This document shows positions 1-64,000 of a stretch of 64,000 bases of DNA, piece after piece. Every line of letters starts with the position of its first letter. Position 1 is the first letter of the stretch. The stretch lies in the NCBI RefSeq assembly GCF_030758345.1, contig NZ_JAVAMO010000007.1, positions 137,127-201,126 of the forward strand, in the 5' to 3' direction. Origin of the DNA: Ruegeria sp. 2205SS24-7. GTDB taxonomy: Bacteria; Pseudomonadota; Alphaproteobacteria; Rhodobacterales; Rhodobacteraceae. The translations under genes were made by a program, and so were the position numbers. The notes under the pieces are model-generated. The model worked only from the letters and a program-made list of their open reading frames with translations. It did no database searches and was not told the DNA's origin.

Positions 1-9680: not shown

Positions 9681-10532
9681 CTAACTCTCGTTAATCTTTG
9701 TCGGCCAGCGGGGCTTTCCGTGCTCAGATGCAAGCGGCTCAAGCGTATCAAAAACCACTCCAGAGAAGTGCTCAAAGTGGCTGCGAAAGAAGAAGTGCCC
9801 GCCATCAATGACCTCCAGCCTGAACGGACCGCTGGTTTCGTCACGCCACGGTTGCATGTCTCCAGGACCGACATAGGGGTCGCTGAGACCGGAAAGGGCG
9901 AGAATCGGGATATCAAGGGGCAGCCCAGCGCGGGTCACCGCTTGCCGCGCGATCCGGAAGTCCGCGCGCAGGGATGGTTCCACCAGCGCCTTGAGCTCAT
10001 CGTCCTTCAACACGTCTCCGGGCGTGCCCTCGTACTGTGCGATCAGCTTCCAGAACGCATCCGAATCGAGCGAATCAGCAATTGGGACGCGCGAAGGCAA
10101 GCTCGGGGCGGCGTGCGCGGCGACGATGAGCTGGCGCGGTTGCGGATGCCTGCCCGCGAGCAGCGCGTGCGCAAGAGCCAGCGACATACGCGCGCCCATC
10201 GAATAGCCCAGAAACGCAAATGGGCGATCAAGACAGGGCAGAATTTCGGCCATCAGAGCATTGATTAACACGGGCAGATCGTTGATCGCGGGCTCAAGCA
10301 GGCGGCTTTCCCGGCCGGGTGTCTGGATGGGTTGTATATCAAGCCAGTCCGGGGCGGCCCCGCGGAGAGGCAGGAACTGTGCGGCGCCCCCGCCCGCAAA
10401 GGGTAGAACAAAGAGCCTTGCCGTAGCGGTTGTTGCGATATCGAAATGCGGCAGCCACGCGCTCTTACATGCAATAGTTGCCGCTGCATAAACGGGTGCC
10501 GCGTGCCCATTCTTGTTCGCGATCTTAGTCAA
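9681..10532 (-). CDS. Type II thioesterase (editing TEII of NRPS/PKS, alpha/beta-hydrolase).
   Basis: 283 aa. GxSxG nucleophile elbow GYSMGA. FVLPFAGGGAAQF start is typical of TEII. C-terminal GGHFF His region. Apparent TTG start 4 nt after the PPTase stop, consistent with co-transcription with the PPTase. Confidence 0.8.
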   Translation of the reverse strand: MTKIANKNGHAAPVYAAATIACKSAWLPHFDIATTATARLFVLPFAGGGAAQFLPLRGAAPDWLDIQPIQTPGRESRLLEPAINDLPVLINALMAEILPCLDRPFAFLGYSMGARMSLALAHALLAGRHPQPRQLIVAAHAAPSLPSRVPIADSLDSDAFWKLIAQYEGTPGDVLKDDELKALVEPSLRADFRIARQAVTRAGLPLDIPILALSGLSDPYVGPGDMQPWRDETSGPFRLEVIDGGHFFFRSHFEHFSGVVFDTLEPLASEHGKPRWPTKINES

Positions 10533-10535
10533 AAT

Positions 10536-11300
10536 CTAAGTTTCCTTCCCGGTGTTCCAATCCTTCATACGAACTTCGATTTGGCTCCCGGCAATCGCGA
10601 CATGGGCAATCGCATCGTCGCATGCCGGAACCCGCTGCAAGCACGCCCATTGACCTGCAACGGACACGACCCTCGGGTCCAGGCCACCCAACGCGCCAAG
10701 CTCGATTGAGCGGGGGTCAGTCATAAGGCCGGTCCCCAGCATCTTGAGCACGGCTTCCTTGGCTGTCCAGAGGATCAGGAACCTTTCGGTGGTGATACCC
10801 GCAGCTCTCGCCCGCTCCCATTCACGCTGCGTTGCGATCTGTTGCAGGAGTAGCGCCGGATCATCCCGCGGCGGCAACTCTAGGTCGATGCCGACGGGGC
10901 GCGCCGCAATGGCAAGCCAGATATGTGCGTCCGTATGGGACACGTTGAAGTGGATCGGATGGCCAGGAACCTCCGGCTTTCCCTGAGCCCCAACGGCAAG
11001 CTCCAGTTCATCAATCGGCACGCCAAGATCGGCAGATAGTCGCCGACGCACCCATGTTCGACCGGCGCAATATCGCGCAGCATCATCAGCCCGAACGAAG
11101 CGGGACGCCCTTTGCTGCTCTGCGGTGCTCAGTGAATGAGCGCATTCCAGCAGGTCATCGAATCGCGCCTCGTATATGTCCACCCGTTGCGAGGACCATG
11201 GCTGATCTGATGGTTGTCGCTGCAAGCACTCTTCCCCCTCACGTTGTAAGCTAAGCTGCGGAAGAGATTGGTTCAATTGCAGTAATTCAAGAGCTGCCAT
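10536..11300 (-). CDS. Sfp-type 4'-phosphopantetheinyl transferase.
   Basis: 254 aa. PPTase motifs FNVSHTDAHIWLA (motif 1), VGIDLE (Mg-binding motif 2) and WTAKEAVLK (motif 3). Confidence 0.85.
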   Translation of the reverse strand: MAALELLQLNQSLPQLSLQREGEECLQRQPSDQPWSSQRVDIYEARFDDLLECAHSLSTAEQQRASRFVRADDAARYCAGRTWVRRRLSADLGVPIDELELAVGAQGKPEVPGHPIHFNVSHTDAHIWLAIAARPVGIDLELPPRDDPALLLQQIATQREWERARAAGITTERFLILWTAKEAVLKMLGTGLMTDPRSIELGALGGLDPRVVSVAGQWACLQRVPACDDAIAHVAIAGSQIEVRMKDWNTGKET

Positions 11301-12013
11301 TTAAATCTCAGCGAGAATCGGCAGCATTGCCTAAAACCCCTGCGCGAATCGCCTCAGACAGCAAGCCAAACCGGACCAGCAGGAATGAAGCTCCTATACC
11401 GTTGATAACAAAGGTGATTTATGGGATCGCGCCGCCCAAACCCTATACTCATCCAGTTTCTGGTCAAAAGACGTGTATTTGGGCCACCTGCTTTGAAAAG
11501 GATGTCATGGGAAGCCTTTGCCGCATCGAAACGATTGGCGGTTATCGTTGGTTCACGCAAAGTTTCACGCAGAATGCCCAGTGCAGCAGCGCGACCGATC
11601 AGGGAAATGAGCGGCATCGAATCGGAGCGGAGGCGAATCCAACAACATTCCTTACACGTGGATTGCGTAGCAATGCGCGAGGTTGCCGACCGAAGAAAAT
11701 GACATCGCCGCGAGTGAACACCAAACGGAAAAGTCACCCGAGTTTCCGCTGTGCAGCTATTCTGTGCAAGCGGTCGCTACCGCCATCAACCCATACAGAA
11801 GGTTGATACTTCTTCATTAAATTCCGGCAACTTTAAGTTGACAGATCATGGGTTTGCTAATCTTCTCAACATAACAGCAGGTTTCAAGCAAAGTCTCTAC
11901 CGTAAGTTATATCCGCCGCGACCGATTTAACGACTGCCTGAGGTTTGAGACACAAATGCGCATGTTGGAATGGCCGGCTGAAAGACGCTTTGTTTGCGAG
12001 GGGAGGGCTGGTC
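11301..12013. promoter_or_regulatory. Divergent intergenic control region between the PPTase/TEII genes (minus) and PKS gene 1 (plus). It contains a lower-GC tract, a candidate TTGACA -35 element near 11838 and a GGAGGG RBS 8 nt before the ATG at 12014.
   Basis: ~710 bp with no convincing ORF. The ORFs here in the supplied track have no recognisable domains. There is an AT-richer stretch at 11800-11940, and the sequence aagTTGACAgatc is present. The GAGGGGAGGG purine tract lies immediately upstream of ATG 12014. Confidence 0.4.
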
Positions 12014-15000
12014 ATGACCGATTCCGTTCAGCTCCAGAACAAGCTTCTGGAGTGCGATCTTCGTCAGCTATTGCAGCAGGCCGACCCGGATCGCGGTGTA
12101 CATTACGGAATGCAGGGCGATGCCTATCAGTCTTACGCCCAGCTTGCAGAGTCAGCGGAGCAGATCGCGCTCGGTCTGCTGGCCGAAGGCGTCACAGAAG
12201 GCGATCAGGTCGTCGTGATGATCGGTCCTCCCCAGCGATTTCTGGAATCGTTTTGGGGCTGCGTTCTGGCGGGGGCACAACCGGTTCCGCTGCAGCCAGG
12301 CGCCACAGACGAGGCCGCGCTCAAGGTCCTGCATGTCGCGCAGGTGCTGGTCGCCCCCTGGTTGATATCTGAAACCGGACTGGCCGGGCCGTTTGACAAG
12401 GTTGCGCGGTATCATGGACTTGATGAGGTCCTGTTGTCTCTGCGGGCGAAACAGATGAGCTATCAGGCCCTTGTAGACAGCCCGGCGGACGCCATCCTTC
12501 GCATCAAGCTCAACGCCGTCGGTCTGGATGCCGACAGCACCGCCTTCATCCAGTTCTCGTCCGGTTCAACCGGAGAACCAAAAGGGGTCGTGTTGACTCA
12601 TCGCCGTGTGGTGGCGCATCTGGCGGATCTCGGCGCCAGTTGCGAAGCAACGCGGGACGATGTTTTTCTGAGCTGGTTTCCCCTCACCCATGATATGGGC
12701 ATGGTGCTGATGCACCTTCTGCCACTCGCTTTGGGTGCAAACCAGGTCCAGATCGAAACCAAGTCCTTTGTGCAGCGGCCCCGACGCTGGTTGACGCGCG
12801 CATCGGAATTGAAGGCGACGGTGCTCTGCACCAACAATTTCGGTCTCAAGCACTTTCTGAAGCTAACCGGTGGCAAAGCACCGTTGACAGATGATCTTTC
12901 GCAGGTGCGGCTGATGTTTAACGCCGCCGAACCAATCTCGGCAGAGCTTTGGGAAACGTTCATGGATTTGATCGCCGGCACACATCTGCCGCGCGCAGCG
13001 ATGTATCCCGGTTACGGCCTTGCCGAAGCCACTCTGGCTGTGACCGTCCCAGTGCCCGGTGATGGCCTTCGGACGTTCAGCGCGAGCCGGGCGGCGCTTG
13101 GTCCCGGCGACACCCTGCTGCCACCCAGCAGTCCGCAGGACGCCGTACAACTTGTCGATGTTGGCCGCGCGGTCGAAAACACCTCCCTGCGTATCGCGGG
13201 CTGGGATGACGGGGATCTCGGCGAGAACCGTGTAGGTGAAATCCAGCTGCAAAGCCGCAGTGCGGCGCAGAGTTATCTCAACGCGCCGCGTGCCTCTCTG
13301 TACACTGCAGATGGATGGCTGAAGACGGGTGATCTCGGCGTGTTGCGGGATGGAAGGCTTTTCATCACCGGTCGGATCAAGGAAATGATCACCCTGGGCG
13401 GCGAAAATTTCTACCCGCATGATATCGAGCGCGTCGCTGAAACCGTGCCCGGTGTCGAACTCGGAAAGGTCGTAGCAACCTCGGTCTTCGATCTCGCATC
13501 GCAGGCCGAACAATTGCTGATCTTCCTCTACAGCCGCAGGATCGACGCGGAACTGGCCGGTCTGACCCGCGCCGTGCAGCAGGCGCTGGCCGCTTTGGGT
13601 GGATGGAAGGTCGATCGGGTGATCCCGATAGGTGCCGTGCCCAAAACCTCCAGCGGCAAGATCCGACGTGGCCATCTGGGGCAGCAATATCTAGCAGGTG
13701 CCTACGATGACTCGGTTGCGTCTTTGGAGCAGTTGCAGCGGGCGGCGGCACGCCGCCTCTCCGGGGGCCGGCGGACACGCACCCGGCAGGTGCTGCGCGT
13801 GCTTCAGGCAAGCGCCGCCGAGGTACTGGGCCGGTCGGATCTCGATATCCGAAAGCCATTGGTAGATCAGGGCTTCAACTCCGCCCGTGCGATGGCGCTG
13901 GTTGTGGATGCAGGGCAAACGCTGGGTCGCGACATCCCGGTTGCCTTTCTCTATGACTATCCGACGCTGTTATCGCTGGCCGAGGCCATAAGTCTGGCTA
14001 CCCCGGAACAAACCTCGACCCGAGCTGTAGCGGTTCAGCCCAAGATCACGATAGCTGGTCTGGGCTGCAGGTTTCCCGGCGGAATAGCGACACCTGAGGC
14101 GTTCAGGACTTTCCTGTCCGAAGGCCGTTCCGCCATTGGTCCTCTGCCCGACACCCGCGCGCCCAGGGGCCTGCCGCGCCACAAGCGCCCCGTCGCCGCA
14201 TTTCTCGACGAGATCGACGGCTTCGATCCTGAGCTATTCGGCATCTCCTGGGCCGAGGCGAAAGCAATGGACCCTCAGCAGCGCCTCCTGCTTGAGGTCT
14301 GCTGGGAAGCGCTGGAACGCGCAGGTCTGAGCGGCGCAAAGCGGCGGGCCCACGAAATCGGTGTCTTTGTCGGGATCGGGCCAGGCGAGTATGGGTTAGG
14401 TCACGAGACGACACCAAACCAGCATTCCTACACCGGCACCGCGCCTGCGATCGCAGCAGGCCGGATTGCTTATGCGCTGGGTCTGAGGGGACCGGCGATG
14501 GTTGTCGATACCGCCTGCTCTTCGGCGCTGGTTGCGGTTCATCTCGCGGTCCAGAGCCTCATTGCCGGGGAATGCGATACTGCGATTGCCGCTGGGGTAA
14601 ACCTAATCCTGGGTCCCGATGGCCATGCCAAGCTCGAAGCGGTTTCGGCGCTGTCCCCGACCGGCCAGTGCCGCGCATTCGATGACGAAGCGGATGGCTA
14701 TGTCCGGGGCGAAGGTTGCGGAGCGGTGGTGCTGCGCCTTGCGGATCAACTGTGCGATGGCGAGCCATCGGTGGCGATGATCACCGGCACCGCGCTCAAT
14801 CAGGACGGCCGCAGCGGAGGTCTCACGGTGCCCAGCGGCCCGGCCCAGGGCGCACTGATCAATCACGCGCTCGCCCGCGCCGGTCTGGCCCCGGCAGATA
14901 TCGCCTATATCGAAACGCACGGCACCGGGACACCTCTGGGCGACCCGATCGAAGCAAACGCGCTGACCCGTGTCTTTGGCCCTTCCCGGAGTGCTGGCAA

Positions 15001-18000
15001 ACCGTTGCTCATCGGCTCGGCGAAGACAAATCTCGGCCATCTGGAGGCGGCGGCGGGAATGGTGGGGCTGATCAAGGCGGCGCTTTGCGTCCAGTCCGGC
15101 ACATTGCCAGCAAGCCTGAATCACCGGGTTCCCAACCACCGGATCGATTGGACAAACAAGACATTGGAGGTGGTGACAAAACCCCGCTCATGGCCGGAGA
15201 CTGCTGCGCCGCGGCGCGCCGGTGTTTCGGCCTTCGGCCTGTCGGGCACCAACGCGCATGTGATCGTCGAACAGGCGGAGCGGCAAGCCATCACCGACGC
15301 AGAACCGGAAGAGGTAGGTCCCCTGCCCGTCCTGACCTTTTCCGCCGCCGACCCGCAGGCACTTCGGACCCGGGCCGGGCAACTGACCGACTATCTTGAG
15401 ACGCATCCCGATCTCGATCTGACCCAATTCTGTTCGGCACTGGCGCATAATCAGGCTGATCTGACACACCTGGCCGCTGGTGCAGTGTCGGACATAGCCG
15501 AGGCAGAGACGGCGCTGAGGGCCCTGGCCGAAGATCGCCCCGGCCCGATCAAGACCGGGCGCAAGCGCGGAGATGCATTGCACCAGATCGCCTTTGTGTT
15601 CACCGGCCAGGGCAGTCAATGGGCCGGGATGGGCGTTGATTTGCTGGAGCGCTCGGCCCTCTTCGCCAGCGAGATTGAGCGGATCGACGCACTACTTCTA
15701 CCGCTGACCGGATGGACCGTGCGCGATACGTTGACGAGCCCCGACGCCGCCAACCTTTTGCGCCGGACCGACCGCGCCCAGGCCGCGATTTTTGCGGTGC
15801 AGGCTGCCCTTGTCCGAATGCTCGAAGAACTGGGCCTGACGCCTGATGCCGTCATAGGTCACAGTGTCGGCGAGATTGCCGCTCACTATGCGTCGGGAGT
15901 GCTGTCGCTGGAGGAGTCCGTGCGGCTGGTCGCCCATCGCGGAAAGCTGATGCAGGCAGCGACAGGCCGTGGCCGGATGCTGGCTGTGCCCTTGGGAGAA
16001 GAGGCCATCGCCCCGCATCTCGCCGCCGTCGAGGGGCTGGACCTCGCCGCCGTCAACAGCCCGGATCAAGTGGTGCTGTCAGGCGATCAGCCCTGCATCG
16101 ATACAATGACCGCCCGCCTCAAGAACCGGAACATACCCGGCACCGATCTGGGTGTGGACTACGCGTTCCACGGGCGGCACGTGCAGTCCGAAGCCAAAGC
16201 ACTTGCAGAACAGTTGGGAACACTCTCTCCACTGCCCCCTCTCGCCTCGCTCTATTCCACCGTGACCGGCACCTTGCATCGATCCGAAGACGTGAATGCT
16301 GCATACTGGGCGCAGAACATCGGCGGCACCGTTCGGTTTGCGGAGGCGATGCAGGCCCTTCTCGCTGATGGATGCACTGATATCGTGGAAATCGGACCGC
16401 ATCCCGCGTTGTCATCCGCGATCACGGCCTGCATTGACGCAGCGGGCGGCGGGGCATCTTCCTTTGCCAGTGTTCCGACCTTGCGGCGCAATATGTCAGG
16501 TGCGCGCGCGGTGGCCGATACGCTTGCCTCACTGACCTGCCGTGGCCTCGCACCGAACTGGACACGGCTTTCTGACGAACCCACCGTCCTGACCGATCTG
16601 CCGACATATCCCTGGCAGCACAAGCGGTTCTGGCTTGACGGGTATGATCCGTGGGCCGCTCTGACGGATGGATCCGCGATGGATCAGGGCGCGCTCTACA
16701 CAACCGCTATCCGTCCTCTGACGATGCCGCTGGCTGAGAAGAAGCTGCCACCTCTGACACTCACCCATGGTGAAGGTGACGAACAGGCCGCCGTGCTGGC
16801 CTGTGCGCTTGCAGAACTTGTGGCGACCGAACGCAATTGCCGCATCGTTGCCTTGACAGGTCCGGCTGATGGCGCGCTGGAGGGTGACGGCTGGTTCGTT
16901 CACCTGACCGGGACCGTCTCGCCAGACCGCACATCGCAGGCATTGGCAGATCTCGCCACTGCGATCCAGGCGAGTCTGCCGCACCCTGGCTCACGGCTCT
17001 GGTGTGTGACGTTTGACCCTATGCCGGACAAAGCAAGCCCGGACGCGCTTGAAGCGTTTTCCCGGGTGGCAGCCCGCGAGCATCCCGAACTCAACATCGT
17101 GCGCGCGCGTCTGGCGGGGCAAGCGGATCTGGCCGGGCTGGCCGCTTTGCTGCGCAGTGACATGAGCGATTTCGACGCCGATGAACTGCGGCTTGAAGGG
17201 CCCGGGTTCTTCACCGAAAGGATTGCCCCGGTCGAAGAGGCGAAACCGGCACGCACATGGATGCTGCGGGGTGACGCGAGCTATCTGATCTCCGGTGGTA
17301 CGGGCGGCGTCGGGCTGGCCCTTGCCGAACAGATGCTGGATGCGGGCGCGGGGCAGGTGGTGCTGACCGGGCGCGCGGCACCGGGTGAAGCCGTCCGCAC
17401 CGCGATGCAGCGCCTGAACGCAGAGCAGCGACGATTGGAGGCCGTGGCGGTCGATGCCAGTGATCGCGCCGGGATGAGTGATTTGATCCGACAGCTCAGG
17501 GATGGTGCACTTCCCTTACGCGGCGTGGTCCACGCCGCAGCTGTGCTGCGCGATGGGACAATCCACAGCATGACCTCCGATCTGATCGCCGAGGTCGCAG
17601 CTCCCAAAGTCGCTGGGGGATGGGTTCTACATGATCTGACCCGCGACATCCCGCTCGACTACTTCATCTGCCTGTCTTCGATCGCCACGCTGATCGGCTC
17701 GCCGGGGCAAGGTGCTTATGCCGCGGCGAATGGCGGCCTCGATGCGCTGGCCCGCTTCAGAGCGGCGCAGGAACTGCCGTCGCTGAGCCTGCAGCTTGGT
17801 CCGGTCGCAGATCTGGGAATGATGGCAGAAGGCGAGGCGACGCGGCGCGATCCTGCCGCGCTCGGCCTCGGCACCTTGCAGCCGGACCTGCTGCTTGGTG
17901 GCGTGGAGCAGGCGTGGGAAACCGGTCTTCCGGTCGTTGCACTGGCCGAGTTTGATCCCGCAAAGTGGACGGAATATCTGCCAGATCCCGGCAACCGGGC

Positions 18001-18478
18001 AAGACTGTCCGAACTCGTTGCCACCCAGACTGCGACAGGCGACGTGCGGCCTGCCCCGCCGCAGCAAGCCTCTGCGGGGACAGGCCGGACACAGTTGAAA
18101 CGCATCGCCGCCCTGCCAGCAGTTGAACGGCCACAAGCGCTGATGGCTGAGATCGCCGCCATCATCGAAGCAGTGGATCAGACACCGGCAGATCTGCTCG
18201 ACCCCGACGCCAGCGTGCAGGATCTGGGGATCAGTTCGCTGACCCTTGTGGAATTGCGCAAGGCAATCGAGGCGCGCTTTGCCTGTCCCGTTCCGGTCAC
18301 CAGCTTCTTCGAGTTCCCCACGATCCGCAGCTTCGCCGGACATCTTGTCGAGATGCTGAACTTTGGGGACGAAGCAGCCGAAAACCAGCCAGAAGCGTCC
18401 AAACCGACCATGAAGGCGGGCGAAACGCACCTCACCGCGCGCGACGCGCTGCGCAGCAAACTGGAGAAGTATCGATGA
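12014..18478 (+). CDS. Loading/extension PKS with domain order FAAL (fatty acyl-AMP ligase) - ACP - KS - AT - KR - ACP.
   Basis: FAAL motifs: FIQFSSGSTGEPKGVVLTHRRV and YPGYGLAEATLAV. ACP1: LVDQGFNSARAMAL. KS: IAGLGCRFPGG, DTACSSALVAVHLA, HGTGTPLGDPIE, GHLEAAAG. AT: FVFTGQGSQWAGMG, GHSVGEIAAHYASG, YAFHG. KR Rossmann: YLISGGTGGVGLALAEQ. ACP2: LGISSLTLVELRK. No DH or ER motifs. The start is set at ATG 12014, which has a good RBS, rather than the longest-ORF start at 11945. The stop overlaps the gene 2 start (ATGA at 18475-18478). Confidence 0.9.
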   Translation: MTDSVQLQNKLLECDLRQLLQQADPDRGVHYGMQGDAYQSYAQLAESAEQIALGLLAEGVTEGDQVVVMIGPPQRFLESFWGCVLAGAQPVPLQPGATDEAALKVLHVAQVLVAPWLISETGLAGPFDKVARYHGLDEVLLSLRAKQMSYQALVDSPADAILRIKLNAVGLDADSTAFIQFSSGSTGEPKGVVLTHRRVVAHLADLGASCEATRDDVFLSWFPLTHDMGMVLMHLLPLALGANQVQIETKSFVQRPRRWLTRASELKATVLCTNNFGLKHFLKLTGGKAPLTDDLSQVRLMFNAAEPISAELWETFMDLIAGTHLPRAAMYPGYGLAEATLAVTVPVPGDGLRTFSASRAALGPGDTLLPPSSPQDAVQLVDVGRAVENTSLRIAGWDDGDLGENRVGEIQLQSRSAAQSYLNAPRASLYTADGWLKTGDLGVLRDGRLFITGRIKEMITLGGENFYPHDIERVAETVPGVELGKVVATSVFDLASQAEQLLIFLYSRRIDAELAGLTRAVQQALAALGGWKVDRVIPIGAVPKTSSGKIRRGHLGQQYLAGAYDDSVASLEQLQRAAARRLSGGRRTRTRQVLRVLQASAAEVLGRSDLDIRKPLVDQGFNSARAMALVVDAGQTLGRDIPVAFLYDYPTLLSLAEAISLATPEQTSTRAVAVQPKITIAGLGCRFPGGIATPEAFRTFLSEGRSAIGPLPDTRAPRGLPRHKRPVAAFLDEIDGFDPELFGISWAEAKAMDPQQRLLLEVCWEALERAGLSGAKRRAHEIGVFVGIGPGEYGLGHETTPNQHSYTGTAPAIAAGRIAYALGLRGPAMVVDTACSSALVAVHLAVQSLIAGECDTAIAAGVNLILGPDGHAKLEAVSALSPTGQCRAFDDEADGYVRGEGCGAVVLRLADQLCDGEPSVAMITGTALNQDGRSGGLTVPSGPAQGALINHALARAGLAPADIAYIETHGTGTPLGDPIEANALTRVFGPSRSAGKPLLIGSAKTNLGHLEAAAGMVGLIKAALCVQSGTLPASLNHRVPNHRIDWTNKTLEVVTKPRSWPETAAPRRAGVSAFGLSGTNAHVIVEQAERQAITDAEPEEVGPLPVLTFSAADPQALRTRAGQLTDYLETHPDLDLTQFCSALAHNQADLTHLAAGAVSDIAEAETALRALAEDRPGPIKTGRKRGDALHQIAFVFTGQGSQWAGMGVDLLERSALFASEIERIDALLLPLTGWTVRDTLTSPDAANLLRRTDRAQAAIFAVQAALVRMLEELGLTPDAVIGHSVGEIAAHYASGVLSLEESVRLVAHRGKLMQAATGRGRMLAVPLGEEAIAPHLAAVEGLDLAAVNSPDQVVLSGDQPCIDTMTARLKNRNIPGTDLGVDYAFHGRHVQSEAKALAEQLGTLSPLPPLASLYSTVTGTLHRSEDVNAAYWAQNIGGTVRFAEAMQALLADGCTDIVEIGPHPALSSAITACIDAAGGGASSFASVPTLRRNMSGARAVADTLASLTCRGLAPNWTRLSDEPTVLTDLPTYPWQHKRFWLDGYDPWAALTDGSAMDQGALYTTAIRPLTMPLAEKKLPPLTLTHGEGDEQAAVLACALAELVATERNCRIVALTGPADGALEGDGWFVHLTGTVSPDRTSQALADLATAIQASLPHPGSRLWCVTFDPMPDKASPDALEAFSRVAAREHPELNIVRARLAGQADLAGLAALLRSDMSDFDADELRLEGPGFFTERIAPVEEAKPARTWMLRGDASYLISGGTGGVGLALAEQMLDAGAGQVVLTGRAAPGEAVRTAMQRLNAEQRRLEAVAVDASDRAGMSDLIRQLRDGALPLRGVVHAAAVLRDGTIHSMTSDLIAEVAAPKVAGGWVLHDLTRDIPLDYFICLSSIATLIGSPGQGAYAAANGGLDALARFRAAQELPSLSLQLGPVADLGMMAEGEATRRDPAALGLGTLQPDLLLGGVEQAWETGLPVVALAEFDPAKWTEYLPDPGNRARLSELVATQTATGDVRPAPPQQASAGTGRTQLKRIAALPAVERPQALMAEIAAIIEAVDQTPADLLDPDASVQDLGISSLTLVELRKAIEARFACPVPVTSFFEFPTIRSFAGHLVEMLNFGDEAAENQPEASKPTMKAGETHLTARDALRSKLEKYR

Positions 18479-21400
18479 GCGCCCCACCCACGCCATCATA
18501 TGACGACCGCGACCTTGAAGAGGCCATCAAGGTGATCACGCTTCTCGAGGAACGGCTCGAAGAGGCGCAATCGCGTGGGGATGAACCTATCGCAATCATC
18601 GGTATGGGGTGCCGGTTCCCCGGCGGTGCAAACAATCCCGATGCTTTCTGGGACATTCTCAATCAGGGCTTTGATACGTCCTGCAACATACCACCGGATC
18701 GTTGGAACATCGCGGGTCCGCATGAAGCGTTTTTTGCAACCATACGCGGCCATTTTTTGGACGCCCGCCCGGACGGGTTCGACGCGAGCCTCTTTGGTCT
18801 GGCACCTGCGGAACTTGCCGCGATGGACCCGCAACAGAGGCTGTTGCTGGAGGTTGCATGGGAGGCTTTCGAGGATGCCGGTCTGTCGATTGACGCCCTA
18901 GCCGGGTCCAGAACCGCCGTTTTTGTGGGCATCGAGAAATCGGACTATGAGCGCGCCAGCCTGTTTTCCGACGATCTGAACCAGATCACACCGCATACGG
19001 CAACGGGCGTCGCCCAGTCGAACGCGGCGGGGCGGATCGCCTACAACTTTGATCTGCGGGGACCGGTCGGGGTTGTGGACGCGGCTTGTGCCTCGTCACT
19101 GCTGGCTCTTGATCAGGCGTGTCAGAAGCTGTCTCAGGGCTCCGCCGATCTGGCGCTTGCCGGCGGCGTCAGCCTCATGCTTGGCCCCGAGACATTTGCC
19201 GCGCTTTCCAAGCTCGGCGCGCTGGCGCCGGATGGGCGCTGCAAGACCTTCGATGCCGAAGCCAACGGTTATGGCCGAGGCGAGGGATGCGGCGTTCTGG
19301 TGCTCAAGCGGCTTTCGGATGCGCAACGGGATAGTGACCGCATACAGGCCGTTATCCATGGCGTTGCCGTTGGGCATGGTGGCCGGGGTAACGGGCTGAC
19401 CGCCCCGAATGTCAGATCGCAGGCGGATGTGATACGGGCTGCACTCGCGAGCGCGAAAAAGACCCCGTGCGAGGTTGACTATCTGGAGGCGCACGGGACG
19501 GGCACTCAACTGGGTGACCCTATTGAAATTGCCGCGATCACCGAAGTATTCGGCCCGGCTCGGCCTGCGGATCGGCCTCTCTTGGTCGGATCGGCCAAAT
19601 CGAATATCGGCCATCTGGAAGCTGCCGCCGGAATGGCGGGCCTTGTCAAACTGGCCCTTGCCTATCGCCATGGGGAGTTGCCGCCAAACTGCAATATCAA
19701 TACCCCAAACACACTGATCGACTGGGAGACCGCACCGGTTGAACTCGTGACCCGGTCTCGGGACTGGAAACCCTGCAGCAACGAGAGCGGGGCAAGCGCG
19801 CCCAGACTGGCGGGCATCAGTTCCTTCGGTTTTAGCGGCACGGTGGCCCATGCCATCATCGGCCCACCCCCGAAGGCGGCAGCTCAGCCGAAACCGTCGA
19901 CCGAAAGACCGGTGCAAATTCTCGCCCTGTCGGGCCAACGGACCGAAGCGCTTGCCGCGGTGGCCGGGCGCTTTTCAGAAGCGTTGGGCCTGCCCGGCAG
20001 CGACCTGCCAACTGTCTGCGCGAATGCCAACGTAACGCGCAAGCATCACGCCCTGAGGGCGGCGCTGATCAGCGATACCTCGCAGGACATGAAAACCTTA
20101 CTGAAAGATCCTCTGACACCGCAGGCCGGACGTGTGATCTTGGGGCGCGCAAACCCCAACGAACCGGCACGCGCCGCCTTCGTCTTCTCCGGGCAGGGCG
20201 GTCTGCGAAGCGGCGTCGGGCGCGATCTCTATGGCACGGTCCCGGCCTTCACGGACATGATCGACGCCTGCGGCAAGACGCTTGACCCTCTGCTTGGGCG
20301 GCACCTGCATGAGTTGCTTTTTGACGAGAATACCGAGCAGACCGCTTTCGACGATCCGCAAGTCGCGCAGCCCGCTCTCTTTGCGTTGCAGGTGGCCCTG
20401 GTGGCGATGTGGCGCAACTGGGGCGTGGTGCCGTCAGTGGTTTTCGGCCACAGCTTCGGGCATTTCGCCGCCGCTCATACCGCCGGGGTGCTGTCGCTCG
20501 GCGCCGCGCTGGACCTTGTGATCGCGCGAGGGCAATTGGCGCAAAGCAATGCAGTGGAAGGACGCATGGCGGCCTGTTTCACCTCCGCCGCCGAGGTCGA
20601 AGCGACCGCGCGCGCGACAGGCGTCGAAGCAATCATTGCTGCCTACAACGCGCCCGAAAATTCCACCGTCTCCGCCACGCCCGACGCGATGGAACAGCTG
20701 ACATCCGCGTTGATCGCGCGGGGCGTCACGGTCAAGCCTCTGCCCATCCGCCGGGCCTTTCACAGCCATCACATGCAACCGATGGCCGAAAGGTTCGAAA
20801 AGCGTGTCGCGGCAGCGCAGCTTCAAGCACCCAAGATCCCGCTGATCCTTGACCTGACCGGCCGATTAGTCACTGGCGATGAATTGACCGACCCGTCAGT
20901 CTGGACGCTGCAACTGCTGGAACCGGTTCAATGCATGAAAGCGCTTGAGACGTTGCGCGCGCGCGGATGCACGGCGGCGCTGGAGATCGGCGCATCCGCG
21001 GTCATGTCCAGCCTGGGAGAGGAGAACGCGGACCCCGATGACAAGATGGCGTGGCTGCCCAGCCTGCGCCGCTCGACCAGCGGATGGCAACAGGCGCTTG
21101 CGACTCTTGGCGAGTTGCATGTGCGCGGCGTGCCGGTCGATTGGCGGCGCTTCCATTCCGAGGATGCGGCGCCGAGGATCAAGCTACCCACCTACCCGTT
21201 TCAGCGTAAGGCTTACCGCCTGCCGATGAAGCTGCCGGATCAGATGCGCCCGGATGAGCCGTCAGATCGACAATGGACTCCGGTGCGGGACTGGCTATTG
21301 AAGGGCGCCCCCCCGGCAAAGCAAGTCGCCGACGATCTCGCGGCGGCGGGACGCTTCGGGCGGCGGCATCTGGCCGCTTTCGCCCATGCGATCGGCCTGT

Positions 21401-24400
21401 TCGATCTGGCGCAGCTCGGCAGGACAGAGACCGAGTTGCTCGCGATGCTCGACATTCTGCCCGCCCATGAGCGCCTGATGCGGTGGTATGTTGATCTGCT
21501 GCTCGAAGATGGCTGGCTCGGCGCGACGGGTGACATGCTCCGCTCAACGCAACGGGCGCACAACACGGATTTCGCCGCATGGGCGGCCGAAACCCGAGCG
21601 GAAGAGAAGCGGCTGCAAGAACATCACCCCGATATGAGTGCCGCTTTCGAACTGCTGCGCCGGTGTTTCGAGGCGCTGCCCGACATTCTGAGCGGTGCGC
21701 GCGACCCGATGGAAGTGCTGATGCCGGGCGGTTCCGCCGAATTGCTTGGGGGGATTTACGGTCAGGGGCGGTTATCCCAATCCTTCAACTCGGTCATGGC
21801 GATGGCGGTTCCGGCTGCCGCTGAGGGCATTTCTGCACCTCGAATTTTGGAAATCGGCGGCGGCACAGGCGGTGTCACTCAAGGCATTCTCGACAGTTTC
21901 GCCCGGGAAAAGCGGGATGTTTCTTATACCTTCACGGACATAAGCGACGGCTTTGTCCGGCCCGCACGGGCACGTTGGGCCAACACATACCCAGCAATGG
22001 AATTTGCGACACTCGATGCCACGCTGGCGCCCTCAGCCCAGGGGTTCGAGGCCGCAAGCCAGGATGCGGTTGTAGCGTCAAACGTGTTGCACGCCACCCG
22101 GGACATGCAGGAAACGCTGCGCAACGCGGCAGAGCTCTTACGGCCCGGTGGAAAGCTCATCATCAACGAAGTCACACGGCTGCATGACGTGGTCGGCATG
22201 ATCTTCGGCCTGACACCGGGCTGGTGGCAATACGAAGATGATGCGCTGCGCATCTCGCATTCGCCGGTATTGAGCGTATCGGGTTGGCGAAAGGCACTGG
22301 ACGCCGCGGGCTTTACCGTCGAAGAGGTCCTTACCCTATCCGGAGACGATCCGGATCGCGCCCTTCAATCCGTGATCGTCGCGCGCCTTGTCTCAATGCC
22401 CGCACGCCTCGCCACAACGGCCCCCGCCGTGGCGGTCTCATCCGCACCAATCGCTGCCCCGGAACCCGCTTCGGACCATATTCCGGCCATGTGTGATCTG
22501 GTGAAAGAGATCAGCGGTATCGAACTGGCCCAACATGACCTCGATAGCGACCTCTTCGCGCTGGGTCTCGATTCCCTGCTGCTCATGCAATTGCGCAACG
22601 CGATCCAGAAACGGTTTGGCGCGAACCTGAAGATGAGCAGTTTCCACGATGAGATGTCCTCCGTCAGACGGATCGCGGATTATCTTTCTGAGCTGGCGCC
22701 ACCGCCCGAACCACCTGCAGCGCCGAGCCCCGCTCCGACATCAGCACCAGCCGTCACGCAATCCCCGCCCATACCTCAAGCTCATGAGAAACATACAGCG
22801 CCTGCGCAGGTGAAGTCCGCGCTGGAGGAGATCGTACAGCAGCAGTTGAAACTGATGTCGGATCAGATCGCCCTTTTGTCGGGACAGCAGAGCGGATTGC
22901 CAGCACCGCAGCCAGACGCCACCGCGACGCCGGTACCGGAAACGCCGACAGTACCACCGCCCAAACCTGCAACTCTCCCCGCCGCGCACCAGCAGGCACC
23001 GACTGCTGATCTGACAAAACGGCAACAGGAATTCCTGCAAGACCTGATCAGGCGCTATAACGCGCATACCGCCGCGTCCAAGGCTTATGCGTCCAAGGCC
23101 CGTCCGCAGCTCGCCGACTGGATCGCGACCATCGGATTCAGCCCCGAACTCAAGGAGTTAATCTATCCGATTGTTACGGCGAAATCAGAAGGCAGCCGCC
23201 TCTGGGATATCGACGGCAATGCCTATATCGATCTGGCCTGCGGGTTTGGCGTTGGGTTGCTGGGACATCAGCCCGCCTTCATCACCGACGCCATCCGGGC
23301 ACAGCTTGACGAGGGCATGGAACTCGCGACGCAAAGCGATCTGGCGGCTGAAACCGCGTCGCTGCTTTGCGAGTTGACGGGGTGCGAGCGCGTCGCCTTC
23401 AGCAATACCGGCACCGAAGCCGTGATGACTGCCTTTCGGCTGGCGCGCGCGGTCACAGGCAAGCCCAAGATTGCCATTTTCAAAGGGTCCTTCCACGGTT
23501 CCTACGATGGTGCGATGGCCTTTGGCAGCCCGCTTGGCACCATGTCTGCCTCGCTCGGCGTTCTCCAGAACCAGATTGAAGACGTGATCGTGCTCGACTA
23601 CGGCACGGATGCCGCACTTGATGCAATCGCTGCCGAGGCTGACCAGCTGGCCGGCGTGCTGGTCGAACCGGTGCAGAGTAGAAACCCCGATCTGCAACCG
23701 CGAGACTTCCTGCACAGATTGCGACAGATCACCGAAGACCGAGATATCGCGCTTGTTTTTGATGAGCTGATCACCGGTTTCAGATGTCATCCCGGCGGCG
23801 CACAGGCGCATTTCGGGGTCACCGCCGATATCGTGACCTACGGCAAGGTCCTGGGTGGCGGGCTGCCGATCAGTGCCATCGCGGGCAAGGCGCGTTTCAT
23901 CGATCCGATGGACGGCGGCGCCTGGCGCTATGGCGACAGCAGCGGGCCGACGGCGACGCAGATCTTCTTTGGCGGGACGTTCTGCCGTCATCCCTTGGCG
24001 ATGGCGAGCGCACATGCCACGCTCACCCATCTGAAGGAGCAGGGCCCCGCGCTACAGGAGCGCCTGAGCGCCCGGACCCGGGCAATGACGGACCGTTTGA
24101 ACGCGATGTTCGCCCGTCTTGGCATACCTTTCCGTATTGCCGGCTTCGCATCGCAATTCCAGGTGCGCCAGGTGACCCCGCAGGGAGAACTTTACCAGAC
24201 GCTCCCGCTCTCGCTCTTCTTCTTCTCACTGATGTTGCGCGGCATTTATTCGTGGGAGCGCCGAACCTGCTTCCTGTCCACCGCCCATTCGGATGCCGAT
24301 ATCAGTACCATCGAAGACGCTATGGAGGCGGCCGCCAAGGACCTTCTGCTTGGGGGCTTTTTCGGCGGTGACGACGGCGGTGGAAAGACCATTGAACTGG

Positions 24401-27400
24401 AGAGCCCGCAGCCGACCCACCTGCCCCTGACTGCCACGCAACGCGAAATGCGGCTGATGGCGCTCAAGCAACGGGGCGGCGATCGGGCCGAAATGCTTGT
24501 GGGGGAAGTGGCCGGACCGATCGACTCGGACAGGCTGCAGATCGCGTGCAATCGCCTCGTCGAACGGCACGACGTATTGCGCGCGCAAACGATAGACGGT
24601 GATGCGCTGATACTCGGCAGCCAAGGTCCCTGCCTGAGTGCAAACGCGCTGTCTGATCTTGATCACGACTTGCAGGATGGCGACGGAACCGCCTGGATCG
24701 CGGAACTCGCCGGAACGCGGATCGATCCTCAACGGGACCCGCTGCTGGCGTTCGACCTGCTCGATCTCGAAAACGGTCGCGCGCTCGTAGCCTTGCGGGC
24801 TCATCCGCTCATCTGTGACGGTTGGTCCATGGGGGTCATGATCACGGAACTGGCCGCGCTCTATTCGGGCGGCGCGGATCACACGCTAGAACCATCGACC
24901 TCTTTCGGTGATTTTGCAGATTGGGCCGCAAGCGCCAAACCAGACGAAGAGCGTGCAGCGCAGGGATACTGGCGGGAACGTCTGTCTCAAGGCATCGAAC
25001 CGATTGTTCTGCCGATCGACCGGCTGGCGCTTCGGCAAGGCGACAAGGCGGGGCGGCGTCTGCACCGGGTCATCGGCGGCAAGGCGGCAAAGGACGTGCT
25101 GGACCTCAGTGTCTCCCGAAACACCACGCCTTTCGTCGTTCTCCTTTCCGCCTATTCCGTTTTGCTGACACGGCTTTCCGGAGCATCGCGGCTCGCAATT
25201 GCGATCCCCGTCCCCGGTCAGGCCTCGATGGAAGCATCTCGGCTGGTTGGCCAATGCGCGGCCACTTTCCCTCTGGTGATGTCGGTCGATACCCAGGCAA
25301 CGGGCAACGCCCTGCTCGGCCAGGTGAAGCATGGCATCATGGCGATGCTGGATCACCAATGCGTCCGTCCACAGGATGCGATACAGGATGACACTTCCCC
25401 GCCGCCGCTTTCGGTCGGGTTCAATCTGGATCGCGACCCGGGGCAAATCCGGTTTGAGGGTCAGCCCGTCTCGATCCGGCCAGTGCCAATCGGTGACCCC
25501 AAATACGCGCTCAATCTCAATGTCATCACGACGGATGGGCAGTTCCTTCTGGATTTCGACTATGACGCCACGCGGTTGGATACTGGGACGGTGGCCGCCT
25601 GGGCCGACGCCTATTCATCCCTGCTAAGCGATCTGTGCGACAACCCGGAACGCCGCATAGATGACATTGGGCGGCGACCTGTGACCGAAACAGGGCCACT
25701 GCCGGATCTGCCCGCTGCCATGTCGGCGGCGCTCTCCAATGCGCCGGACAGGGTTCTTGCGACCGATGCAGACGGCCAACCCGTGACCGCAGGGTCAATT
25801 GCAACTCAGAACAGCGATGTCATTGCCGCGCTGGCGGACCGCCTGGGGATGCCGGTGCCCAAAGATACGCCGTCACGCGTTGAGGCCATCACCGCCTGGC
25901 AGAATGCCTGCGGGCTGGAGATCGGTGCAACGCTCACGCTGACCGCCGGATTGCCGGTGGTGGAGGCCTTGGCGGCGGCGGTTCTGGGAAAGCTGCACCT
26001 GCGCATCTCTGAGATGCCCGCGACTGGTCAGGCGATACTTCTCCCGCAAGATGCCGTGCGCGCCTGGATTCGCGAATGGGGGCGGCGCAAACCGGTCCGT
26101 TTGATCATCGAGTGCCGGAGTTCGCCTCTAGAGAGCTACCTGCCATCGCTCCAAGCCTCTCTCGCCGAAGGCAGCAGCGTCCAACTGATCCTTCGGCCTC
26201 ATACTGACAGGCAAGCTGCTGGTTATGCTGCGGCCTCCGTTGTGAGCGACATGAGACTGGTGCGCTTTGCGCCGCTGGACGGGCTGGCACTTTCGGTGCT
26301 GAACGACGATGGACAGCCCACGCTCGTGGGTTGCCGAGGTTCCTTGCACGCGGATGACGCGGCACTCGGCGTCACCGCGTCTTTGACCGCGAGTGGAGAG
26401 GTTGTGGCCTTAGCGGAGCCGCTCGAGAGCGCGGATGCTCGTGCGCTGCTGCTCTCCAATCCCGAGGTCGCCCAGGCCGAAGGCCCGTTGGACCGCCTAG
26501 TGGTCACAACGATTCCCGAGGCAATTGTTACGGCTCAGGAACTGGCTGCTGATCTTGCCCGCATGCTGCCGGGACCTTCGCTGCCGCGAAACATATCTCT
26601 TCACCGAGACGGTGCGCGCCACGATAGTTGGCAGGAGAAGTCGTATGAAGGTCCAACCGCCGGAGCATATCTTGAGACTATTCTCGATGTCTTTCGAGAT
26701 CATCTTGACCAGCCGAACCTATCAGCGCAGGACAGCTTCTTCGACTTCGGCGGAACAAGCCTGACCGCGCTGCGCGTCGCTGCCCAGATCGAACGCCGCA
26801 CCGGCCAGCAACTGGACGCCGCGTCCCTGTTCCGTGCACCTACGCCCGCAGGGATAGCCGAAAACCTGGGTGCAGAGTCCTACCCAATTCCAGCAACCGG
26901 CCTCCTGCGCGCACCCGCCTCTCCGGCCCAAAAACGTATGTGGACGCTGTCGCAGGTCGAGGGGCAGGAGGCGTTCTATGTCCTCTCCGGAGCATTCGTC
27001 TTTGACGGGTTGCTTGATCGGGATGCCTTGCAGGCTGCCCTGAACGCTCTTTTTGAACGCCATGGCATTTTGCGCACAGGCTACGATCTGAGCGACGGCG
27101 CCCTTTGGCAAATTATCCGCCCGTCAAAGGCCGTGGAACTGTCCGAACACATGGCCGAAGACGGAGAAGCCGCGCTGGCCCGGCATGTTCAGGAGCTGAC
27201 CGCTGCTCCGTTTGACCTGAGCGCAGGTCGGGTCTTTCGCACCGCATTGCTGTGCATCGACGCTTCGGCGAAATCGCACCATGCGCTGGTTTATGCCGTG
27301 CATCACATCGCCTTTGACGGCTGGTCCGAGGCAGCGCTGATCGCCGACCTGACCGAGCTGTATCAAGCCGCGCTTGGACACCGCGCCGCCGATCTGCCCG

Positions 27401-30400
27401 AACTGAAGCTGCAACATATCGACGCCTGCCTCTGGCAGGACGCGCGCCTGCACGGGCCGGACGGCAGGGCGGCGCTGGATCGCTGGGCCGCGCGTCTGAA
27501 AGACCTGCCGCAGCCGACCGCCCTGCCCCACGACCGCCCGCGCTCAAACCTGCAGAGCTTTGCCGCCGCCCGCTGCGATCTCCGCCTTTCGCGGTCCACG
27601 ACAGCGGGTCTGCGCGATCTGGCGCGGCAGGCGGGAACAACACCCTATCTTGCTGCGCTCGCCGGGCTGAAAGCACTGATCCACCGCTATACAGGGTCGA
27701 ACGATATCACCTTCGGCACGGCACTCACACGCAGGGGGCATCCGGACCTGCTGGGGCAGATCGGGAACTTCGTGAACACCCTGCCTCTCAGGGATCGCCT
27801 GAGCGGTTCGGACAGTTTCCGCACTCTGCTCTGGCGCGTGGCTGACACCGCCGCTGACGCATTTGCGGACGGAGATACGCCCCTTGACGCAATCCTCAAC
27901 CGGATCGGCCAGCCGCGCGACGTGGCACGCGCCCCACTGTTCGATATCCTGGTCAGCGCCGCCGATATCGAGCGGCCTGAGCTTGTCCTCGGGGGCGTGG
28001 CGGGCAGAGCGGTCGATGACCTGATCCCACCTGCGTCGGGTTTCGATCTCTATGTCGAGATCAGTACGGACAAAGAGTGCGCGCTTTTGCGTGTCACTTA
28101 TAATTCCGACCTGTTCGACGAAGACCGTATTGCCCGAATGGGGCGGCATCTGGAAACCCTGCTTGCGGCCTGTATCCGGGACCCCTCGAAACCGATTGCC
28201 CTGATCCCCCTTCTCGACGCGTCGGAAAACGCCGAGGTCACGGCCTATTCGCAATCCCACAAGCCGGAACTCTATGTGTTCGATGACCGGATGGCACTCT
28301 GCCCGGTGGGTATCGAGGGCACGATCTTCGAGACCTGCGCCCGGGACCTGCCGGGTGCCATACCCCATGCGCTTTCGCCATCCGGCTGGCTGCGGGATAC
28401 TGGGCAGCGCGCACAATGGACAACGACCGGACGGCTTGCCTATGCTGAGGTGACCAAGGAGCCGACCCCGGTCACTCCGGCTATGTCGTCGGACGAGACG
28501 ACGAAAACACTGCTGGAAATGTGGCGTCGCTTTCTGCCCTCCGGCGCCGCGCCGACAACCGATGACAGCTTCTTTGCGCTTGGCGGCAATTCTCTTGGCG
28601 CAGTTCAAATCGTTGCACAGGTGCGGGACACCTTCGGTGTGGACCTGCGCGTGAAGGACCTGTTCGAGCGGCCGAGTGTTGGCGCGTTTCAAGGTTTTCT
28701 GGGCACCCTCGCGAAACCGGGCGAACTGACCGGAGAAGCCGAAGAAGACACCTCTGTAACGCTTGCCCCAGCGCAGGAGCGGATGTGGCTGCTGGACAAT
28801 GTGGCGGCTGACAAGTCGGCCTATTGCATGTCGGGCGCCTTCTGGATTGGTGGTCGCCTGGACATGGACCGTTTGCGGCAGGCCCTTCGTGCAGTCGCGC
28901 AACGGCACGAGGCCCTGCGCAGCTTCTTTTCCGAGGCTGACGATGGCACGCCGCATATCAGCATCGCTGCGCAAGTCGAGCCAGCCCTGACGGTCGAGAC
29001 GGCACCGGACGAGGCAACAGCTCTGGCGCGCGCTGCAGAGATGAGCGGGCAAGGTTTCGATATGTCCAGAGCGCCGCTCTGGCGCGTGCACTTCACGCAG
29101 GCCGGAGCCCGCACCCTGCTGACCATCAGCCTGCATCATGCCATCGCCGACGGCTGGTCGGTCGCCCTCTTCCTGCGCGATCTGACCAAGGCCTATCAGG
29201 GCGAGGCTTTGCCTGCCGCCAGCGGCGCTTACCGGGAGCATGCACGGCGCAGCCGGCTCCTGCTCGACAGTCCAGCGGGCGCGGAAAGCCGCGGCTACTG
29301 GCAAGAGACGCTCAGGGACGCACCGCAAGAGATCGCGCTTTTCACTGATCGGCCAAGACCGAGCGTCAAATCCTATCGCGGCGGCGTGGTTCATTCGGAA
29401 CTTGACGCCACAACCGCGCAGGCGCTTCGCGCTCTGGCGACGGCGCAGCGCGGAACGCTTTATCAGGTGTTGATGGCGCTCAGCGCAACGCTGCTGCACC
29501 GCCATTCCGGGCAGAGCGATCTGGTGATCGGTAGCGTCGCCGCTGGCCGCCACAGCACCGAAGAATTCGACCAGATCGGCTGTTTCATCGAAAACTTCGC
29601 GCTGCGCCTCGATCTCGACCCCGAGACAACGTTCGAGACTCTCCTAGCCCAGACTGTCAAAAGGCTGACGGAGGCGCAGGAGCATAGCCGTTATCCGGTG
29701 GAACTGCTCGGCCAGTCGCGCGGGGGCACCGGCCGTGGCGGCAGACTGGGCCTGTTCAACATCATTGTCACGGTCGAGGAATTCACCGACGAGGCCCTGT
29801 CCTTTGACGGGCATCCGGCGCGCACCGCGCAACTGCCCAGCGTGATCTCGCGTGCGGATCTGATCTTCTACCTGCGCCCGTCGGCGAAGGGGATTGCCAT
29901 AGAGATCGAATATGACGCCGATCTGTTCGATGCCGAAACCATCGAACGCATGGCTGAGCATCTCGGTCATTTGGCCGTGGCTGCGGCCAATGCGCCAACC
30001 GACAAGCTCTCCACGCTTCCCCTGATCGGCGCAGAGGAACGCGAAGCGGTCGTCAGCGGATTTAACCAAACCGCCACCGACTACCCGCGAAACAGAAATG
30101 TCGTCGATCTGTTCAGAGAGGTCGCGCAAAACTCGCCGGACGCCATCGCCCTGCGTCACCACACAAACAGCGTGACATACCGGGAGGTCGATCTCTGGTC
30201 CGACCGCATCGCCGCGGGTCTTGTCACACACCATGGCGTCAAGCCCGGCGATCTGGTGGCTTTGATGTCCGATCGTCAGCCTGCCCTGATCGCCGCGATG
30301 CTCGGGGTGCTGAAGGCCGGAGGTACTTATGTACCGATTGACGCCGATTACCCGGCAGAGCGCATTGCAACCCTGCTCGACATTGCCAAACCAAAACTTA

Positions 30401-33400
30401 CGTTGGGCGGCGCGGGCGACGCTCGACCGAGCGACGCGGTGAAACTCGACGCGGTCGAGGTCGATCCCGACGGTGTTGCGCTGCCGGAAGTCGGGCCGGA
30501 GGCACCGGCTTATGTGATGTTCACCTCGGGCTCTACCGGGACACCAAAAGGTGTGGTCGTGCCGCATCGCGCCATCGTCCGGCTTGTGCGCAATAGCGAT
30601 GTTGCCCCGCTCGGTGCGTCGGACACGCTGCTGCTGACGGGCGCGCTGTCCTTCGACGCGACCACCTATGAGATCTGGGGGCCGCTGCTGAACGGGGGCC
30701 GTCTTTTGCTGGCGGATCGGGAAACACTGCTCGACCCCTGGAGCATGGCCGAGGTCACGCGGCAGGAAAAGGTCACAGTGATATGGCTGACCGCCACGCT
30801 GTTCAATCAGTTCGCCGATCTCAATCCGACGGTCTTCGAGGGTCTGCACACCGTTCTGACCGGCGGCGAACGGATTTCCGCTCGCCATGTCGCGACCGCG
30901 ATGACGGCGAACCCCTCACTTGTGGTCGTGAACGGCTATGGCCCGACCGAGAACACGACCTTCTCAGCAACGCATCGGATCGAGACCCCGCCTGAACCCG
31001 GTTCAGATGTCCCGATCGGGCGACCGATTGCCAACAGCACGATCCTGATCCTCGACCCGGCAGGGGCACCCGCGCCGGTTGGATTGCCCGGCGAAATCTG
31101 CGTCGGCGGTGACGGTCTCGCGCTTGGTTATCTCGACCGGGATGATCTGACGGCGGAACGCTTCTCGACGCACCCAGATTTCGGGCGCCTCTATCGAACT
31201 GGCGATCTGGGATTGTGGATGCCGGATGGCACCGTGCGCTATCTCGGACGTGGCGACGATCAGCTTAAAATCCGCGGGAACCGGATCGAACCCGGCGAGA
31301 TCGCAGCCGTTCTGGAGGCGCTGGACGGCGTGCGGCAGGCCGCCGTCATTGCCCGCCCCGGACCGGCGGGGCCGGAATTGGCGGCTTATGTGGTGACCGA
31401 CCCGCATCCGGACATGGCCCGGCTCAGGAAAACCCTTGCAGAACGTTTGCCCGAGGCGATGGTGCCCGCCCATCTGATCGCACTCGACGCCTTGCCGGTT
31501 GACGCCAACGGCAAGCTGGACCGCCGCGCCCTGCCGGACCCTGCCGATATCGCGCCCTCACCCACCGCCGGCCGCGCACCTGCCAACCGGATCGAGACCG
31601 AAATCGCCGAGGAATGGTCAACACTACTGGGTGCTGCGGTTTGTGATGTGGACGCTGACTTTTTCGCCCTTGGCGGCCACAGCCTGCTTGCGGTCCGCCT
31701 GATCAACCGGCTTCAGGCCCGCTACGGGCCTGTGGCGACCCTGCGCGACCTGTTCGAGCAACCGACCGTATCCGGCCTTGCCAGATGCGTGATCGACGGT
31801 CTGGCGGGCGGCACGAAACCCGCGCCAGCCCTGCTGCCGCTGCTGCCCGCCTCGGACGGCTACGCGGCCTCTGCGCAGCAACAGCGCCTCTGCTTCCTGC
31901 AAAAGCTTGACGGGCCGGGTCCCAACTACACCGTGATCGGCGGCTACTGGCTGGACGGAAGCCTTGACGAGGCAGCCCTTGAAACGGCGCTCGCAACCGT
32001 CTCCGCCCGCCACGAAGCGTTGCGCACCCGGTTCCAGAGCACTCGTGGCAAGATACGCCAATGCATCGACGCTGAGGCCACGCTTCGGCTGGAGCGACAT
32101 GATCTGAGCGATGAAGACAACCCGACCAAGGCGGCAAAGCGTTTGGCGCGAAACATAGCTGCCGCACCCTGGGATCTGGCAAACGGCCCCCTCGCGCGCG
32201 CTGTCCTGATCAGGACAGCGCGCGACCGCGCGCTTTTTCTGCTCTCTCTGCACCACGCGATCTGTGACGGCTGGTCGATGGAGGTTCTGACGCGGGAGGT
32301 CACGACGGCCTATCTCATGGCCCGTTCCGGCGACGTTCCCGACCTTCCCGGTCTACCCTGCCAGCCAAAGGACATCGCAGCTTGGCAGACACAACGCCTT
32401 GCCGGGCCGGAGGGGAAGGCCGATCTTGCCTATTGGACCCGGAAACTGGACGGTCTGCCGCCGCCGCTGGACCTCCATGGTGGCCGGGCGAGCGACCTCG
32501 ATCCGGCAGGTACGCTGGCGCATCGGTCGGTGGTGCGGCTTGATGCCCACAGAGCCGGTCTGGAGGCATTGGGAACTGCGCGGAAGGTCAGCCTCTTCAC
32601 CGTTCTTGCTGCCCTGACCGCAGCCGCGCTCCATCGGTTGAGCGGGCAGACCGACCTGTGGCTGGGCACACCGGTCGCAGGACGGAACCGCCCCGAATTT
32701 GAGGATCAGGTCGGCTACCTGTCTGACATGGTTGTTCTGCGCAGCGCGATCGATCCTCAGGACGCCGTCGCCGGTTTTGTCGGGCAAACCGGCGAGGCGG
32801 TCGCCGCGGCGCTCAGCCATCAGGACATTCCGCTCGATGCCGTTGTACGCGCCCTCGGCCACGGCCCCGACCGCCCACTGTTCAATGCGATTGTCGCGTT
32901 GGAGGATATCCCGGCACTGCCGGAGCTTCCCGAGTTGACGCTGACACCATTCGATACGGGGCCAACCGGGCCGAAGACCGGTCTGAGTTTCACCTATCTC
33001 CAAGAGGCGGACGGAACGCTTTCCCTGCAGCTAGACGCCGATCCGGCGCAATTCACCGCTGAGCGCACCGAGCAGCTCGCCAGGACGGTCGAATGTCTGA
33101 TCGCGTCCGCGATATGCGCGCCCGAAAAAACCCCCCTCGCTCAGCTGCGCCTGACCAGCCCCGACGAGAGAACCCGGCTTCTGGAGTCGTTTGGCCGTTG
33201 CTCCGACATATCGGCAACGCCCGCGACGACCGTGCTCGAAAGTTTCGCCACACAAGCCGCCAGCGATGGGGATGCCGCTGCGGTGACCGGGCCAGATGCC
33301 ACCCTTACCTATGGTGAATTGGATATGGCGTCCAACGCCATCGCGCACGCGTTGCGCGACACTTTTGGTATAACGACGGGGGCGCGGGTCGGGCTGGCCC

Positions 33401-36400
33401 TGCCCCGCGATACCCGCCTGATCGCCGCGATGCTTGGCATTCTGAAGGCGGGCGCGGCTTATGTCCCGGTCGATCCATCCGCGCCGGTCGAACGGGTTGC
33501 AGGGATGCTTGCCGATGCAGAATGCGCCGCGCTGATCACCGATGCGACCGCACCCGGCGGGCGGTGGGGGCTTGCCGACCGCACGCTCGTGCTGGACGAT
33601 CTCTCTGCCCGCGCCGCGACGCCTCCGAATGCTCAGCTAAGGCCCGACGACCTCGCCTATGTGATCTTCACCTCGGGCTCCACGGGGCGGCCCAAGGGCG
33701 TCATGATCGAACACCGGTCGGTCGCGGCGCTCGTCGCGGCGTTGCATCAGACGGTCTATGACGGATTGGAAGGCCAGCAGACCGTCGCGCTGGTCGCACC
33801 GCATATCTTCGACGCGTCGGTTCAGCAGATCTTCGCCGCGCTCTGCGGTGGGCACCGGCTCTTGGTGGTCGATGCCGAAACGCGCCGCGATGGGCGCGAT
33901 CTGATGGATCTTTTTGCACGCGAAGCGGTGACTGTCTCGGACGCGACGCCAAGCCTGCTGTCCCTGCTGCGCAATTTCGGTTTTGCGCGCCGCAACGACC
34001 TGTGCTTGCGCCATATCCTTGTTGGCGGCGAGGCGCTTGCGACGGGGCTTGCCCGCGATATCCTCGAAGCGCCCACCTGCCCGATGCTCAAGCTGACCAA
34101 TGTCTATGGTCCGACCGAAGCCACCGTTGACTGCACCGCGCTGACGCTTGCACACGCCGATCTGTCGGATGACGCGGTTGCAAGTATTGGCAGGCCGCTG
34201 GGTCAGGCGCAGTTGCTCGTGCTTGACTCATATGGTGAACCCGTCCCCGTCGGGACACAGGGTGAGATTCATGTCGGCGGACCCGGGCTGGCGCGCGGGT
34301 ATCTGGACCCGGCTCTGACGCGGGAACGGTTCGTGGAACATCCGGAATTCGACCGCCTCTACCGGACCGGTGATATGGGCCTTTGGGACGAGGATGCAAA
34401 GCTGCACTTCCTTGGGCGTCGCGACGATCAGGTCAAACTGCGCGGCTATCGCATCGAACTGGCCGAGGTCGAGTCCGGCCTGAGCAGGATCAAGGGTGTC
34501 CGCCACGCGGCCTGCATCCTGAGCGGTCAAGGCGAGACCGCACAGCTTCTGGGCTTTGCCCAATGCGCCACGCATGCACCAGCCGACCTGCGCCAGGCTG
34601 CAGCAGAGCATCTGCCGGACTATATGATACCTGCCGATATCATCCGGCTCGACGCTCTGCCGATGACGCCAAGCGGCAAGGTGGACCGTCTCGCTCTGGC
34701 GGCACTGGACCGGCCAAAAAGGCAACATGCCACCCATTCAACCGGCCCCGACACCGATCTCGAACATGCCGTCGCTCAAATCTGGGCGCGGGTCATGGAC
34801 CGCCCGATGGATGACATGCAGGCCGACTTCTTCGCCTGCGGCGGGCATAGCCTCGCCGCAGCGCAGTTGATCAATCTGGTGGAAGAGGCGTTTGCCGTCA
34901 CCGTTTCACTGCGCGCCTTCTTTGCCGAACCGACGCCCGCCGGGCTCTGCGCGCTGATCGAGGCCGCGCCGGATGCGCAGGCGGATCTACCGGCGCAGCA
35001 GGACGGAGACGGTCTGCTTTCACCGGCGCAGTACCGGCTCTGGGCCATCGACCAGATGCATGGGGACAGCGCGGGCTACGCCATGCCCGCCGCGTGGCGC
35101 GTCACCGGCGCATTCGATCCGGATGCCTTTGCGCGCGCAGCGGATATGCTGGTGTCCAGGCACGACGCCTTGCGCACGCGTTTCGAAATGCGCGCGGGCC
35201 GCCCCGTTCAGATCATCGATGCAGCAAGCCACGCAGATATAGCGATGGAGGAAATCGCGCCCTGCGACGACTCCATGGCCGAAGCGCTTGACCGATGCGC
35301 AAAAGAGGTTGCGTGCCCCTTCGATCTGGAAAACGGCCCATTGCTGCGCTTCCGCCTGTGGAGCATAGACGAACATAATCATGTTCTCTTCGTGAACGCG
35401 CATCATATCATCGTGGACGGCCAGTCGCTGGACATGATGGCGAGGGACCTCTGGTCAGCCTACGCATCAATCGCGGCAGGCAAGGCACCGGAACTGGGAC
35501 CCGACGCGCCCTCATTCCAGGACCATGTCGCAAAAATGCGCGCCCGGGCCGACGGGCCAAAAGCGCAATCGGACTTGCGCCGCTGGCAGGAGGTTCTGAC
35601 CCCCCTGCCCCCACCGCTTGATCTGCCGATGGACCAAACAAGGCCCCCGCTGCGCAGCCAGAGCGGCGCATCGCTCGATATCCCGGCGGCACAAAAAACG
35701 CAGGCCACTTTGGCTAAGGTCGCCAAAGCACAAGGCACAACGCCTTTTGCAGTGCTCACCGCTTTGAGCGCTTATGCAATGTATGCCCTCTCCGACCAGC
35801 AGGGCATGTTCATAGGGGTTCCGCTCTTGGGCCGCCCGGATCGGGACAGCCAGTCCGTCATTGGTCTTTGTACCGAGACCGTGCCATTGCGCGTCACGCT
35901 GGACCCGCATCAGACGTTCGGCGCGCTGCTCACACAGGTAAAGAGCAACCTTGCCGAGATGCTGGACCGTCGGGACTGCCCGTTCGACCGGATTGTCGAG
36001 GCGATCAAACCACCCAGCAGGCCGGACCGCTCGATCCTGTTCGACGTGATGGTCAGCTACCGCAGGACCGATCCCGAGGCCGCCCCTTGCGGGCTTGATC
36101 TGACGCCGTTGCCGTTGCCCGTGCAGGGCAGTCAGCTTGATCTGACATTGCTGTTCGCCGAAACGCCCGAGGCGCTGACGCTTTCGCTGCAATATGATGA
36201 TGCCCTGTTCGAGGCAGATCGTATTCGTGGCATCGGCAACTATGTCCTGTCGCTACTTGACCGGATCGCTGCGTTCATCGACCAGCCGATTGCAGCCCTG
36301 CCGCGGCCAGATGTGCGACTGCTGGCGGGACCGGTTGAGACAGCGCCAGCAGCCCTTGCGCCAAGCGGGTCTGCCCCCGGCTCCTGCGATAAGATGCTTG

Positions 36401-39400
36401 ATCTGTGGCGCGATGTTCTCGGTCAGGCCGAACTTGGCCCGGACGACAATTTCTTCGCTGCTGGTGGGCACAGCCTGACCGCAGCACGGCTGGTTCAGAA
36501 GGTCTATGCGGAGCTCGGTGCCGAGATTAGGCTGAGCGACGTGATGCGCAACCCGACCGCCGCCGCCCTTGAGAGACATCTGCAAGAGACGACACCCGAC
36601 CCGATCAACCCGGTAAAGCGCCTGCCGGAGGCTGCCGATTATGCTCTCTCGCCCGCGCAACGCCGCTTTTGGGTGCTTGAACAACTCGAAGGGCAGGAGG
36701 GCTATGGGCTGTTGCCCGGCGTGGTCGAATTGACCGGCGCGCTGGATCAAGAGGCACTGACCAGCGCTATCGACGCCCTGTGCAGCCGCCATGAAGCGCT
36801 GCGCACAGTAATTTTGACGGATGATACAGGCGTGCCACGTCAGCGCATCCTGCCCGACGGCGCAAAGCTCATCACAATAAATCTGAAAGGTTCCGATACC
36901 CCGGAAGCCGAGGCAGAGGCATGGCTAAGCCCGCTTTTGGCACGGCCTTTCGACATCGGGTCCGAAGCCCTCTTCCGCATCGGCCTCGCGCAGATCGGCG
37001 CTAAGCGGTTCCTTCTCGGCTTCTGCCTGCATCACATGATCGCCGACGGGTGGTCCATGGATGTCCTGATCCGCGATCTGTCGATGCTTTATGCCGCCGC
37101 TCGGGGCGACGCGACCGGGCTCCCGCCGCTGAAACGGCAGTACCGTGATTGCGCGGCGCATCAGATCACGCAGGCGGCGAACACTGCCGGTCTGGATTAC
37201 TGGCAGGCCAGGCTCTCCGGTCCCCCGCCCCGCCTGGACCTGCCCACCGACCGGACACGCCCGACGCGCCAGGATGTCAGCGGTGAAGTTATGTCGTTCG
37301 AGCTGGACCCCGCGCAGGCCGAACCGCTCTGGCGCATGGCGGAACAGCACGATACCAGTCTCTTTGTCATCCTCACGGCGGCCTTCCAGACGCTGCTCTA
37401 TCGCTATGCCGGGCAGACGGATCTGACACTCGGCACACCGGTGGCAGGGCGCGACCACCCCGACTACGCCGATCAGGTCGGGTTGTTCCTGAACCAGTTG
37501 GCGCTGCGCGTGGAAATTGACCCACAGGCCGGGTTCGCTACGCTGCTGAAGCGCACCGCAACGACGATACGGGAAGCGCTCGAACATCAGGACACCCCGT
37601 TTGATCTGGTTGTGGAGGCGCTTGACCTGCCGCGCGATCCAGCGCGCAGCGTGCTCTTCGATGCCATGATCGTCATGCAGGACCCGGATCATGCCGAGTT
37701 GACACTCGGCGACGTGCATGCGCAGCGCAAAACGCCGACGGCATCCGTCTCAAAGACCGATCTGACGCTCATTGCCGAACCAAGCGGTGCGGCGGTACGC
37801 CTGCATTTCGAATATGCGACGGCGCTCTTCGACCCTGACACAATTGCGCGGCTGATCGATACATTCGGCAAGATCCTGACCGAGGTAGCGGCCGATCCGG
37901 ACACGCCGCTGGATGCGCTCGAAGTCGCTCCCGCGCACGACCGGCAGTCAATGCTGTCCTGGGGTGGTCTCACGGGTGACCTGCCGCAATCCGACGGAAC
38001 CATTCTGGAGTACATCGCGAAGGCCGCCGCGCGCGCTCCAACCGCTCCGGCCACAAGCGACCGGACCCAAGCCCTGAGCTACGAGACCATCGTGCAACGT
38101 TCCGACCATCTGGCCCGGCAACTGGTCCAACGCGGGGTCGCCCCCGGCGCGAAAGTGGGTATCGAACTGGCTCGAGACGCTGACCTGCCCGCCGTGCTAT
38201 TGGGTGTTCTGAAAGCCGGAGCAGCGTTTGTACCGGTAGACCCTGTGCTCCCCGAGGCACGGTGCGATCTGCTCATTGCCGAGGCGGCTTGCGCGCTGGT
38301 TCTGTCCGGCAAGCCGGATGGAAAACAGCGGATAGATATCGAAATGCTACTGGAAGCGCCGGACACCAAACTGCCGCTGCCCGAAATCACTCCGGACATG
38401 CTGGCCTATGTTCTATTCACGTCCGGCTCGACCGGCAAACCCAAAGGCGTGATGATCGAGCATCGCGCACTTGCCGCGTTTTGCGGGTCCCTGCCGGATA
38501 CCTTCGGGTTCGGCCCCAAGGATCGGATCGCGGCGCTGACGAATATCAGTTTCGACATCTCGATACTCGAATTGCTTGGCGGGCTGACCCTCGGGGCCTG
38601 CGTGACCACCATTGACGGCGATGATGCCGCCGTGCCAGCGCGCACCCTGAAGGCCCTGCAGGAGCAGCGCGCGACAGTGTTGCAGGCAACGCCGACCCGG
38701 CTGGCCCTTCTGATGGACGAAGCCGCAAGCAACGGACCGGATGTGTTCGCACAAGGAACCGCGCTGCGCGCCGTGCTCACCGGCGGCGAGACCGTGCCGC
38801 AGCACCTGCGGGAGCGTTTGGCGCTGCTTGAGCACCTGAATGTCTACGAGGTCTACGGCCCCACCGAAACAACGATCTGGACCTGCGCCCGACCGGTCAC
38901 GGGCTCGGCCGCCGCCGATCTCGGTCGGCCCCTGCCCGGCGAAGGCCTCGCAGTCCTCTCCCCCGAAGGCGCATTGCAACCAATCAACGCTGCGGGAGAG
39001 ATCACTATATTCGGCGCGGGTCTGGCACGGGGGTATCTGGACGATCCCGAACGGTCCGCTCAGACCTTTCCCGCCGCTGGTTCGCCGATTGTTGGCAGAC
39101 GCTACCGCACCGGCGACCGCGCCCGTTGGAGATCGGATGGCCGGCTGGAATTTCTGGGCCGCACCGACAGCCAGATTAAGCTCAGGGGACACCGTATCGA
39201 ACTCGGAGAGGTGGAGGCCGTTTTGTCAGTGCAGCCCGATGTCCTTCAGGCTGCGGTCGAAGTGCGGGGCGCGGATACTGACGCGATGTTGGTCGCGCAT
39301 GTGACAAGCCGCGCCTTCGACAGACAGGCGCTGCTCGCAGTCTTGCGTAAGACGCTGCCCCCCGCGGCAGTGCCGGGCCGTGTGGTGATGCATGACGCTC

Positions 39401-41124
39401 TGCCGCTGCTGCCCTCCGGCAAGATCGACCGGCGCGCGCTCGCGCAGATGGCCCTGCCGGAACCGGCGCAATTGGAAAAACCCACGCGCGAGGGCGCCTA
39501 TAATGCGGCCGAGGCCGAGATCGCGACCGTATTCGCCGACCTGCTCAAACTGAAATCCATCGACCCCGAAAGCAGCTTCTTCAACCTGGGCGGGCAGAGC
39601 CTCATGGCGGCGCAGGCCGTGCGACAACTGCGTGACAGGCTGGGTGTCGGGATCGATCTGGGTGATATTTTCGCGGCTCCGACGGTACGCTCGCTTGCCG
39701 AAACCCTGCAGACGCGCGCTCAGGCAGACTGGCCGCCGCTGGTCGCCTCGAAAGATGCCGATGCGTGTCCTCTGGCCCATGCGCAGCGCCGCATCTGGGC
39801 GGCGGAACAACTGTCGAGAGTACCCGGGGCCTACATCATCCACGCCGCGATGGAGATCAAGGGCAGGTTACGGGTCCGCGCACTCAAGAGCGCGTTTGAT
39901 CAGGTTATCGCCCGGCATGGTGCGCTCAGGACAGCTTTTGTGACCGGCATCGACGGGCCGCGCCAGATCGTTCATGACGCAGTGCCCTTCAAGCTTGGGC
40001 GGGATCGCGCCCGGGATGCTCGCGAAATTTCCAAGCTTCTGGACCATGACGCCTCCCACCCCTTCGATCTGTCCCAAGCACCGCTCTTGCGGGCACGCCT
40101 TATCGATACCGGCAAGTCGGTTTCCATCCTGTCAATGGCGCTGCACCATACCGTCGCGGATGGCCGGTCGCTCGAACTCTTCATGCGCGATCTTGAAACA
40201 GCCTATCAGGCCGCAGCCGCAAAGCGCGAATGCCCGCTGCCCGCGCCGCCCCTTCAATTCACGGACTTCGCCAAGTGGGAAAGCCAGGTTCTGGAGGCGC
40301 CGTCGATGCAGCAAGACCGCGACTTCTGGCGTACCGCCCTGTCCGATCTCCCGGCCCCGTTCGACCTGCCCATCGGTGCACCGCGTCCAAAGCGGATAGA
40401 GATGGAGGGCGCGACCATCCGCGCGCATCTGGACGCCGATTGCGCCGCGGCGCTTCGCGCATTTTCCGCTGCAGAGTCGAGCACGCTGTTTTCCGTATTT
40501 CTGGCCGCGGTGACCGCGATGGTGCATCGGCTGACCGGTCGCGAAGACATGGTCATCGGCACCGTTACGGAAAACCGCAACCTGGCGGCGCTCGACGGAA
40601 TGATCGGCTGTTTCGTCAATGTCCTGCCCCTGCGGATGACTCTGGCGCAGGACATCACGGTCGCCGGGCTGGTGCGCGAGGCGCGCGAGGTTGCGGCCCG
40701 GTCGCTGCGTCACGGTCATGTTCCCTTTGAAGAGATCGTCCGCCTGTCTCAGGCCCCCGCGACGCCCGACCGATCGCCGCTCTTCGACATTGCGGTGACT
40801 TGGAACGACCTGGATCACACCGCGCGGAGGGACTTTGCCGGACTGCCCCTCACCGATGTCAGCCCGACGCCCGGCTTTGCCAAATACGACATGCTGATCG
40901 TCTTCTCGCCCAATGCCGAGGGCGGCATCGATTGCGCCATCGAGCACCGCCGGGACCTCTACAGCCCTGAGAGTATCGAAGAAATGTGGAACTGGCTGAG
41001 TCAGATTCTGGCCGAAATGGTATCGGCGCCCGATCTTGCAATCATTGATCTGGAATTTGGCGCAGAGGACAGCGCCAGCTTCGAACCCGACACCACCGAC
41101 ATCGTGAGCATACTGGATATCTGA
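18475..41124 (+). CDS. Giant hybrid PKS-NRPS (7549 aa). Domain order: KS-AT-cMT-ACP-AMT; C1-[degenerate A remnant]-PCP1; C2-[short A remnant]-PCP2; C3-A3-PCP3; C4-A4-PCP4; C5-PCP5 (no A); C6-A6-PCP6; C7.
   Basis: KS: [61 protein letters not shown]. cMT motif I: [28 protein letters not shown]. PLP aminotransferase: [25 protein letters not shown] and [16 protein letters not shown]. Seven C domains, six with HHxxxDG ([60 protein letters not shown]) and one variant [10 protein letters not shown]. Three full A domains with A3 FTSGSTGxPKG, A7 YRTGD, A8 GRxDxQ(L/V)K(I/L)RGxRIE and A10 GK(L/V/I)DR. Six PCPs: GGTSL, GGNSL, GGHSL x3, GGQSL. Confidence 0.9.
   Translation: [7549 protein letters not shown]
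21470..22340 (+). other. PKS C-methyltransferase (cMT) domain inside gene 2, between AT and ACP.
   Basis: SAM-binding motif I [16 protein letters not shown] at ~21844-21879. Post-I acidic residue region FTDISDGF. Motif II/III region [14 protein letters not shown] ... [11 protein letters not shown]. Confidence 0.75.
23020..24350 (+). other. PLP-dependent class-III aminotransferase (AMT) domain inside gene 2, of the MycA/ItuA type that converts beta-ketoacyl-ACP to beta-aminoacyl-ACP.
   Basis: Glutamate-1-semialdehyde aminotransferase-like motifs: [43 protein letters not shown], and the PLP-lysine context [11 protein letters not shown]. It is preceded by a Pro/Ala-rich ~100 aa linker (22690-22990). 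Confidence 0.8.
24799..24828 (+). other. Non-canonical active-site motif [10 protein letters not shown] (HPxxxDG) in condensation domain C1. The second, catalytic His of HHxxxDG is replaced by Pro.
   Basis: Codons gct cat ccg ctc atc tgt gac ggt tgg tcc at 24799-24828, in frame with the gene start at 18475. The other six C domains in the same protein keep HHxxxDG. Confidence 0.7.
25690..26650 (+). other. ~320 aa degenerate adenylation-domain remnant between C1 and PCP1. A3, A7, A8 and the A10 lysine are all absent.
   Basis: The region has A-subdomain-like spacing ([26 protein letters not shown] where an A10 ...LPxYMVP...GKxDR would sit). It contains no T/SSGSTGxPKG, no Y(R/K)TGD, no GRxDxQVKIRGxRIE and no GK.DR. 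The length is ~320 aa, against ~520 aa for the intact A domains of the same protein. Confidence 0.6.
28225..28480 (+). other. ~85 aa A-domain remnant between C2 and PCP2. An internal deletion has fused the A-domain N-terminus to an A5-A7-like stretch.
   Basis: [14 protein letters not shown], which is an A-domain start of the kind that follows a C domain, runs directly into [23 protein letters not shown]...[21 protein letters not shown]. That stretch resembles GELxIGGxGLARGY...[11 protein letters not shown]. PCP2 (FFALGGNSL) follows. Confidence 0.55.
36300..36452 (+). other. C5-to-PCP5 junction with no adenylation domain. A ~45 aa linker connects them directly.
   Basis: The C5 C-terminal region ...[41 protein letters not shown] is followed immediately by [58 protein letters not shown] (PCP5). 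Confidence 0.7.
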
Positions 41125-41130
41125 GACCAA

Positions 41131-44100
41131 ATGACTTCGCATCACCTTCAAACTGCCACGCCCGCCGGAACCAGCCGCTATACAACGCGCAGCTTCGAAG
41201 AGCATCGCCGCTTCTGGCAGGCCCGCGCGGATGAATTCGGCGTGCCGTTTCGCCTGTCCTGCCTGCTTGGCCTGAACGCTCTTGTGCCGGGCGAGGCCGC
41301 CCATGAGCTTGTGTTTTGCCCAGCGGCACAAGCCGTCCTCGCGCGGATTTCAAAAGGCGCTGCTCTGCCCCAGTTTGTGGTGACCACGGCGGCGCTCTCG
41401 CAAGCACTGTCGACCCATCTGGAAGAAGACAGGGTGGTCATGAGAACCCCCGGACTGATCGCGGGCGACGGCCTGCCCGACGGTCAGGATACCGTCGCGC
41501 TCGCGCTTCCCTCCAAGGTTGAGGGGACGGTACGGGACCATTTGTCGACCGCAAATACGCGCATAACGACAAGCTATAAGTACCAGAACTGGCCCGCTGA
41601 CGCGCTGCTCTCCAACGCCGCGCATCTGTCCAGCGATATTTTTCTGACCGCCCCGGGGCTTCATTTTCCGCCGCAGGGCACTGGTGACGCCGCCCTGCTG
41701 ATCGAGATCACGACCGGCACGGCAGTGAAACTGCGGCTTTCAAGCCCTGCGGGAACGCTGCCGGGAAGTTACCTGCGCGCGCTTGGGGCCCTGACCGAAC
41801 ATCTCATCCGTCAGTTTTCCGACACCTCGCTGGCTTTGGCCGATCTGAGCCTCATGCCGGACCACGAGGCCGCGCAACCCATTCTCAGGGGACCCGATCT
41901 GGACGGCAGCCCGGACGAAACGCTTGTCAGCCTGTTTTCGCAGGCGGTTGCCGATCATGGGCCGCGAACTGCGCTGGTGACGGGTGATGAAACCATCAGC
42001 TATGATGAACTGGCCAGGCGCGCAGGCGCAGTCCGGGCGTATCTGGCGGAGCAAGAGATCGCACCGGGCGCAGTCGTCGGCCTTTTTGTCGACCGGAACC
42101 CGCACTGGATTGCGGGGATGCTGGGCATCATGGCACATGGGGCGGTCTACCTGCCGCTCGATCCCGATCAACCCGAGTCACGGATAGCGGATATCCTCGA
42201 ACAAGCCTGCCCCCGAGCGCTGTTGACGGCCTGCGCAGCACCGCACCGCTGGACCGATGAGGCCGCGCAGATCAACGAGATCAGGCTTTCAATGCCCGAT
42301 CCTTTCGCTTCCAGGCCCGGACCGGAAGACCTCGCCTATCTTCTGTTCACCTCCGGCTCCACGGGCAAGCCGAAAGGCGTCAAGATCGCCCATCATGGCT
42401 TCACGGTGATGATCCGGGACCAGATCAAGCAACTCGAAATACGCCCCGCCGACAGCGTCGCGCAGATCGCTGCGGCAACCTTTGACGCCTCGCTGTCCGA
42501 GATTTTCATGGCGCTGGCGAGCGGCGCGCGGCTGGCGCTGCTTTCTGCCGAGACGCTGCGCGCGCCGGACCAGTTGCGCGAGAAGTTCGCGCAGCTTGAT
42601 GTCAACGTCGCGACCTTCACACCCCGCTTGCTCGAAGCTCTGAATGGCGCGCCCCTGCCTACGCTGCGCGCGCTTCTGACCGCCGGGGATGTGGCCGCAC
42701 CTGCCCTTATCCGGCCCTACGCAAAGGATTGCAGCGTCTTCAACGCCTATGGCCCCACGGAATGCTCGGTTTGCGCCTCCATGCACAAGGTGGACCCGAC
42801 CGCTGAGGGCCTTCAAACACTGCCCATCGGCAAACCGATCGCGGGCAGTGAGGTCCATGTCTGCGACCCGCTGGGCCGACCGCTGCCTCCGGGTCTGCCG
42901 GGAGAGATCGTGGTGACCGGTCCCGGCGTCGCGCGGGGCTATCTGGGCCGGAATCCGGACACCCCACCTTTCGGGCGCAACAAGACGTCCGGCGCGCGCA
43001 GCTACGCGACGGGGGATTTTGGCGTATACGACTCGAATGATGATCTGGTCTATCTCGGTCGCCGCGACGGGCAGATCAAGCTGCGCGGATACCGTGTGGA
43101 ACGGGGCGACATCGAGGCCGCTCTGACCGCTCATCCGTCGGTCGGGCAAGCCCATGTCAAAGCGCCCGGTGAGGGCGAGCCGCTGCTCGCCTATGCCACC
43201 CGCCGGTACGCCATGGAAATCTGGCCGTCGATTGCCGAGTTCTTTGTCTACGACACGCTGGCCTATGGCGCGATGGCAGGCGACACGCGGCGGAACGACA
43301 GCTACCGCGCCGCAATGGAGCGGCAGGTTGACGGCAAGGTGGTGCTTGAAATCGGCCCGGGGGCCGAGGCGGTTCTGACCCGCATGTGCGTCGAGGCGGG
43401 CGCACGCAAGGTCTACTCGGTCGAAATCAGCCCCGAGACGGCGGAGCGCGCACGCGCGCGCATCGCGGCAGCAGGGATGCAGGACAGGGTCGAGATCATC
43501 ACCGGCGACATCATGAGCGTCGAACTGCCCGAACCCGCCGACATCCTTGTTGCCGAGATCGTGGGCGGCATCGGCGGGTCCGAGGCTGCCGCCTATCTCA
43601 TCAATCACGCCCACGGCCTCATGCGCACGCCGGAATGTCAGATTCCCACGCAAAGCGTGACAAGACTGGCGGGCGTCGATCTGAGCGGGGTGACCGAAAA
43701 TGCGGGCTTCGCCCCCGCCGCAGCCCCTTATGTCGACAGCATATTCAAGCAGGTGGGCCGCCCGTTCGATTTGCGGCTGTGCCTGAAAAACCTCCCCCCC
43801 GATCGGCTGTTGACCGGCCATGACGTGCTTGAGGATCTCGACTTTCGCGCACCCATGGCGCTGGAGAACCGCCACGCGATCCGCCTGCCCGTCACAGCAT
43901 CAGGCCGTATCGACGGCCTGCTCGCATGGCTTCATCTGGTGGTCGATGCGGAACACCCAGAGGAAGCGGTTGACATTCTCGACAACCCGTCAAGCTGGCT
44001 GCCGGTGATCCTGCCGCTCGATACGCCACTGGTGGGGCTGGCGCCCGGTGACGTTCTCGAAGGAACCGTCACGCGCACCCTCTCCGCCAACGGGCGCAAT

Positions 44101-46008
44101 CCCGATTTTCACATCGAGGGCATCTGCCGCCATGGCGACGGTCGCTCGGACCCCTTCCGCTGCGCCGCGCCGCATATCGCAGAGGGCTTCCGCACGACCG
44201 AACTGCATCAATCGGTCTTTGCACCCGACGCAACGGCGCGGGTCGCCCCCGCTGCGACCCCCGACCAGCTGCGCAACTGGATGGCCGCGCGCCTGCCCGA
44301 CTATATGCGCCCGGCCGAAGTGATCCTTCTAGACCACCTGCCGCTGACGACAAGCGGCAAGATCGACACTGCCGCTCTGCCAGGCCCGGCGGACAAAGAC
44401 AGCGTCCCCGCGCGCAACGACATGGAAGCCGCGATCCTGAGCGTCTGGCAATCGGTCCTTGACACCAAAAACATCGGCGTTACATCGGAATTCCTCGCGC
44501 TCGGCGGCGATTCAATCTCCGCGATCCAGATCGCGGCCCGCCTGGGGGCCGATGGGATACAGACGACAGCCACAGACATCCTGAGCGAAGGGACGGTGGA
44601 GCGACTGGCACAGATCGCCACCCGTAGCTCTGCATCATCCGGCGCAGAGCAAGAACGGGTTGCGGGGCCATCAGATCCGCTCCCGGCGCAAAGCTGGTTT
44701 TTCTCGTCCTTCCCGACCAATCGCGCGCATTTCAATCAGGCGATACGCCTGCGTCATACGGGCCGCGCCGACCGGACGGCGATCGAGGATGCGCTTGCGG
44801 CATTGGCCGCACATCATGATGCGTTGCGCACCCGCTTCGATCCGGCGGGCCGCAGTTCGCAGATCGAGATCGGAGAAGGTGGCAACCGGGTCCCGGTCAC
44901 CGAAATCGACGCGCGCCACGCTGAGATCGAGGCGGCGTTGATCACGCTGCACAAGGACATAGCTCCGATAGAGGGTAAGGTTCTTGCGGCGCTGCTTATC
45001 CGGGGTGCAGCGGCGGATGACATTGTCATCGCGGCACATCACATCGCGGTCGACTGGGTCTCTTGGGGAATCCTCATTTCGGATTTCAACCGGGCATATT
45101 CAGCCGCAACCAAAGGCATGCCCATCACCTTCGATCCCAAAACCGCTTCGGTACCCGCATGGGCGCGAGACGTGACCGAGATCACCCCAAAGCTGGCGAA
45201 CCGCGCGCAACCCTACTGGCACGAAGTGGCGCACCGACCTGGGCGCGCCCTGACCCCGGCCGATCCGGGCCTCTACAGTGACGCGCAGAACGTCGCGCTG
45301 ACGCTACCGACCGACCTGGCCCGAGCCGTGACCGGCACGGCGAACGAGGCCTATTCGACCCGCCCGCAGGAACTGATCCTGACGGCGCTGGTTCATGCCA
45401 TCGAGCAGGAATGGGGCAACGGGGCGACCACGCTGCTGCTGGAGGGCCATGGCCGCGAACCGGCGCTCAGCACGCACGACGTATCCCGCACCGTTGGATG
45501 GTTCACGACGCTCTACCCTGTTGTTCTTAACTCACCCGCTGGAGGTGCCGACCGCCGGATAAAGGGCCTAAAAGAGGCCCTGCGAGCAGTCCCCGACAAC
45601 GGCGCGAGCTATCTGCCGCTTGCCCAGGCCCCCAATGCCCACCCGGCGATGGCCAATATGGTGCCCGATGTCAGCTTCAACTTCCTCGGCGGGGGTGCCG
45701 CGACGACCGACGGGGCATGGTCGCCGGTTGACGCGCCGGTCGGGCCGGTCGTCTCGGGTCAGCATCGCCGCATCTGCACGCTGGACGTCGCGGTCGTCGC
45801 CCATGGTGCCGACGTCACGCTGACCCTGACACGAAACGGCAAGGCTATGTCGGCAGAGGTGATAACGCGGCTCCTGACCGCAATCGAAGCGGATCTGCGC
45901 GTCTTGTGCGATCACTGCCAGTCGCTGGGCACGACCGAACTGACCGCCGCCGACGTCGCCATGTCCGGGCTTTCGCAGGATGAGCTTGAGGCGCTGCTGG
46001 ACGACTGA
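41131..46008 (+). CDS. Stand-alone NRPS module (1625 aa). Domain order: N-terminally truncated C-domain remnant - A domain interrupted between A8 and A9/A10 by a PRMT-like SAM methyltransferase - PCP - epimerization (E) domain.
   Basis: The N-terminal 250 aa align only to the C-terminal lobe of C domains ([14 protein letters not shown]...[35 protein letters not shown]) and have no HHxxxDG. A domain: [55 protein letters not shown]. Inserted MT. A10: [33 protein letters not shown]. E domain: [15 protein letters not shown] and the EGHGRE race motif LLLEGHGRE. Confidence 0.85.
   Translation: [1625 protein letters not shown]
43200..44260 (+). other. Protein-arginine-N-methyltransferase (PRMT)-like class I SAM methyltransferase fold, including the beta-barrel, inserted in the gene 3 A domain.
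   Basis: [115 protein letters not shown] parallels PRMT1 [68 protein letters not shown]...KVDIIISEWMGY. A downstream [11 protein letters not shown] sits where the PRMT THW loop would be. Confidence 0.65.
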
Positions 46009-46057
46009 TGACGGGAACCGGCTTGACCAGAACATTATCGACACCGGGGCAGTTTCG

Positions 46058-49000
46058 ATGATCCGCAAGGAACAAATCGCAGATATCTATCCGCTCTCGC
46101 CGATGCAGGAGGCGATGGTAGTCGCGGGTTTGCGCGACCCTGACTCGACAGCTTACGTGCAGCAGCTGCGCATCACTTTGAATCGCGATCTGAATCAGGA
46201 CACGTTCAAAGCAGCGTGGCAAGAGCTTGTCGACCGGCACACGATCCTGCGCACCGCATTCATCCTGCGCAATACGCCCCGCTTTCTTCAGGCGGTGCTG
46301 AAGCAGGTCGAGCCGGACATCGCGACACAAGACCTGACGCAGCTTACTGAGGAGGAGCAGGCAGCGCGGATCGAACAGATCTGCCTGTCCGAACGTATAC
46401 GGGGCTTTGACCTGACCTCAGGGCCACCTTCGCGTATCCGGCTCATCCGACGAGGCCCTCAAAGCCACGTCATGATCTGGACGCACCATCACGTGCTGCT
46501 GGATGGCTGGTGTCTGGGTCTGATCGCCGAGGAATTCTTCCAGCTCTATGCCGCGCTGCGAGACGGGCATGCCCCGGGTCTCGGACCCGCCCGGCCCTAT
46601 AGCAGCTTCGTGAAATGGGTTCAGGACCGGCCGGTCGAACAGTCCCTGCCCTACTGGAAGGACTATCTGGCGGGTTACGAGCCGATGTCACGGCTGCCGA
46701 CCGGCGACACGCCGCACCCCGCCGCTGGAATGATCGACGAGGAATGCACGCTCGACCACAGGATTTTTGAGGCAGTCAACGCATTGGCCGCGCGTCTGAG
46801 AGTGACGAAGGGCGCGCTGCTCCATGCAGCCTGGGGCGTCTTTCTCGCCAAGTACTCCGATACCGACGACGCGCTTTTCACGTCGGTGATCGCCAATCGG
46901 CCGCCCAGCCTGCCCGGCGCCGAACAGATGATTGGCCTTCTGATCAACGCCGTGCCCGTACGCGTTCGGTTAGGCGCCGAGGATAGCTTTGCCCAACTGG
47001 CCCAACAGGTCCAAGCCGACATGCTGGCGCGGGCGGAGCATGAGCATGTGCCCCTCGCCACCATCCAGGGCGTGGCACCACAGGCAGCGCAGGTTTTTGA
47101 TACCCTGCTGATCGTCCAGAACTACCCGCTTGGCGGGGTGGCATCAGACGGCCTATCAGGCGGGTTGCAGGCCATCCCCGACACACTGACCGAAGAGACC
47201 CACGCACCGCTCACGCTGAACGTTTCGCTGGCGGATGGCATTCACCTGCACCTGTCAGCACGCCCCGAACACCACGATGCGGCCATGGCGTCACAAATGA
47301 TCCGGCATTTCGCAGGCCTGCTGGAACGGCTGATTGATCGGGCCGATGATCCGCTAATCACACAGACGCCGCTTGGACATACGGAGGCGTTGTCTTTGTC
47401 CGCGCCGCCCGACACCCAGCCCATACCGGCAAGCATGGCCGAATTGCTTGCTGGCCAGGTTACCAAGACACCCGATGCCACTGCGTTGACCGCAGGTGCA
47501 AAGACTTTGAGCTATGCCGAGCTCTCACACCGCGCAGATCGTCTGGCCGCACATCTGAGCGCATCGCTCGGGCTGCGCAGGGGCGACAAGGTCGGTCTGA
47601 TGCTGCCGCGCGGCTCATGGCTCGTAACGGCGATGCTTGCCCTGATCCGAATGGGCGTCGCCTATGTCCCGCTTGGGCCGCGCGATCCGGCAGCGAGAAC
47701 GGGCTTCGTGCTCATAGATGCGGGGGTGACAGCACTTATCACTGCGGCGGATGTGGCGCTGCCCGACGGGTTCGACGGCAAGATAATCCGCCTCGGAGAG
47801 GACACATCGCTGCCCGACGCGGCATCCCATGGCGCGACGCCCGCACCCGACGATCTGATCTACATCGCCTATACCTCCGGCTCGACCGGCCAGCCCAAGG
47901 GCGTAGAGATTGCTCACCGGAATGTCGCGGCCTTCACTGAAACACTGCCCGCAACGCTTGGCCTCAGGGCGGGCCAACGCATTCTCGGGCTGACCACACA
48001 TACTTTCGACATATCGTTTCTGGAACTGATCAGCAGCCTTGCGCTTGGCCTTGAGGTGGTTCTCGCCGACGACGAAACCGCCGCCGATCCGATTGCCATT
48101 TGCGATCTGATCAAAACGCAGAAGATCGACGTCCTGCAAACCACACCCTCACGCCTGCGCACGCTTGTCGAGGTCGGCGGCTGGAAGGCGCTGGAAGACC
48201 TGAACACCATCCTCGTCGGAGGTGAGGCGCTGCCGTCGGACCTGTTCGACGGTCTCCGCACCCTGCCAGAGACGCGTTCCATCAATGTCTATGGTCCGAC
48301 CGAAACCACCATCTGGTCGACCGCGCAGGACCTGTCGGACGGGCTGCTGTGCATTGGTCGGCCCTTTCCCGGCGAAGCCGCCTTTGTCTCAGGGCGAAAC
48401 GGCCAGGTGATGCCTGTCGGCGCGGTCGGTGAGCTATGTATCACCGGCGCAGGTCTCGGGCGCGGATACCACCAGCGCCCTGACCTGACTGCGGAACGTT
48501 TTGCAGATCATCCGTTTGTGCCCGCAGCAAAATGCTACCGCACCGGTGACCTCGCGCGGCGGCGCACTGATGGCCGTTTCGAAGTGCTGGGCCGTCTGGA
48601 TGATCAGGTAAAACTGCGCGGCCACCGGATCGAGCTGGGCGAGATCGAGTCCACTCTGCGCGGCCTGCACGGCATCGAGGCGGCGGTTGTGCTGCCCGAG
48701 CGCGGCGCAAGCGGTGAGACCAAGGCGCTGACCGCCTATGTGGTTTGCAAGACTGGCACTGCCCCGGACGGGATACTTGGCCAACTTGCATCTTTGCTGC
48801 CCGCCCACATGATCCCGGGCGCGCTTGTACCGCTGGACCGGTTGCCGCTGATGCCGAGCGGCAAGATCGACCGCAGCGCCCTGCGGCAGTTCGAAGCGAC
48901 CGCGCCCGTCACAAGGGACGTGACCGACCTTCCACGGGATGAGACCGAGCAAGGCATCGCGCGCATCATCGCCGAGGTGTTGGACCGGCCGGTTTTCGGC

Positions 49001-52000
49001 CGCAGCGAGGATTTCTTTGTGGCGGGCGGCCACAGCCTGCTAACCGCGCGGGTCATCGGTCGCATCCGGCGCGATTTCGGCTGCAGCATTTCGATCCGCG
49101 AGTACTTTGCCGCTCCGACCGTGGCCGGTCTGGCGAAACATGTCCGCGCGCGGGGCGGGGCGCAGGGAACACGCATCCTACCCGCGCCTGAGGCCCCGGA
49201 CCATCCGCTGACGCCCGCTCAGCGACAGCTTTATGTGCTGGACCGGATCAGACCGGGGCGGGCGGATTACATCGTTTCGACAGCGTTCTTGCTGGAAGGT
49301 CCGCTCGATCTGTCCGCGTTGCAGCGGGCGCTCGACGGCCTAGTGCTTCGGCACGAGGCGCTGCGCACGGCTTTTGTGATGCGCGGAGATACGCCGCGCC
49401 AGATGGTACAACCCGTCCGGCCCTACGCGCTGGAACGGCGGGACGTATCGGACGTTCCCACCGCAGAAGGTGAGATTGCCGCCTTTGCAATCCGCAGTTT
49501 CGATCTGGCCGACGGGTACCTGTCACGCGCCCTCTTGCTGCGGATCGACACCGAAGCGCATGTGATGGGGTTTGCCCTGCATCATATCATCGGCGATGCC
49601 ATTTCGCTGGATGTGATCGCGCGCGATCTATCCCGGCTCTACAACAGCGAACGAGCGGGGCGCCAAGCAACGCTCAAACCGCTTGCACTGCAGCAGCGCG
49701 ACATTGCGCATTGGATCGCCGAGCGTGCTGAAAGCCCCGACATGGACGATGCCGCCAGCTACTGGGCCGACATCATGAAGGGACCGGTCCCGCGACTGGA
49801 CCTGCCGCTCGACCGTCCCCGCCCGGCGACGCTCGACGATGCGGGCGGGATCGTGAGCCATGAGCTCGATCCCGAACTGGCGCTGGCGCTGCAACACTGT
49901 GCCCAGCGTGCGGGGATCAGCCTTTTCGCGCTGGTCACGGCCATCACCGCGCTGACACTCACGCGCTGGTCGGCGCAAGACGAGGTCATTCTCGGCACCG
50001 CTGTTGCGGGGCGCGACCTGACCGAACTGGAGCCGCAGGTCGGCCTTTACGTCAACATGGTGCCGCTTCGTCTTCGGGTCGCGGAACACGACGGCATCGA
50101 CGATTTCCTTTCAGCCGCCAACGCGGTTCTGATCGGCGCGCTTGAGCATCAGCATTATCCCTATGATCAGTTGATCGACAGGCTGCAATTGGATCACAGC
50201 CCCGACCGCACTCCCCTGGTCGAGGCCGTCGTCGGCCTGCAACGCGCCGCGCCCAGCCGGGCCGAGTTCGACGGCCTCAGCTTCACGCCCCTGACCCGAT
50301 CCGGAAGCGCCGTTCGCTTCGACCTGACGTTCGATCTGGTGGAACGCGGCGAACGCTGTTTTTCCCTGGACCTGAGCTATCGCAAAAGCGTGTTTTCGGG
50401 GTCGCGCGCGGAACGGTTGGCCGAGAGCTGGCGTCACGTTGCAGAGCAAATCACCTCGATGCCGGGTCACGCCCTGAGCGATCTTGCCATCACGCCGGAC
50501 ATCGCCGCGGAAGGCGCGCAGGTGCCGAAGACGCGCGCACTGACGGAGATGTTCGCAGATCAAGTGGCGCGCACGCCATCAGCAATCGCACTTGTCGAGG
50601 GCGACCGGCACCTCACCTATCAGGCGCTCAACGATCAGATCACTGCATTCGCGCAAGCACTGATCGCGGCTCACGGGGTTGCGCCGGGGGATTTGGTGGG
50701 CCTCCTTCTGCCGCGCTCTGCCGACGCGGTGATCGCGCTGCTGGCGATACAATATGCGGGCGCAGCCTATGTGCCGCTGGATCCCAAACTGCCGGACACC
50801 CGGCTGGAACAGATCACAAAGCAGGCCGGTATCAGGCTTGTTGTCACCGACGCAGCCGACGCAAACCGGGCGCGCGGCGCCCTGTCGGTCGATGTGGCAG
50901 AAGTAGGCGAACGAGCCTCGGCCAAGGTCAGCCTGCCCAAGATCTCCACCGATGATCTTGCATATGTGCTGTTCACCTCAGGCACGACCGGCCAGCCAAA
51001 AGGTGTGATGATCGAACATCGCAGCGTCGCTAACCTGATCCTTTGGATGAACCGAACCATCCACGGAGGGCCCGAGGCGCAACCGGGTCACCACGCAGCG
51101 CTCGCCGCGCTCAGCTTTGATGTCTCGGTGCATGAAATCTACGCCGCGCTTCTCTTTGGTCACACACTGCATATTGTGACTGACGAGGTCAAAACCAGTC
51201 CCCGCCACCTGTCCCAGCAAATCGAGCGGGATGGCATCACCTCTCTGAGCCTGACGCCGAGCCTGCTGTCGGTGCTGCTAGATGCCGACCGGATCGCCCC
51301 GAACTGGCCGGTTCGCACATTGCTTATGGGCGCGGAGGAATTGCCGCTTCCCATGATCGAGGCGGTACGGCACGCGGCCCGTCAGCCAGACCTGCGGATA
51401 TTCAACCTCTACGGTCCCAGCGAGACCTGCGTCGATGCGACATGGCACGAATTCGGGACCGACCTGTCACAAGACACCGCCGCTCCGATCGGGGTGCCGA
51501 TCGATGGGGCCGAGGTGCTGATCTGCGACCCGCAGATGCGCGCGCTGCCGCCGGGTGCGATGGGGCAGATCTGCATCAGTGGACCCGGCCTTGCGCGCGC
51601 CTATCTGAATGCGCCCGACCTGACCAATGCAGCCTTTGTGCCGCACCCGATGAGGCCCGGCACGCGGCTCTATTGTACCGGCGATTTTGGCTACCGCCGC
51701 GAGGATGGCGTTCTGATGTTCGCCGGTCGGCGCGATCATCAGGTCAAGGTCAGGGGGCACCGGATTGAGCTGTTGGAAATCGAGCGGCAATTGGCCACCC
51801 TGCCCGACATCAGTTCCGTCGTTGTGACAGCGCCCGAAGGGCCTGCGGGTCGCGATCTGGTCGCCTATGTCGCTGCGGAGGCCTTGGATATCCCGTGGCT
51901 TCGGCAAAAGCTGGCAGAGGCGCTTCCGGCCTATATGGTCCCCGAAGTTTATGTGCGGCTGGACAGGATGCCGCTCAACGCATCGGGAAAGATCGACCGC

Positions 52001-55000
52001 GCCCGGCTTCCCGCCGCAAGCGGACCGGTCGAAACCGGGACACCGCCGCGACCGGGGCGCGAGGCGCAAATTGCGGCGATCTGGTCCAATATCCTCGGCA
52101 CCCGGAACGTGAAGCGCGAGGATGAGTTCTTTCGCTCGGGCGGACACAGCCTTGCAGCAATCCGCCTGCTCACCGCTCTGGAGCGTGACCTTGGCGTTGC
52201 CGTGCCGTTGCCCGACTTTTTCCGGCGGCCAACCGTCTCAGGTCTTGCCGAACTCAGCCTGCAAGCCGGCACGCCGGACACCATACCGCCAGCACCTATC
52301 GCGGCGCACTACCCGCTTTCCCCGGCACAGCGGCGGCTTTGGGTCCTTAACGAGATTGACCCTACAGCTTACCTTCTGAACGTTGCTGTCCGGATCGACG
52401 GCCCCCTGTGCATCGACCTGCTAGCCCGCGCCTGCGCTGAAGTCGGCAAACGGCATTTCGCGCTCGGCACCCGACTTGTCACGCCTGATGGTATACCACG
52501 GCAGATCCCCGCCGCTTGCCCGATCACCTTGATCAAACATGTCGCGCGCGGCTGGAGCGAAAGCAGGCTTCTAACGGCGCTGGAACAACAGGCGCGGAAA
52601 CCCTTCGATCTCGAAACCGGCCCGCCTCTGCGGCTGCAAATCTGGGATCACGGAGATGACCGCGCCCTGTTTCTGCTAAGCTTGCACCATATTGTCGGCG
52701 ATGGCTGGTCGCTCAATCTGATCCTGAGTGAGATTTGCACCCTCTATGATGCGTTCTCACGCGATGAACCAAGCCCACTGCTGCCTCTGACCCTTCAGGC
52801 GCATGATATCGCGGTCCACGAAGACAAGCAGATGGCCCGGCTCCAGCAGGCGCACGAGGGACCACTGGCCGCAGCGCGCGCCTATTGGCACGAGAAGCTT
52901 GACGGCGGGCCAACCCGGCTCGACTTGCCTGCGGATCGCCCGCGCCCGAGGGTCAAGACCAGCGCAGGTCATACGATCCCCTTCAGATTTCACGCTGCCG
53001 CTGCAGAGTCTCTTTGCAGACGCGCCGAGACGTTGAATGGTGGCCTATTCCCTCTGCTCACTGCGCTCGTGAAGGTATTGCTCCACCGCTATACCGGCGA
53101 GCAGGACATCTGGCTCGGCACCGCCATCGCGGCCCGTCAGGGGCAGGATCGCGCCGCCCAGGTCGGATTCCATGTGGACACGGTCGTTCTGAGAGATCAA
53201 GTGTCGGCGGCGATGCCCTTCGACACGTTTCTGGGCAACGTGGCCGAAACCATCGCGCAGGCAACGGCGCATGCCGCCTATCCGATCGACGCGCTGATCG
53301 ATGAGTTGGACGTTGAGCGCGATACCAGCCGCGCCGGGCTGTTCGATGCGATGATCGTCTACAATGTTGCCGAGGCGCAGGAGATCGGGCTTCGGGACGT
53401 GACACTCACGCCGCTGCCCCTTGCCGACGATATCGCGCGGTTCGACCTGACGGTCCATATCACCCGGGATGGAGACGCTCTCCGCGGCGCGGTGGAGTAC
53501 AATACCGATCTGTTTGATGCCGACCGCATGGACCGCCTGATCGCTCACCTTCAGAGCCTCGCTGCGAGCATCACGACAGCAAGTGAAGCCGCCATCGGAG
53601 CGCTTGAGCTGATCCCGCAGTCAGAACAGGCGCAACTTGACCGTTTCTCGGCGGGTCCATCTGCGCCGCTTCCGACCGGAACCATCCCCGAAGCGGTCTG
53701 GGCGCAGGCCGGGCAAACCCCGCAATCGCTTGCAATCGCCGGTCCGGACCCGCTCAGCTATGCCGAACTGAAGTCGCGGGCGCAGGCACTTGGCAGATGG
53801 CTTGTTGAAACCGGGCAGCTTGCTCCGGGTGAGGCGGTTGGCGTCTGCATGGAACGCGGCACCGATCTTATCGTCGCGCTCCTTGCTGTGATGGAGGCCG
53901 GAGGCGTCTACCTGCCGCTCGAGCCCGACCATCCCAAGGCCCGGATCGACCGCACTCTGGCCGAAGCGGGATGCAGGCTCGTCCTGTCTGATGCCGCGGG
54001 CAGCGTTGTTTCAGATCTGGCACCCCCTAGCGCCACCCGTGGCGATCTCACCTTGGGTGTCCGGGCCGCCAACGCGTTACAGACACATCCCGATTGCGCC
54101 TATCTGATCTTCACCTCCGGTTCGACCGGTCGCCCCAAGGGCGTGCGCGTCAGCCACGGCGCGTTTCTGAACATGGTTGCAGCGCAGAACGCCGCATTCG
54201 GTCTGGCGCTGGGGGATCGCGTGCTGTTCTTCGCCTCTCCCGCCTTCGATGCGTCTCTGGCCGAAATCTTCACCACTCTGACCAGCGGGGCCACTCTGGT
54301 GCCGGCGACCGCTGAGCGGGTGCGCGACGGGGCGAATTTTGCATCCTGGATGACCGATGAGCGCATCAGCGTCGCGACCCTGCCCCCGGCCTATCTGGCG
54401 GCATTGAGGCAGCCGGACCTGCCGCATCTGCGGGTCTTGATCACGGCTGGCGAGGCCCCTCTGCACAAGGACGTGGCCCACTATGCGCCGCGGCTTTCTT
54501 ACTTCAATGCCTACGGGCCAACCGAAAACGCAGTCTGTTCCACGATCCAGCGGGTCACATCAGCCGATGGCCCGATCCCAATCGGCCGCCCCATCGCCAA
54601 CACGAAGGTCCTGATCCTTGACGACACTCAGAGCCCCGTTCCCATCGGAGTACCGGGTGAAATCTGCCTGGCCGGTGCGAGCCTTGCCCTGGGATATCTC
54701 GACCCCGCACAAACGGCAGCACGATTTGTGAAGGGCCCGGACGGCATGCGGCTCTACAGAACCGGCGATCTTGGCTGTTGGACGAAAGACGGCACAGTGC
54801 TCTATGCCGGTCGCGACGATGCGCAGGTCAAGATCAGAGGGCAACGGATAGAACCGGGCGAGGTGGCCGCCGCGCTGGAAACACACCCGGATGTCCAATC
54901 CGCGCTGGCACTGGTCCGCGAGGATATGCTTTGCGCCTATGTCGTGGGGCACGGCAAAGAGCGGGAGCTGCGCCGCCATGCAAGTACCATTTTACCTTCG

Positions 55001-57415
55001 GCAATGGTCCCTTCACGTATTGTCACGCTGAAGGCCTGGCCGCTCACCAGCAGCGGCAAAATCGATCAGGCCGCCCTGCCCGCCCCGGCCAGCCCGCGTT
55101 TGACTGACGCGGACGCCCCCAAGCCCGGGCTGGAGCAGCAGATCGCCTCGGTCTGGATGCAGGTATTGGGCCGCGACGCGATAGGCCGTCAGGATGACCT
55201 GTTTGATCTGGGGGCCGATTCCCTGAAAATCGTCCTGATCGTGAGCGCACTGAAAGCCCAGGGAATAGCCGCCAGCGTCACCGACCTCTACCTTTGTCGA
55301 AGCGTCGAATTGCTTGTCCGGCAGGTGGAGTCTGCAAAGCCCGACTTGCCGGTGGCAGGCAAACGCCAAAGCGATGTGGTACCGGTGACGGCGATCCAGA
55401 ACTGGTTTTTTGCGCGTTTCGACGGCGACCTGAACCATTTCAATCAGGCGGTCACCCTGCGGCTTGACGGGTCCGAGCCCAGCGAGCACATCCGCGCAAA
55501 TCTGGTTGAACTCGCCCGGAAACACCCCGCGTTGTGCACCCGTTTCCGCAAGATCGAAGGCGCATGGCATCAAGACCTGAGCGGCCACGCGGACGCGGCC
55601 ATTGGCACCGTCGAACATCATCGTACAGACAGCGATGCAGCGGTGCAGGATATCGCGGAAGCCCTTCAACGCGCGTTGACCATCGACGAGGGGCGGCTCA
55701 TGTCCGCCGCTCGGATCAGCCACGAGACCAAAGGCGAGTTTCTGGTGCTGATCGTCCACCATCTCGCCGTGGATGGCTATAGCTGGCGGCTGATCCTCAA
55801 GGATCTGAACGACCTGATGGCGGGAAAACCGCTCACACTGGAAACCGGGTGGTCGATCTCTGATCTGGCGAATGCCGAGACCGAACTGCGGGGACTGCCT
55901 GCGCTGGAACGCGAAAGCGTGGAATGGCGGCATCTGCTCGACGCGGTGGCGCGGCCGCCATGGGCTCGGAACCGACCCTGTTCGAACCGGTCCATGTGCA
56001 ATGCAAGCGCGAAACTGCCTGCCGAGGCGACTTCGCAGTTGCTGGCGTCAGTCGGCCCGGGGATGGAGAGCCTGCTGCTCAGCGCCTTCGCCTCCGCGCT
56101 GCGCCGCGCCCTCGCCCTTGGCGACCTCCTGTTCTTGCTCGAAGGGCATGGCCGCGCGCCGTTGCTGCGCGCGGCGGACCTGTCCGAGACCGTTGGCTGG
56201 TGCACGGCGATCTACCCAGTCGCCCTGCCTGCGAGCACCGCGGGTGAACCAGACAAAGTTGCCGATGCGATTGCCGCCGTGCCCTCCGGCGGCGCGGGTT
56301 TCCTGCGCCTTCTTGCGGGTGACGCGGAATTGTCGCAGCGTGTCAAAGGCGCAATCGTCTTCAACTATCTCGGTGAGTTCGGCACGCAGGCGGCAGGACA
56401 ACCAGGACCCGTCATTGCCGGGGCCCACGGCACCATGATCGACCCGGCGGCATCGGCGCTTGCTCCCATCGACGGACTTGCCCTTGTGCAGAACGGCCAG
56501 TTGTCCATCACACTGCGCGCCGACCCGGATATCCTCCCGCCCGACCTGCTGAACGCCGTGGTCCGCGACATGCTGGAAGAGGCGCGATCACAGGCACCGC
56601 GACACCAGGCGAAACCGGCACCGCAAATGGCGCGGCCTTATGATGTTCCGCCAGTGGAAACGCCTACAACTCTGAATACCGCTACGGGTTCCGATCTCTT
56701 TGCCATGCCCCCGCTGCTAGGATACGGGGCCGCGTTTTCCCGGCTTGCAAATGCCCTTGAGCATACCCGCCTGCACGCGTTCGACTTCATCGAAACCGAA
56801 GACCGCATGGCGCGATATGTCGACGCGATCACCTTTGTCACAGGCGACAAACCGATCCGATTGCTCGGTCTTTCCGGCGGCGCGCTGCTTGCTTTCGAGG
56901 TGACAAAGGCGCTGGAGGCCAGAGGATACCGGGTTGCGGATCTGATCCTTCTGGACACCCCGGCCAATCTTGCGCCTGTCCAACGCTCGACCGATGAGAT
57001 CGAAGCAAAAATCCAGGCAGATCTGTCTTATCTTCAGAACCAGATGGCGGAGGAAGGCGGCACCTATCAGGCGGCAGTCAATGATACCGAAGCCCAGACC
57101 ACTCTGATTGCCAAGATGCGGCGGTTCATCGAATATCTCGACCCGCTGGTAACCTCTGGAACCGCAAAGGCGAACATTCACCAGATCCGGTCGGAACAGC
57201 ATTGGGAAGCCGATGCGGCCTGGTCGCGCTGGCGCACGCTGACCTGCGCGCGCTTCCAGACTTACCAGGGCTCGGGCCAGCACGCGGATATGCTCGACCA
57301 GCGCAATGGACCGGCAAACGCCCGCATCATCGAACATATTCTCCAGCAAGCGGACAGGAGGCATCTGAAGGCCGCCGACGCCGCGGAAGAGCGTCCTAAG
57401 GAAAGACTCGGCTAA
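46058..57415 (+). CDS. Terminal NRPS (about 3785 aa from ATG 46058). Domain order: C-A-PCP, C-A-PCP, C-A-PCP-E-TE.
   Basis: C domains: WTHHHVLLDGWC, LHHIIGDAIS, LHHIVGDGWS. A domains with YTSGSTGQPKG, FTSGTTGQPKG and FTSGSTGRPKG, each with YRTGD or YCTGD, a GRxDxQVK(L/V/I)RGxRIE A8 motif and GKID(R/Q). PCPs: GGHSL, GGHSL, GADSL. E domain: VHHLAVDGYSW and LLEGHGRA. TE: GLSGG nucleophile elbow. The start is set at ATG 46058 (MIRKEQIADIYPLSPMQEAM, a typical C-domain N-terminus). The longest-ORF start at 45980 would overlap gene 3 by 29 nt and has no RBS spacing. Confidence 0.88.
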   Translation: MIRKEQIADIYPLSPMQEAMVVAGLRDPDSTAYVQQLRITLNRDLNQDTFKAAWQELVDRHTILRTAFILRNTPRFLQAVLKQVEPDIATQDLTQLTEEEQAARIEQICLSERIRGFDLTSGPPSRIRLIRRGPQSHVMIWTHHHVLLDGWCLGLIAEEFFQLYAALRDGHAPGLGPARPYSSFVKWVQDRPVEQSLPYWKDYLAGYEPMSRLPTGDTPHPAAGMIDEECTLDHRIFEAVNALAARLRVTKGALLHAAWGVFLAKYSDTDDALFTSVIANRPPSLPGAEQMIGLLINAVPVRVRLGAEDSFAQLAQQVQADMLARAEHEHVPLATIQGVAPQAAQVFDTLLIVQNYPLGGVASDGLSGGLQAIPDTLTEETHAPLTLNVSLADGIHLHLSARPEHHDAAMASQMIRHFAGLLERLIDRADDPLITQTPLGHTEALSLSAPPDTQPIPASMAELLAGQVTKTPDATALTAGAKTLSYAELSHRADRLAAHLSASLGLRRGDKVGLMLPRGSWLVTAMLALIRMGVAYVPLGPRDPAARTGFVLIDAGVTALITAADVALPDGFDGKIIRLGEDTSLPDAASHGATPAPDDLIYIAYTSGSTGQPKGVEIAHRNVAAFTETLPATLGLRAGQRILGLTTHTFDISFLELISSLALGLEVVLADDETAADPIAICDLIKTQKIDVLQTTPSRLRTLVEVGGWKALEDLNTILVGGEALPSDLFDGLRTLPETRSINVYGPTETTIWSTAQDLSDGLLCIGRPFPGEAAFVSGRNGQVMPVGAVGELCITGAGLGRGYHQRPDLTAERFADHPFVPAAKCYRTGDLARRRTDGRFEVLGRLDDQVKLRGHRIELGEIESTLRGLHGIEAAVVLPERGASGETKALTAYVVCKTGTAPDGILGQLASLLPAHMIPGALVPLDRLPLMPSGKIDRSALRQFEATAPVTRDVTDLPRDETEQGIARIIAEVLDRPVFGRSEDFFVAGGHSLLTARVIGRIRRDFGCSISIREYFAAPTVAGLAKHVRARGGAQGTRILPAPEAPDHPLTPAQRQLYVLDRIRPGRADYIVSTAFLLEGPLDLSALQRALDGLVLRHEALRTAFVMRGDTPRQMVQPVRPYALERRDVSDVPTAEGEIAAFAIRSFDLADGYLSRALLLRIDTEAHVMGFALHHIIGDAISLDVIARDLSRLYNSERAGRQATLKPLALQQRDIAHWIAERAESPDMDDAASYWADIMKGPVPRLDLPLDRPRPATLDDAGGIVSHELDPELALALQHCAQRAGISLFALVTAITALTLTRWSAQDEVILGTAVAGRDLTELEPQVGLYVNMVPLRLRVAEHDGIDDFLSAANAVLIGALEHQHYPYDQLIDRLQLDHSPDRTPLVEAVVGLQRAAPSRAEFDGLSFTPLTRSGSAVRFDLTFDLVERGERCFSLDLSYRKSVFSGSRAERLAESWRHVAEQITSMPGHALSDLAITPDIAAEGAQVPKTRALTEMFADQVARTPSAIALVEGDRHLTYQALNDQITAFAQALIAAHGVAPGDLVGLLLPRSADAVIALLAIQYAGAAYVPLDPKLPDTRLEQITKQAGIRLVVTDAADANRARGALSVDVAEVGERASAKVSLPKISTDDLAYVLFTSGTTGQPKGVMIEHRSVANLILWMNRTIHGGPEAQPGHHAALAALSFDVSVHEIYAALLFGHTLHIVTDEVKTSPRHLSQQIERDGITSLSLTPSLLSVLLDADRIAPNWPVRTLLMGAEELPLPMIEAVRHAARQPDLRIFNLYGPSETCVDATWHEFGTDLSQDTAAPIGVPIDGAEVLICDPQMRALPPGAMGQICISGPGLARAYLNAPDLTNAAFVPHPMRPGTRLYCTGDFGYRREDGVLMFAGRRDHQVKVRGHRIELLEIERQLATLPDISSVVVTAPEGPAGRDLVAYVAAEALDIPWLRQKLAEALPAYMVPEVYVRLDRMPLNASGKIDRARLPAASGPVETGTPPRPGREAQIAAIWSNILGTRNVKREDEFFRSGGHSLAAIRLLTALERDLGVAVPLPDFFRRPTVSGLAELSLQAGTPDTIPPAPIAAHYPLSPAQRRLWVLNEIDPTAYLLNVAVRIDGPLCIDLLARACAEVGKRHFALGTRLVTPDGIPRQIPAACPITLIKHVARGWSESRLLTALEQQARKPFDLETGPPLRLQIWDHGDDRALFLLSLHHIVGDGWSLNLILSEICTLYDAFSRDEPSPLLPLTLQAHDIAVHEDKQMARLQQAHEGPLAAARAYWHEKLDGGPTRLDLPADRPRPRVKTSAGHTIPFRFHAAAAESLCRRAETLNGGLFPLLTALVKVLLHRYTGEQDIWLGTAIAARQGQDRAAQVGFHVDTVVLRDQVSAAMPFDTFLGNVAETIAQATAHAAYPIDALIDELDVERDTSRAGLFDAMIVYNVAEAQEIGLRDVTLTPLPLADDIARFDLTVHITRDGDALRGAVEYNTDLFDADRMDRLIAHLQSLAASITTASEAAIGALELIPQSEQAQLDRFSAGPSAPLPTGTIPEAVWAQAGQTPQSLAIAGPDPLSYAELKSRAQALGRWLVETGQLAPGEAVGVCMERGTDLIVALLAVMEAGGVYLPLEPDHPKARIDRTLAEAGCRLVLSDAAGSVVSDLAPPSATRGDLTLGVRAANALQTHPDCAYLIFTSGSTGRPKGVRVSHGAFLNMVAAQNAAFGLALGDRVLFFASPAFDASLAEIFTTLTSGATLVPATAERVRDGANFASWMTDERISVATLPPAYLAALRQPDLPHLRVLITAGEAPLHKDVAHYAPRLSYFNAYGPTENAVCSTIQRVTSADGPIPIGRPIANTKVLILDDTQSPVPIGVPGEICLAGASLALGYLDPAQTAARFVKGPDGMRLYRTGDLGCWTKDGTVLYAGRDDAQVKIRGQRIEPGEVAAALETHPDVQSALALVREDMLCAYVVGHGKERELRRHASTILPSAMVPSRIVTLKAWPLTSSGKIDQAALPAPASPRLTDADAPKPGLEQQIASVWMQVLGRDAIGRQDDLFDLGADSLKIVLIVSALKAQGIAASVTDLYLCRSVELLVRQVESAKPDLPVAGKRQSDVVPVTAIQNWFFARFDGDLNHFNQAVTLRLDGSEPSEHIRANLVELARKHPALCTRFRKIEGAWHQDLSGHADAAIGTVEHHRTDSDAAVQDIAEALQRALTIDEGRLMSAARISHETKGEFLVLIVHHLAVDGYSWRLILKDLNDLMAGKPLTLETGWSISDLANAETELRGLPALERESVEWRHLLDAVARPPWARNRPCSNRSMCNASAKLPAEATSQLLASVGPGMESLLLSAFASALRRALALGDLLFLLEGHGRAPLLRAADLSETVGWCTAIYPVALPASTAGEPDKVADAIAAVPSGGAGFLRLLAGDAELSQRVKGAIVFNYLGEFGTQAAGQPGPVIAGAHGTMIDPAASALAPIDGLALVQNGQLSITLRADPDILPPDLLNAVVRDMLEEARSQAPRHQAKPAPQMARPYDVPPVETPTTLNTATGSDLFAMPPLLGYGAAFSRLANALEHTRLHAFDFIETEDRMARYVDAITFVTGDKPIRLLGLSGGALLAFEVTKALEARGYRVADLILLDTPANLAPVQRSTDEIEAKIQADLSYLQNQMAEEGGTYQAAVNDTEAQTTLIAKMRRFIEYLDPLVTSGTAKANIHQIRSEQHWEADAAWSRWRTLTCARFQTYQGSGQHADMLDQRNGPANARIIEHILQQADRRHLKAADAAEERPKERLG
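56640..57412 (+). other. C-terminal type I thioesterase (release/cyclisation) domain of gene 4.
   Basis: LLGLSGGALLAFEV (GxSxG) ~225 aa after the E domain, within an alpha/beta-hydrolase-length C-terminal region. Confidence 0.75.
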
Positions 57416-57463
57416 GGAGTGCTCCGCTGACCCCTTCAGGTAGTTCCGAAATAGGGCTGCTTC

Positions 57464-58561
57464 CTAGTCCGGGCTATCCCCCAACTCCATCCTGAGCGAC
57501 GGGAAATCCGGCGAAACGGTTGGGACCTCCGCACAGTTTCGCTCCTTCAGATACTGTTCGACACCAGGATGCAGCGGCATCTCATGATCGGCAGCCAACA
57601 TTTCAGCCGGGTCCTGAATCGATAGTGCGAGATGCTGCGCGAGCAGTATCTGGGGGTTTCCAAACAGCACGCGGGTCAGGTGGCAGGTCACATAGGCGGG
57701 CAGTTCTTCGTGAAAGAGCAGCGATACTTCGAAATCGAAGGCACCGGGGATTTCCAACTGAGTGGCAGCGGTATCAGTGCCGGCTTCGGGATCAAATGGT
57801 TCTACCACGCCCGCAATCTGGTCATCTTCCTCGAAGCTGACAACGCGCGCACCGCAACGCGCCGCCGTCTCGATAAGTGCCGGCGAGATCAGGCCAATCA
57901 GGCTGAGGAACGCGTCGATCTCACCCGAACAGAGAGACCGCAGATTGTCGTCGCGCGTGGCGTTGCGCACTTCGCCCAGATCGGCCGACGAAAGACCGTT
58001 TGCGGCCAGCAGGTTTTGCCACAATTGGCGGGTGGTCGATCCTTCCACGCCAAGGTTGATCCTTTTGCCCCGCAAGTCGGCAATTGAGTCAATCCCGGAG
58101 TTCCGAGCGACAACCATAACACCTGCATGGTTGATCAACGCTGTACCGAAGCGCGCGCGTGGTATCATCGAGGCGTCCTCTGAATACCCGGCCTCTGCGT
58201 CTCCGCGAACCAATATGGATTGTGCTTGTCCACCATTCATCAAATGAATGTTCTCCTGCGATCCTTCGGATTGCAGGGCGGCGCAGTGAATCCGATGTTG
58301 GGCGAAATTGGCCGAGAGGACTTCGCAGATACCGCTCGCCACATAGAAATAGGTGCTGACGGTCGACCCCGAATAGATGCCCAGAAACCACTCGGGCGGG
58401 CGGCGCGCGTCCGACAGGCGCTCGTTGTATTGGGCACCGTCATCCGTCAGCTCTGGGACAAGATTTGGCCGGTATGGCACCGCCAGAAGCTCTTCGGTGG
58501 TCTGCGCATCCGCAGCCAGACCGGTTATCAGCATCGCAATCAGAGGTAGTCGTTTCATCAT
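57464..58561 (-). CDS. Periplasmic solute-binding protein with a type II PBP fold (TAXI-TRAP or PhnD-like).
   Basis: Signal peptide MMKRLPLIAMLITGLAADAQT. GIYSGSTVSTYFYVASGICEVL resembles the G-x-x-GG-x-YY-x-x-G loop of TAXI receptors. The ORF-track start at 58600 is trimmed to the Met-Met that precedes the signal peptide. Confidence 0.45.
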   Translation of the reverse strand: MMKRLPLIAMLITGLAADAQTTEELLAVPYRPNLVPELTDDGAQYNERLSDARRPPEWFLGIYSGSTVSTYFYVASGICEVLSANFAQHRIHCAALQSEGSQENIHLMNGGQAQSILVRGDAEAGYSEDASMIPRARFGTALINHAGVMVVARNSGIDSIADLRGKRINLGVEGSTTRQLWQNLLAANGLSSADLGEVRNATRDDNLRSLCSGEIDAFLSLIGLISPALIETAARCGARVVSFEEDDQIAGVVEPFDPEAGTDTAATQLEIPGAFDFEVSLLFHEELPAYVTCHLTRVLFGNPQILLAQHLALSIQDPAEMLAADHEMPLHPGVEQYLKERNCAEVPTVSPDFPSLRMELGDSPD

Positions 58562-58630
58562 CGCATTTCCCGGCATTCGACCTGAACCTCGCAATAACAC
58601 TCCGTGACAAGAACCAAGCGGGGCATGGCC

Positions 58631-60247
58631 TCAGCGCACCTTGGCCATCTGTCCGTCCGCCATAGCATAGACCGTATCGGCGACATCGAAATACTGTTCG
58701 TCATGGGTGATGCAGATGACAATCCGTCCTTCGGCGGCCAGCGCCGGAAGGACCTCGCGATAGAAAACCCGACGGAAATGCGGGTCCTGATCTGCGGCCC
58801 ATTCGTCAAGCATGAGGATCGGCGCGTCCTGCAGCAGGGCCACGATCAGGGCCAGACGCTTGCGCTGACCAGCCGACAGTTCTGTTGTTGTAAAGGCCCC
58901 ATCGGCCAGTTCGACCTTATCGCTCAGTTCGAACTGCGCAAGCAGGGCGGCGACCCGCGAAGGATCGACATCTTCGAGCCCAAAGAGCGAGCGGAACATG
59001 TAATAGTCGGAAAAAACCACGCCGACCCCGTCGCGATAGGCGCCGAACTGTTCCGCTTCGATCGGCACCCTATCAAGCAGAAGACGGCCTGCATCGGGAT
59101 GGACGAGGCCTGTCATCAACCGGAACAAGGTCGACTTTCCCGACCCGTTTCCGCCGGTGATGAAGCTGATCTGACCCCTATGAAAGGACGCATCTGTTGG
59201 TTGCAACACAAAGCTCGCCCGGCCTTCTGCGTCGTGGAACGTGTAACTCACGCCCTCAAGCGTCAGTGATTTGGGTTGCGTGTCGAAGGACAGCGGATGC
59301 TCATCGTCACTTTCAGCCGCCGCCGCGCGCAGGCGGTCGTTCAGATTGTGAATGTTTCGAAGCGCCCGTATGGTGTTGTTCACCGCAGGAACCCCCTGCG
59401 CGAGGCTGGAAAGCGCTCCGATCATGAAGAGTGCGGCCATGGTCGCCTGAAGGACGACGTCGTGATAGGTGTCGGTGAACAGGGGCACCACAAAAACCAT
59501 CACACCCAGCAGAATGTAGAAAAGCGTCTGCGTCAGAACATATTCGCGCGCCCAGTGCCGCCTTATCCGGTTTGTCGTCGCACGCGTTTCGTCAGACTGG
59601 AATCTCAACTGCGCTTCGACATCGGCGCCCCGCGCCTCGTTGAAGGTGATCTCCTTGATGCCTGAGTGCATACCCCGAAAAGCGGTGAATAGCCCGTTCT
59701 GAGTGACCGAAAGTGCATCGGTCTGTTTGTGCAATGCGTTCAGCCGCGTCACATGGAACCCCACCGCAAAGATCCCGAACAGACCCACAAGCACGAAGGC
59801 AATCGTTGACAGGTAGGCGATGTATAGCGACATGAATATCAGAAGCAGGCTTTGCTGAGCACCGACCACGATCAGCGGCAGGGTGTCCGAGATTGTCTGC
59901 GCCTCTTGCGTCACCGCCTTGTAGATCGGTGCTCGCCCAATGCGCTGAAGCGCGGCGTAATCGGCGTCGCGCGTTGCCTCCAGAATGCTGCGACGCAGAT
60001 CGGCGATCATCCGCTCCGCACCGTTTGCCGCCTCCTGCATCAGCGATCGTTGCGCAACGCTGTAGACAATAATGCTCAGCAGGAAGTAGAGCGCCAGCCC
60101 AAAGCCGCTATCGTCCTCCTCCCGCCCAAGAGACAGGTTGACGACCGCAATCGTCATCGTTGTGGCAAGCGCCGACAGCGCGAGCATCACCAGAAATCTG
60201 CGGCGATCCACCTCCAGGTCGTTGAGCAGTTGCCGCAGGAACTCCAT
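58631..60247 (-). CDS. ABC half-transporter (fused TMD-NBD) of the cyclic-peptide/siderophore-peptide exporter family (SyrD/PvdE/YojI-like).
   Basis: 538 aa. N-terminal ~300 aa hydrophobic six-helix region. Walker A ITGGNGSGKSTLFRLMTGL. ABC signature LSAGQRKRLALIVALL. Walker B ILMLDEWAADQD. H-loop ICITHD. Confidence 0.85.
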   Translation of the reverse strand: MEFLRQLLNDLEVDRRRFLVMLALSALATTMTIAVVNLSLGREEDDSGFGLALYFLLSIIVYSVAQRSLMQEAANGAERMIADLRRSILEATRDADYAALQRIGRAPIYKAVTQEAQTISDTLPLIVVGAQQSLLLIFMSLYIAYLSTIAFVLVGLFGIFAVGFHVTRLNALHKQTDALSVTQNGLFTAFRGMHSGIKEITFNEARGADVEAQLRFQSDETRATTNRIRRHWAREYVLTQTLFYILLGVMVFVVPLFTDTYHDVVLQATMAALFMIGALSSLAQGVPAVNNTIRALRNIHNLNDRLRAAAAESDDEHPLSFDTQPKSLTLEGVSYTFHDAEGRASFVLQPTDASFHRGQISFITGGNGSGKSTLFRLMTGLVHPDAGRLLLDRVPIEAEQFGAYRDGVGVVFSDYYMFRSLFGLEDVDPSRVAALLAQFELSDKVELADGAFTTTELSAGQRKRLALIVALLQDAPILMLDEWAADQDPHFRRVFYREVLPALAAEGRIVICITHDEQYFDVADTVYAMADGQMAKVR

Positions 60248-60252
60248 CGCGA

Positions 60253-61908
60253 TCAGTTCCCCGCCGGCGCGGCGGGGCCAGCATCGATCTGCATCCCCTC
60301 GCTGAGATGGATGCGCCGGTCTGCCACGTCGAAATAGGCATCATCATGGGTCACTGCGATGATGGTCTTTCCTTCGGTCTTCAGCTTGGGCAGGATCTCG
60401 CGATAGAATTTCTTGCGGAAATGCGGGTCCTGATCGGCTGCCCATTCATCAAGAACTAGCAGCGGGCGATCCTCCAGCAGAGCGACCACCAGAGCGAGGC
60501 GTTTCTTCTGTCCTGTCGATAGATTGAGCGTCGTGAAGCGCGCGCCCTCTACACCAACGATACCTTCCAACTCAAAGAGCCTGAGCTGCGCCGCTACCGT
60601 TTCGGCGGGAACACTGCGCAGGCCAAAGAGTTCCGGGAAAAGGTGAAAATCGGACAGAACAGACGCGATCTGTGCGCGAAAGTCCTGGGCATTGACCTCG
60701 CTGATGGCGCGCCCGTCAACCTTGAGACGACCCGCTGAGGGTACGTAGAGCCCAGTCAGTATCCGCATCAGTGTCGATTTGCCCGATCCGTTGCCGCCCG
60801 AGATGAACAGAATCTCTCCGCGCGCGACATGCAGATTGACCGGACCCAGATGGAAGGGTTCGACATCCTGTTTGGCGGGATACTCATACTCGGCATCCTC
60901 AAGCACGATGCGCTCGAACTGGGCAAATCTCACCGGATCGGCACTGGCGTGCTCACCCGAACTCGCGGCATATTCCAACAGGCGCGCCTCAAGCCCTAGG
61001 ATGCGCGTTGCCGAAGCCTCGGCCGCGCCCAGAACCGCAACCGCCTGAACAACGAGCCCGATGGGCCCGATGATGAACAACACCGCGGTCGCCGTTTTTG
61101 TGAGGTTGCCCGCGCTGATATCGGTGTAGCTGGGCACCACGAACACCACGACGCCAAGCAGGAAGAACAGTGCTAACTGCCCGAAGATATAGAGGTCGAA
61201 ACCTACATTCTGCATCTCAATCCGGCTCTCTGCGGCACGTTCTACTGACCGGTCGAAAGCTGCGGCAAGCTTCTCGCGGCGCGGGCGGAACATGCGGACC
61301 TCTTTCCAGCCGTCCAACTGGTCGGTGATCTGTTCAAACATCCGTCTATCATCCGCCGCGACCTGCATGTGCGACTGCATCACCTGCTGACCGCGGCGGA
61401 AATAAACATATCCGGCGAACAAAATCGCCAGAGTCAGCATTACGAAAGTCGCCTTGGAGGTGGCAAAGATGTAGCCGAGGATCGCGATGACCATGATCGC
61501 CGACCGGAACGCGATCGCGATATACTGGCTGTTCTGCGAGATCGTGTTCGAGGCCTGCGTAACGCAGTCAAAGAGTTCGGCATCGCCGATCCTGTCCCGT
61601 TGCGCAGGGTTGAGCATGCGCAAAAGGCCGATGAGATCGCAACGCGCCTCATGGATTGCATCCTCGACCAGCACCGCGAATCTGGACAGAAGGCGCAACT
61701 CAAAAACTAGAAACAGCGCCAGTGCCACGCAAAAGAGACCGGCCATCAGCCAATCCACATTATCGATGCCCTCCGACGCGATATCCTGCGCCGCCCGGTT
61801 GACCAACACCATGATGCCCACGGTGCACAGGCTGGAGCCTGCAGCCACCAGACTGAGCGCCTTCAGCGGCAGCGCAGCTTTCCGCGTGATCAGTGCAAAA
61901 AGCTGCAT
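60253..61908 (-). CDS. Second, paralogous SyrD/PvdE-like ABC half-transporter (fused TMD-NBD). It is the probable heterodimer partner of 58631-60247.
   Basis: 551 aa. Walker A ISGGNGSGKSTLMRILTGL. Signature LSTGQKKRLALVVALL. Walker B LLVLDEWAADQD. H-loop AVTHD. Same architecture as the adjacent gene, which lies 5 nt downstream. Confidence 0.85.
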   Translation of the reverse strand: MQLFALITRKAALPLKALSLVAAGSSLCTVGIMVLVNRAAQDIASEGIDNVDWLMAGLFCVALALFLVFELRLLSRFAVLVEDAIHEARCDLIGLLRMLNPAQRDRIGDAELFDCVTQASNTISQNSQYIAIAFRSAIMVIAILGYIFATSKATFVMLTLAILFAGYVYFRRGQQVMQSHMQVAADDRRMFEQITDQLDGWKEVRMFRPRREKLAAAFDRSVERAAESRIEMQNVGFDLYIFGQLALFFLLGVVVFVVPSYTDISAGNLTKTATAVLFIIGPIGLVVQAVAVLGAAEASATRILGLEARLLEYAASSGEHASADPVRFAQFERIVLEDAEYEYPAKQDVEPFHLGPVNLHVARGEILFISGGNGSGKSTLMRILTGLYVPSAGRLKVDGRAISEVNAQDFRAQIASVLSDFHLFPELFGLRSVPAETVAAQLRLFELEGIVGVEGARFTTLNLSTGQKKRLALVVALLEDRPLLVLDEWAADQDPHFRKKFYREILPKLKTEGKTIIAVTHDDAYFDVADRRIHLSEGMQIDAGPAAPAGN

Positions 61909-62068
61909 AGCACCTCAGTGGGCGAGTGTTTCATGAGAGGCACTCTGAGACAGAGTGCGCACGATCCCCCATCGCCAATTAGGTACCTCGAATCGGTCAC
62001 GAAAGAACCCCATCCACTACCATCAAACTCTGCCCAGATTTTTCGTCCGCAAACACCTGCTCCGCGCT

Positions 62069-63397
62069 CTAGGGTTTGGGATTGGGTGTTGCGCCAGTGG
62101 CCGCAGACCCGTCCGATTGCACCACTGCGGGTGTTTGCTGCCCCGATCCGGGTTCTTCTTGAGGTTTGTCTGCATGCATCGGCGGTTCCTGCTGCAGCCC
62201 TTCCTGCTCAGCCGCGAAGCTCTCATGCCCCGCATCCCGGGGTTCGGATGTGATCAGTTGCGGCTGGGTCGTCGCCACAGCCCCGGACGATACGCTCTCG
62301 CCCACCCCGTCCGGCGTCGCAATCGCACCTGAATGCTGGAGACGGTAGGGGTCTGGTTGTATGGCGTTGGTGGATTGTGTCTCGGTCAGGGCAGCGTTTT
62401 GGTTCAGCGGCACGGTGATGTCTTCCAGCGTTTCACTCCGGCCTCTTGTTCCGCTGCCTTCAAACTCACCAGTATTCAGGATCACAGGAAGCCCGTCCGA
62501 ACCGCCCATAACAATGATTTTTGAATTATCCGAGGTCGAAATGGCCAGAGTGGCGTCGATCCCTCGCAGGCGTAGATACTCATCGGTGATCGTACCTGAT
62601 ACGATCTCCTGAAACTCACGAATGCCCGTCGCCTCAATATTCTTGCGCTGGCGCTCCAGTTCCTCGCGCTCAATCCGGAAATCATATTCGAGCATGACAT
62701 GGTATTGCTGCGTCTTGCGTTCGATTGCCTCGACGACGGAATCCGGCAACGCGACGGAACGAATCAACGTGTCCTCCACATAGACAAGCTGTCCCGACGG
62801 GCTTTGCGAAATCAGGGACGATCCCAGCTGAGTGACCATGCGTTCCAGTATCTGCGCCTGAATGAATGCCCGGGCGTCAGTATAGAGCTGCTCCGGCGTA
62901 TAGCGCGAGATCACCTCGCGGGCGTTCGAACCGATCTCAGGGTTCAAGAGCACGTTGGGATAGTTCGGGCCGATTTCCTTGTGCAGGGTGCCCACGGAGC
63001 TTCGATTGATGCGATAGCGCGTCGCAATCTCGACCTGCATGCTCAGCCCGTTGGACGAAATAGTATCGTAGGAATGCACAATGGTGCGCAATCGCGCATC
63101 GTAGATATAGGCTCTGTCCCACGGAAAGATCAGGTGAATGCCTTCGGCCATGTATTCGGTGGTAACAGTGCCGCCGAAGAATCGTTTCCAAAGCACGCCG
63201 ACATGCCCCGCAGGCACGTTCACGATCGCCCTGGGAAGGGCGAGTGCCACAAGAAAGACAATGATCAGGAGTGTCAGGCCGATCGAAAAGGCGTGACGCC
63301 TGCGCCAGAACCGGACCCGGAGGCCAAGCCTGCGCCAACGCGATGCCGCCTCGATTTCATCATCATCAGCGGACGCCGCGCCTGCTTTCTGAGTCAT
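62069..63397 (-). CDS. SPFH/band-7 (prohibitin/HflK/C-like) membrane protein with a disordered Gln/Pro/Glu-rich C-terminal tail.
   Basis: N-terminal TM helix IGLTLLIIVFLVALAL followed by VNVPAGHVGVLWKRFFGGTVTTEYMAEGIHLIFPWDRAYIYDARLRTI, the SPFH core. Coiled-coil region EYDFRIEREELERQRKNIEA. Confidence 0.75.
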   Translation of the reverse strand: MTQKAGAASADDDEIEAASRWRRLGLRVRFWRRRHAFSIGLTLLIIVFLVALALPRAIVNVPAGHVGVLWKRFFGGTVTTEYMAEGIHLIFPWDRAYIYDARLRTIVHSYDTISSNGLSMQVEIATRYRINRSSVGTLHKEIGPNYPNVLLNPEIGSNAREVISRYTPEQLYTDARAFIQAQILERMVTQLGSSLISQSPSGQLVYVEDTLIRSVALPDSVVEAIERKTQQYHVMLEYDFRIEREELERQRKNIEATGIREFQEIVSGTITDEYLRLRGIDATLAISTSDNSKIIVMGGSDGLPVILNTGEFEGSGTRGRSETLEDITVPLNQNAALTETQSTNAIQPDPYRLQHSGAIATPDGVGESVSSGAVATTQPQLITSEPRDAGHESFAAEQEGLQQEPPMHADKPQEEPGSGQQTPAVVQSDGSAATGATPNPKP

Positions 63398-63416
63398 ATA
63401 GCCCGACCTCGTGCAA

Positions 63417-63752
63417 CTATTTCGACTTTGCCGCGCTACGACGATTCAGTCGCATCTCTTCTCGATCCAGCTTGCCCTGCTCAATCATCAGGCGGGCGCG
63501 CTTATTCGGACGTATCAGAACCAAAAGAATGAGTGCTATGATCGGGCTGAGCACGACGGCAATCAGGAAAATGCCAATGAAACCCGCTGCGGTTTCGCGG
63601 CCAAGCAAGCCAACGACCGCTGCCGCAAAAAGATAAAGCACGATGGCTGCATACATAAGCACTTCCTCGGGCAGTCGCTGTGAAAGCCAACCGAGAGCGA
63701 CGCTTTCGCCGTTCTGCCTGTTTGTCTTAGCAAAATCTCCAGGCAGTGCCAA
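63417..63752 (-). CDS. Small two-TM membrane protein, hypothetical, immediately upstream of the SPFH gene.
   Basis: 111 aa with hydrophobic helices MYAAIVLYLFAAAVVGLLG and FIGIFLIAVVLSPIIALILLVLI. The position is typical of SPFH partner (NfeD-like) proteins. The true start may be internal. Confidence 0.35.
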   Translation of the reverse strand: MALPGDFAKTNRQNGESVALGWLSQRLPEEVLMYAAIVLYLFAAAVVGLLGRETAAGFIGIFLIAVVLSPIIALILLVLIRPNKRARLMIEQGKLDREEMRLNRRSAAKSK

Positions 63753-63916
63753 TAATATTCCCGTTTGAGGCGATCCTGAGCAGCTTTTGACACCTCAACC
63801 TTATTTGCCGAGCGACGGGTTTTGAGTCCGTTACTGAGCTCAACGGGAGAGGGCCCTTTCGCGGTCAGCTTTTGGTTGTTATCCTCGCACAGAGGCTTTC
63901 ATCGCGGTTTCCCAGT

Positions 63917-64000
63917 ATGACTGAAGAAGAGCTGGTTCTGGAAGAACTTGCTGAGCTTCTAGACGCTCAGAACATCGACACGTCCTCGGACTTTTTTGCT
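63917..64000 (+). CDS. 5' end of an ORF that runs off the 3' window edge (MTEEELVLEELAELLDAQNIDTSSDFFA...). Function unknown.
   Basis: ATG at 63917 with an open frame to the window end. The sequence is too short to classify. Confidence 0.2.
   Translation, partial: MTEEELVLEELAELLDAQNIDTSSDFFA

Follow-up and report, generated by a model that had tools for sequence, protein, structure and literature searches.

Genes and domains of the locus

The window, a 64,000-nucleotide stretch of DNA from Ruegeria sp. 2205SS24-7, contains a gene cluster of ~45 kb (12014-57415), in which ORF calling finds four co-directional genes on the plus strand, with stop-free reading frames of 2154, 7549, 1625 and ~3800 codons (Table 1). 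Placing the start of gene 1 at 12014 is reasonable, because an RBS-like GGGAGG lies 8-9 nt upstream of this ATG. Pfam models match the four genes with E-values from 1e-9 down to 0: AMP-binding, two PP-binding, KS, AT and KR in gene 1; KS, AT, Methyltransf_12/23, PP-binding and Aminotran_3 in gene 2, followed by repeats of Condensation, AMP-binding and PP-binding; an A domain, a methyltransferase (MT), a PCP and one condensation-family domain in gene 3; and four C-family domains, three A, three PCP and a Thioesterase in gene 4. A local phmmer map counts 10 C, 2 E, 10 PCP, 7 A and 1 TE, one of the E domains being in gene 3 and the other at the end of gene 4. The overall order, FAAL-ACP-KS-AT-KR-ACP and then KS-AT-cMT-ACP-AMT-(10 C, 10 PCP, 7 A, 2 E)-TE, is the one given in a preliminary description of this DNA, whose ten carrier-protein modules, E domains at modules 7 and 10 and terminal TE are likewise borne out by the Pfam and phmmer results.

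Table 1. Features of the cluster and its flanks, in window coordinates
Feature	Position	Strand	Remarks
RND efflux system	3061..8682	-	MFP 7495-8682, AcrB-type pump 4383-7490, outer-membrane factor 3061-4386; Pfam
DUF697 protein	9006..9491	-	Pfam; syntenic with cluster
Type II thioesterase (TEII)	9681..10532	-	Pfam Thioesterase 6.7e-33; 100% identical to WP_306199480.1 (Ruegeria sp. 2205SS24-7 / R. discodermiae)
PPTase, Sfp/HetI-type 4'-phosphopantetheinyl transferase	10536..11300	-	Pfam ACPS and AASDHPPT_N; NCBIfam HetI-like, below cut-off
Gene 1	12014..18478	+	2154 aa from ATG 12014 (ORF 11945/12014-18478); FAAL-ACP-KS-AT-KR-ACP
FAAL loading domain (putative)	12086..13714	+	PDB neighbours, A5-A6 insertion
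Loading ACP	13799..13990	+	Pfam PP-binding 4.7e-11; Ser in GFNSA
KS1-AT1	14042..16525	+	DTACSS; GHSVG, YAFH (malonyl type)
KR	17276..17812	+	Pfam KR 1.8e-54; GGTGGVG, catalytic Tyr, LRD (B-type)
ACP1	18149..18346	+	Pfam; Ser in GISSL
Gene 2	18475..41124	+	7549 aa; KS-AT-cMT-ACP-AMT, NRPS modules 1-6, C of module 7
KS2 and AT2	18583..21132	+	KS2 DAACAS Cys, HGTGT, NIGH; AT2 GHSFG, RAFH
cMT (C-methyltransferase)	21820..22326	+	Pfam Methyltransf_12 1.7e-18, Methyltransf_23 1.9e-14; LEIGGGTGG
ACP2	22489..22686	+	Pfam; GLDSL
AMT, class III PLP-dependent aminotransferase	23137..24414	+	Pfam Aminotran_3 5.4e-53; Lys in TYGKVLGGG
C1	24430..25794	+	Condensation-family; AHPLICDGWS (alignment)
Module 1 A relic	25795..26709	+	~305 aa, every core motif lost; no Pfam family
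PCP1	26710..26904	+	GGTSL
Module 2	26905..28704	+	C2 (HHIAFDG), ~90-aa A6-A8 relic, PCP2 (GGNSL)
Module 3	28738..31794	+	C3-A3-PCP3; A3 code DAYWLGGTFK (Val-type)
Module 4	31858..34959	+	C4-A4-PCP4; A4 code DAQDLGVVDK (Gln-type)
Module 5	35002..36594	+	C5 (HHIIVDG), 40-aa linker, PCP5 (GGHSL); without A domain
Module 6	36628..39714	+	C6-A6-PCP6; A6 code DILQLGVIWK (Gly-type)
C7	39754..41121	+	C domain of split module 7, C-terminal end of gene 2
Gene 3	41131..46008	+	1625 aa; half-C, A(Tyr) with embedded MT, PCP, E
N-terminal half C	41131..41940	+	C-terminal lobe only, without His motif
A7	41941..44400	+	Code DASTLAAVCK (Tyr-type); MT splits core motifs A8/A9
PRMT-like SAM methyltransferase in A7	43231..44220	+	VLEIGPGAE; Pfam Methyltransf_25, PRMT5
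PCP7 and E7	44422..46005	+	HHIAVDWVSW, EGHGRE; motif kept in all orthologues
Gene 4	46058..57415	+	Start 45980 or 46058; C8-A8-PCP8, C9-A9-PCP9, C10-A10-PCP10-E10-TE
A8, A9, A10 (gene 4)			Codes DILQLGVIWK (Gly), DVHSLGLVDK (no substrate assigned), DAATIAAVCK (aromatic, Tyr/Phe)
E10 and terminal TE	55382..57337	+	E10 HHLAVDGYSW, EGHGRA; TE GLSGG
Two fused TMD-NBD ABC exporters	58631..61908	-	Cyclic-peptide export family TIGR01194

In alignments, the carrier Ser is kept in all three ACPs and all ten PCPs, HHxxxD in nine of the ten C domains and in both E domains, and EGHGR in both E domains. Both KSs keep the Cys/His/His catalytic set, and both ATs have the GHSxG and xAFH motifs of the malonyl type.

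The Sfp PPTase, TEII and exporters that had been placed at the flanks are all recognized by Pfam and TIGR01194, the two ABC exporters scoring 289.9 and 314.5 bits against the latter (cut-off 286.2). An exporter of the same family also adjoins the Ralstonia rmy locus. The PPTase, MFP and pump are syntenic in loci L086 and L087, and so is TEII; the outer-membrane factor of the RND system is not syntenic in these two loci. The RND and ABC systems would export the product.

Lipid-building domains and their counterparts in known pathways

The loading domain of gene 1 matches McyG (4R0M), the FAALs 3KXW and 3PBK, and FadD32/23/28 in PDB, the McyG loading domain being second-best. It has 74 aa from core motif A5 (YGLAE) to A6 (GEIQL), vs ~52 aa in the NRPS A domains of the cluster, which amounts to a FAAL-type insertion of ~20 aa. 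Curated NCBIfam FAAL models stay below cut-off (NF006624, 286 bits vs 600), and the top NCBIfam model, that of a generic long-chain ligase, reaches 306 bits with a cut-off of 572. What points to a FAAL is the insertion together with the PDB neighbours and the fused ACP, and these support the fatty acid activation of the preliminary description. A non-fatty starter would also be possible, because the closest PDB matches include the keto-acid-activating 6ULW and the phenylpropanoid loader of McyG.

No DH or ER was detected in PKS module 1, where the AT-KR interval matches no Pfam family, in support of a single extension with ketoreduction only; nor did Pfam find oxygenase, DH or ER families anywhere in genes 1 and 2. 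The AMT lies between the ACP of the PKS part and the first C domain of the NRPS part. Of all domains it is the one best conserved between the window and R. marinum (85%), and it matches the MycA AMT structure 6KFM with E 8.8e-116. The Lys of TYGKVLGGG, which a degenerate domain would lack, is present and aligned with that structure, so the AMT is PLP-competent, and together with the cMT it agrees with the proposed second extension with alpha-C-methylation and transamination. With this set of domains, the FAAL would adenylate a fatty acid and charge the fused ACP with it; PKS module 1 would add malonate and reduce the keto group to a hydroxyl; and PKS module 2 would add malonate and C-methylate C2, after which the AMT would turn the 3-keto group into an amine. 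The lipid product of both PKS modules would be a 3-amino-5-hydroxy-2-methyl acyl thioester.

MycA/ItuA, the mycosubtilin and iturin enzymes of Bacillus, share with the window an acyl-AMP ligase fused to ACP, KS extension, a class III PLP AMT between ACP and first C, and a terminal TE, and the product expected here is, like theirs, a cyclic lipopeptide with a beta-amino fatty acid. The window differs in having two PKS modules, not one, with cis ATs, KR and cMT, and because of these two modules with KR and cMT the acid is predicted to be the substituted one given above rather than plain 3-amino. Other differences are the HPxxxDG motif in the first C domain, whose module is without a working A, ten carrier modules vs seven, and the Gram-negative host, a marine alphaproteobacterium, as are Thalassospira and Tistrella (see below). 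The microcystin and nodularin enzymes McyE/NdaF presumably have the order KS-AT-cMT-ACP-AMT-C, with cMT and AMT in one PKS module as in the window, leading to a 2-methyl-3-amino acyl group (Adda). The starter of Adda comes from a phenylpropanoid, several additional PKS modules serve to build it, and neither the peptide nor the organisms are related to those of the window.

Two proteobacterial loci, which we take from organism and gene content to be of the Ralstonia rmy type (ralsolamycin/ralstonin; L084) and Burkholderia occidiofungin-like (L085), are also FAAL-PKS-AMT-NRPS lines, with AMTs 50-53% identical to that of the window. L085 has several KR-bearing PKS modules ahead of the AMT and, like the window, a subunit that starts with a homologous half-C and continues with A and E. 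Unlike in the window, the C domain that follows the AMT has a canonical HH in both loci and is succeeded by an intact A; their AMT modules are without cMT, and they include MbtH, MBL-fold, TauD and further accessory genes.

The puwainaphycin proteins PuwB-PuwH of Cylindrospermum (PMC4219810) resemble the window in starting with a FAAL, continuing with a tailoring PKS module and then a PKS+AMT+NRPS hybrid protein, in having Val as the first residue for which a dedicated A domain exists, and in a ~ten-module NRPS with a terminal TE. There, PuwB is followed by PuwE, a PKS+AMT+Ox+NRPS protein (PMC4219810). The differences are that FAAL and ACP are stand-alone in puwainaphycin and fused in the window; that PuwB is fully reducing and bears the cMT, whereas module 1 of the window has KR only and the cMT is in the AMT module; that PuwE has a monooxygenase for 2-OH, and the window no Ox domain; and that the Puw modules carry their own A domains, unlike modules 1, 2 and 5 here. 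The split into two PKS modules had been regarded as undescribed-looking, which does not stand next to PuwB and PuwE, the KR-bearing modules of L085 and, presumably, the joint cMT and AMT of McyE. The locus belongs to a known type of beta-amino fatty acid lipopeptide pathway, of which it is a variant not characterised so far.

Peptide modules with and without A domains

Specificity codes of the seven A domains were extracted against the GrsA sequence; applied to GrsA itself as a control, the procedure gives DAWTIAAICK. In six of the seven domains, the code is the same as in R. marinum, despite about 70% overall identity. C8 is an outlier among the C domains (55 bits to C3), as expected for a D-donor C downstream of an E domain. 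The peptide would grow from the acyl carbonyl, and the A domains predict Val, Gln, Gly, D-Tyr (probably O-methylated), Gly, a polar residue without assignment, and an aromatic residue in the D form.

The half C domain at the beginning of gene 3 matches positions 186-441 of the cluster's own C profile (hmmsearch, E 4e-7), is 51% identical to that of R. marinum, and has its Burkholderia homolog at the N-terminus of the L085 subunit. The MT embedded in A7 takes up ~330-350 aa between core motifs A8 (GRRDGQIK) and A9/A10 (LPDYMRP...SGK); it has an intact SAM-binding motif, is 83% identical to its R. marinum counterpart, and matches PRMT6 (E 1.9e-14) and PRMT2 (residues 14-298) in PDB. Orthologues P0004 and P0007 (1279 and 1272 aa) miss exactly the MT segment and have Phe-like codes, and Tyr-type DAST... 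codes are found in 54 of the 102 A domains that host the same type of MT. Because this MT type goes with Tyr-activating A domains, the embedded MT is probably a Tyr O-methyltransferase, acting on the oxygen rather than on N. The half C and the embedded MT were missing from the preliminary description, as were the degenerate A remnants and the His-to-Pro replacement in C1.

Modules 1, 2 and 5 have no working A domain: relics are found in modules 1 and 2, and just a 40-aa linker in module 5. The module 1 relic is collinear with an A-domain profile over 113-493 (hhalign, E 8.9e-5, probability 60%), and the relic in module 2 is detected with E 0.0015 by hmmsearch and 0.004 by hhalign; both align with A-domain profiles yet are without any core motif. 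In C1 the motif reads HPxxxDG, with Pro at the position of the second, catalytic His. The segment AHPLICDGWS is identical in the window, R. marinum and an uncultured Roseibium, whereas AMT-adjacent C domains of distant relatives read AHH(I/L)VCDGWS. The C-A-PCP module directly after the AMT, with its altered C1 and motif-less A relic, is not canonical here; at this place, HH and an intact A domain are found in Ralstonia, Burkholderia and most distant relatives. Modules 2 and 5 keep HHxxxDG and GGxS, and module 1 keeps GGTSL next to HPxxxDG.

All three A-less modules may be dead and bypassed, in which case the product would be a lipoheptapeptide, beta-amino acyl-Val-Gln-Gly-D-Tyr(Me)-Gly-X-D-Ar. 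Such skipping would fit the lack of a functional A in any of the three, the loss of the catalytic His from C1, the absence from the window of a stand-alone A domain that could act in trans (or of an MbtH gene), and the fact that C1 and the A relics are the least conserved parts in the comparison with R. marinum (45-53%, vs 62-86% for the remainder). Selective constraint argues against it: dN/dS values in the A-less modules (C1 0.18, PCP1 0.12, C2 0.16, PCP2 0.10, C5 0.21, PCP5 0.11) equal those of canonical domains (C3 0.21, C4 0.22, C6 0.20, PCP3 0.085, PCP4 0.10), while the module 1 A relic (0.31) drifts at the rate of an interdomain linker (0.33), with the qualification that in a second comparison dS is 0.9-1.3, near saturation. 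The Ser is kept in PCP1, PCP2 and PCP5, HHxxxDG in C2 and C5, and the altered C1 segment is invariant in three lineages; the arrangement has outlasted ~30% amino-acid divergence in at least four lineages, and A-less modules are seen again in 8 of 24 related loci. With C and PCP domains as well conserved as those of working modules, modules 1, 2 and 5 are most likely still used, and we regard skipping as somewhat unlikely.

If modules 1, 2 and 5 are used, the orphan PCPs would receive their amino acids from A domains of other modules or from one encoded elsewhere, and trans-loading would therefore make the NRPS non-linear, with up to ten residues. Selective constraint is the sole ground on which sharing of A domains is proposed for this cluster, and pairwise A-domain identities give no pointer to which A serves which orphan PCP. 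Module 1 may not elongate, because C1 is without the His normally needed for condensation. The A-less modules had been seen as a novelty, but besides the related loci they are known from thalassospiramide, produced by Thalassospira and Tistrella (10.1101/560987), and from capreomycin CmnI (PMC12400406). In Ttm (10.1101/560987) and CmnI (PMC12400406), A-less C-T modules are served by the A domain of another module, which is a precedent for A-domain sharing, even though these pathways, unlike the window, lack a FAAL, an AMT and a beta-amino fatty acid.

Conservation, release and the likely product

Uncharacterised Roseibium clusters match the whole locus in collinear order, at about 68% amino-acid identity, and with R. 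marinum DSM 17023 the collinearity holds domain for domain. An uncultured Roseibium genome carries the cluster too, as do two more assemblies that come from other samples. No closely matching characterised cluster was found in a search that did not cover MIBiG. The scars described above (two A relics, one deleted A, half a C and a C with His-to-Pro) could be taken as signs of a silent or decaying cluster without a product. This is very unlikely, given that all four reading frames are stop-free, dN/dS is 0.06-0.3 throughout, the specificity codes are conserved, and synteny with the cluster extends to PPTase, TEII and pump.

The preliminary description had the peptide chain start with the beta-amine as nucleophile, which can be read together with a strictly collinear assembly line and an essentially undescribed architecture. 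While the domain order is as described, C domains join the upstream thioester carbonyl to the amine of the downstream amino acid, and because of this chemistry the beta-amine would stay free until release, as in MycA-type systems, to which the AMT is homologous. In the logic of iturin and puwainaphycin synthesis, the first amino acid attacks the thioester carbonyl of the beta-amino acyl-S-ACP, and the beta-amine is a nucleophile only at TE-mediated ring closure, which contradicts the proposed initiation; the published puwainaphycin scheme (PMC4219810) agrees with this logic. Strict collinearity is impossible, because there are 7 A domains vs 10 PCPs, and comparable PKS+AMT layouts are found in puwainaphycin (PMC4219810) and in the Ralstonia rmy and Burkholderia ocf-like loci. 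As a whole, this version is extremely unlikely.

The TE would free the chain and, as iturin synthesis suggests, would most likely do so by closing a macrolactam on the beta-amine. The sequence of the TE, with its GLSGG, is silent on the choice of nucleophile and does not tell a lactam from a lactone or from hydrolysis, and the KR-derived hydroxyl would be available too; the TE might form a macrolactone onto this 5-hydroxyl, with the beta-amine left free or modified later, or might hydrolyze the chain to a linear lipopeptide. We consider such release unlikely, by analogy with the characterised iturins and puwainaphycins, which close the ring via the beta-amine (PMC4219810). Both ABC exporters belong to a cyclic-peptide export family, albeit one in which the family name is nominal only.

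The best explanation, to which we assign a probability of roughly 60%, is an intact and selectively maintained hybrid FAAL-PKS-NRPS line of the beta-amino fatty acid lipopeptide class, in which the A-less modules would be loaded in trans and TE release would most likely give a lactam. A more specific idea is offered tentatively: either C1, the A relic and PCP1 may form a novel type of non-aminoacylating station that transfers or holds the beta-amino acyl chain, or all three orphan modules may be fed by multitasking A domains, and either way the product would be a decapeptide with repeated residues. If true, this decapeptide would not be predictable from collinearity rules, and the cluster would represent the first beta-amino fatty acid lipopeptide family of Roseobacteraceae and Stappiaceae, spread across two alphaproteobacterial orders.

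Layout of the assembly line and its predicted lipid unit

The preliminary description had read a FAAL-PKS/NRPS assembly line at this locus. Pfam domain assignment, with positions obtained by local mapping with exemplar domains, bears out its domain string, the count of ten carrier modules and the placing of E domains in modules 7 and 10. The four large ORFs, genes 1-4, all run in the same direction, and the flanking PPTase, TEII (type II thioesterase), RND system and ABC exporters lie where they had been placed, according to Pfam and TIGR01194. The observation is confirmed; the interpretation attached to it is supported in part. Gene 4 has two candidate starts: ATG 45980 gives a 29-nt overlap with the end of gene 3, and ATG 46058 lies 50 nt past it; the latter spacing agrees with a 53-nt gap in Roseibium marinum.

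Features of the predicted lipopeptide locus (positions in the window; square brackets mark partial or degenerate domains)
Feature	Positions	Strand	Domains or best match
RT-like ORF	27-1310	+	RVT_1, Drt9, group II intron RT
cupin_8/JmjC-type hydroxylase gene	1916-2902	-	cupin_8, 4e-45
RND system	3061-8682		
DUF697 gene	9006-9491	-	DUF697
TEII	9681-10532		
PPTase	10536-11300		
Gene 1	11945/12014-18478	+	FAAL-ACP-KS-AT-KR-ACP
Gene 2	18475-41124	+	KS-AT-cMT-ACP-AMT, C1-[relic]-PCP1, C2-[relic]-PCP2, C3-A3-PCP3, C4-A4-PCP4, C5-PCP5, C6-A6-PCP6, C7
Gene 3	41131-46008	+	[half C]-A7(embedded MT)-PCP7-E
Half C of gene 3	41131-41940	+	C-terminal lobe of C domain
Embedded MT of gene 3	43231-44220	+	PRMT-like
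Gene 4	45980/46058-57415	+	C8-A8-PCP8, C9-A9-PCP9, C10-A10-PCP10-E-TE
TAXI-family TRAP solute-binding protein gene	57464-58600	-	TIGR02122, 134 bits (cut-off 84)
Two ABC exporters	58631-61908		TIGR01194, cyclic peptide export ABC transporter; both above curated cut-off

The PDB neighbours of the loading domain are McyG and bona fide FAALs (fatty acyl-AMP ligases; 3KXW, 3PBK, FadD32/23/28). The FAAL-specific insertion lies between motifs A5 and A6, and these are 74 residues apart in the loading domain, compared with about 52 in the NRPS A domains of the cluster; the domain scores below the cut-offs of the NCBIfam FAAL models. Both KSs have the complete Cys/His/His set, and both ATs have GHSxG together with xAFH, a motif that established rules link to malonyl-CoA, so that the 2-methyl group would derive from the cMT (C-methyltransferase). 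The KR has kept its NADPH motif, Tyr and LRD (B-type) motif, and Pfam finds no DH or ER family in the AT-KR interval.

The AMT, a class III PLP aminotransferase domain, is a clear homologue of its counterpart in mycosubtilin MycA, which is also its best solved relative (6KFM, E 8.8e-116). The Lys of TYGKVLGGG aligns with the MycA Lys, and the degenerate AMT that the preliminary description had considered is thus not what is found. The carrier Ser is kept in all three ACPs and all ten PCPs, HHxxxD and EGHGR in both E domains, and GLSGG in the TE. The lipid unit is predicted to be 3-amino-5-hydroxy-2-methyl. The single chemical error of the earlier account was to let the beta-amine start the peptide; in known pathways its role is ring closure at release.

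Modules without adenylation domains and unusual condensation domains

There are seven A domains for ten PCPs. In module 1, C1 and PCP1 are separated by about 305 aa with no Pfam match, a segment collinear with positions 113-493 of the A-domain profile (hhalign E 8.9e-5) and devoid of motifs A3, A4, A5, A7, A8 and A10. About 90 A6-A8-like aa are left in module 2, and a 40-aa linker takes the place of the A domain in module 5.

Constraint on modules 1-4 was estimated from R. marinum DSM 17023 and an uncultured Roseibium (dS 0.3-0.5), whose AMTs are the nearest to the window's in a genome scan (82% and 80% identity, all others at most about 50%). The dN/dS values of the A-less modules (C1, 0.18; PCP1, 0.12; C2, 0.16; PCP2, 0.10) resemble those of canonical domains (C3, 0.21; C4, 0.22; PCP3, 0.085), compared with 0.31 in the module 1 relic and 0.33 in an interdomain linker. 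For module 5, a second, more saturated sequence pair gave 0.21 for C5 and 0.11 for PCP5, compared with 0.20 for C6 and 0.10 for PCP4 and PCP6. Three A domains have thus decayed or been deleted, and their C and PCP partners are under normal constraint. This is the pattern to be expected if the PCPs came to be loaded in trans and chain elongation continued on these modules; judged from these substitution rates, it argues against simple skipping of the A-less modules.

Loading in trans has precedents in thalassospiramide (10.1101/560987) and capreomycin (PMC12400406). A-less C-PCP modules occur in eight of the 24 related loci annotated, and A-domain sharing may be common in this AMT-containing clade of assembly lines. 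The eight loci (L009, L013, L014, L015, L016, L020, L021 and L022) are AMT hybrid clusters of unrelated bacteria, with hosts that include Aquabacterium, Bradyrhizobium, Mycobacteriaceae and Roseobacter. In the window, scans found neither an MbtH gene nor an A domain that stands alone. Pairwise identity among all paralogous PCP, C and A domains is just 17-43%, with no sign of recent internal duplication, so the pairing of A domains with orphan PCPs is not inferable. The cluster is a natural experiment in NRPS evolution, one that offers a direct test of A-domain sharing.

By alignment, C1 reads AHPLICDGWS where HHxxxDG would be expected, with Pro at the position of the second His, which is proposed to be catalytic. 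R. marinum and the uncultured Roseibium share exactly this segment, so the Pro is no sequencing accident. In the homologous C domain that follows the AMT, a Burkholderia occidiofungin-like locus and most distant relatives have AHH(I/L)VCDGWS, and a Ralstonia rmy-type locus has FHHVIIDG, again with the canonical HH; both loci were named by inference from organism and gene content. Generic NRPS matches, none above about 28% identity, were all that a protein search with C1-relic-PCP1 returned; even the Roseibium orthologues were not among them. C1 keeps its active-site segment despite the loss of the catalytic His, which is directly testable.

Tandem C-family matches after the AMT are seen in its nearest non-Roseibium relatives, L003, L004 and L032 (Desulfobacterales and Methylumidiphilus MAGs): L003 and L004 have the order AMT-C-C-A, and L032 has AMT-C-A-PCP-C-A. 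Within the first C match of each, the sole His...Asp string in the expected region, as read without alignment, is RHL(M/L)I(F/A)D, not HHxxxDG.

The N-terminal 270 aa of gene 3 match a C domain in its C-terminal lobe only (profile positions 186-441, E 4e-7). Such a half C might serve to dock split modules. It heads an A-PCP-E subunit both here and in the Burkholderia locus (L085, 27376-~28100), and in both the preceding protein ends in a full C domain.

Specificity codes, the embedded methyltransferase and the predicted product

Specificity codes were extracted against a GrsA sequence; as a check, the same extraction gives DAWTIAAICK for GrsA itself. By published codes, we take A3 (DAYWLGGTFK) to select Val, A4 (DAQDLGVVDK) Gln, A6 and A8 (both DILQLGVIWK) Gly, A7 (DASTLAAVCK) Tyr and A10 (DAATIAAVCK) an aromatic residue, with no residue assigned to A9 (DVHSLGLVDK). 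R. marinum has the same code in six of the seven domains.

A PRMT-like methyltransferase (PRMT6, E 1.9e-14), some 330 aa long, splits A7 between motifs A8 and A9. It was considered as a novel element, and this was rejected, as the family is common: 536 representatives at E<=1e-30 (P0376-P0522 among them), nearly all in megasynthases, in proteins of 1-7 kaa. Pfam detects the family weakly. Most of the 102 scorable MT-bearing A domains have Tyr-type codes, 54 of them DAST... and eight DAAT.... Two natural gene 3 orthologues, P0004 (1279 aa) and P0007 (1272 aa), are without exactly the ~346-aa MT insertion, and their codes are Phe-like (DAYLLAAICK and DAFTIAAVCK), not the Tyr code. The MT thus goes with Tyr, and these codes favour O-methylation of Tyr as its probable function. 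The tie is usable as an annotation rule and could mark O-methyl-Tyr modules.

As a working prediction, the product would be 3-amino-5-hydroxy-2-methyl-acyl-(X1)-(X2)-Val-Gln-(X5)-Gly-D-Tyr(OMe)-Gly-X9-D-Tyr/Phe, freed by the TE.

Relatives, genomic setting and known pathways

The R. marinum cluster (PPCN01000006, 252-297 kb; ~43 kb reconstructed by joining loci L001 and L081) is collinear domain for domain, all relics included, with 45-53% identity in the relics, C1 and the half C, and 62-86% elsewhere. The cluster is also present in two more assemblies from other samples, and gene 3 is 67-68% identical to its nearest cluster relatives. The close relatives (L001, L002, L081-L083 and L086; ~68% amino-acid identity) include metagenome contigs; those from named genomes are all Roseibium (Hyphomicrobiales). 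The only exact database match of the TEII (100%) is WP_306199480.1 of Ruegeria sp. 2205SS24-7 / Ruegeria discodermiae (Rhodobacterales), which makes that genome the probable source of the window. Exact look-ups of the PPTase, gene 3, the matching TEII and the R. marinum TEII returned no entry; the name comes from the TEII cluster entry. Either the cluster is common to two orders, or the name or placement of the strain needs checking.

Upstream synteny comprises PPTase-TEII-DUF697-MFP-AcrB; the outer-membrane factor, cupin_8 gene and RT-like ORF are not conserved there in relatives. The DUF697 gene (10918-11514 in L086) lies between TEII and RND pump and is conserved in cluster relatives. The cupin_8/JmjC gene adjoins the RND system; considered as a tailoring hydroxylase, it was left out, as it is not syntenic in L086 and is probably no pathway enzyme. 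The TAXI-family gene, which separates the TE-coding end of gene 4 from the ABC exporters, probably has no part in the pathway. The RT-like ORF (RVT_1, 4.5e-8; PADLOC Drt9, 9.3e-17; NCBIfam group II intron RT, 4.6e-16; all short of the curated cut-off of any model that has one) may represent either a defence-associated RT or what is left of an intron; an Rfam scan of the whole window detects no group II intron RNA. Scans for other Rfam families, for promoters and terminators and for MbtH gave no match either. GC is 0.636 in the megasynthase genes, compared with 0.578, and GC3 is equal in cluster and flanks; the difference was put down to composition and rejected as a signal of horizontal transfer. 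A plasmid collection gave weak RND-pump matches only, and no evidence of a plasmid location.

Among known systems, the Ralstonia and Burkholderia loci have AMTs ~50-53% identical to the window's. In McyE, cMT and AMT are in one module. Puwainaphycin is made by a FAAL, a tailoring PKS module, and a PKS with AMT fused to an NRPS, with Val first (PMC4219810). The pathway logic is therefore already known, and to this extent the 'undescribed-looking' variant of the preliminary description does not stand; the novelty lies in how the lipid is tailored, in the host group, in the three A-less modules under constraint and in the C domain with Pro for His. No characterised cluster matching the locus was found in searches outside MIBiG, and no characterised product in the literature on Roseibium, Labrenzia or Ruegeria lipopeptides or on the strain name. 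For R. marinum DSM 17023, under its earlier name Labrenzia marina, PMC7321072 lists one NRPS-T1PKS cluster and assigns it no product; for the NRPS-T1PKS cluster of L. aggregata USBA 371 it reports just 4% similarity to sporolide.

There are a great many orphan hybrid clusters, and every unusual feature described here has some precedent. The literature searched contained no lipopeptide from marine Rhodobacterales or Stappiaceae; if the product is isolated, the iturin/puwainaphycin/occidiofungin class of membrane-active beta-amino lipopeptides would reach these two groups.

What the first reader, a model, noticed from the sequence alone, without database searches (positions are those of the whole stretch)
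24799..24828. First condensation domain has HPxxxDG instead of HHxxxDG
C1 follows the aminotransferase and should form the first amide bond, beta-amino fatty acyl to residue 1. Its motif AHPLICDGWS lacks the second His, usually regarded as the catalytic or positioning residue. The downstream A domain of the same module is degenerate. Either the whole first module is a relic and the lipid initiates at a later C domain, or this C domain is a non-canonical variant specialised for the beta-amino acyl donor.
Basis: seen in the sequence. Interest (0 to 1): 0.55.

Follow-up and report, generated by a model that had tools for sequence, protein, structure and literature searches.

The report
Conserved condensation domain lacking catalytic histidine
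The first peptide-bond-forming domain of a large orphan lipopeptide synthetase from a marine Ruegeria really has His-Pro where almost all such domains have His-His; the change is ancient and conserved, and it is one of several lost active-site residues, so the domain is probably kept as a scaffold or relay and no longer acts as a normal catalyst.

Summary
Window 24799-24828 encodes AHPLICDGWS, in frame in a 7549-aa PKS/NRPS, and the condensation domain (C1) sits directly after a MycA-type aminotransferase (AMT).

It is not a sequencing error. CCG is two changes from a His codon. Two independent marine metagenome orthologs carry the same CAT CCG with synonymous changes around it, and a fourth lineage has His-Lys.

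It is not the normal state of AMT-coupled C domains. All 7 such domains found elsewhere keep HH. Pro at this position occurs in 0 of 236 and 0 of 714 comparison motifs.

C1 belongs to the AMT-coupled subtype by shared motif signatures. It has also lost the 97%-conserved Arg (now Gln) and the C5 Asn and Arg, and it has a rewritten C6 motif. The A domain behind it is a 320-aa remnant.

The module is not a dead relic. C1 has dN/dS 0.20-0.29, against 0.14-0.18 for C2. Carrier domain T1 keeps its serine and is as constrained as the ACP. Two other modules with normal HH C domains also lack A domains.

Best reading (about 0.4): a non-condensing C°-A° scaffold relays the beta-amino acyl chain to T1, and C2 makes the first amide bond. 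An HP C domain that is essential was already reported (MxgE, 2026).

Verdict: a new variant of a known kind, of moderate interest.

The parts
11945..18478 (+). ORF A: FAAL-ACP-KS-AT-KR-ACP, which activates the lipid and carries out the first extension. The domain order is read from the translation and motifs, and from the Pfam families listed for its 2179/2181-aa orthologs.
18475..41124 (+). ORF B (7549 aa): KS-AT-cMT-ACP-AMT-C1(HP)-A°-T1-C2-a°-T2-C3-A-T-C4-A-T-C5-T-C6-A-T-C7
23167..24108 (+). Aminotransferase (AMT) domain of the MycA type, which makes the beta-amino acyl-S-ACP
   Evidence: Pfam PF00202, E 6e-54; PDB 6kfm MycA AMT, E 8e-114
24415..25749 (+). C1: a condensation-fold domain of the AMT-coupled subtype that lacks the catalytic second His and other core residues
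   Evidence: Pfam PF00668, E 2.5e-41; AF2 pLDDT 79.8, pTM 0.80; Foldseek TM ~0.75 to Txo2, TycC5-6 and DhbF C domains; motif table
24799..24828 (+). C3 motif AHPLICDGWS; His2110-Pro2111 are codons CAT CCG at 24802-24807
25243..25278 (+). Degenerate C5 motif LVGQCAATFPLV (canonical IGxFVNTLxLR): Asn is replaced by Ala and the terminal Arg by Val. The Gly-x-Cys is shared with other AMT-coupled C domains.
25750..26709 (+). Remnant of the module-1 adenylation domain (320 aa). It has no A3, A7 or A8 cores and is still under purifying selection.
   Evidence: no Pfam or NCBIfam match; hhalign to real A domains over 110 columns only; dN/dS 0.28-0.30
26710..26934 (+). T1 carrier domain. The core FFDFGGTSLTALR includes Ser2762 (nt 26758-26760), which is conserved in all four lineages.
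   Evidence: Pfam PF00550; dN/dS 0.10-0.20
26962..28269 (+). C2: canonical HHIAFDGWS condensation domain, the candidate for the first real amide bond
28270..28764 (+). 90-aa remnant of the module-2 A domain, followed by T2 (FFALGGNSL)
35002..36624 (+). Module 5: C5 (HHIIVDGQS) followed directly by T5, with no A domain at all

Best explanation
C1 is a genuine, conserved domain that descends from the kind of condensation domain normally fused behind a polyketide aminotransferase (as in MycA-type enzymes). In this small family of marine proteobacterial megasynthases (Ruegeria sp. 2205SS24-7, two marine metagenome lineages, and a lower-GC lineage) it has lost its amide-bond-forming machinery:
- the second His is now Pro or Lys;
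- the Arg that pairs with the motif Asp is now Gln;
- the C5 Asn/His and the C5 Arg are gone;
- the C6 motif is rewritten.
The A domain behind it has decayed to a stump.

The C°-A° pair is kept as a folded platform in front of an intact carrier domain, T1.

The most likely mechanism is as follows. The 3-amino-2-methyl-5-hydroxy acyl chain made on the ACP is handed to the T1 phosphopantetheine thiol without any amino acid being added. This would be thiol-thioester exchange, with the two arms brought together in the C° tunnels. The canonical C2 then makes the first amide bond, to an amino acid loaded in trans onto T2.

Shown here: the motif, its conservation, the subtype assignment, the multiple residue losses, purifying but relaxed selection, the intact T1, and the other A-less modules.

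Inferred: that C1 no longer condenses, that the chain goes through T1, and that T2 and T5 are loaded by neighbouring A domains.
For: 1. The loss goes well beyond one residue. C1 carries residues seen in fewer than 1% of 236 comparison C domains at columns that are 94-98% conserved: P141 (His 98%), Q279 (Arg 97%), A293 (Asn 94%) and A273 (Gly 94%). It also has S285 (0.4%, where Glu is 84%) and V298 (where Arg/Lys is 88%).

2. The replacement at the His position is not a conserved functional group. It is Pro in three lineages and Lys in the fourth.

3. Constraint on the catalytic motifs is relaxed more than on the rest of the fold. The fraction of invariant motif columns is 0.40 in the C1 family and 0.66 in the C2 family. 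For non-motif columns the figures are 0.24 and 0.32. C1 is 55% and 34% identical to the two full-length orthologs, against 61-67% and 39-47% for the other six C domains. C1 has dN/dS 0.20-0.29, against 0.14-0.18 for C2.

4. The domain is nevertheless retained. dN/dS is far below 1 at dS about 1-2. The predicted fold is confident (pLDDT 79.8) and matches C domains. The ten residues of the motif are identical across three lineages, with synonymous changes in flanking codons.

5. T1 is functional by sequence. Its Ser is conserved in 4 of 4 lineages, and its dN/dS of 0.10-0.20 is like that of the ACP at 0.09-0.17.

6. The A1 remnant lacks its A3, A7 and A8 cores, and in one lineage it is about 110 aa shorter.

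7. C2 is fully canonical and highly conserved.

8. Module 1 is the only A-less module with no A-containing NRPS module next to it (architecture).
Against: - No biochemical or product data exist for this family.
- The second His is not indispensable in every C domain, according to review PMC11546977.
- An HP-type C domain (MxgE) is essential for production; H138A, P139A and D143A each abolish it (PMC13638107). Loss of His therefore does not prove loss of function.
- The first His, Asp, Gly, Trp and Ser of the motif are still invariant.
- Trans-loading must exist in this enzyme for T2 and T5, so T1 could be loaded too.
- Only four lineages were available.
- dS is near saturation, so the dN/dS values are approximate.
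- A C-fold domain mediating carrier-to-carrier thiol transfer has no precedent that I could check here.
Confidence: 0.4

Rival explanations
1. C1 is still the first condensation catalyst. T1 is loaded in trans with an amino acid (by A3 or another A domain). C1 joins the beta-amino acyl chain to it using a remodelled active site that does not need the second His.
For: C1 is under purifying selection. The first His, Asp, Gly, Trp and Ser are invariant, and there are family-specific invariant blocks: HQxVRPQD, GQC, LNLNV. T1 is intact. Trans-loading is needed elsewhere in the same protein, in modules 2 and 5. The His role is debated and its mutation does not always abolish activity. The MxgE HP C domain is essential.
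Against: The partner Arg, the C5 Asn/His and the C5 Arg have all been lost as well. Pro versus Lys at the key position shows no conserved chemistry. Motif columns are relaxed relative to C2. All seven other AMT-coupled C domains, which use the same kind of donor, keep HH.
Confidence: 0.3
2. Module 1 is skipped entirely. The ACP delivers the chain straight to C2, and C1, A° and T1 are evolutionary leftovers kept only because they sit in the middle of one reading frame.
For: Catalytic residues have been lost in C1 and A1. C1 and A° are the least conserved large domains of the protein. The A remnant has been shortened in one lineage.
Against: dN/dS of 0.2-0.3 at dS above 1 is not neutral decay. 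T1 keeps its Ser and is among the most constrained small domains. The motif AHPLICDGWS is 10/10 identical across three lineages despite synonymous turnover.
Confidence: 0.12
3. C1 has become a non-catalytic recruitment platform, like the glycopeptide X domain or the siderophore interface (I) domain. It would present the T1-bound chain to a trans-acting tailoring enzyme, for example the Cupin_8/JmjC oxygenase at 1916-2902.
For: It has a C fold without the second His, as X and I domains do. An oxygenase gene lies near the cluster. The X domain is among the structural neighbours, at TM 0.73.
Against: The Cupin_8 gene is absent from the orthologous contig, although DUF697, TEII, PPTase and the RND genes are conserved there. 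I domains are reported only at the start of a pathway or protein. The X domain is not among sequence matches at E <= 1e-3. C1 carries AMT-coupled subtype signatures.
Confidence: 0.1
4. Sequencing or assembly artefact at the Pro codon.
For: None found.
Against: CCG is two changes away from CAY. The identical CAT CCG occurs in two independent metagenome assemblies, and HP or HK occurs in every member of both protein clusters that was checked.
Confidence: 0.01

Closest known systems
MycA / iturin-type (and McyE-type) PKS-aminotransferase-NRPS junction. The architectures are recalled from the literature; only the MycA AMT was tested here.
   Same: A KS-AT-(cMT)-ACP-AMT unit is followed directly by a C domain. 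The AMT is a close homolog of the MycA AMT (E 8e-114). C1 shares motif signatures with AMT-adjacent C domains from cyanobacteria, Spirosoma and a Mycobacteriaceae MAG: DGWSMG, C5 Gly-x-Cys, FNLDR and L.LNV.
   Different: Here the C domain lacks the second His, the partner Arg, and the C5 Asn/His and Arg. The A domain of the module is a remnant. All seven comparison AMT-C junctions keep HH. The MycA, ItuA and PuwE C-domain sequences themselves could not be fetched.
MxgE N-terminal C domain of myxoglucamide biosynthesis (PMC13638107, 2026)
   Same: It has Pro in place of the second His of HHxxxDG and is an integral, required part of an NRPS/PKS line.
   Different: MxgE-C groups with dual C domains and is fused to an FMN monooxygenase at the end of the line. 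C1 is of the AMT-coupled subtype, sits inside a megasynthase, and is followed by a decayed A domain and a T domain.
Non-catalytic C-like domains: the glycopeptide X domain and the interface (I) domain
   Same: They have the condensation fold with the catalytic His lost, and they are retained under selection as part of the assembly line.
   Different: X domains sit in the last module and recruit P450s. I domains sit at the start of a protein and partner with beta-hydroxylases. No conserved partner gene was found here.
Module skipping or pass-through in assembly lines (myxochromide S; ACP-to-ACP transfer in PKS skipping), recalled from the literature and not tested
   Same: A module whose catalytic domains are inactive, while the chain still has to pass that position.
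   Different: In myxochromide S the skipped carrier is itself inactivated (recalled). Here T1 is intact and strongly conserved, which points to a relay and not a jump.
A-less C-T modules loaded in trans or by a neighbouring A domain (fungal siderophore synthetases, thalassospiramide, syringomycin SyrE), recalled from the literature
   Same: Modules 2 and 5 of this protein are C-T with canonical C domains and no A domain. Module 1 could be one more case.
   Different: Only module 1 combines the missing A domain with a degenerate C domain and has no A-containing neighbour.

Membership tests
NRPS condensation-domain superfamily (Pfam PF00668) | Sequence match to the family profile above the curated cut-off | tested here: met
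   142.3 bits against a cut-off of 30.6, E 2.5e-41
NRPS condensation-domain superfamily (Pfam PF00668) | Two-lobed chloramphenicol-acetyltransferase-like C fold | tested here: met
   AF2 pLDDT 79.8, pTM 0.80; Foldseek E 3e-33, TM 0.75 to the Txo2, TycC5-6 and DhbF C domains
Catalytically canonical C domain | HHxxxDG with the second His present | tested here: not met
   HPLICDG in the window, L077 and L078; HKLAADG in P0037
Catalytically canonical C domain | Conserved Arg before C5 (the partner of the motif Asp in VibH, recalled) and the C5 motif GxFVNTxxLR | tested here: not met
   Arg (97%) is replaced by Gln, Asn (94%) by Ala, and terminal Arg/Lys (88%) by Val
AMT-coupled ('hybrid') C-domain subtype | Position directly downstream of a PKS aminotransferase domain | tested here: met
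   The AMT ends at about aa 1878 and C1 starts at about aa 1981. Five fetched loci have the same arrangement, and two further megasynthases carry AMT-like motifs followed by an HH C domain.
AMT-coupled ('hybrid') C-domain subtype | Subtype-specific motif signatures | tested here: met
   DGWSMG, C5 G[YHQ]C, C7 FNLDR, strand L.LNV and PLT.AQ are shared with the L001, L002, L072, L019 and L037 AMT-adjacent C domains and are absent from the sibling C domains. C1 scores higher against these domains (111-140 bits) than against any sibling (53-100 bits).
AMT-coupled ('hybrid') C-domain subtype | Phylogenetic grouping with the subtype | tested here: inconclusive
   The NJ tree nests the C1 family among AMT-adjacent C domains, but bootstrap support is only 60% (sister to L019) and 20% (whole clade) on a long branch. 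NaPDoS/CDD reference sets were not available.
Starter C domain | Closest similarity to lipo-initiation (starter) C domains, at the N-terminus of the first NRPS | tested here: not met
   Starter structures (CDA-C1, SrfA, RzmA) score E 5e-10 to 6e-7, against 4e-24 to 1e-18 for elongation-type C domains. C1 is internal to the protein.
X domain / I domain (recruiting, non-catalytic C-like domains) | Characteristic position (last module before TE for X; start of protein for I) and a conserved trans-acting partner | tested here: not met
   C1 is internal and follows the AMT. The I subtype is reported only at the pathway start. The Cupin_8 gene is not conserved in ortholog contig L080.
MxgE-type HP C domain | Pro replacing the second His | tested here: met
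MxgE-type HP C domain | Dual-C clade membership and fusion to an FMN monooxygenase | tested here: not met
   No monooxygenase domain is present in ORF B, and C1 carries AMT-coupled signatures. Direct comparison with the MxgE sequence was not possible.

The most novel reading that the evidence does not exclude
The C°-A°-T1 unit is a dedicated relay station. In this reading a condensation-fold domain has been repurposed from amide-bond formation to carrier-to-carrier (ACP to T) thiol transfer of a beta-amino acyl chain, a reaction not assigned to any C-domain subtype so far. It might also hold the chain on T1 for trans tailoring before the first real condensation by C2.
Probability: 0.25. Interest if true: 0.7.

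Novelty: new variant of a known kind. Interest (0 to 1): 0.45.

Why it matters
Non-canonical condensation domains are currently used as beacons for new chemistry, and this is a clean natural case. A C domain of a defined subtype (AMT-coupled) has lost its catalytic residues in every known member of a family. It is still kept under selection in front of an intact carrier domain, at the PKS-to-NRPS hand-over.

If the chain is relayed without condensation, product predictions for this orphan Ruegeria lipopeptide change: nine residues plus a 3-amino-2-methyl-5-hydroxy fatty acid instead of ten. C-fold domains would then have a scaffold or transfer role that assembly-line engineers could exploit.

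If the domain still condenses, it is a natural experiment on how dispensable the second His, the partner Arg and the C5 Asn are.

Tried and rejected
1. Word-indexed protein searches with C1 and with the KS N-terminus returned only proteins shorter than 1000 aa and no ortholog. The index apparently does not return megasynthases, so the Roseibium marinum and ERZ27247797 orthologs implied by TEII hits could not be read at C1.

2. The genome-contig scan with C1 found nothing above 31% identity. It was useful only as a comparison set.

3. Exact look-ups of window ORF C and of the Roseibium TEII were not on record.

4. I considered that the invariant Cys in the C5 motif (GQC) might be a new nucleophile. 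I rejected this because the same Gly-x-Cys occurs in ordinary AMT-adjacent C domains that keep HH.

5. I considered the nearby Cupin_8/JmjC oxygenase as a recruited partner. This is weakened because the gene is missing from the orthologous contig.

6. Structure prediction and Foldseek confirmed the fold but cannot discriminate subtypes or activity.

7. A literature search for 'HPxxxDG' and for PDB entry 8XJZ gave nothing. The puwainaphycin paper gives no C-motif data. No paper on a Ruegeria beta-amino lipopeptide was found.

8. NCBIfam adds nothing for C1, the A remnant or the ORF C N-terminus.

Full report
**Observation**

Window 24799-24828 is GCT CAT CCG CTC ATC TGT GAC GGT TGG TCC, which translates to AHPLICDGWS. 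It lies in frame in the 7549-aa ORF 18475..41124.

Pfam and motif scans give the architecture of this ORF:

KS-AT-cMT-ACP-AMT-C1-[320 aa, no AMP-binding match]-T1-C2-[90 aa]-T2-C3-A-T-C4-A-T-C5-T-C6-A-T-C7

It is preceded by ORF A, which I read as FAAL-ACP-KS-AT-KR-ACP (Pfam families of its orthologs). It is followed by ORF C, which I read as [270 aa without a match]-A(MT)-T-E, and by ORF D, which I read as C-A-T-C-A-T-C-A-T-E-TE (E-type motifs). A type II thioesterase, a PPTase, a DUF697 gene and RND efflux genes lie upstream.

The AMT is a close homolog of the MycA aminotransferase structure (6kfm, E 8e-114). Profile-profile comparison recovers only about 110 residues of the A6-A10 region of that A domain, with A7 and A8 deleted (E 1e-4).

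**Is it real and unusual?**

All other C and E domains of the window have HH.
- Pro at this column occurs in 0 of 236 C-domain alignments from 76 unrelated loci, where His is 98%.
- HP and HK occur 0 times among 714 C3-type motifs in 148 large NRPS representatives.

CCG is two substitutions away from CAT/CAC.

An exhaustive profile search found two proteins with the same length and architecture.
- P0036 (7539 aa) has RAHPLICDGWS.
- P0037 (7437 aa, lower GC, ten near-identical members) has SAHKLAADGWS.

A metagenome scan returned the DNA of P0036 (L077, marine metagenome ORCZ01000068) and a further lineage (L078, Ga0056108). Both carry CAT CCG, with synonymous differences in the neighbouring codons.

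The loss of the second His is therefore ancient and conserved, and it is not an error. The window itself is from Ruegeria sp. 2205SS24-7, because its TEII is 100% identical to an NCBI protein of that strain. Contigs holding TEII orthologs show the same gene order.

**What kind of C domain is it?**

By sequence, the best solved relatives are elongation-type C domains (8xjz, Txo1/2, PvdL, TycC; E 4e-24 to 1e-18). Starter C domains score far lower.

C1 scores higher against C domains that follow an AMT in other organisms (111-140 bits) than against any of its ten siblings in the same cluster (27-100 bits; 53-100 for the nine C domains). The organisms are Scytonema, Desmonostoc, Anabaena, a Mycobacteriaceae MAG and Spirosoma.

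In a neighbour-joining tree the four C1 sequences are monophyletic (100% bootstrap). They nest among the AMT-adjacent domains, but with weak support (60% and 20%) on a long branch.

The motif table is more telling. C1 shares these signatures with AMT-adjacent domains and not with its siblings:
- DGWSMG
- the C5 Gly-x-Cys
- C7 FNLDR
- the strand L.LNV
- PLT.AQ

C1 is thus a member of the AMT-coupled subtype. All seven AMT-adjacent domains found outside this family keep HH. HP is therefore not the normal state of C domains that take a beta-amino acyl donor.

**How far does the degeneration go?**

It is not a single substitution. One search compares C1 with the 236 comparison C domains column by column:

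| Column | Usual residue (frequency) | C1 residue (frequency) |
|---|---|---|
| 141 | His (98%) | Pro (0%) |
| 273 | Gly (94%) | Ala (0.8%) |
| 279 | Arg (97%) | Gln (0.9%) |
| 285 | Glu (84%) | Ser (0.4%) |
| 293 | Asn (94%) | Ala (0.9%) |
| 298 | Arg/Lys (88%) | Val (6%) |

The C6 motif HQDYPF has become HQxVRPQD.

Constraint is also relaxed, and more so on the canonical motif columns than on the rest of the fold.
- Across the four lineages, 40% of motif columns are invariant in C1 against 66% in C2. For non-motif columns the figures are 24% against 32%.
- C1 is 55% and 34% identical to P0036 and P0037. The other six C domains are 61-67% and 39-47% identical.
- Nei-Gojobori dN/dS is 0.20-0.29 for C1, 0.14-0.18 for C2, 0.28-0.30 for the A remnant and 0.08-0.14 for the AMT. 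dS is about 1-2, so these values are approximate.

**But it is not a dead relic**

- dN/dS well below 1 at saturating dS means that C1 and the A remnant are kept as folded units.
- AlphaFold predicts a confident C fold (pLDDT 79.8, pTM 0.80) that matches solved C domains at TM about 0.75.
- T1 keeps its phosphopantetheine Ser in all four lineages (GGTS or GGAS). Its dN/dS of 0.10-0.20 is as low as that of the ACP.
- Modules 2 and 5 have fully canonical HH C domains yet also lack A domains: a 90-aa stump in module 2 and none in module 5. A missing A domain is a regular feature of this enzyme, so it is not evidence that module 1 is idle.

**Mechanism**

I favour the following model, at about 0.4. 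C1 and A1 no longer catalyse anything and form a structural platform. The beta-amino acyl chain is relayed from the ACP to the T1 thiol without incorporation of an amino acid. C2 then makes the first amide bond to a residue loaded in trans on T2.

This model accounts for:
- the multiple catalytic losses;
- the non-conserved replacement (Pro or Lys);
- the relaxed motif constraint;
- the retained fold;
- the intact T1;
- the decayed A1;
- the fact that module 1 is the only A-less module without an A-containing neighbour.

The main rival, at about 0.3, is that C1 still condenses with a remodelled site onto a trans-loaded T1. It draws on three points. The role of the second His is debated and its mutation does not always abolish activity (PMC11546977). 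An HP-type C domain, MxgE, is essential for myxoglucamide production (PMC13638107). The first His, Asp, Gly, Trp and Ser remain invariant.

The other rivals are weaker.
- Full bypass, about 0.12: this conflicts with the conservation of T1.
- A recruitment platform of the X or I type, about 0.1: the nearby Cupin_8 oxygenase is absent from the orthologous contig and the position is atypical.
- An artefact: excluded.

**Product prediction (inferred)**

Stachelhaus-type residues suggest the following:

| A domain | Code | Suggested substrate |
|---|---|---|
| A3 | DAY?LGGTFK | Val-like |
| A4 | DAQDLGVVDK | Gln |
| A6 | DILQLGVIWK | Gly |
| ORF C | DAS?LAAVCK | aromatic, N-methylated, then epimerised |
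| ORF D, first | DILQLGVIWK | Gly |
| ORF D, second | DVHSLGLVDK | unassigned |
| ORF D, third | DAATIAAVCK | aromatic, followed by E-TE |

The lipid should be a 3-amino-2-methyl-5-hydroxy fatty acid. ORF A contributes FAAL plus a KR-containing module, and ORF B contributes cMT plus AMT.

**Comparison and novelty**

- The junction works like the MycA/McyE type but fails the test of a functional C-A-T behind the AMT.
- The HP motif has one published precedent (MxgE, 2026), in a different clade and context.
- Non-catalytic C-like domains (X, I) and A-less or skipped modules are known kinds.
- What is new is the combination: a degenerate AMT-coupled C domain plus a decayed A domain in front of a conserved carrier, fixed in a family of orphan marine clusters.

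I rate it a new variant of a known kind, with interest about 0.45.

Noticed in passing
window 25750-26709, 28270-28539, 35002-36624: Three of the seven NRPS modules in ORF B lack a working A domain, at three stages of decay: a 320-aa remnant (module 1), a 90-aa remnant (module 2) and none (module 5, C5 directly followed by T5). All three T domains keep their Ser. No stand-alone A domain is present in the window.
   Followed up: partly
window 41131-41940: The first ~270 aa of ORF C, upstream of its A domain, match nothing in Pfam or NCBIfam and nothing in the other NRPS proteins of the window by phmmer. This may be a decayed half of a C domain or a docking region.
   Followed up: partly
window 43201-44300 (inside ORF C): The ORF C adenylation domain is interrupted between A8 and A10 by a methyltransferase-like insert (weak Methyltransf_25/11 hits). 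It is followed by T and an E-type domain (HHIAVDWVSW), which predicts an N-methyl-D-aromatic residue.
   Followed up: no
window 27-1310: An ORF with a weak reverse-transcriptase match lies at the edge of the window: Pfam RVT_1 at 33.5 bits, and the group II intron RT/maturase model at 58.9 bits, far below its cut-off of 300. There are also faint Drt2, retron and Drt3a hits.
   Followed up: partly
window 1916-4386 versus L080: The Cupin_8/JmjC oxygenase and the outer-membrane factor gene next to the RND pump are not present in the orthologous marine-metagenome contig. There, COXG, TetR and CO-dehydrogenase-like genes follow AcrB. These two genes are therefore probably not conserved parts of the cluster.
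   Followed up: yes
P0037 (ortholog), aa ~1978-2718: In the lower-GC lineage, C1 is further degraded: the C2 motif is RHEGLCC instead of RHxxLRT, and the C4 motif has been lost. The A remnant is about 110 aa shorter. T1 and C2 remain intact.
   Followed up: partly
L037 9263-10483 (Spirosoma flavum): An AMT-adjacent C domain that keeps HH (THHSTRDGWS) but has Gln instead of the 97%-conserved Arg before C5. C1 has the same change, so this substitution alone is compatible with an otherwise canonical motif.
   Followed up: no
window 18475-18478 and 45980-46008: The ORF A stop overlaps the ORF B start (ATGA), and ORF C and ORF D overlap by 29 nt. This suggests translational coupling of the megasynthase genes.
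   Followed up: no
L013, L021 (Blastocatellia / Acidobacteriota MAGs): Several C-like domains in these loci have neither His of the motif (for example SLPALCADATAL and TLPSLCADPATL). This is a different non-canonical C-like class seen among the comparison loci.
   Followed up: no

Follow-up and report, generated by a model that had tools for sequence, protein, structure and literature searches.

The window analysed here, i.e., a 64,000-nucleotide stretch of DNA from Ruegeria sp. 2205SS24-7, carries a nonribosomal peptide synthetase (NRPS) gene, orf3, whose adenylation (A) domain, to judge from its sequence, probably belongs to family 2b of the interrupted A domains: a tyrosine-activating domain that holds between motifs A8 and A9 a type III methyltransferase (M) domain, predicted to be a SAM-dependent side-chain O-methyltransferase with the fold of a protein arginine methyltransferase (PRMT). 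We give this reading a probability of about 0.78, and by analogy with relatives of known pathways the module most likely yields O-methyl-D-tyrosine in a lipopeptide. The architecture itself is already known. The "family 2b interrupted A domain" with its "type III M domain", Ms(O,Tyr), was described by Lundy, Mori & Garneau-Tsodikova in 2020, when the family had 79 members (PMC8341866), and the suggestion in the original prediction that no NRPS of this kind had been described is thus superseded. Type III M domains also occur in the synthetases for didemnin, cryptophycin, vatiamide, thaxteramide, and lyngbyapeptin, and more than 536 relatives were found in reference genomes; the domain type is known and widespread, not the unusual tailoring logic that had been proposed.

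The features of the module and its surroundings are collected in Table 1. According to the ORF list and translation, the reading frame of orf3 is intact and encodes 1625 aa, and the closest relative of the protein shares 62% identity with it; an exact search of public assemblies for the orf3 protein gave no match. The N-terminal part of orf3 matched C-domain positions 219-327 weakly in phmmer, lacks the HHxxxDG motif, and gave no Pfam family match over its 265 aa; it is nonetheless conserved in the orthologous genes of L001-L003 (61-82 bits with an N-terminal query). The complete condensation (C) domain at the end of orf2 is presumed to serve the orf3 module in trans, and the same split, with the C domain on orf2 and A(M) on orf3, recurs in L001-L003. 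A stretch of about 340 aa in orf2 gave no Pfam match. At the other end of the module, the epimerisation (E) domain shows the motifs HHIAVDWVSW, EGHGRE, RTVGWFT, and FNFLG and scored 147.9 bits to the terminal domain of a CrpC-like protein, vs 35 bits for an ordinary C-domain query. A query made from the N-terminus of orf4 reached 298-311 bits in L002 and L003, vs 51-63 bits for an ordinary C query, and the first C domain of orf4 is presumed to be the acceptor of a D-configured residue. The orf3 module belongs to a FAAL-PKS-aminotransferase-NRPS line, in a cluster of about 46 kb (about 11945-57415), whose expected product is a beta-amino-fatty-acid lipopeptide; to this product the module is predicted to contribute O-methyl-D-tyrosine. 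Orthologous clusters are present in Rhodopila, Acidisphaera, and alphaproteobacterium BAL199.

Table 1. Features of the orf3 module and neighbouring genes, with nucleotide positions in the window and residue numbers of the respective protein
Feature	Position	Strand	Basis or remark
Complete condensation domain, end of orf2 (aa 7098-7531, HHTVADG)	39766..41067	+	Domain map
NRPS gene orf3: C-lobe remnant - A(M-III) - PCP - E	41131..46008	+	Pfam domains, domain map
orf3 N-terminal ~265 aa, weak remnant of condensation-domain C-terminal lobe	41131..41925	+	
A-domain core A1-A8 (aa 270-676)	41938..43158	+	Pfam AMP-binding 9.2e-71, TIGR01733 1.7e-101
A8 motif GRRDGQIKLRGYRVE (aa 643-657)	43057..43101	+	Regular expression
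Embedded type III M domain, Ms(O,Tyr) (aa 691-1035, 345 aa)	43201..44235	+	PRMT similarity, type III motifs, homology
Motif i / SAM-binding motif I, VLEIGPGAEA (GxGxxA; aa 738-747)	43342..43371	+	Exact match to published motif
Motif ii with double-E loop GDIMSVELPEPADILVAEIVGGIGGSE (E809, E818)	43504..43584	+	Deviates at C806L, S808A, and, just after the loop, G819A
Motif iii IFKQVGRPFDLR (aa 871-882)	43741..43776	+	Exact match
Motif iv WLPVILPL, at PRMT THW-loop position	43996..44019	+	Ile replaces Phe/Tyr; 7/8 match
A-domain C-terminal part	44239..44400	+	Pfam AMP-binding_C at aa 1040-1077; regular expression
PCP domain (aa 1096-1165)	44416..44625	+	Pfam PP-binding at aa 1101-1161
Epimerisation domain (aa 1185-1604)	44683..45942	+	Pfam Condensation match and E-type motifs
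First condensation domain of orf4 (aa ~37-465)	46088..47374	+	Subtype unlike other C domains
Cupin_8/JmjC-like gene, possible hydroxylase	1916-2902		

The position of the insert follows directly from the A-domain motifs. The A8 motif lies at aa 643-657, the core ends at aa 676, and regular expressions placed A9 (LPDYMRP) at aa 1055-1061 and A10 (SGKID) at aa 1075; the methyltransferase therefore sits between A8 and A9, as originally predicted. The specificity code extracted from the host A domain is DASTLAAVCK (the same extraction recovered the GrsA code correctly), which is of the Tyr type, differs from the classical Tyr code by a single conservative change, and is identical to the codes of L039 and L041. 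This predicts tyrosine where arginine or another basic residue had been considered. Apart from Asp235, which is universal in A-domain pockets, the pocket holds no acidic residue. On this sequence evidence, the host A domain most likely activates Tyr. Among the host A domains of about 70 relatives, the code DAST(I/V/L)AAVC was found in 31, and the rest comprised close aromatic variants, the two other classical Tyr codes, Hpg-like codes, and a few codes that were unassigned or unreadable; none had a canonical Arg code. As the A8 regular expression was over-strict and missed many genuine embedded cases, this statistic was computed both ways. Phe-like (DAWT..), DAAT.., and Hpg-like (DIFHxGL..) codes are also found among these hosts, and the M-domain family is therefore not limited to Tyr.

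Published descriptions of the type III M domain give an a8-a9 insertion site, a size of 350 +/- 10 aa, a host A domain with predicted specificity for L-Tyr or an analogue, and module 6 of ThxA2 (thaxteramide) as the family 2b representative, together with four motifs (PMC8341866). Motif i, V(V/L)(E/D)(I/V)GxGxxA, and motif iii, (I/V)FxxxxxxFDLR, are matched exactly in the window. For motif ii, GDdxxdx(L/I)PEx(A/V)(D/E)xC(V/I)SEI(V/I/F)GxI, 21 of the 23 positions agree, with a Cys-to-Leu and a Ser-to-Ala change breaking the strict pattern; 33 of the 75 relatives pass this strict pattern, but the Cys is found in 71/73 relatives and the Ser in 73/73. Motif iv, WLPV(F/Y)(F/L)Pd, is passed in its strict form by 39/75 relatives, with F or Y at the variable position in 69 of 70 and W in one. 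The type I motifs Dx(V/I)dd(N/S)S(V/I)dQYFP and NE(L/M)x(K/R/Q)(F/Y/H)RY had no match in orf3, and as a positive control the core of the first, (N/S)S(V/I)xQY, was recovered as NSVAQY in a DidJ-like protein from Tistrella. The type II motifs DVGx(N/H)xG(L/M)F(S/T)L, FT(Y/F)YPxx(S/T)x(L/M)SG, and (I/V)DLLKdD(V/A)ExxE likewise had no match in orf3. Type I, II, and IV M domains were rejected as identities of the insert, their motifs being absent from orf3. Since it has no type I motifs, the insert is not an ordinary backbone N-methyltransferase.

The likeness of the insert to PRMTs is far beyond chance and covers both the Rossmann domain and the beta-barrel. A phmmer search of PDB sequences returned PRMT6 (2e-14), followed by PRMT9, PRMT7, and CARM1, with the PRMT2 alignment spanning query residues 12-298; this best match of 2e-14 means that no solved structure of a close relative was among the PDB sequences. 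With a profile of the family, PRMT6 was reached at 5e-28 and PRMT3 was aligned over profile positions 47-319. NRPS chains topped the profile search because some alignment rows include A9-A10-PCP, and those matches were ignored; the PRMT matches cover profile positions 44-319. An AlphaFold2 model of the domain (pLDDT 88.6, pTM 0.87) is confident across its length, and a Foldseek comparison with the PDB gave nothing but type I PRMTs among its top 50 matches (best E 5e-23; TM 0.63-0.75 across 324-358 aligned columns). Where the dimerisation arm of PRMTs sits, the model has a single helix (residues 181-192). These searches confirm the complete PRMT-type fold that had been read from the sequence, and the motifs on which that reading was built (FFVYDTLAYG...SYRAAM, VLEIGPGAE, AGARKVYSVE, ADILVAEIVGGIGGSE, and SSW) are all present in the orf3 translation. 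The double-E loop is AEIVGGIGGSE at aa 808-818, with E809 and E818 in E-x8-E spacing; HMMER aligned E809 to the Glu of "SEWMG" in PRMT6, and E818 follows at a distance of nine residues, just as the second Glu does in PRMTs. Of 75 relatives, 73 have the loop. At the THW-loop position, the predicted SSW was likewise found, so that the His is absent and the Trp kept; relatives show HC, TA, YS, YC, and others before this Trp, which alone is conserved.

Among curated family models, PRMT5 and PrmA of Pfam both stayed below threshold on the insert (PRMT5 21.7 bits, cutoff 22.9; PrmA 16 bits, cutoff 22). Methyltransf_25 gave a generic 27.6 bits, and NCBIfam had no PRMT match on orf3. Pfam and NCBIfam were therefore set aside for family placement, as their generic class I methyltransferase matches are uninformative. 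In the literature, the classification of interrupted A domains reports no motifs matching known O-methyltransferases and does not mention PRMTs (PMC8341866), and the lyngbyapeptin paper had already remarked on about 30% similarity to arginine methyltransferases (PMC10127204); our literature search found no paper that calls an NRPS domain "PRMT-like".

Such a fold invites the reading that was first put forward, i.e., that the module embodies a new tailoring logic, in which a PRMT-type enzyme N-methylates a guanidino or other nitrogen in the side chain of the amino acid that the module activates. The PRMT-like fold, pre-motif-I helix, motif I, post-I region, and E-x8-E loop would all agree with it, as would the name "type I protein arginine methyltransferase" given by JGI to standalone relatives, one of which is found in Streptomyces two genes away from a member of the arginine deiminase family. 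We nevertheless hold N-methylation to be extremely improbable. The Tyr-type code and its pocket, and the Tyr, Phe, and Hpg type codes of most relatives, speak against a guanidino substrate, and the THW-loop His is missing. Moreover, the relatives that can be linked to pathways correlate with O-methyl-tyrosine products. The M domain of the window shares 45.7% identity over 93% of the query with that of the DidJ-like protein on pTM3 of Tistrella mobilis KA081020-065, and 40.7% with that of the CrpC-like protein on plasmid pNsp_c of Nostoc sp. ATCC 53789, where the gene order matches crpB-crpH. Unit B of cryptophycin is 3-chloro-O-methyl-D-tyrosine (PMC6835634), and no separate methyltransferase gene is annotated in the part of the Nostoc cluster that begins with the PKS upstream of the NRPS and ends with the crpH-like gene. 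Both the DidJ-like and the CrpC-like M domains keep the double-E loop, yet their pathways give O-methyl-Tyr (PMC8341866, PMC6835634); because O-methyl-Tyr-linked relatives keep the loop, it is no evidence for a guanidino substrate. The assignment of O-methylation is itself correlative, because type III function has been inferred from products and knockouts, not from in vitro assays (PMC8341866), and no close relative has a solved structure.

The M domain of the window retains 63 of the 68 columns with at least 90% conservation, among them the two Glu residues, GxGxxA, FDLR, and WLP, and it has the highest score per residue of the orf3 domains in comparison with the L003 ortholog (430 bits for 345 aa, whereas the A core has 326 bits for 407 aa). 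The window deviates from conserved columns five times, vs a family median of two. C806L, S808A, and G819A flank the double-E loop at positions that are 96-100% invariant in the 75 relatives, and the motif iv aromatic is replaced by Ile. The changes at 806, 808, and 819 are absent from orthologs L001-L003, and activity or specificity could therefore be altered in the window. The M domain might, for instance, be inactive or weakened and retained as a structural insert, with the module incorporating plain D-tyrosine, and the clustering of the three changes around the double-E loop, the lost aromatic, and the excess of deviations would fit such decay. Against it, the frame is intact and all SAM-binding motifs are present along with both Glu residues; four conserved columns are altered even in the DidJ-like domain, whose pathway is active, and up to nine in some members; the substitutions are all conservative, with a hydrophobic residue in place of Cys and Ala in place of Ser or Gly; members of the standalone clade normally have Ala just ahead of the first double-E Glu; and the structural model is confident throughout. 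Decay is unlikely, since the M domain is the best conserved domain of orf3 relative to L003 and keeps nearly all of its conserved columns.

The same atypical residues next to the double-E loop and within motif iv might instead point to an M domain that is active on another atom or substrate, such as a beta-hydroxylated or ring-modified Tyr, another para-substituted Phe, or a second methylation site. The relatives hosted by Phe-like, DAAT.., and Hpg-like A domains show some breadth of this kind, and the window contains the Cupin_8/JmjC-like gene of Table 1, a possible hydroxylase. Set against these points are the near-classical Tyr code, shared with L039 and L041, and the absence, from the window ORFs that were scanned, of genes for the synthesis of para-amino-Phe or Hpg. 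We judge such an altered target quite improbable, and we are equally doubtful that the window copy has shifted in nucleophile, regiochemistry, or substrate relative to the type III family.

Taken as a tyrosine O-methylating module, orf3 may work in four steps, following the order of activation, loading, and methylation described for interrupted A domains (PMC8341866). First, the A domain would adenylate L-tyrosine, as its specificity code indicates, and load it onto the downstream PCP. Second, the M domain would bind SAM through the PRMT-type motif I, the post-I Glu, and an Arg of the pre-motif-I helix, and would methylate Tyr-S-PCP at its phenolic oxygen, as pathway-linked homologues suggest; more speculatively, one Glu of the double-E loop would probably act as a base or hydrogen-bond acceptor for the phenol. 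Third, the E domain would convert the residue to the D form, in line with its motifs and with the identical layout of the CrpC-like protein. Finally, the first C domain of orf4 would condense the residue.

Sequence profile and predicted fold together make the whole type III M domain a PRMT homologue in which the double-E loop is near-universal. These domains appear to have kept a guanidinium-binding loop despite an inferred switch to a phenol oxygen, and the family could serve as a natural system for learning how a PRMT scaffold passes from N-methylation to O-methylation. The way in which a double-E active site would methylate a phenol is a testable question of enzymology.

Among the known systems close to the window module are the family 2b members represented by ThxA2, with which it has in common the a8-a9 site, an M domain of about 345 aa, GxGxxA in place of GxGxG, and a Tyr-type host; measured against the published consensus of the family, it differs by the C-to-L, S-to-A, and F/Y-to-I changes in motifs ii and iv. 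DidJ (didemnin), VatN (vatiamide), and LynB3/LynB5 (lyngbyapeptin) represent family 5b, with the arrangement A8-M(III)-M(I)-A9, in which the type III M domain occupies the same site and the substrate is Tyr, as in the window. These modules have an additional type I backbone N-methyltransferase right after M-III and give N,O-dimethyl-Tyr, whereas the window has no type I motifs and single methylation is therefore expected. The Tistrella pTM3 protein has the order C-A(M-III + type I N-MT)-PCP-TE, in agreement with the published order of DidJ (PMC8341866; PMC9964501); DidJ terminates in a TE domain and the window module in an E domain.

The A(M-III)-PCP-E layout of the CrpC-like module is identical to that of the window, and the Nostoc protein as a whole maps as C-A(M-III)-PCP-E. 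That CrpC itself has this order follows from our own domain mapping and was reportedly described by Magarvey et al. in 2006. CrpC has its own complete N-terminal C domain, whereas in the window this domain resides on the preceding protein and a remnant of about 265 aa precedes the A domain; the cryptophycin residue is chlorinated, whereas the window ORFs that were scanned showed no halogenase. The type I N-methyltransferase interruptions of TioS module 4 and of the cyclosporin/enniatin type share with the window the a8-a9 loop and a class I SAM-dependent enzyme, but represent an unrelated M type with another accessory region instead of the PRMT beta-barrel. Eukaryotic type I PRMTs (PRMT6, PRMT1, PRMT2, and CARM1), in turn, have in common with the insert the whole-domain fold, motif I, the post-I Glu, the pre-motif-I helix D..R(T/N)..Y, the E-x8-E loop, and the THW-loop Trp, at only about 20% identity and with a THW His that the window lacks. 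While a type I PRMT is a free homodimer that methylates a protein guanidinium, the M domain of the window is embedded in cis in an A domain, and its predicted substrate is the phenol oxygen of a carrier-bound amino acid.

The nonribosomal peptide synthetase (NRPS) gene orf3 is an uninterrupted reading frame whose A domain is broken between A8 and A9, because the positions of A8, A9 and A10 bracket ~345 aa. This is where the original prediction had placed the insert, and all peptide motifs that it quoted were found in the orf3 translation. The view that such an architecture is undescribed did not survive comparison with the literature, as the embedded methyltransferase (M domain) matches a published class by site, size and motifs. 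Bacterial interrupted A domains have been sorted into seven families with six M-domain types (Lundy, Mori and Garneau-Tsodikova, PMC8341866). Family 2b, A8-Ms(O,Tyr)-A9, counted 79 members in 2020 and holds a "type III" M domain (M-III) of 350 +/- 10 aa, defined by four motifs: i, V(V/L)(E/D)(I/V)GxGxxA; ii, GDdxxdx(L/I)PEx(A/V)(D/E)xC(V/I)SEI(V/I/F)GxI; iii, (I/V)FxxxxxxFDLR; and iv, WLPV(F/Y)(F/L)Pd (PMC8341866). Its representative is ThxA2 module 6 (thaxteramide), DidJ (didemnin) and VatN (vatiamide) combine M-III with an added type I N-methyltransferase, and all three are linked to O-methylated tyrosine in their products (PMC8341866). The orf3 M domain fits motifs i and iii in full and agrees with motif ii at 21/23 positions and with motif iv at 7/8; a motif search of orf3 found none of the type I, II and IV M-domain motifs, and the absence of type I motifs agrees with the prediction that the insert is unlike an ordinary NRPS N-methyltransferase. 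As read from its sequence, the orf3 architecture is already known and not new.

Features of orf3 and its surroundings, with positions in the window and in the encoded proteins
Feature	Position (nt)	Strand	Residues (aa)	Remarks
RVT_1 reverse transcriptase ORF	27-1310	+		cluster edge
Accessory genes	1916-11300	-		upstream of synthetases
orf2 stretch between C domain and PCP	25660-26680		~330 aa	no Pfam match
orf2 C-PCP units without own A domain	26911-28689, 35011-36585		orf2 2813-3405, 5513-6037	
C domain closing orf2			orf2 7098-7531	complete; HHTVADG
orf3	41131-46008	+	1625 aa	uninterrupted ORF
orf3 N-terminal stretch	41131-41925		orf3 1-265	no family match
AMP-binding			orf3 270-605	Pfam
A domain			orf3, reaching 676	NCBIfam TIGR01733
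A8 motif			orf3 643-657	GRRDGQIKLRGYRVE
M domain	43201-44235		orf3 691-1035	~345 aa, between A8 and A9
Substitutions C806L, S808A, G819A	43546-43587		orf3 806-819	
Motif iv aromatic lost (I960)	44008-44010		orf3 960	
AMP-binding_C			orf3 1040-1077	Pfam
A9 motif			orf3 1055-1061	LPDYMRP
A10 motif			orf3 1075	SGKID
PP-binding			orf3 1101-1161	Pfam
Condensation-superfamily domain			orf3 1185-1604	Pfam

The PRMT-like fold proposed for the insert was upheld by PDB sequence search, family profile and structure prediction alike. In Pfam, generic class I methyltransferases matched and PRMT5 stayed sub-threshold (21.7 bits vs a cutoff of 22.9); NCBIfam gave weak partial matches only, so these curated libraries are uninformative on where the insert belongs. 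Searched against all PDB chains, the insert matched PRMT6 best (2e-14), followed by PRMT9, PRMT7 and CARM1, and the PRMT2 alignment spanned query residues 12-298; because the best match reached only 2e-14, the PDB holds no solved structure of a close relative. A profile built from 27 family members raised PRMT6 to 5e-28 and aligned PRMT3 to profile positions 47-319, into the beta-barrel. The AlphaFold2 model built on the same 27-member alignment was confident (pLDDT 88.6, pTM 0.87), being weak only at the extreme N-terminus and at residues 128-133, the Gly-rich double-E loop (the E-x8-E loop of PRMTs). With this model, the first 50 Foldseek matches in the PDB were all type I PRMTs, including PRMT6, CARM1, PRMT2, PRMT1 and plant PRMT4.2 (best E 5e-23; TM 0.63-0.75 across 324-358 aligned columns). 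In the HMMER alignment, the insert agrees with PRMT6 in the pre-motif-I helix Arg, in motif I, and in the Glu residues of post-I and of the first double-E position; the second double-E Glu follows nine residues later, the same spacing as in the E144/E153 pair of PRMT1. The THW loop of PRMTs differs, in that its His is not conserved in the M domain and its relatives and Trp alone is kept. By sequence and modelled structure, the insert is PRMT-like well beyond chance.

This likeness probably does not extend to the proposed substrate. Specificity codes were extracted for every A domain of the cluster by alignment to the GrsA Phe-A segment, whose control code DAWTIAAICK was recovered correctly, and the interrupted A domain, for which a basic residue had been considered, reads DASTLAAVCK, which differs from the classical Tyr code DASTVAAVCK by a single conservative exchange. 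At least 536 relatives were confirmed when one genome was scanned per species; they are spread over Proteobacteria, Cyanobacteria (Moorena producens 3L, Nostoc, Microcystis), Myxococcota (Sorangium), Acidobacteriota, Gemmatimonadota, Bacteroidota and Chloroflexota. Host A codes were taken from 80 retained loci, several being unreadable: 31 read DAST(I/V/L)AAVC, 6 DAAT(I/V)AAVC and 3 Phe-like DAWT.., while single loci with DGTITAEV. and DALVSGC. lie near the other two classical Tyr codes. Six more, all from Gemmatimonadota, have DI(F/W)H(F/Y)GL.., which resembles hydroxyphenylglycine (Hpg) codes, and a few codes are unassigned, among them DVEELGVVT, DVLQIGHID and DVLDTGMIT with extra acidic residues; the canonical Arg code was absent from the readable host codes of these loci. 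The common denominator of the predicted host substrates is a para-hydroxy aromatic side chain. The Hpg-like loci with M-III (L054, L062, L068, L072, L078 and L080; Gemmatimonadota / Longimicrobium) suggest a subgroup forming O-methyl-Hpg.

Two records with links to known pathways were recovered by tblastn of a plasmid collection with the M domain. The Tistrella mobilis KA081020-065 pTM3 protein (45.7% identity, 93% of the query) has the layout C-A-(M-III)-(type I N-MT, NSVAQY)-A9/A10-PCP-TE published for DidJ (PMC8341866), and didA-didJ were worked out in this strain (PMC9964501). The Nostoc sp. ATCC 53789 pNsp_c match (40.7%) is a 1943-aa CrpC-like NRPS, C-A(M-III)-PCP-E, with all four type III motifs strict; it lies between a PKS and a large synthetase followed by P450, TauD-type dioxygenase, PanD and FAD-dependent oxidoreductase genes, which fits the published crpA-H cluster of two PKS, two NRPS and tailoring genes (PMC6835634). 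Cryptophycin unit B is 3-chloro-O-methyl-D-tyrosine, without an N-methyl group (PMC6835634). Because the stretch running from the upstream PKS to the crpH-like gene, both included, lacks a separate annotated methyltransferase gene, the embedded M-III is, by elimination, the O-methyltransferase of this locus. Both proteins keep the double-E loop (SEIVGPIGGSE, CrpC-like; SEIIGPIGGCE, DidJ-like), which is therefore no evidence for a guanidino substrate. Together with the Tyr-type code, these O-methyl-Tyr-linked modules speak against guanidino or side-chain N-methylation, and in all likelihood the M domain does not methylate nitrogen.

As its code suggests, the A domain would activate L-Tyr and load it onto the PCP, and the M domain with SAM would, by analogy with its homologues, then methylate the phenolic oxygen of Tyr-S-PCP, an order (activate, load, then methylate) described for interrupted A domains (PMC8341866); speculatively, the double-E residues could act on the phenol as a base or by hydrogen bonding. 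At its C-terminus, orf3 has a domain with epimerisation signatures (HHIAVDWVSW, EGHGRE, RTVGWFT, FNFLG), which reaches 147.9 bits with the terminal domain of the CrpC-like protein vs 35 bits with an ordinary C-domain query. This E domain would epimerise the residue, and the first C domain of the neighbouring synthetase gene orf4, of a distinct subtype, would condense the D-residue, giving a predicted O-methyl-D-Tyr in this uncharacterised lipopeptide cluster.

Whether the M domain is still active deserves consideration, since it differs at five of the 68 columns that are >=90% conserved among 75 near-full-length relatives (A763S, C806L, S808A, G819A and L831M; family median 2), three of these changes lie beside the double-E loop, and none of the five is found in the orthologs L001-L003 (Rhodopila sp., Acidisphaera sp. 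S103 and alphaproteobacterium BAL199). The motif ii Cys (71/73 relatives) is Leu in orf3, the Ser before the first Glu (73/73) is Ala, and the fifth residue of motif iv, aromatic in 70/70, is Ile; C806, S808, G819 and aromatic 960 are 96-100% invariant in the 75 relatives. However, the count lies within the family range (DidJ-like 4, maximum 9), each of the exchanges is conservative, a clade of standalone homologues normally has Ala ahead of the first Glu, and against the ortholog L003 the M domain has the most bits per residue among orf3 domains, which together make inactivation quite improbable. We favor an active O-methyltransferase, with altered kinetics or specificity as a less probable alternative.

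The orf2-orf3-orf4 junction, including the N-terminal remnant of orf3, recurs in the same three genomes, whose M domains are 60-62% identical to that of orf3, and by their sequence these loci are orthologous clusters; the A(M-III)-PCP-E unit also occurs in several other genomes. The remnant, in which Pfam found no family, faintly resembles the C-terminal lobe of a C domain, and is present although orf2 already closes with a full one. Its retention in all three orthologs makes it probably functional, with a role such as docking. The layouts of orf1 (FAAL-ACP-KS-AT-KR-ACP), orf2 (KS-AT-MT-ACP-aminotransferase-C..., with A domains coded DAYWLGGTFK, Gln and Gly) and orf4 (Gly, DVHSLGLVDK and DAATIAAVCK modules, then E-TE) are, with orf3, those of a predicted beta-amino-fatty-acid lipopeptide line. 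The orf2 C-PCP units and ~330-aa stretch suggest trans-loading or non-canonical modules. Overlaps of 4 nt between orf1 and orf2 (18475-18478) and 29 nt between orf3 and orf4 (45980-46008) are consistent with translational coupling in one operon. The accessory genes encode a Cupin_8/JmjC-like protein (a possible hydroxylase), a tripartite efflux system (outer-membrane factor, RND pump, membrane-fusion protein), a type II thioesterase and an Sfp-type PPTase, and the RVT_1 ORF may belong to a group II intron or a retron-type element. With a GC content of 61.9%, the window probably derives from an alphaproteobacterium akin to those with the orthologous clusters.

M-III homologues also occur in other settings. 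Standalone ~360-aa proteins form a large clade in Actinomycetota and soil metagenomes (L083, P0016-P0070), with 33-39% identity over full length and the double-E loop kept. On Streptomyces sp. F2 pFRL4 (L083, 6060-10017), such a gene is grouped on one strand with an arginine deiminase family gene (DDAH-like size), a cation:proton antiporter and a nitroreductase, which hints that this clade may handle guanidino compounds. In two further loci (L010, Methylobacter tundripaludum SV96, and L050; ORF aa ~1-2400), M-III follows AMP-binding and an SDR/KR-like segment, with an A10-like remnant, PCP and KS-AT downstream; read by eye, the order suggests that a KR and an M-III both interrupt one A domain, an arrangement absent from the seven published families (PMC8341866). 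That classification never names arginine methyltransferases, and reports that beyond the SAM site no M-III motif matches known O-methyltransferases (PMC8341866); our literature search did not find the term "PRMT-like" for an NRPS domain. The LynB3/LynB5 domain of lyngbyapeptin biosynthesis, assigned to Tyr O-methylation, is ~30% similar to arginine methyltransferases (PMC10127204), and the homology of type III M domains to PRMTs, with the double-E loop intact, appears to be under-appreciated.
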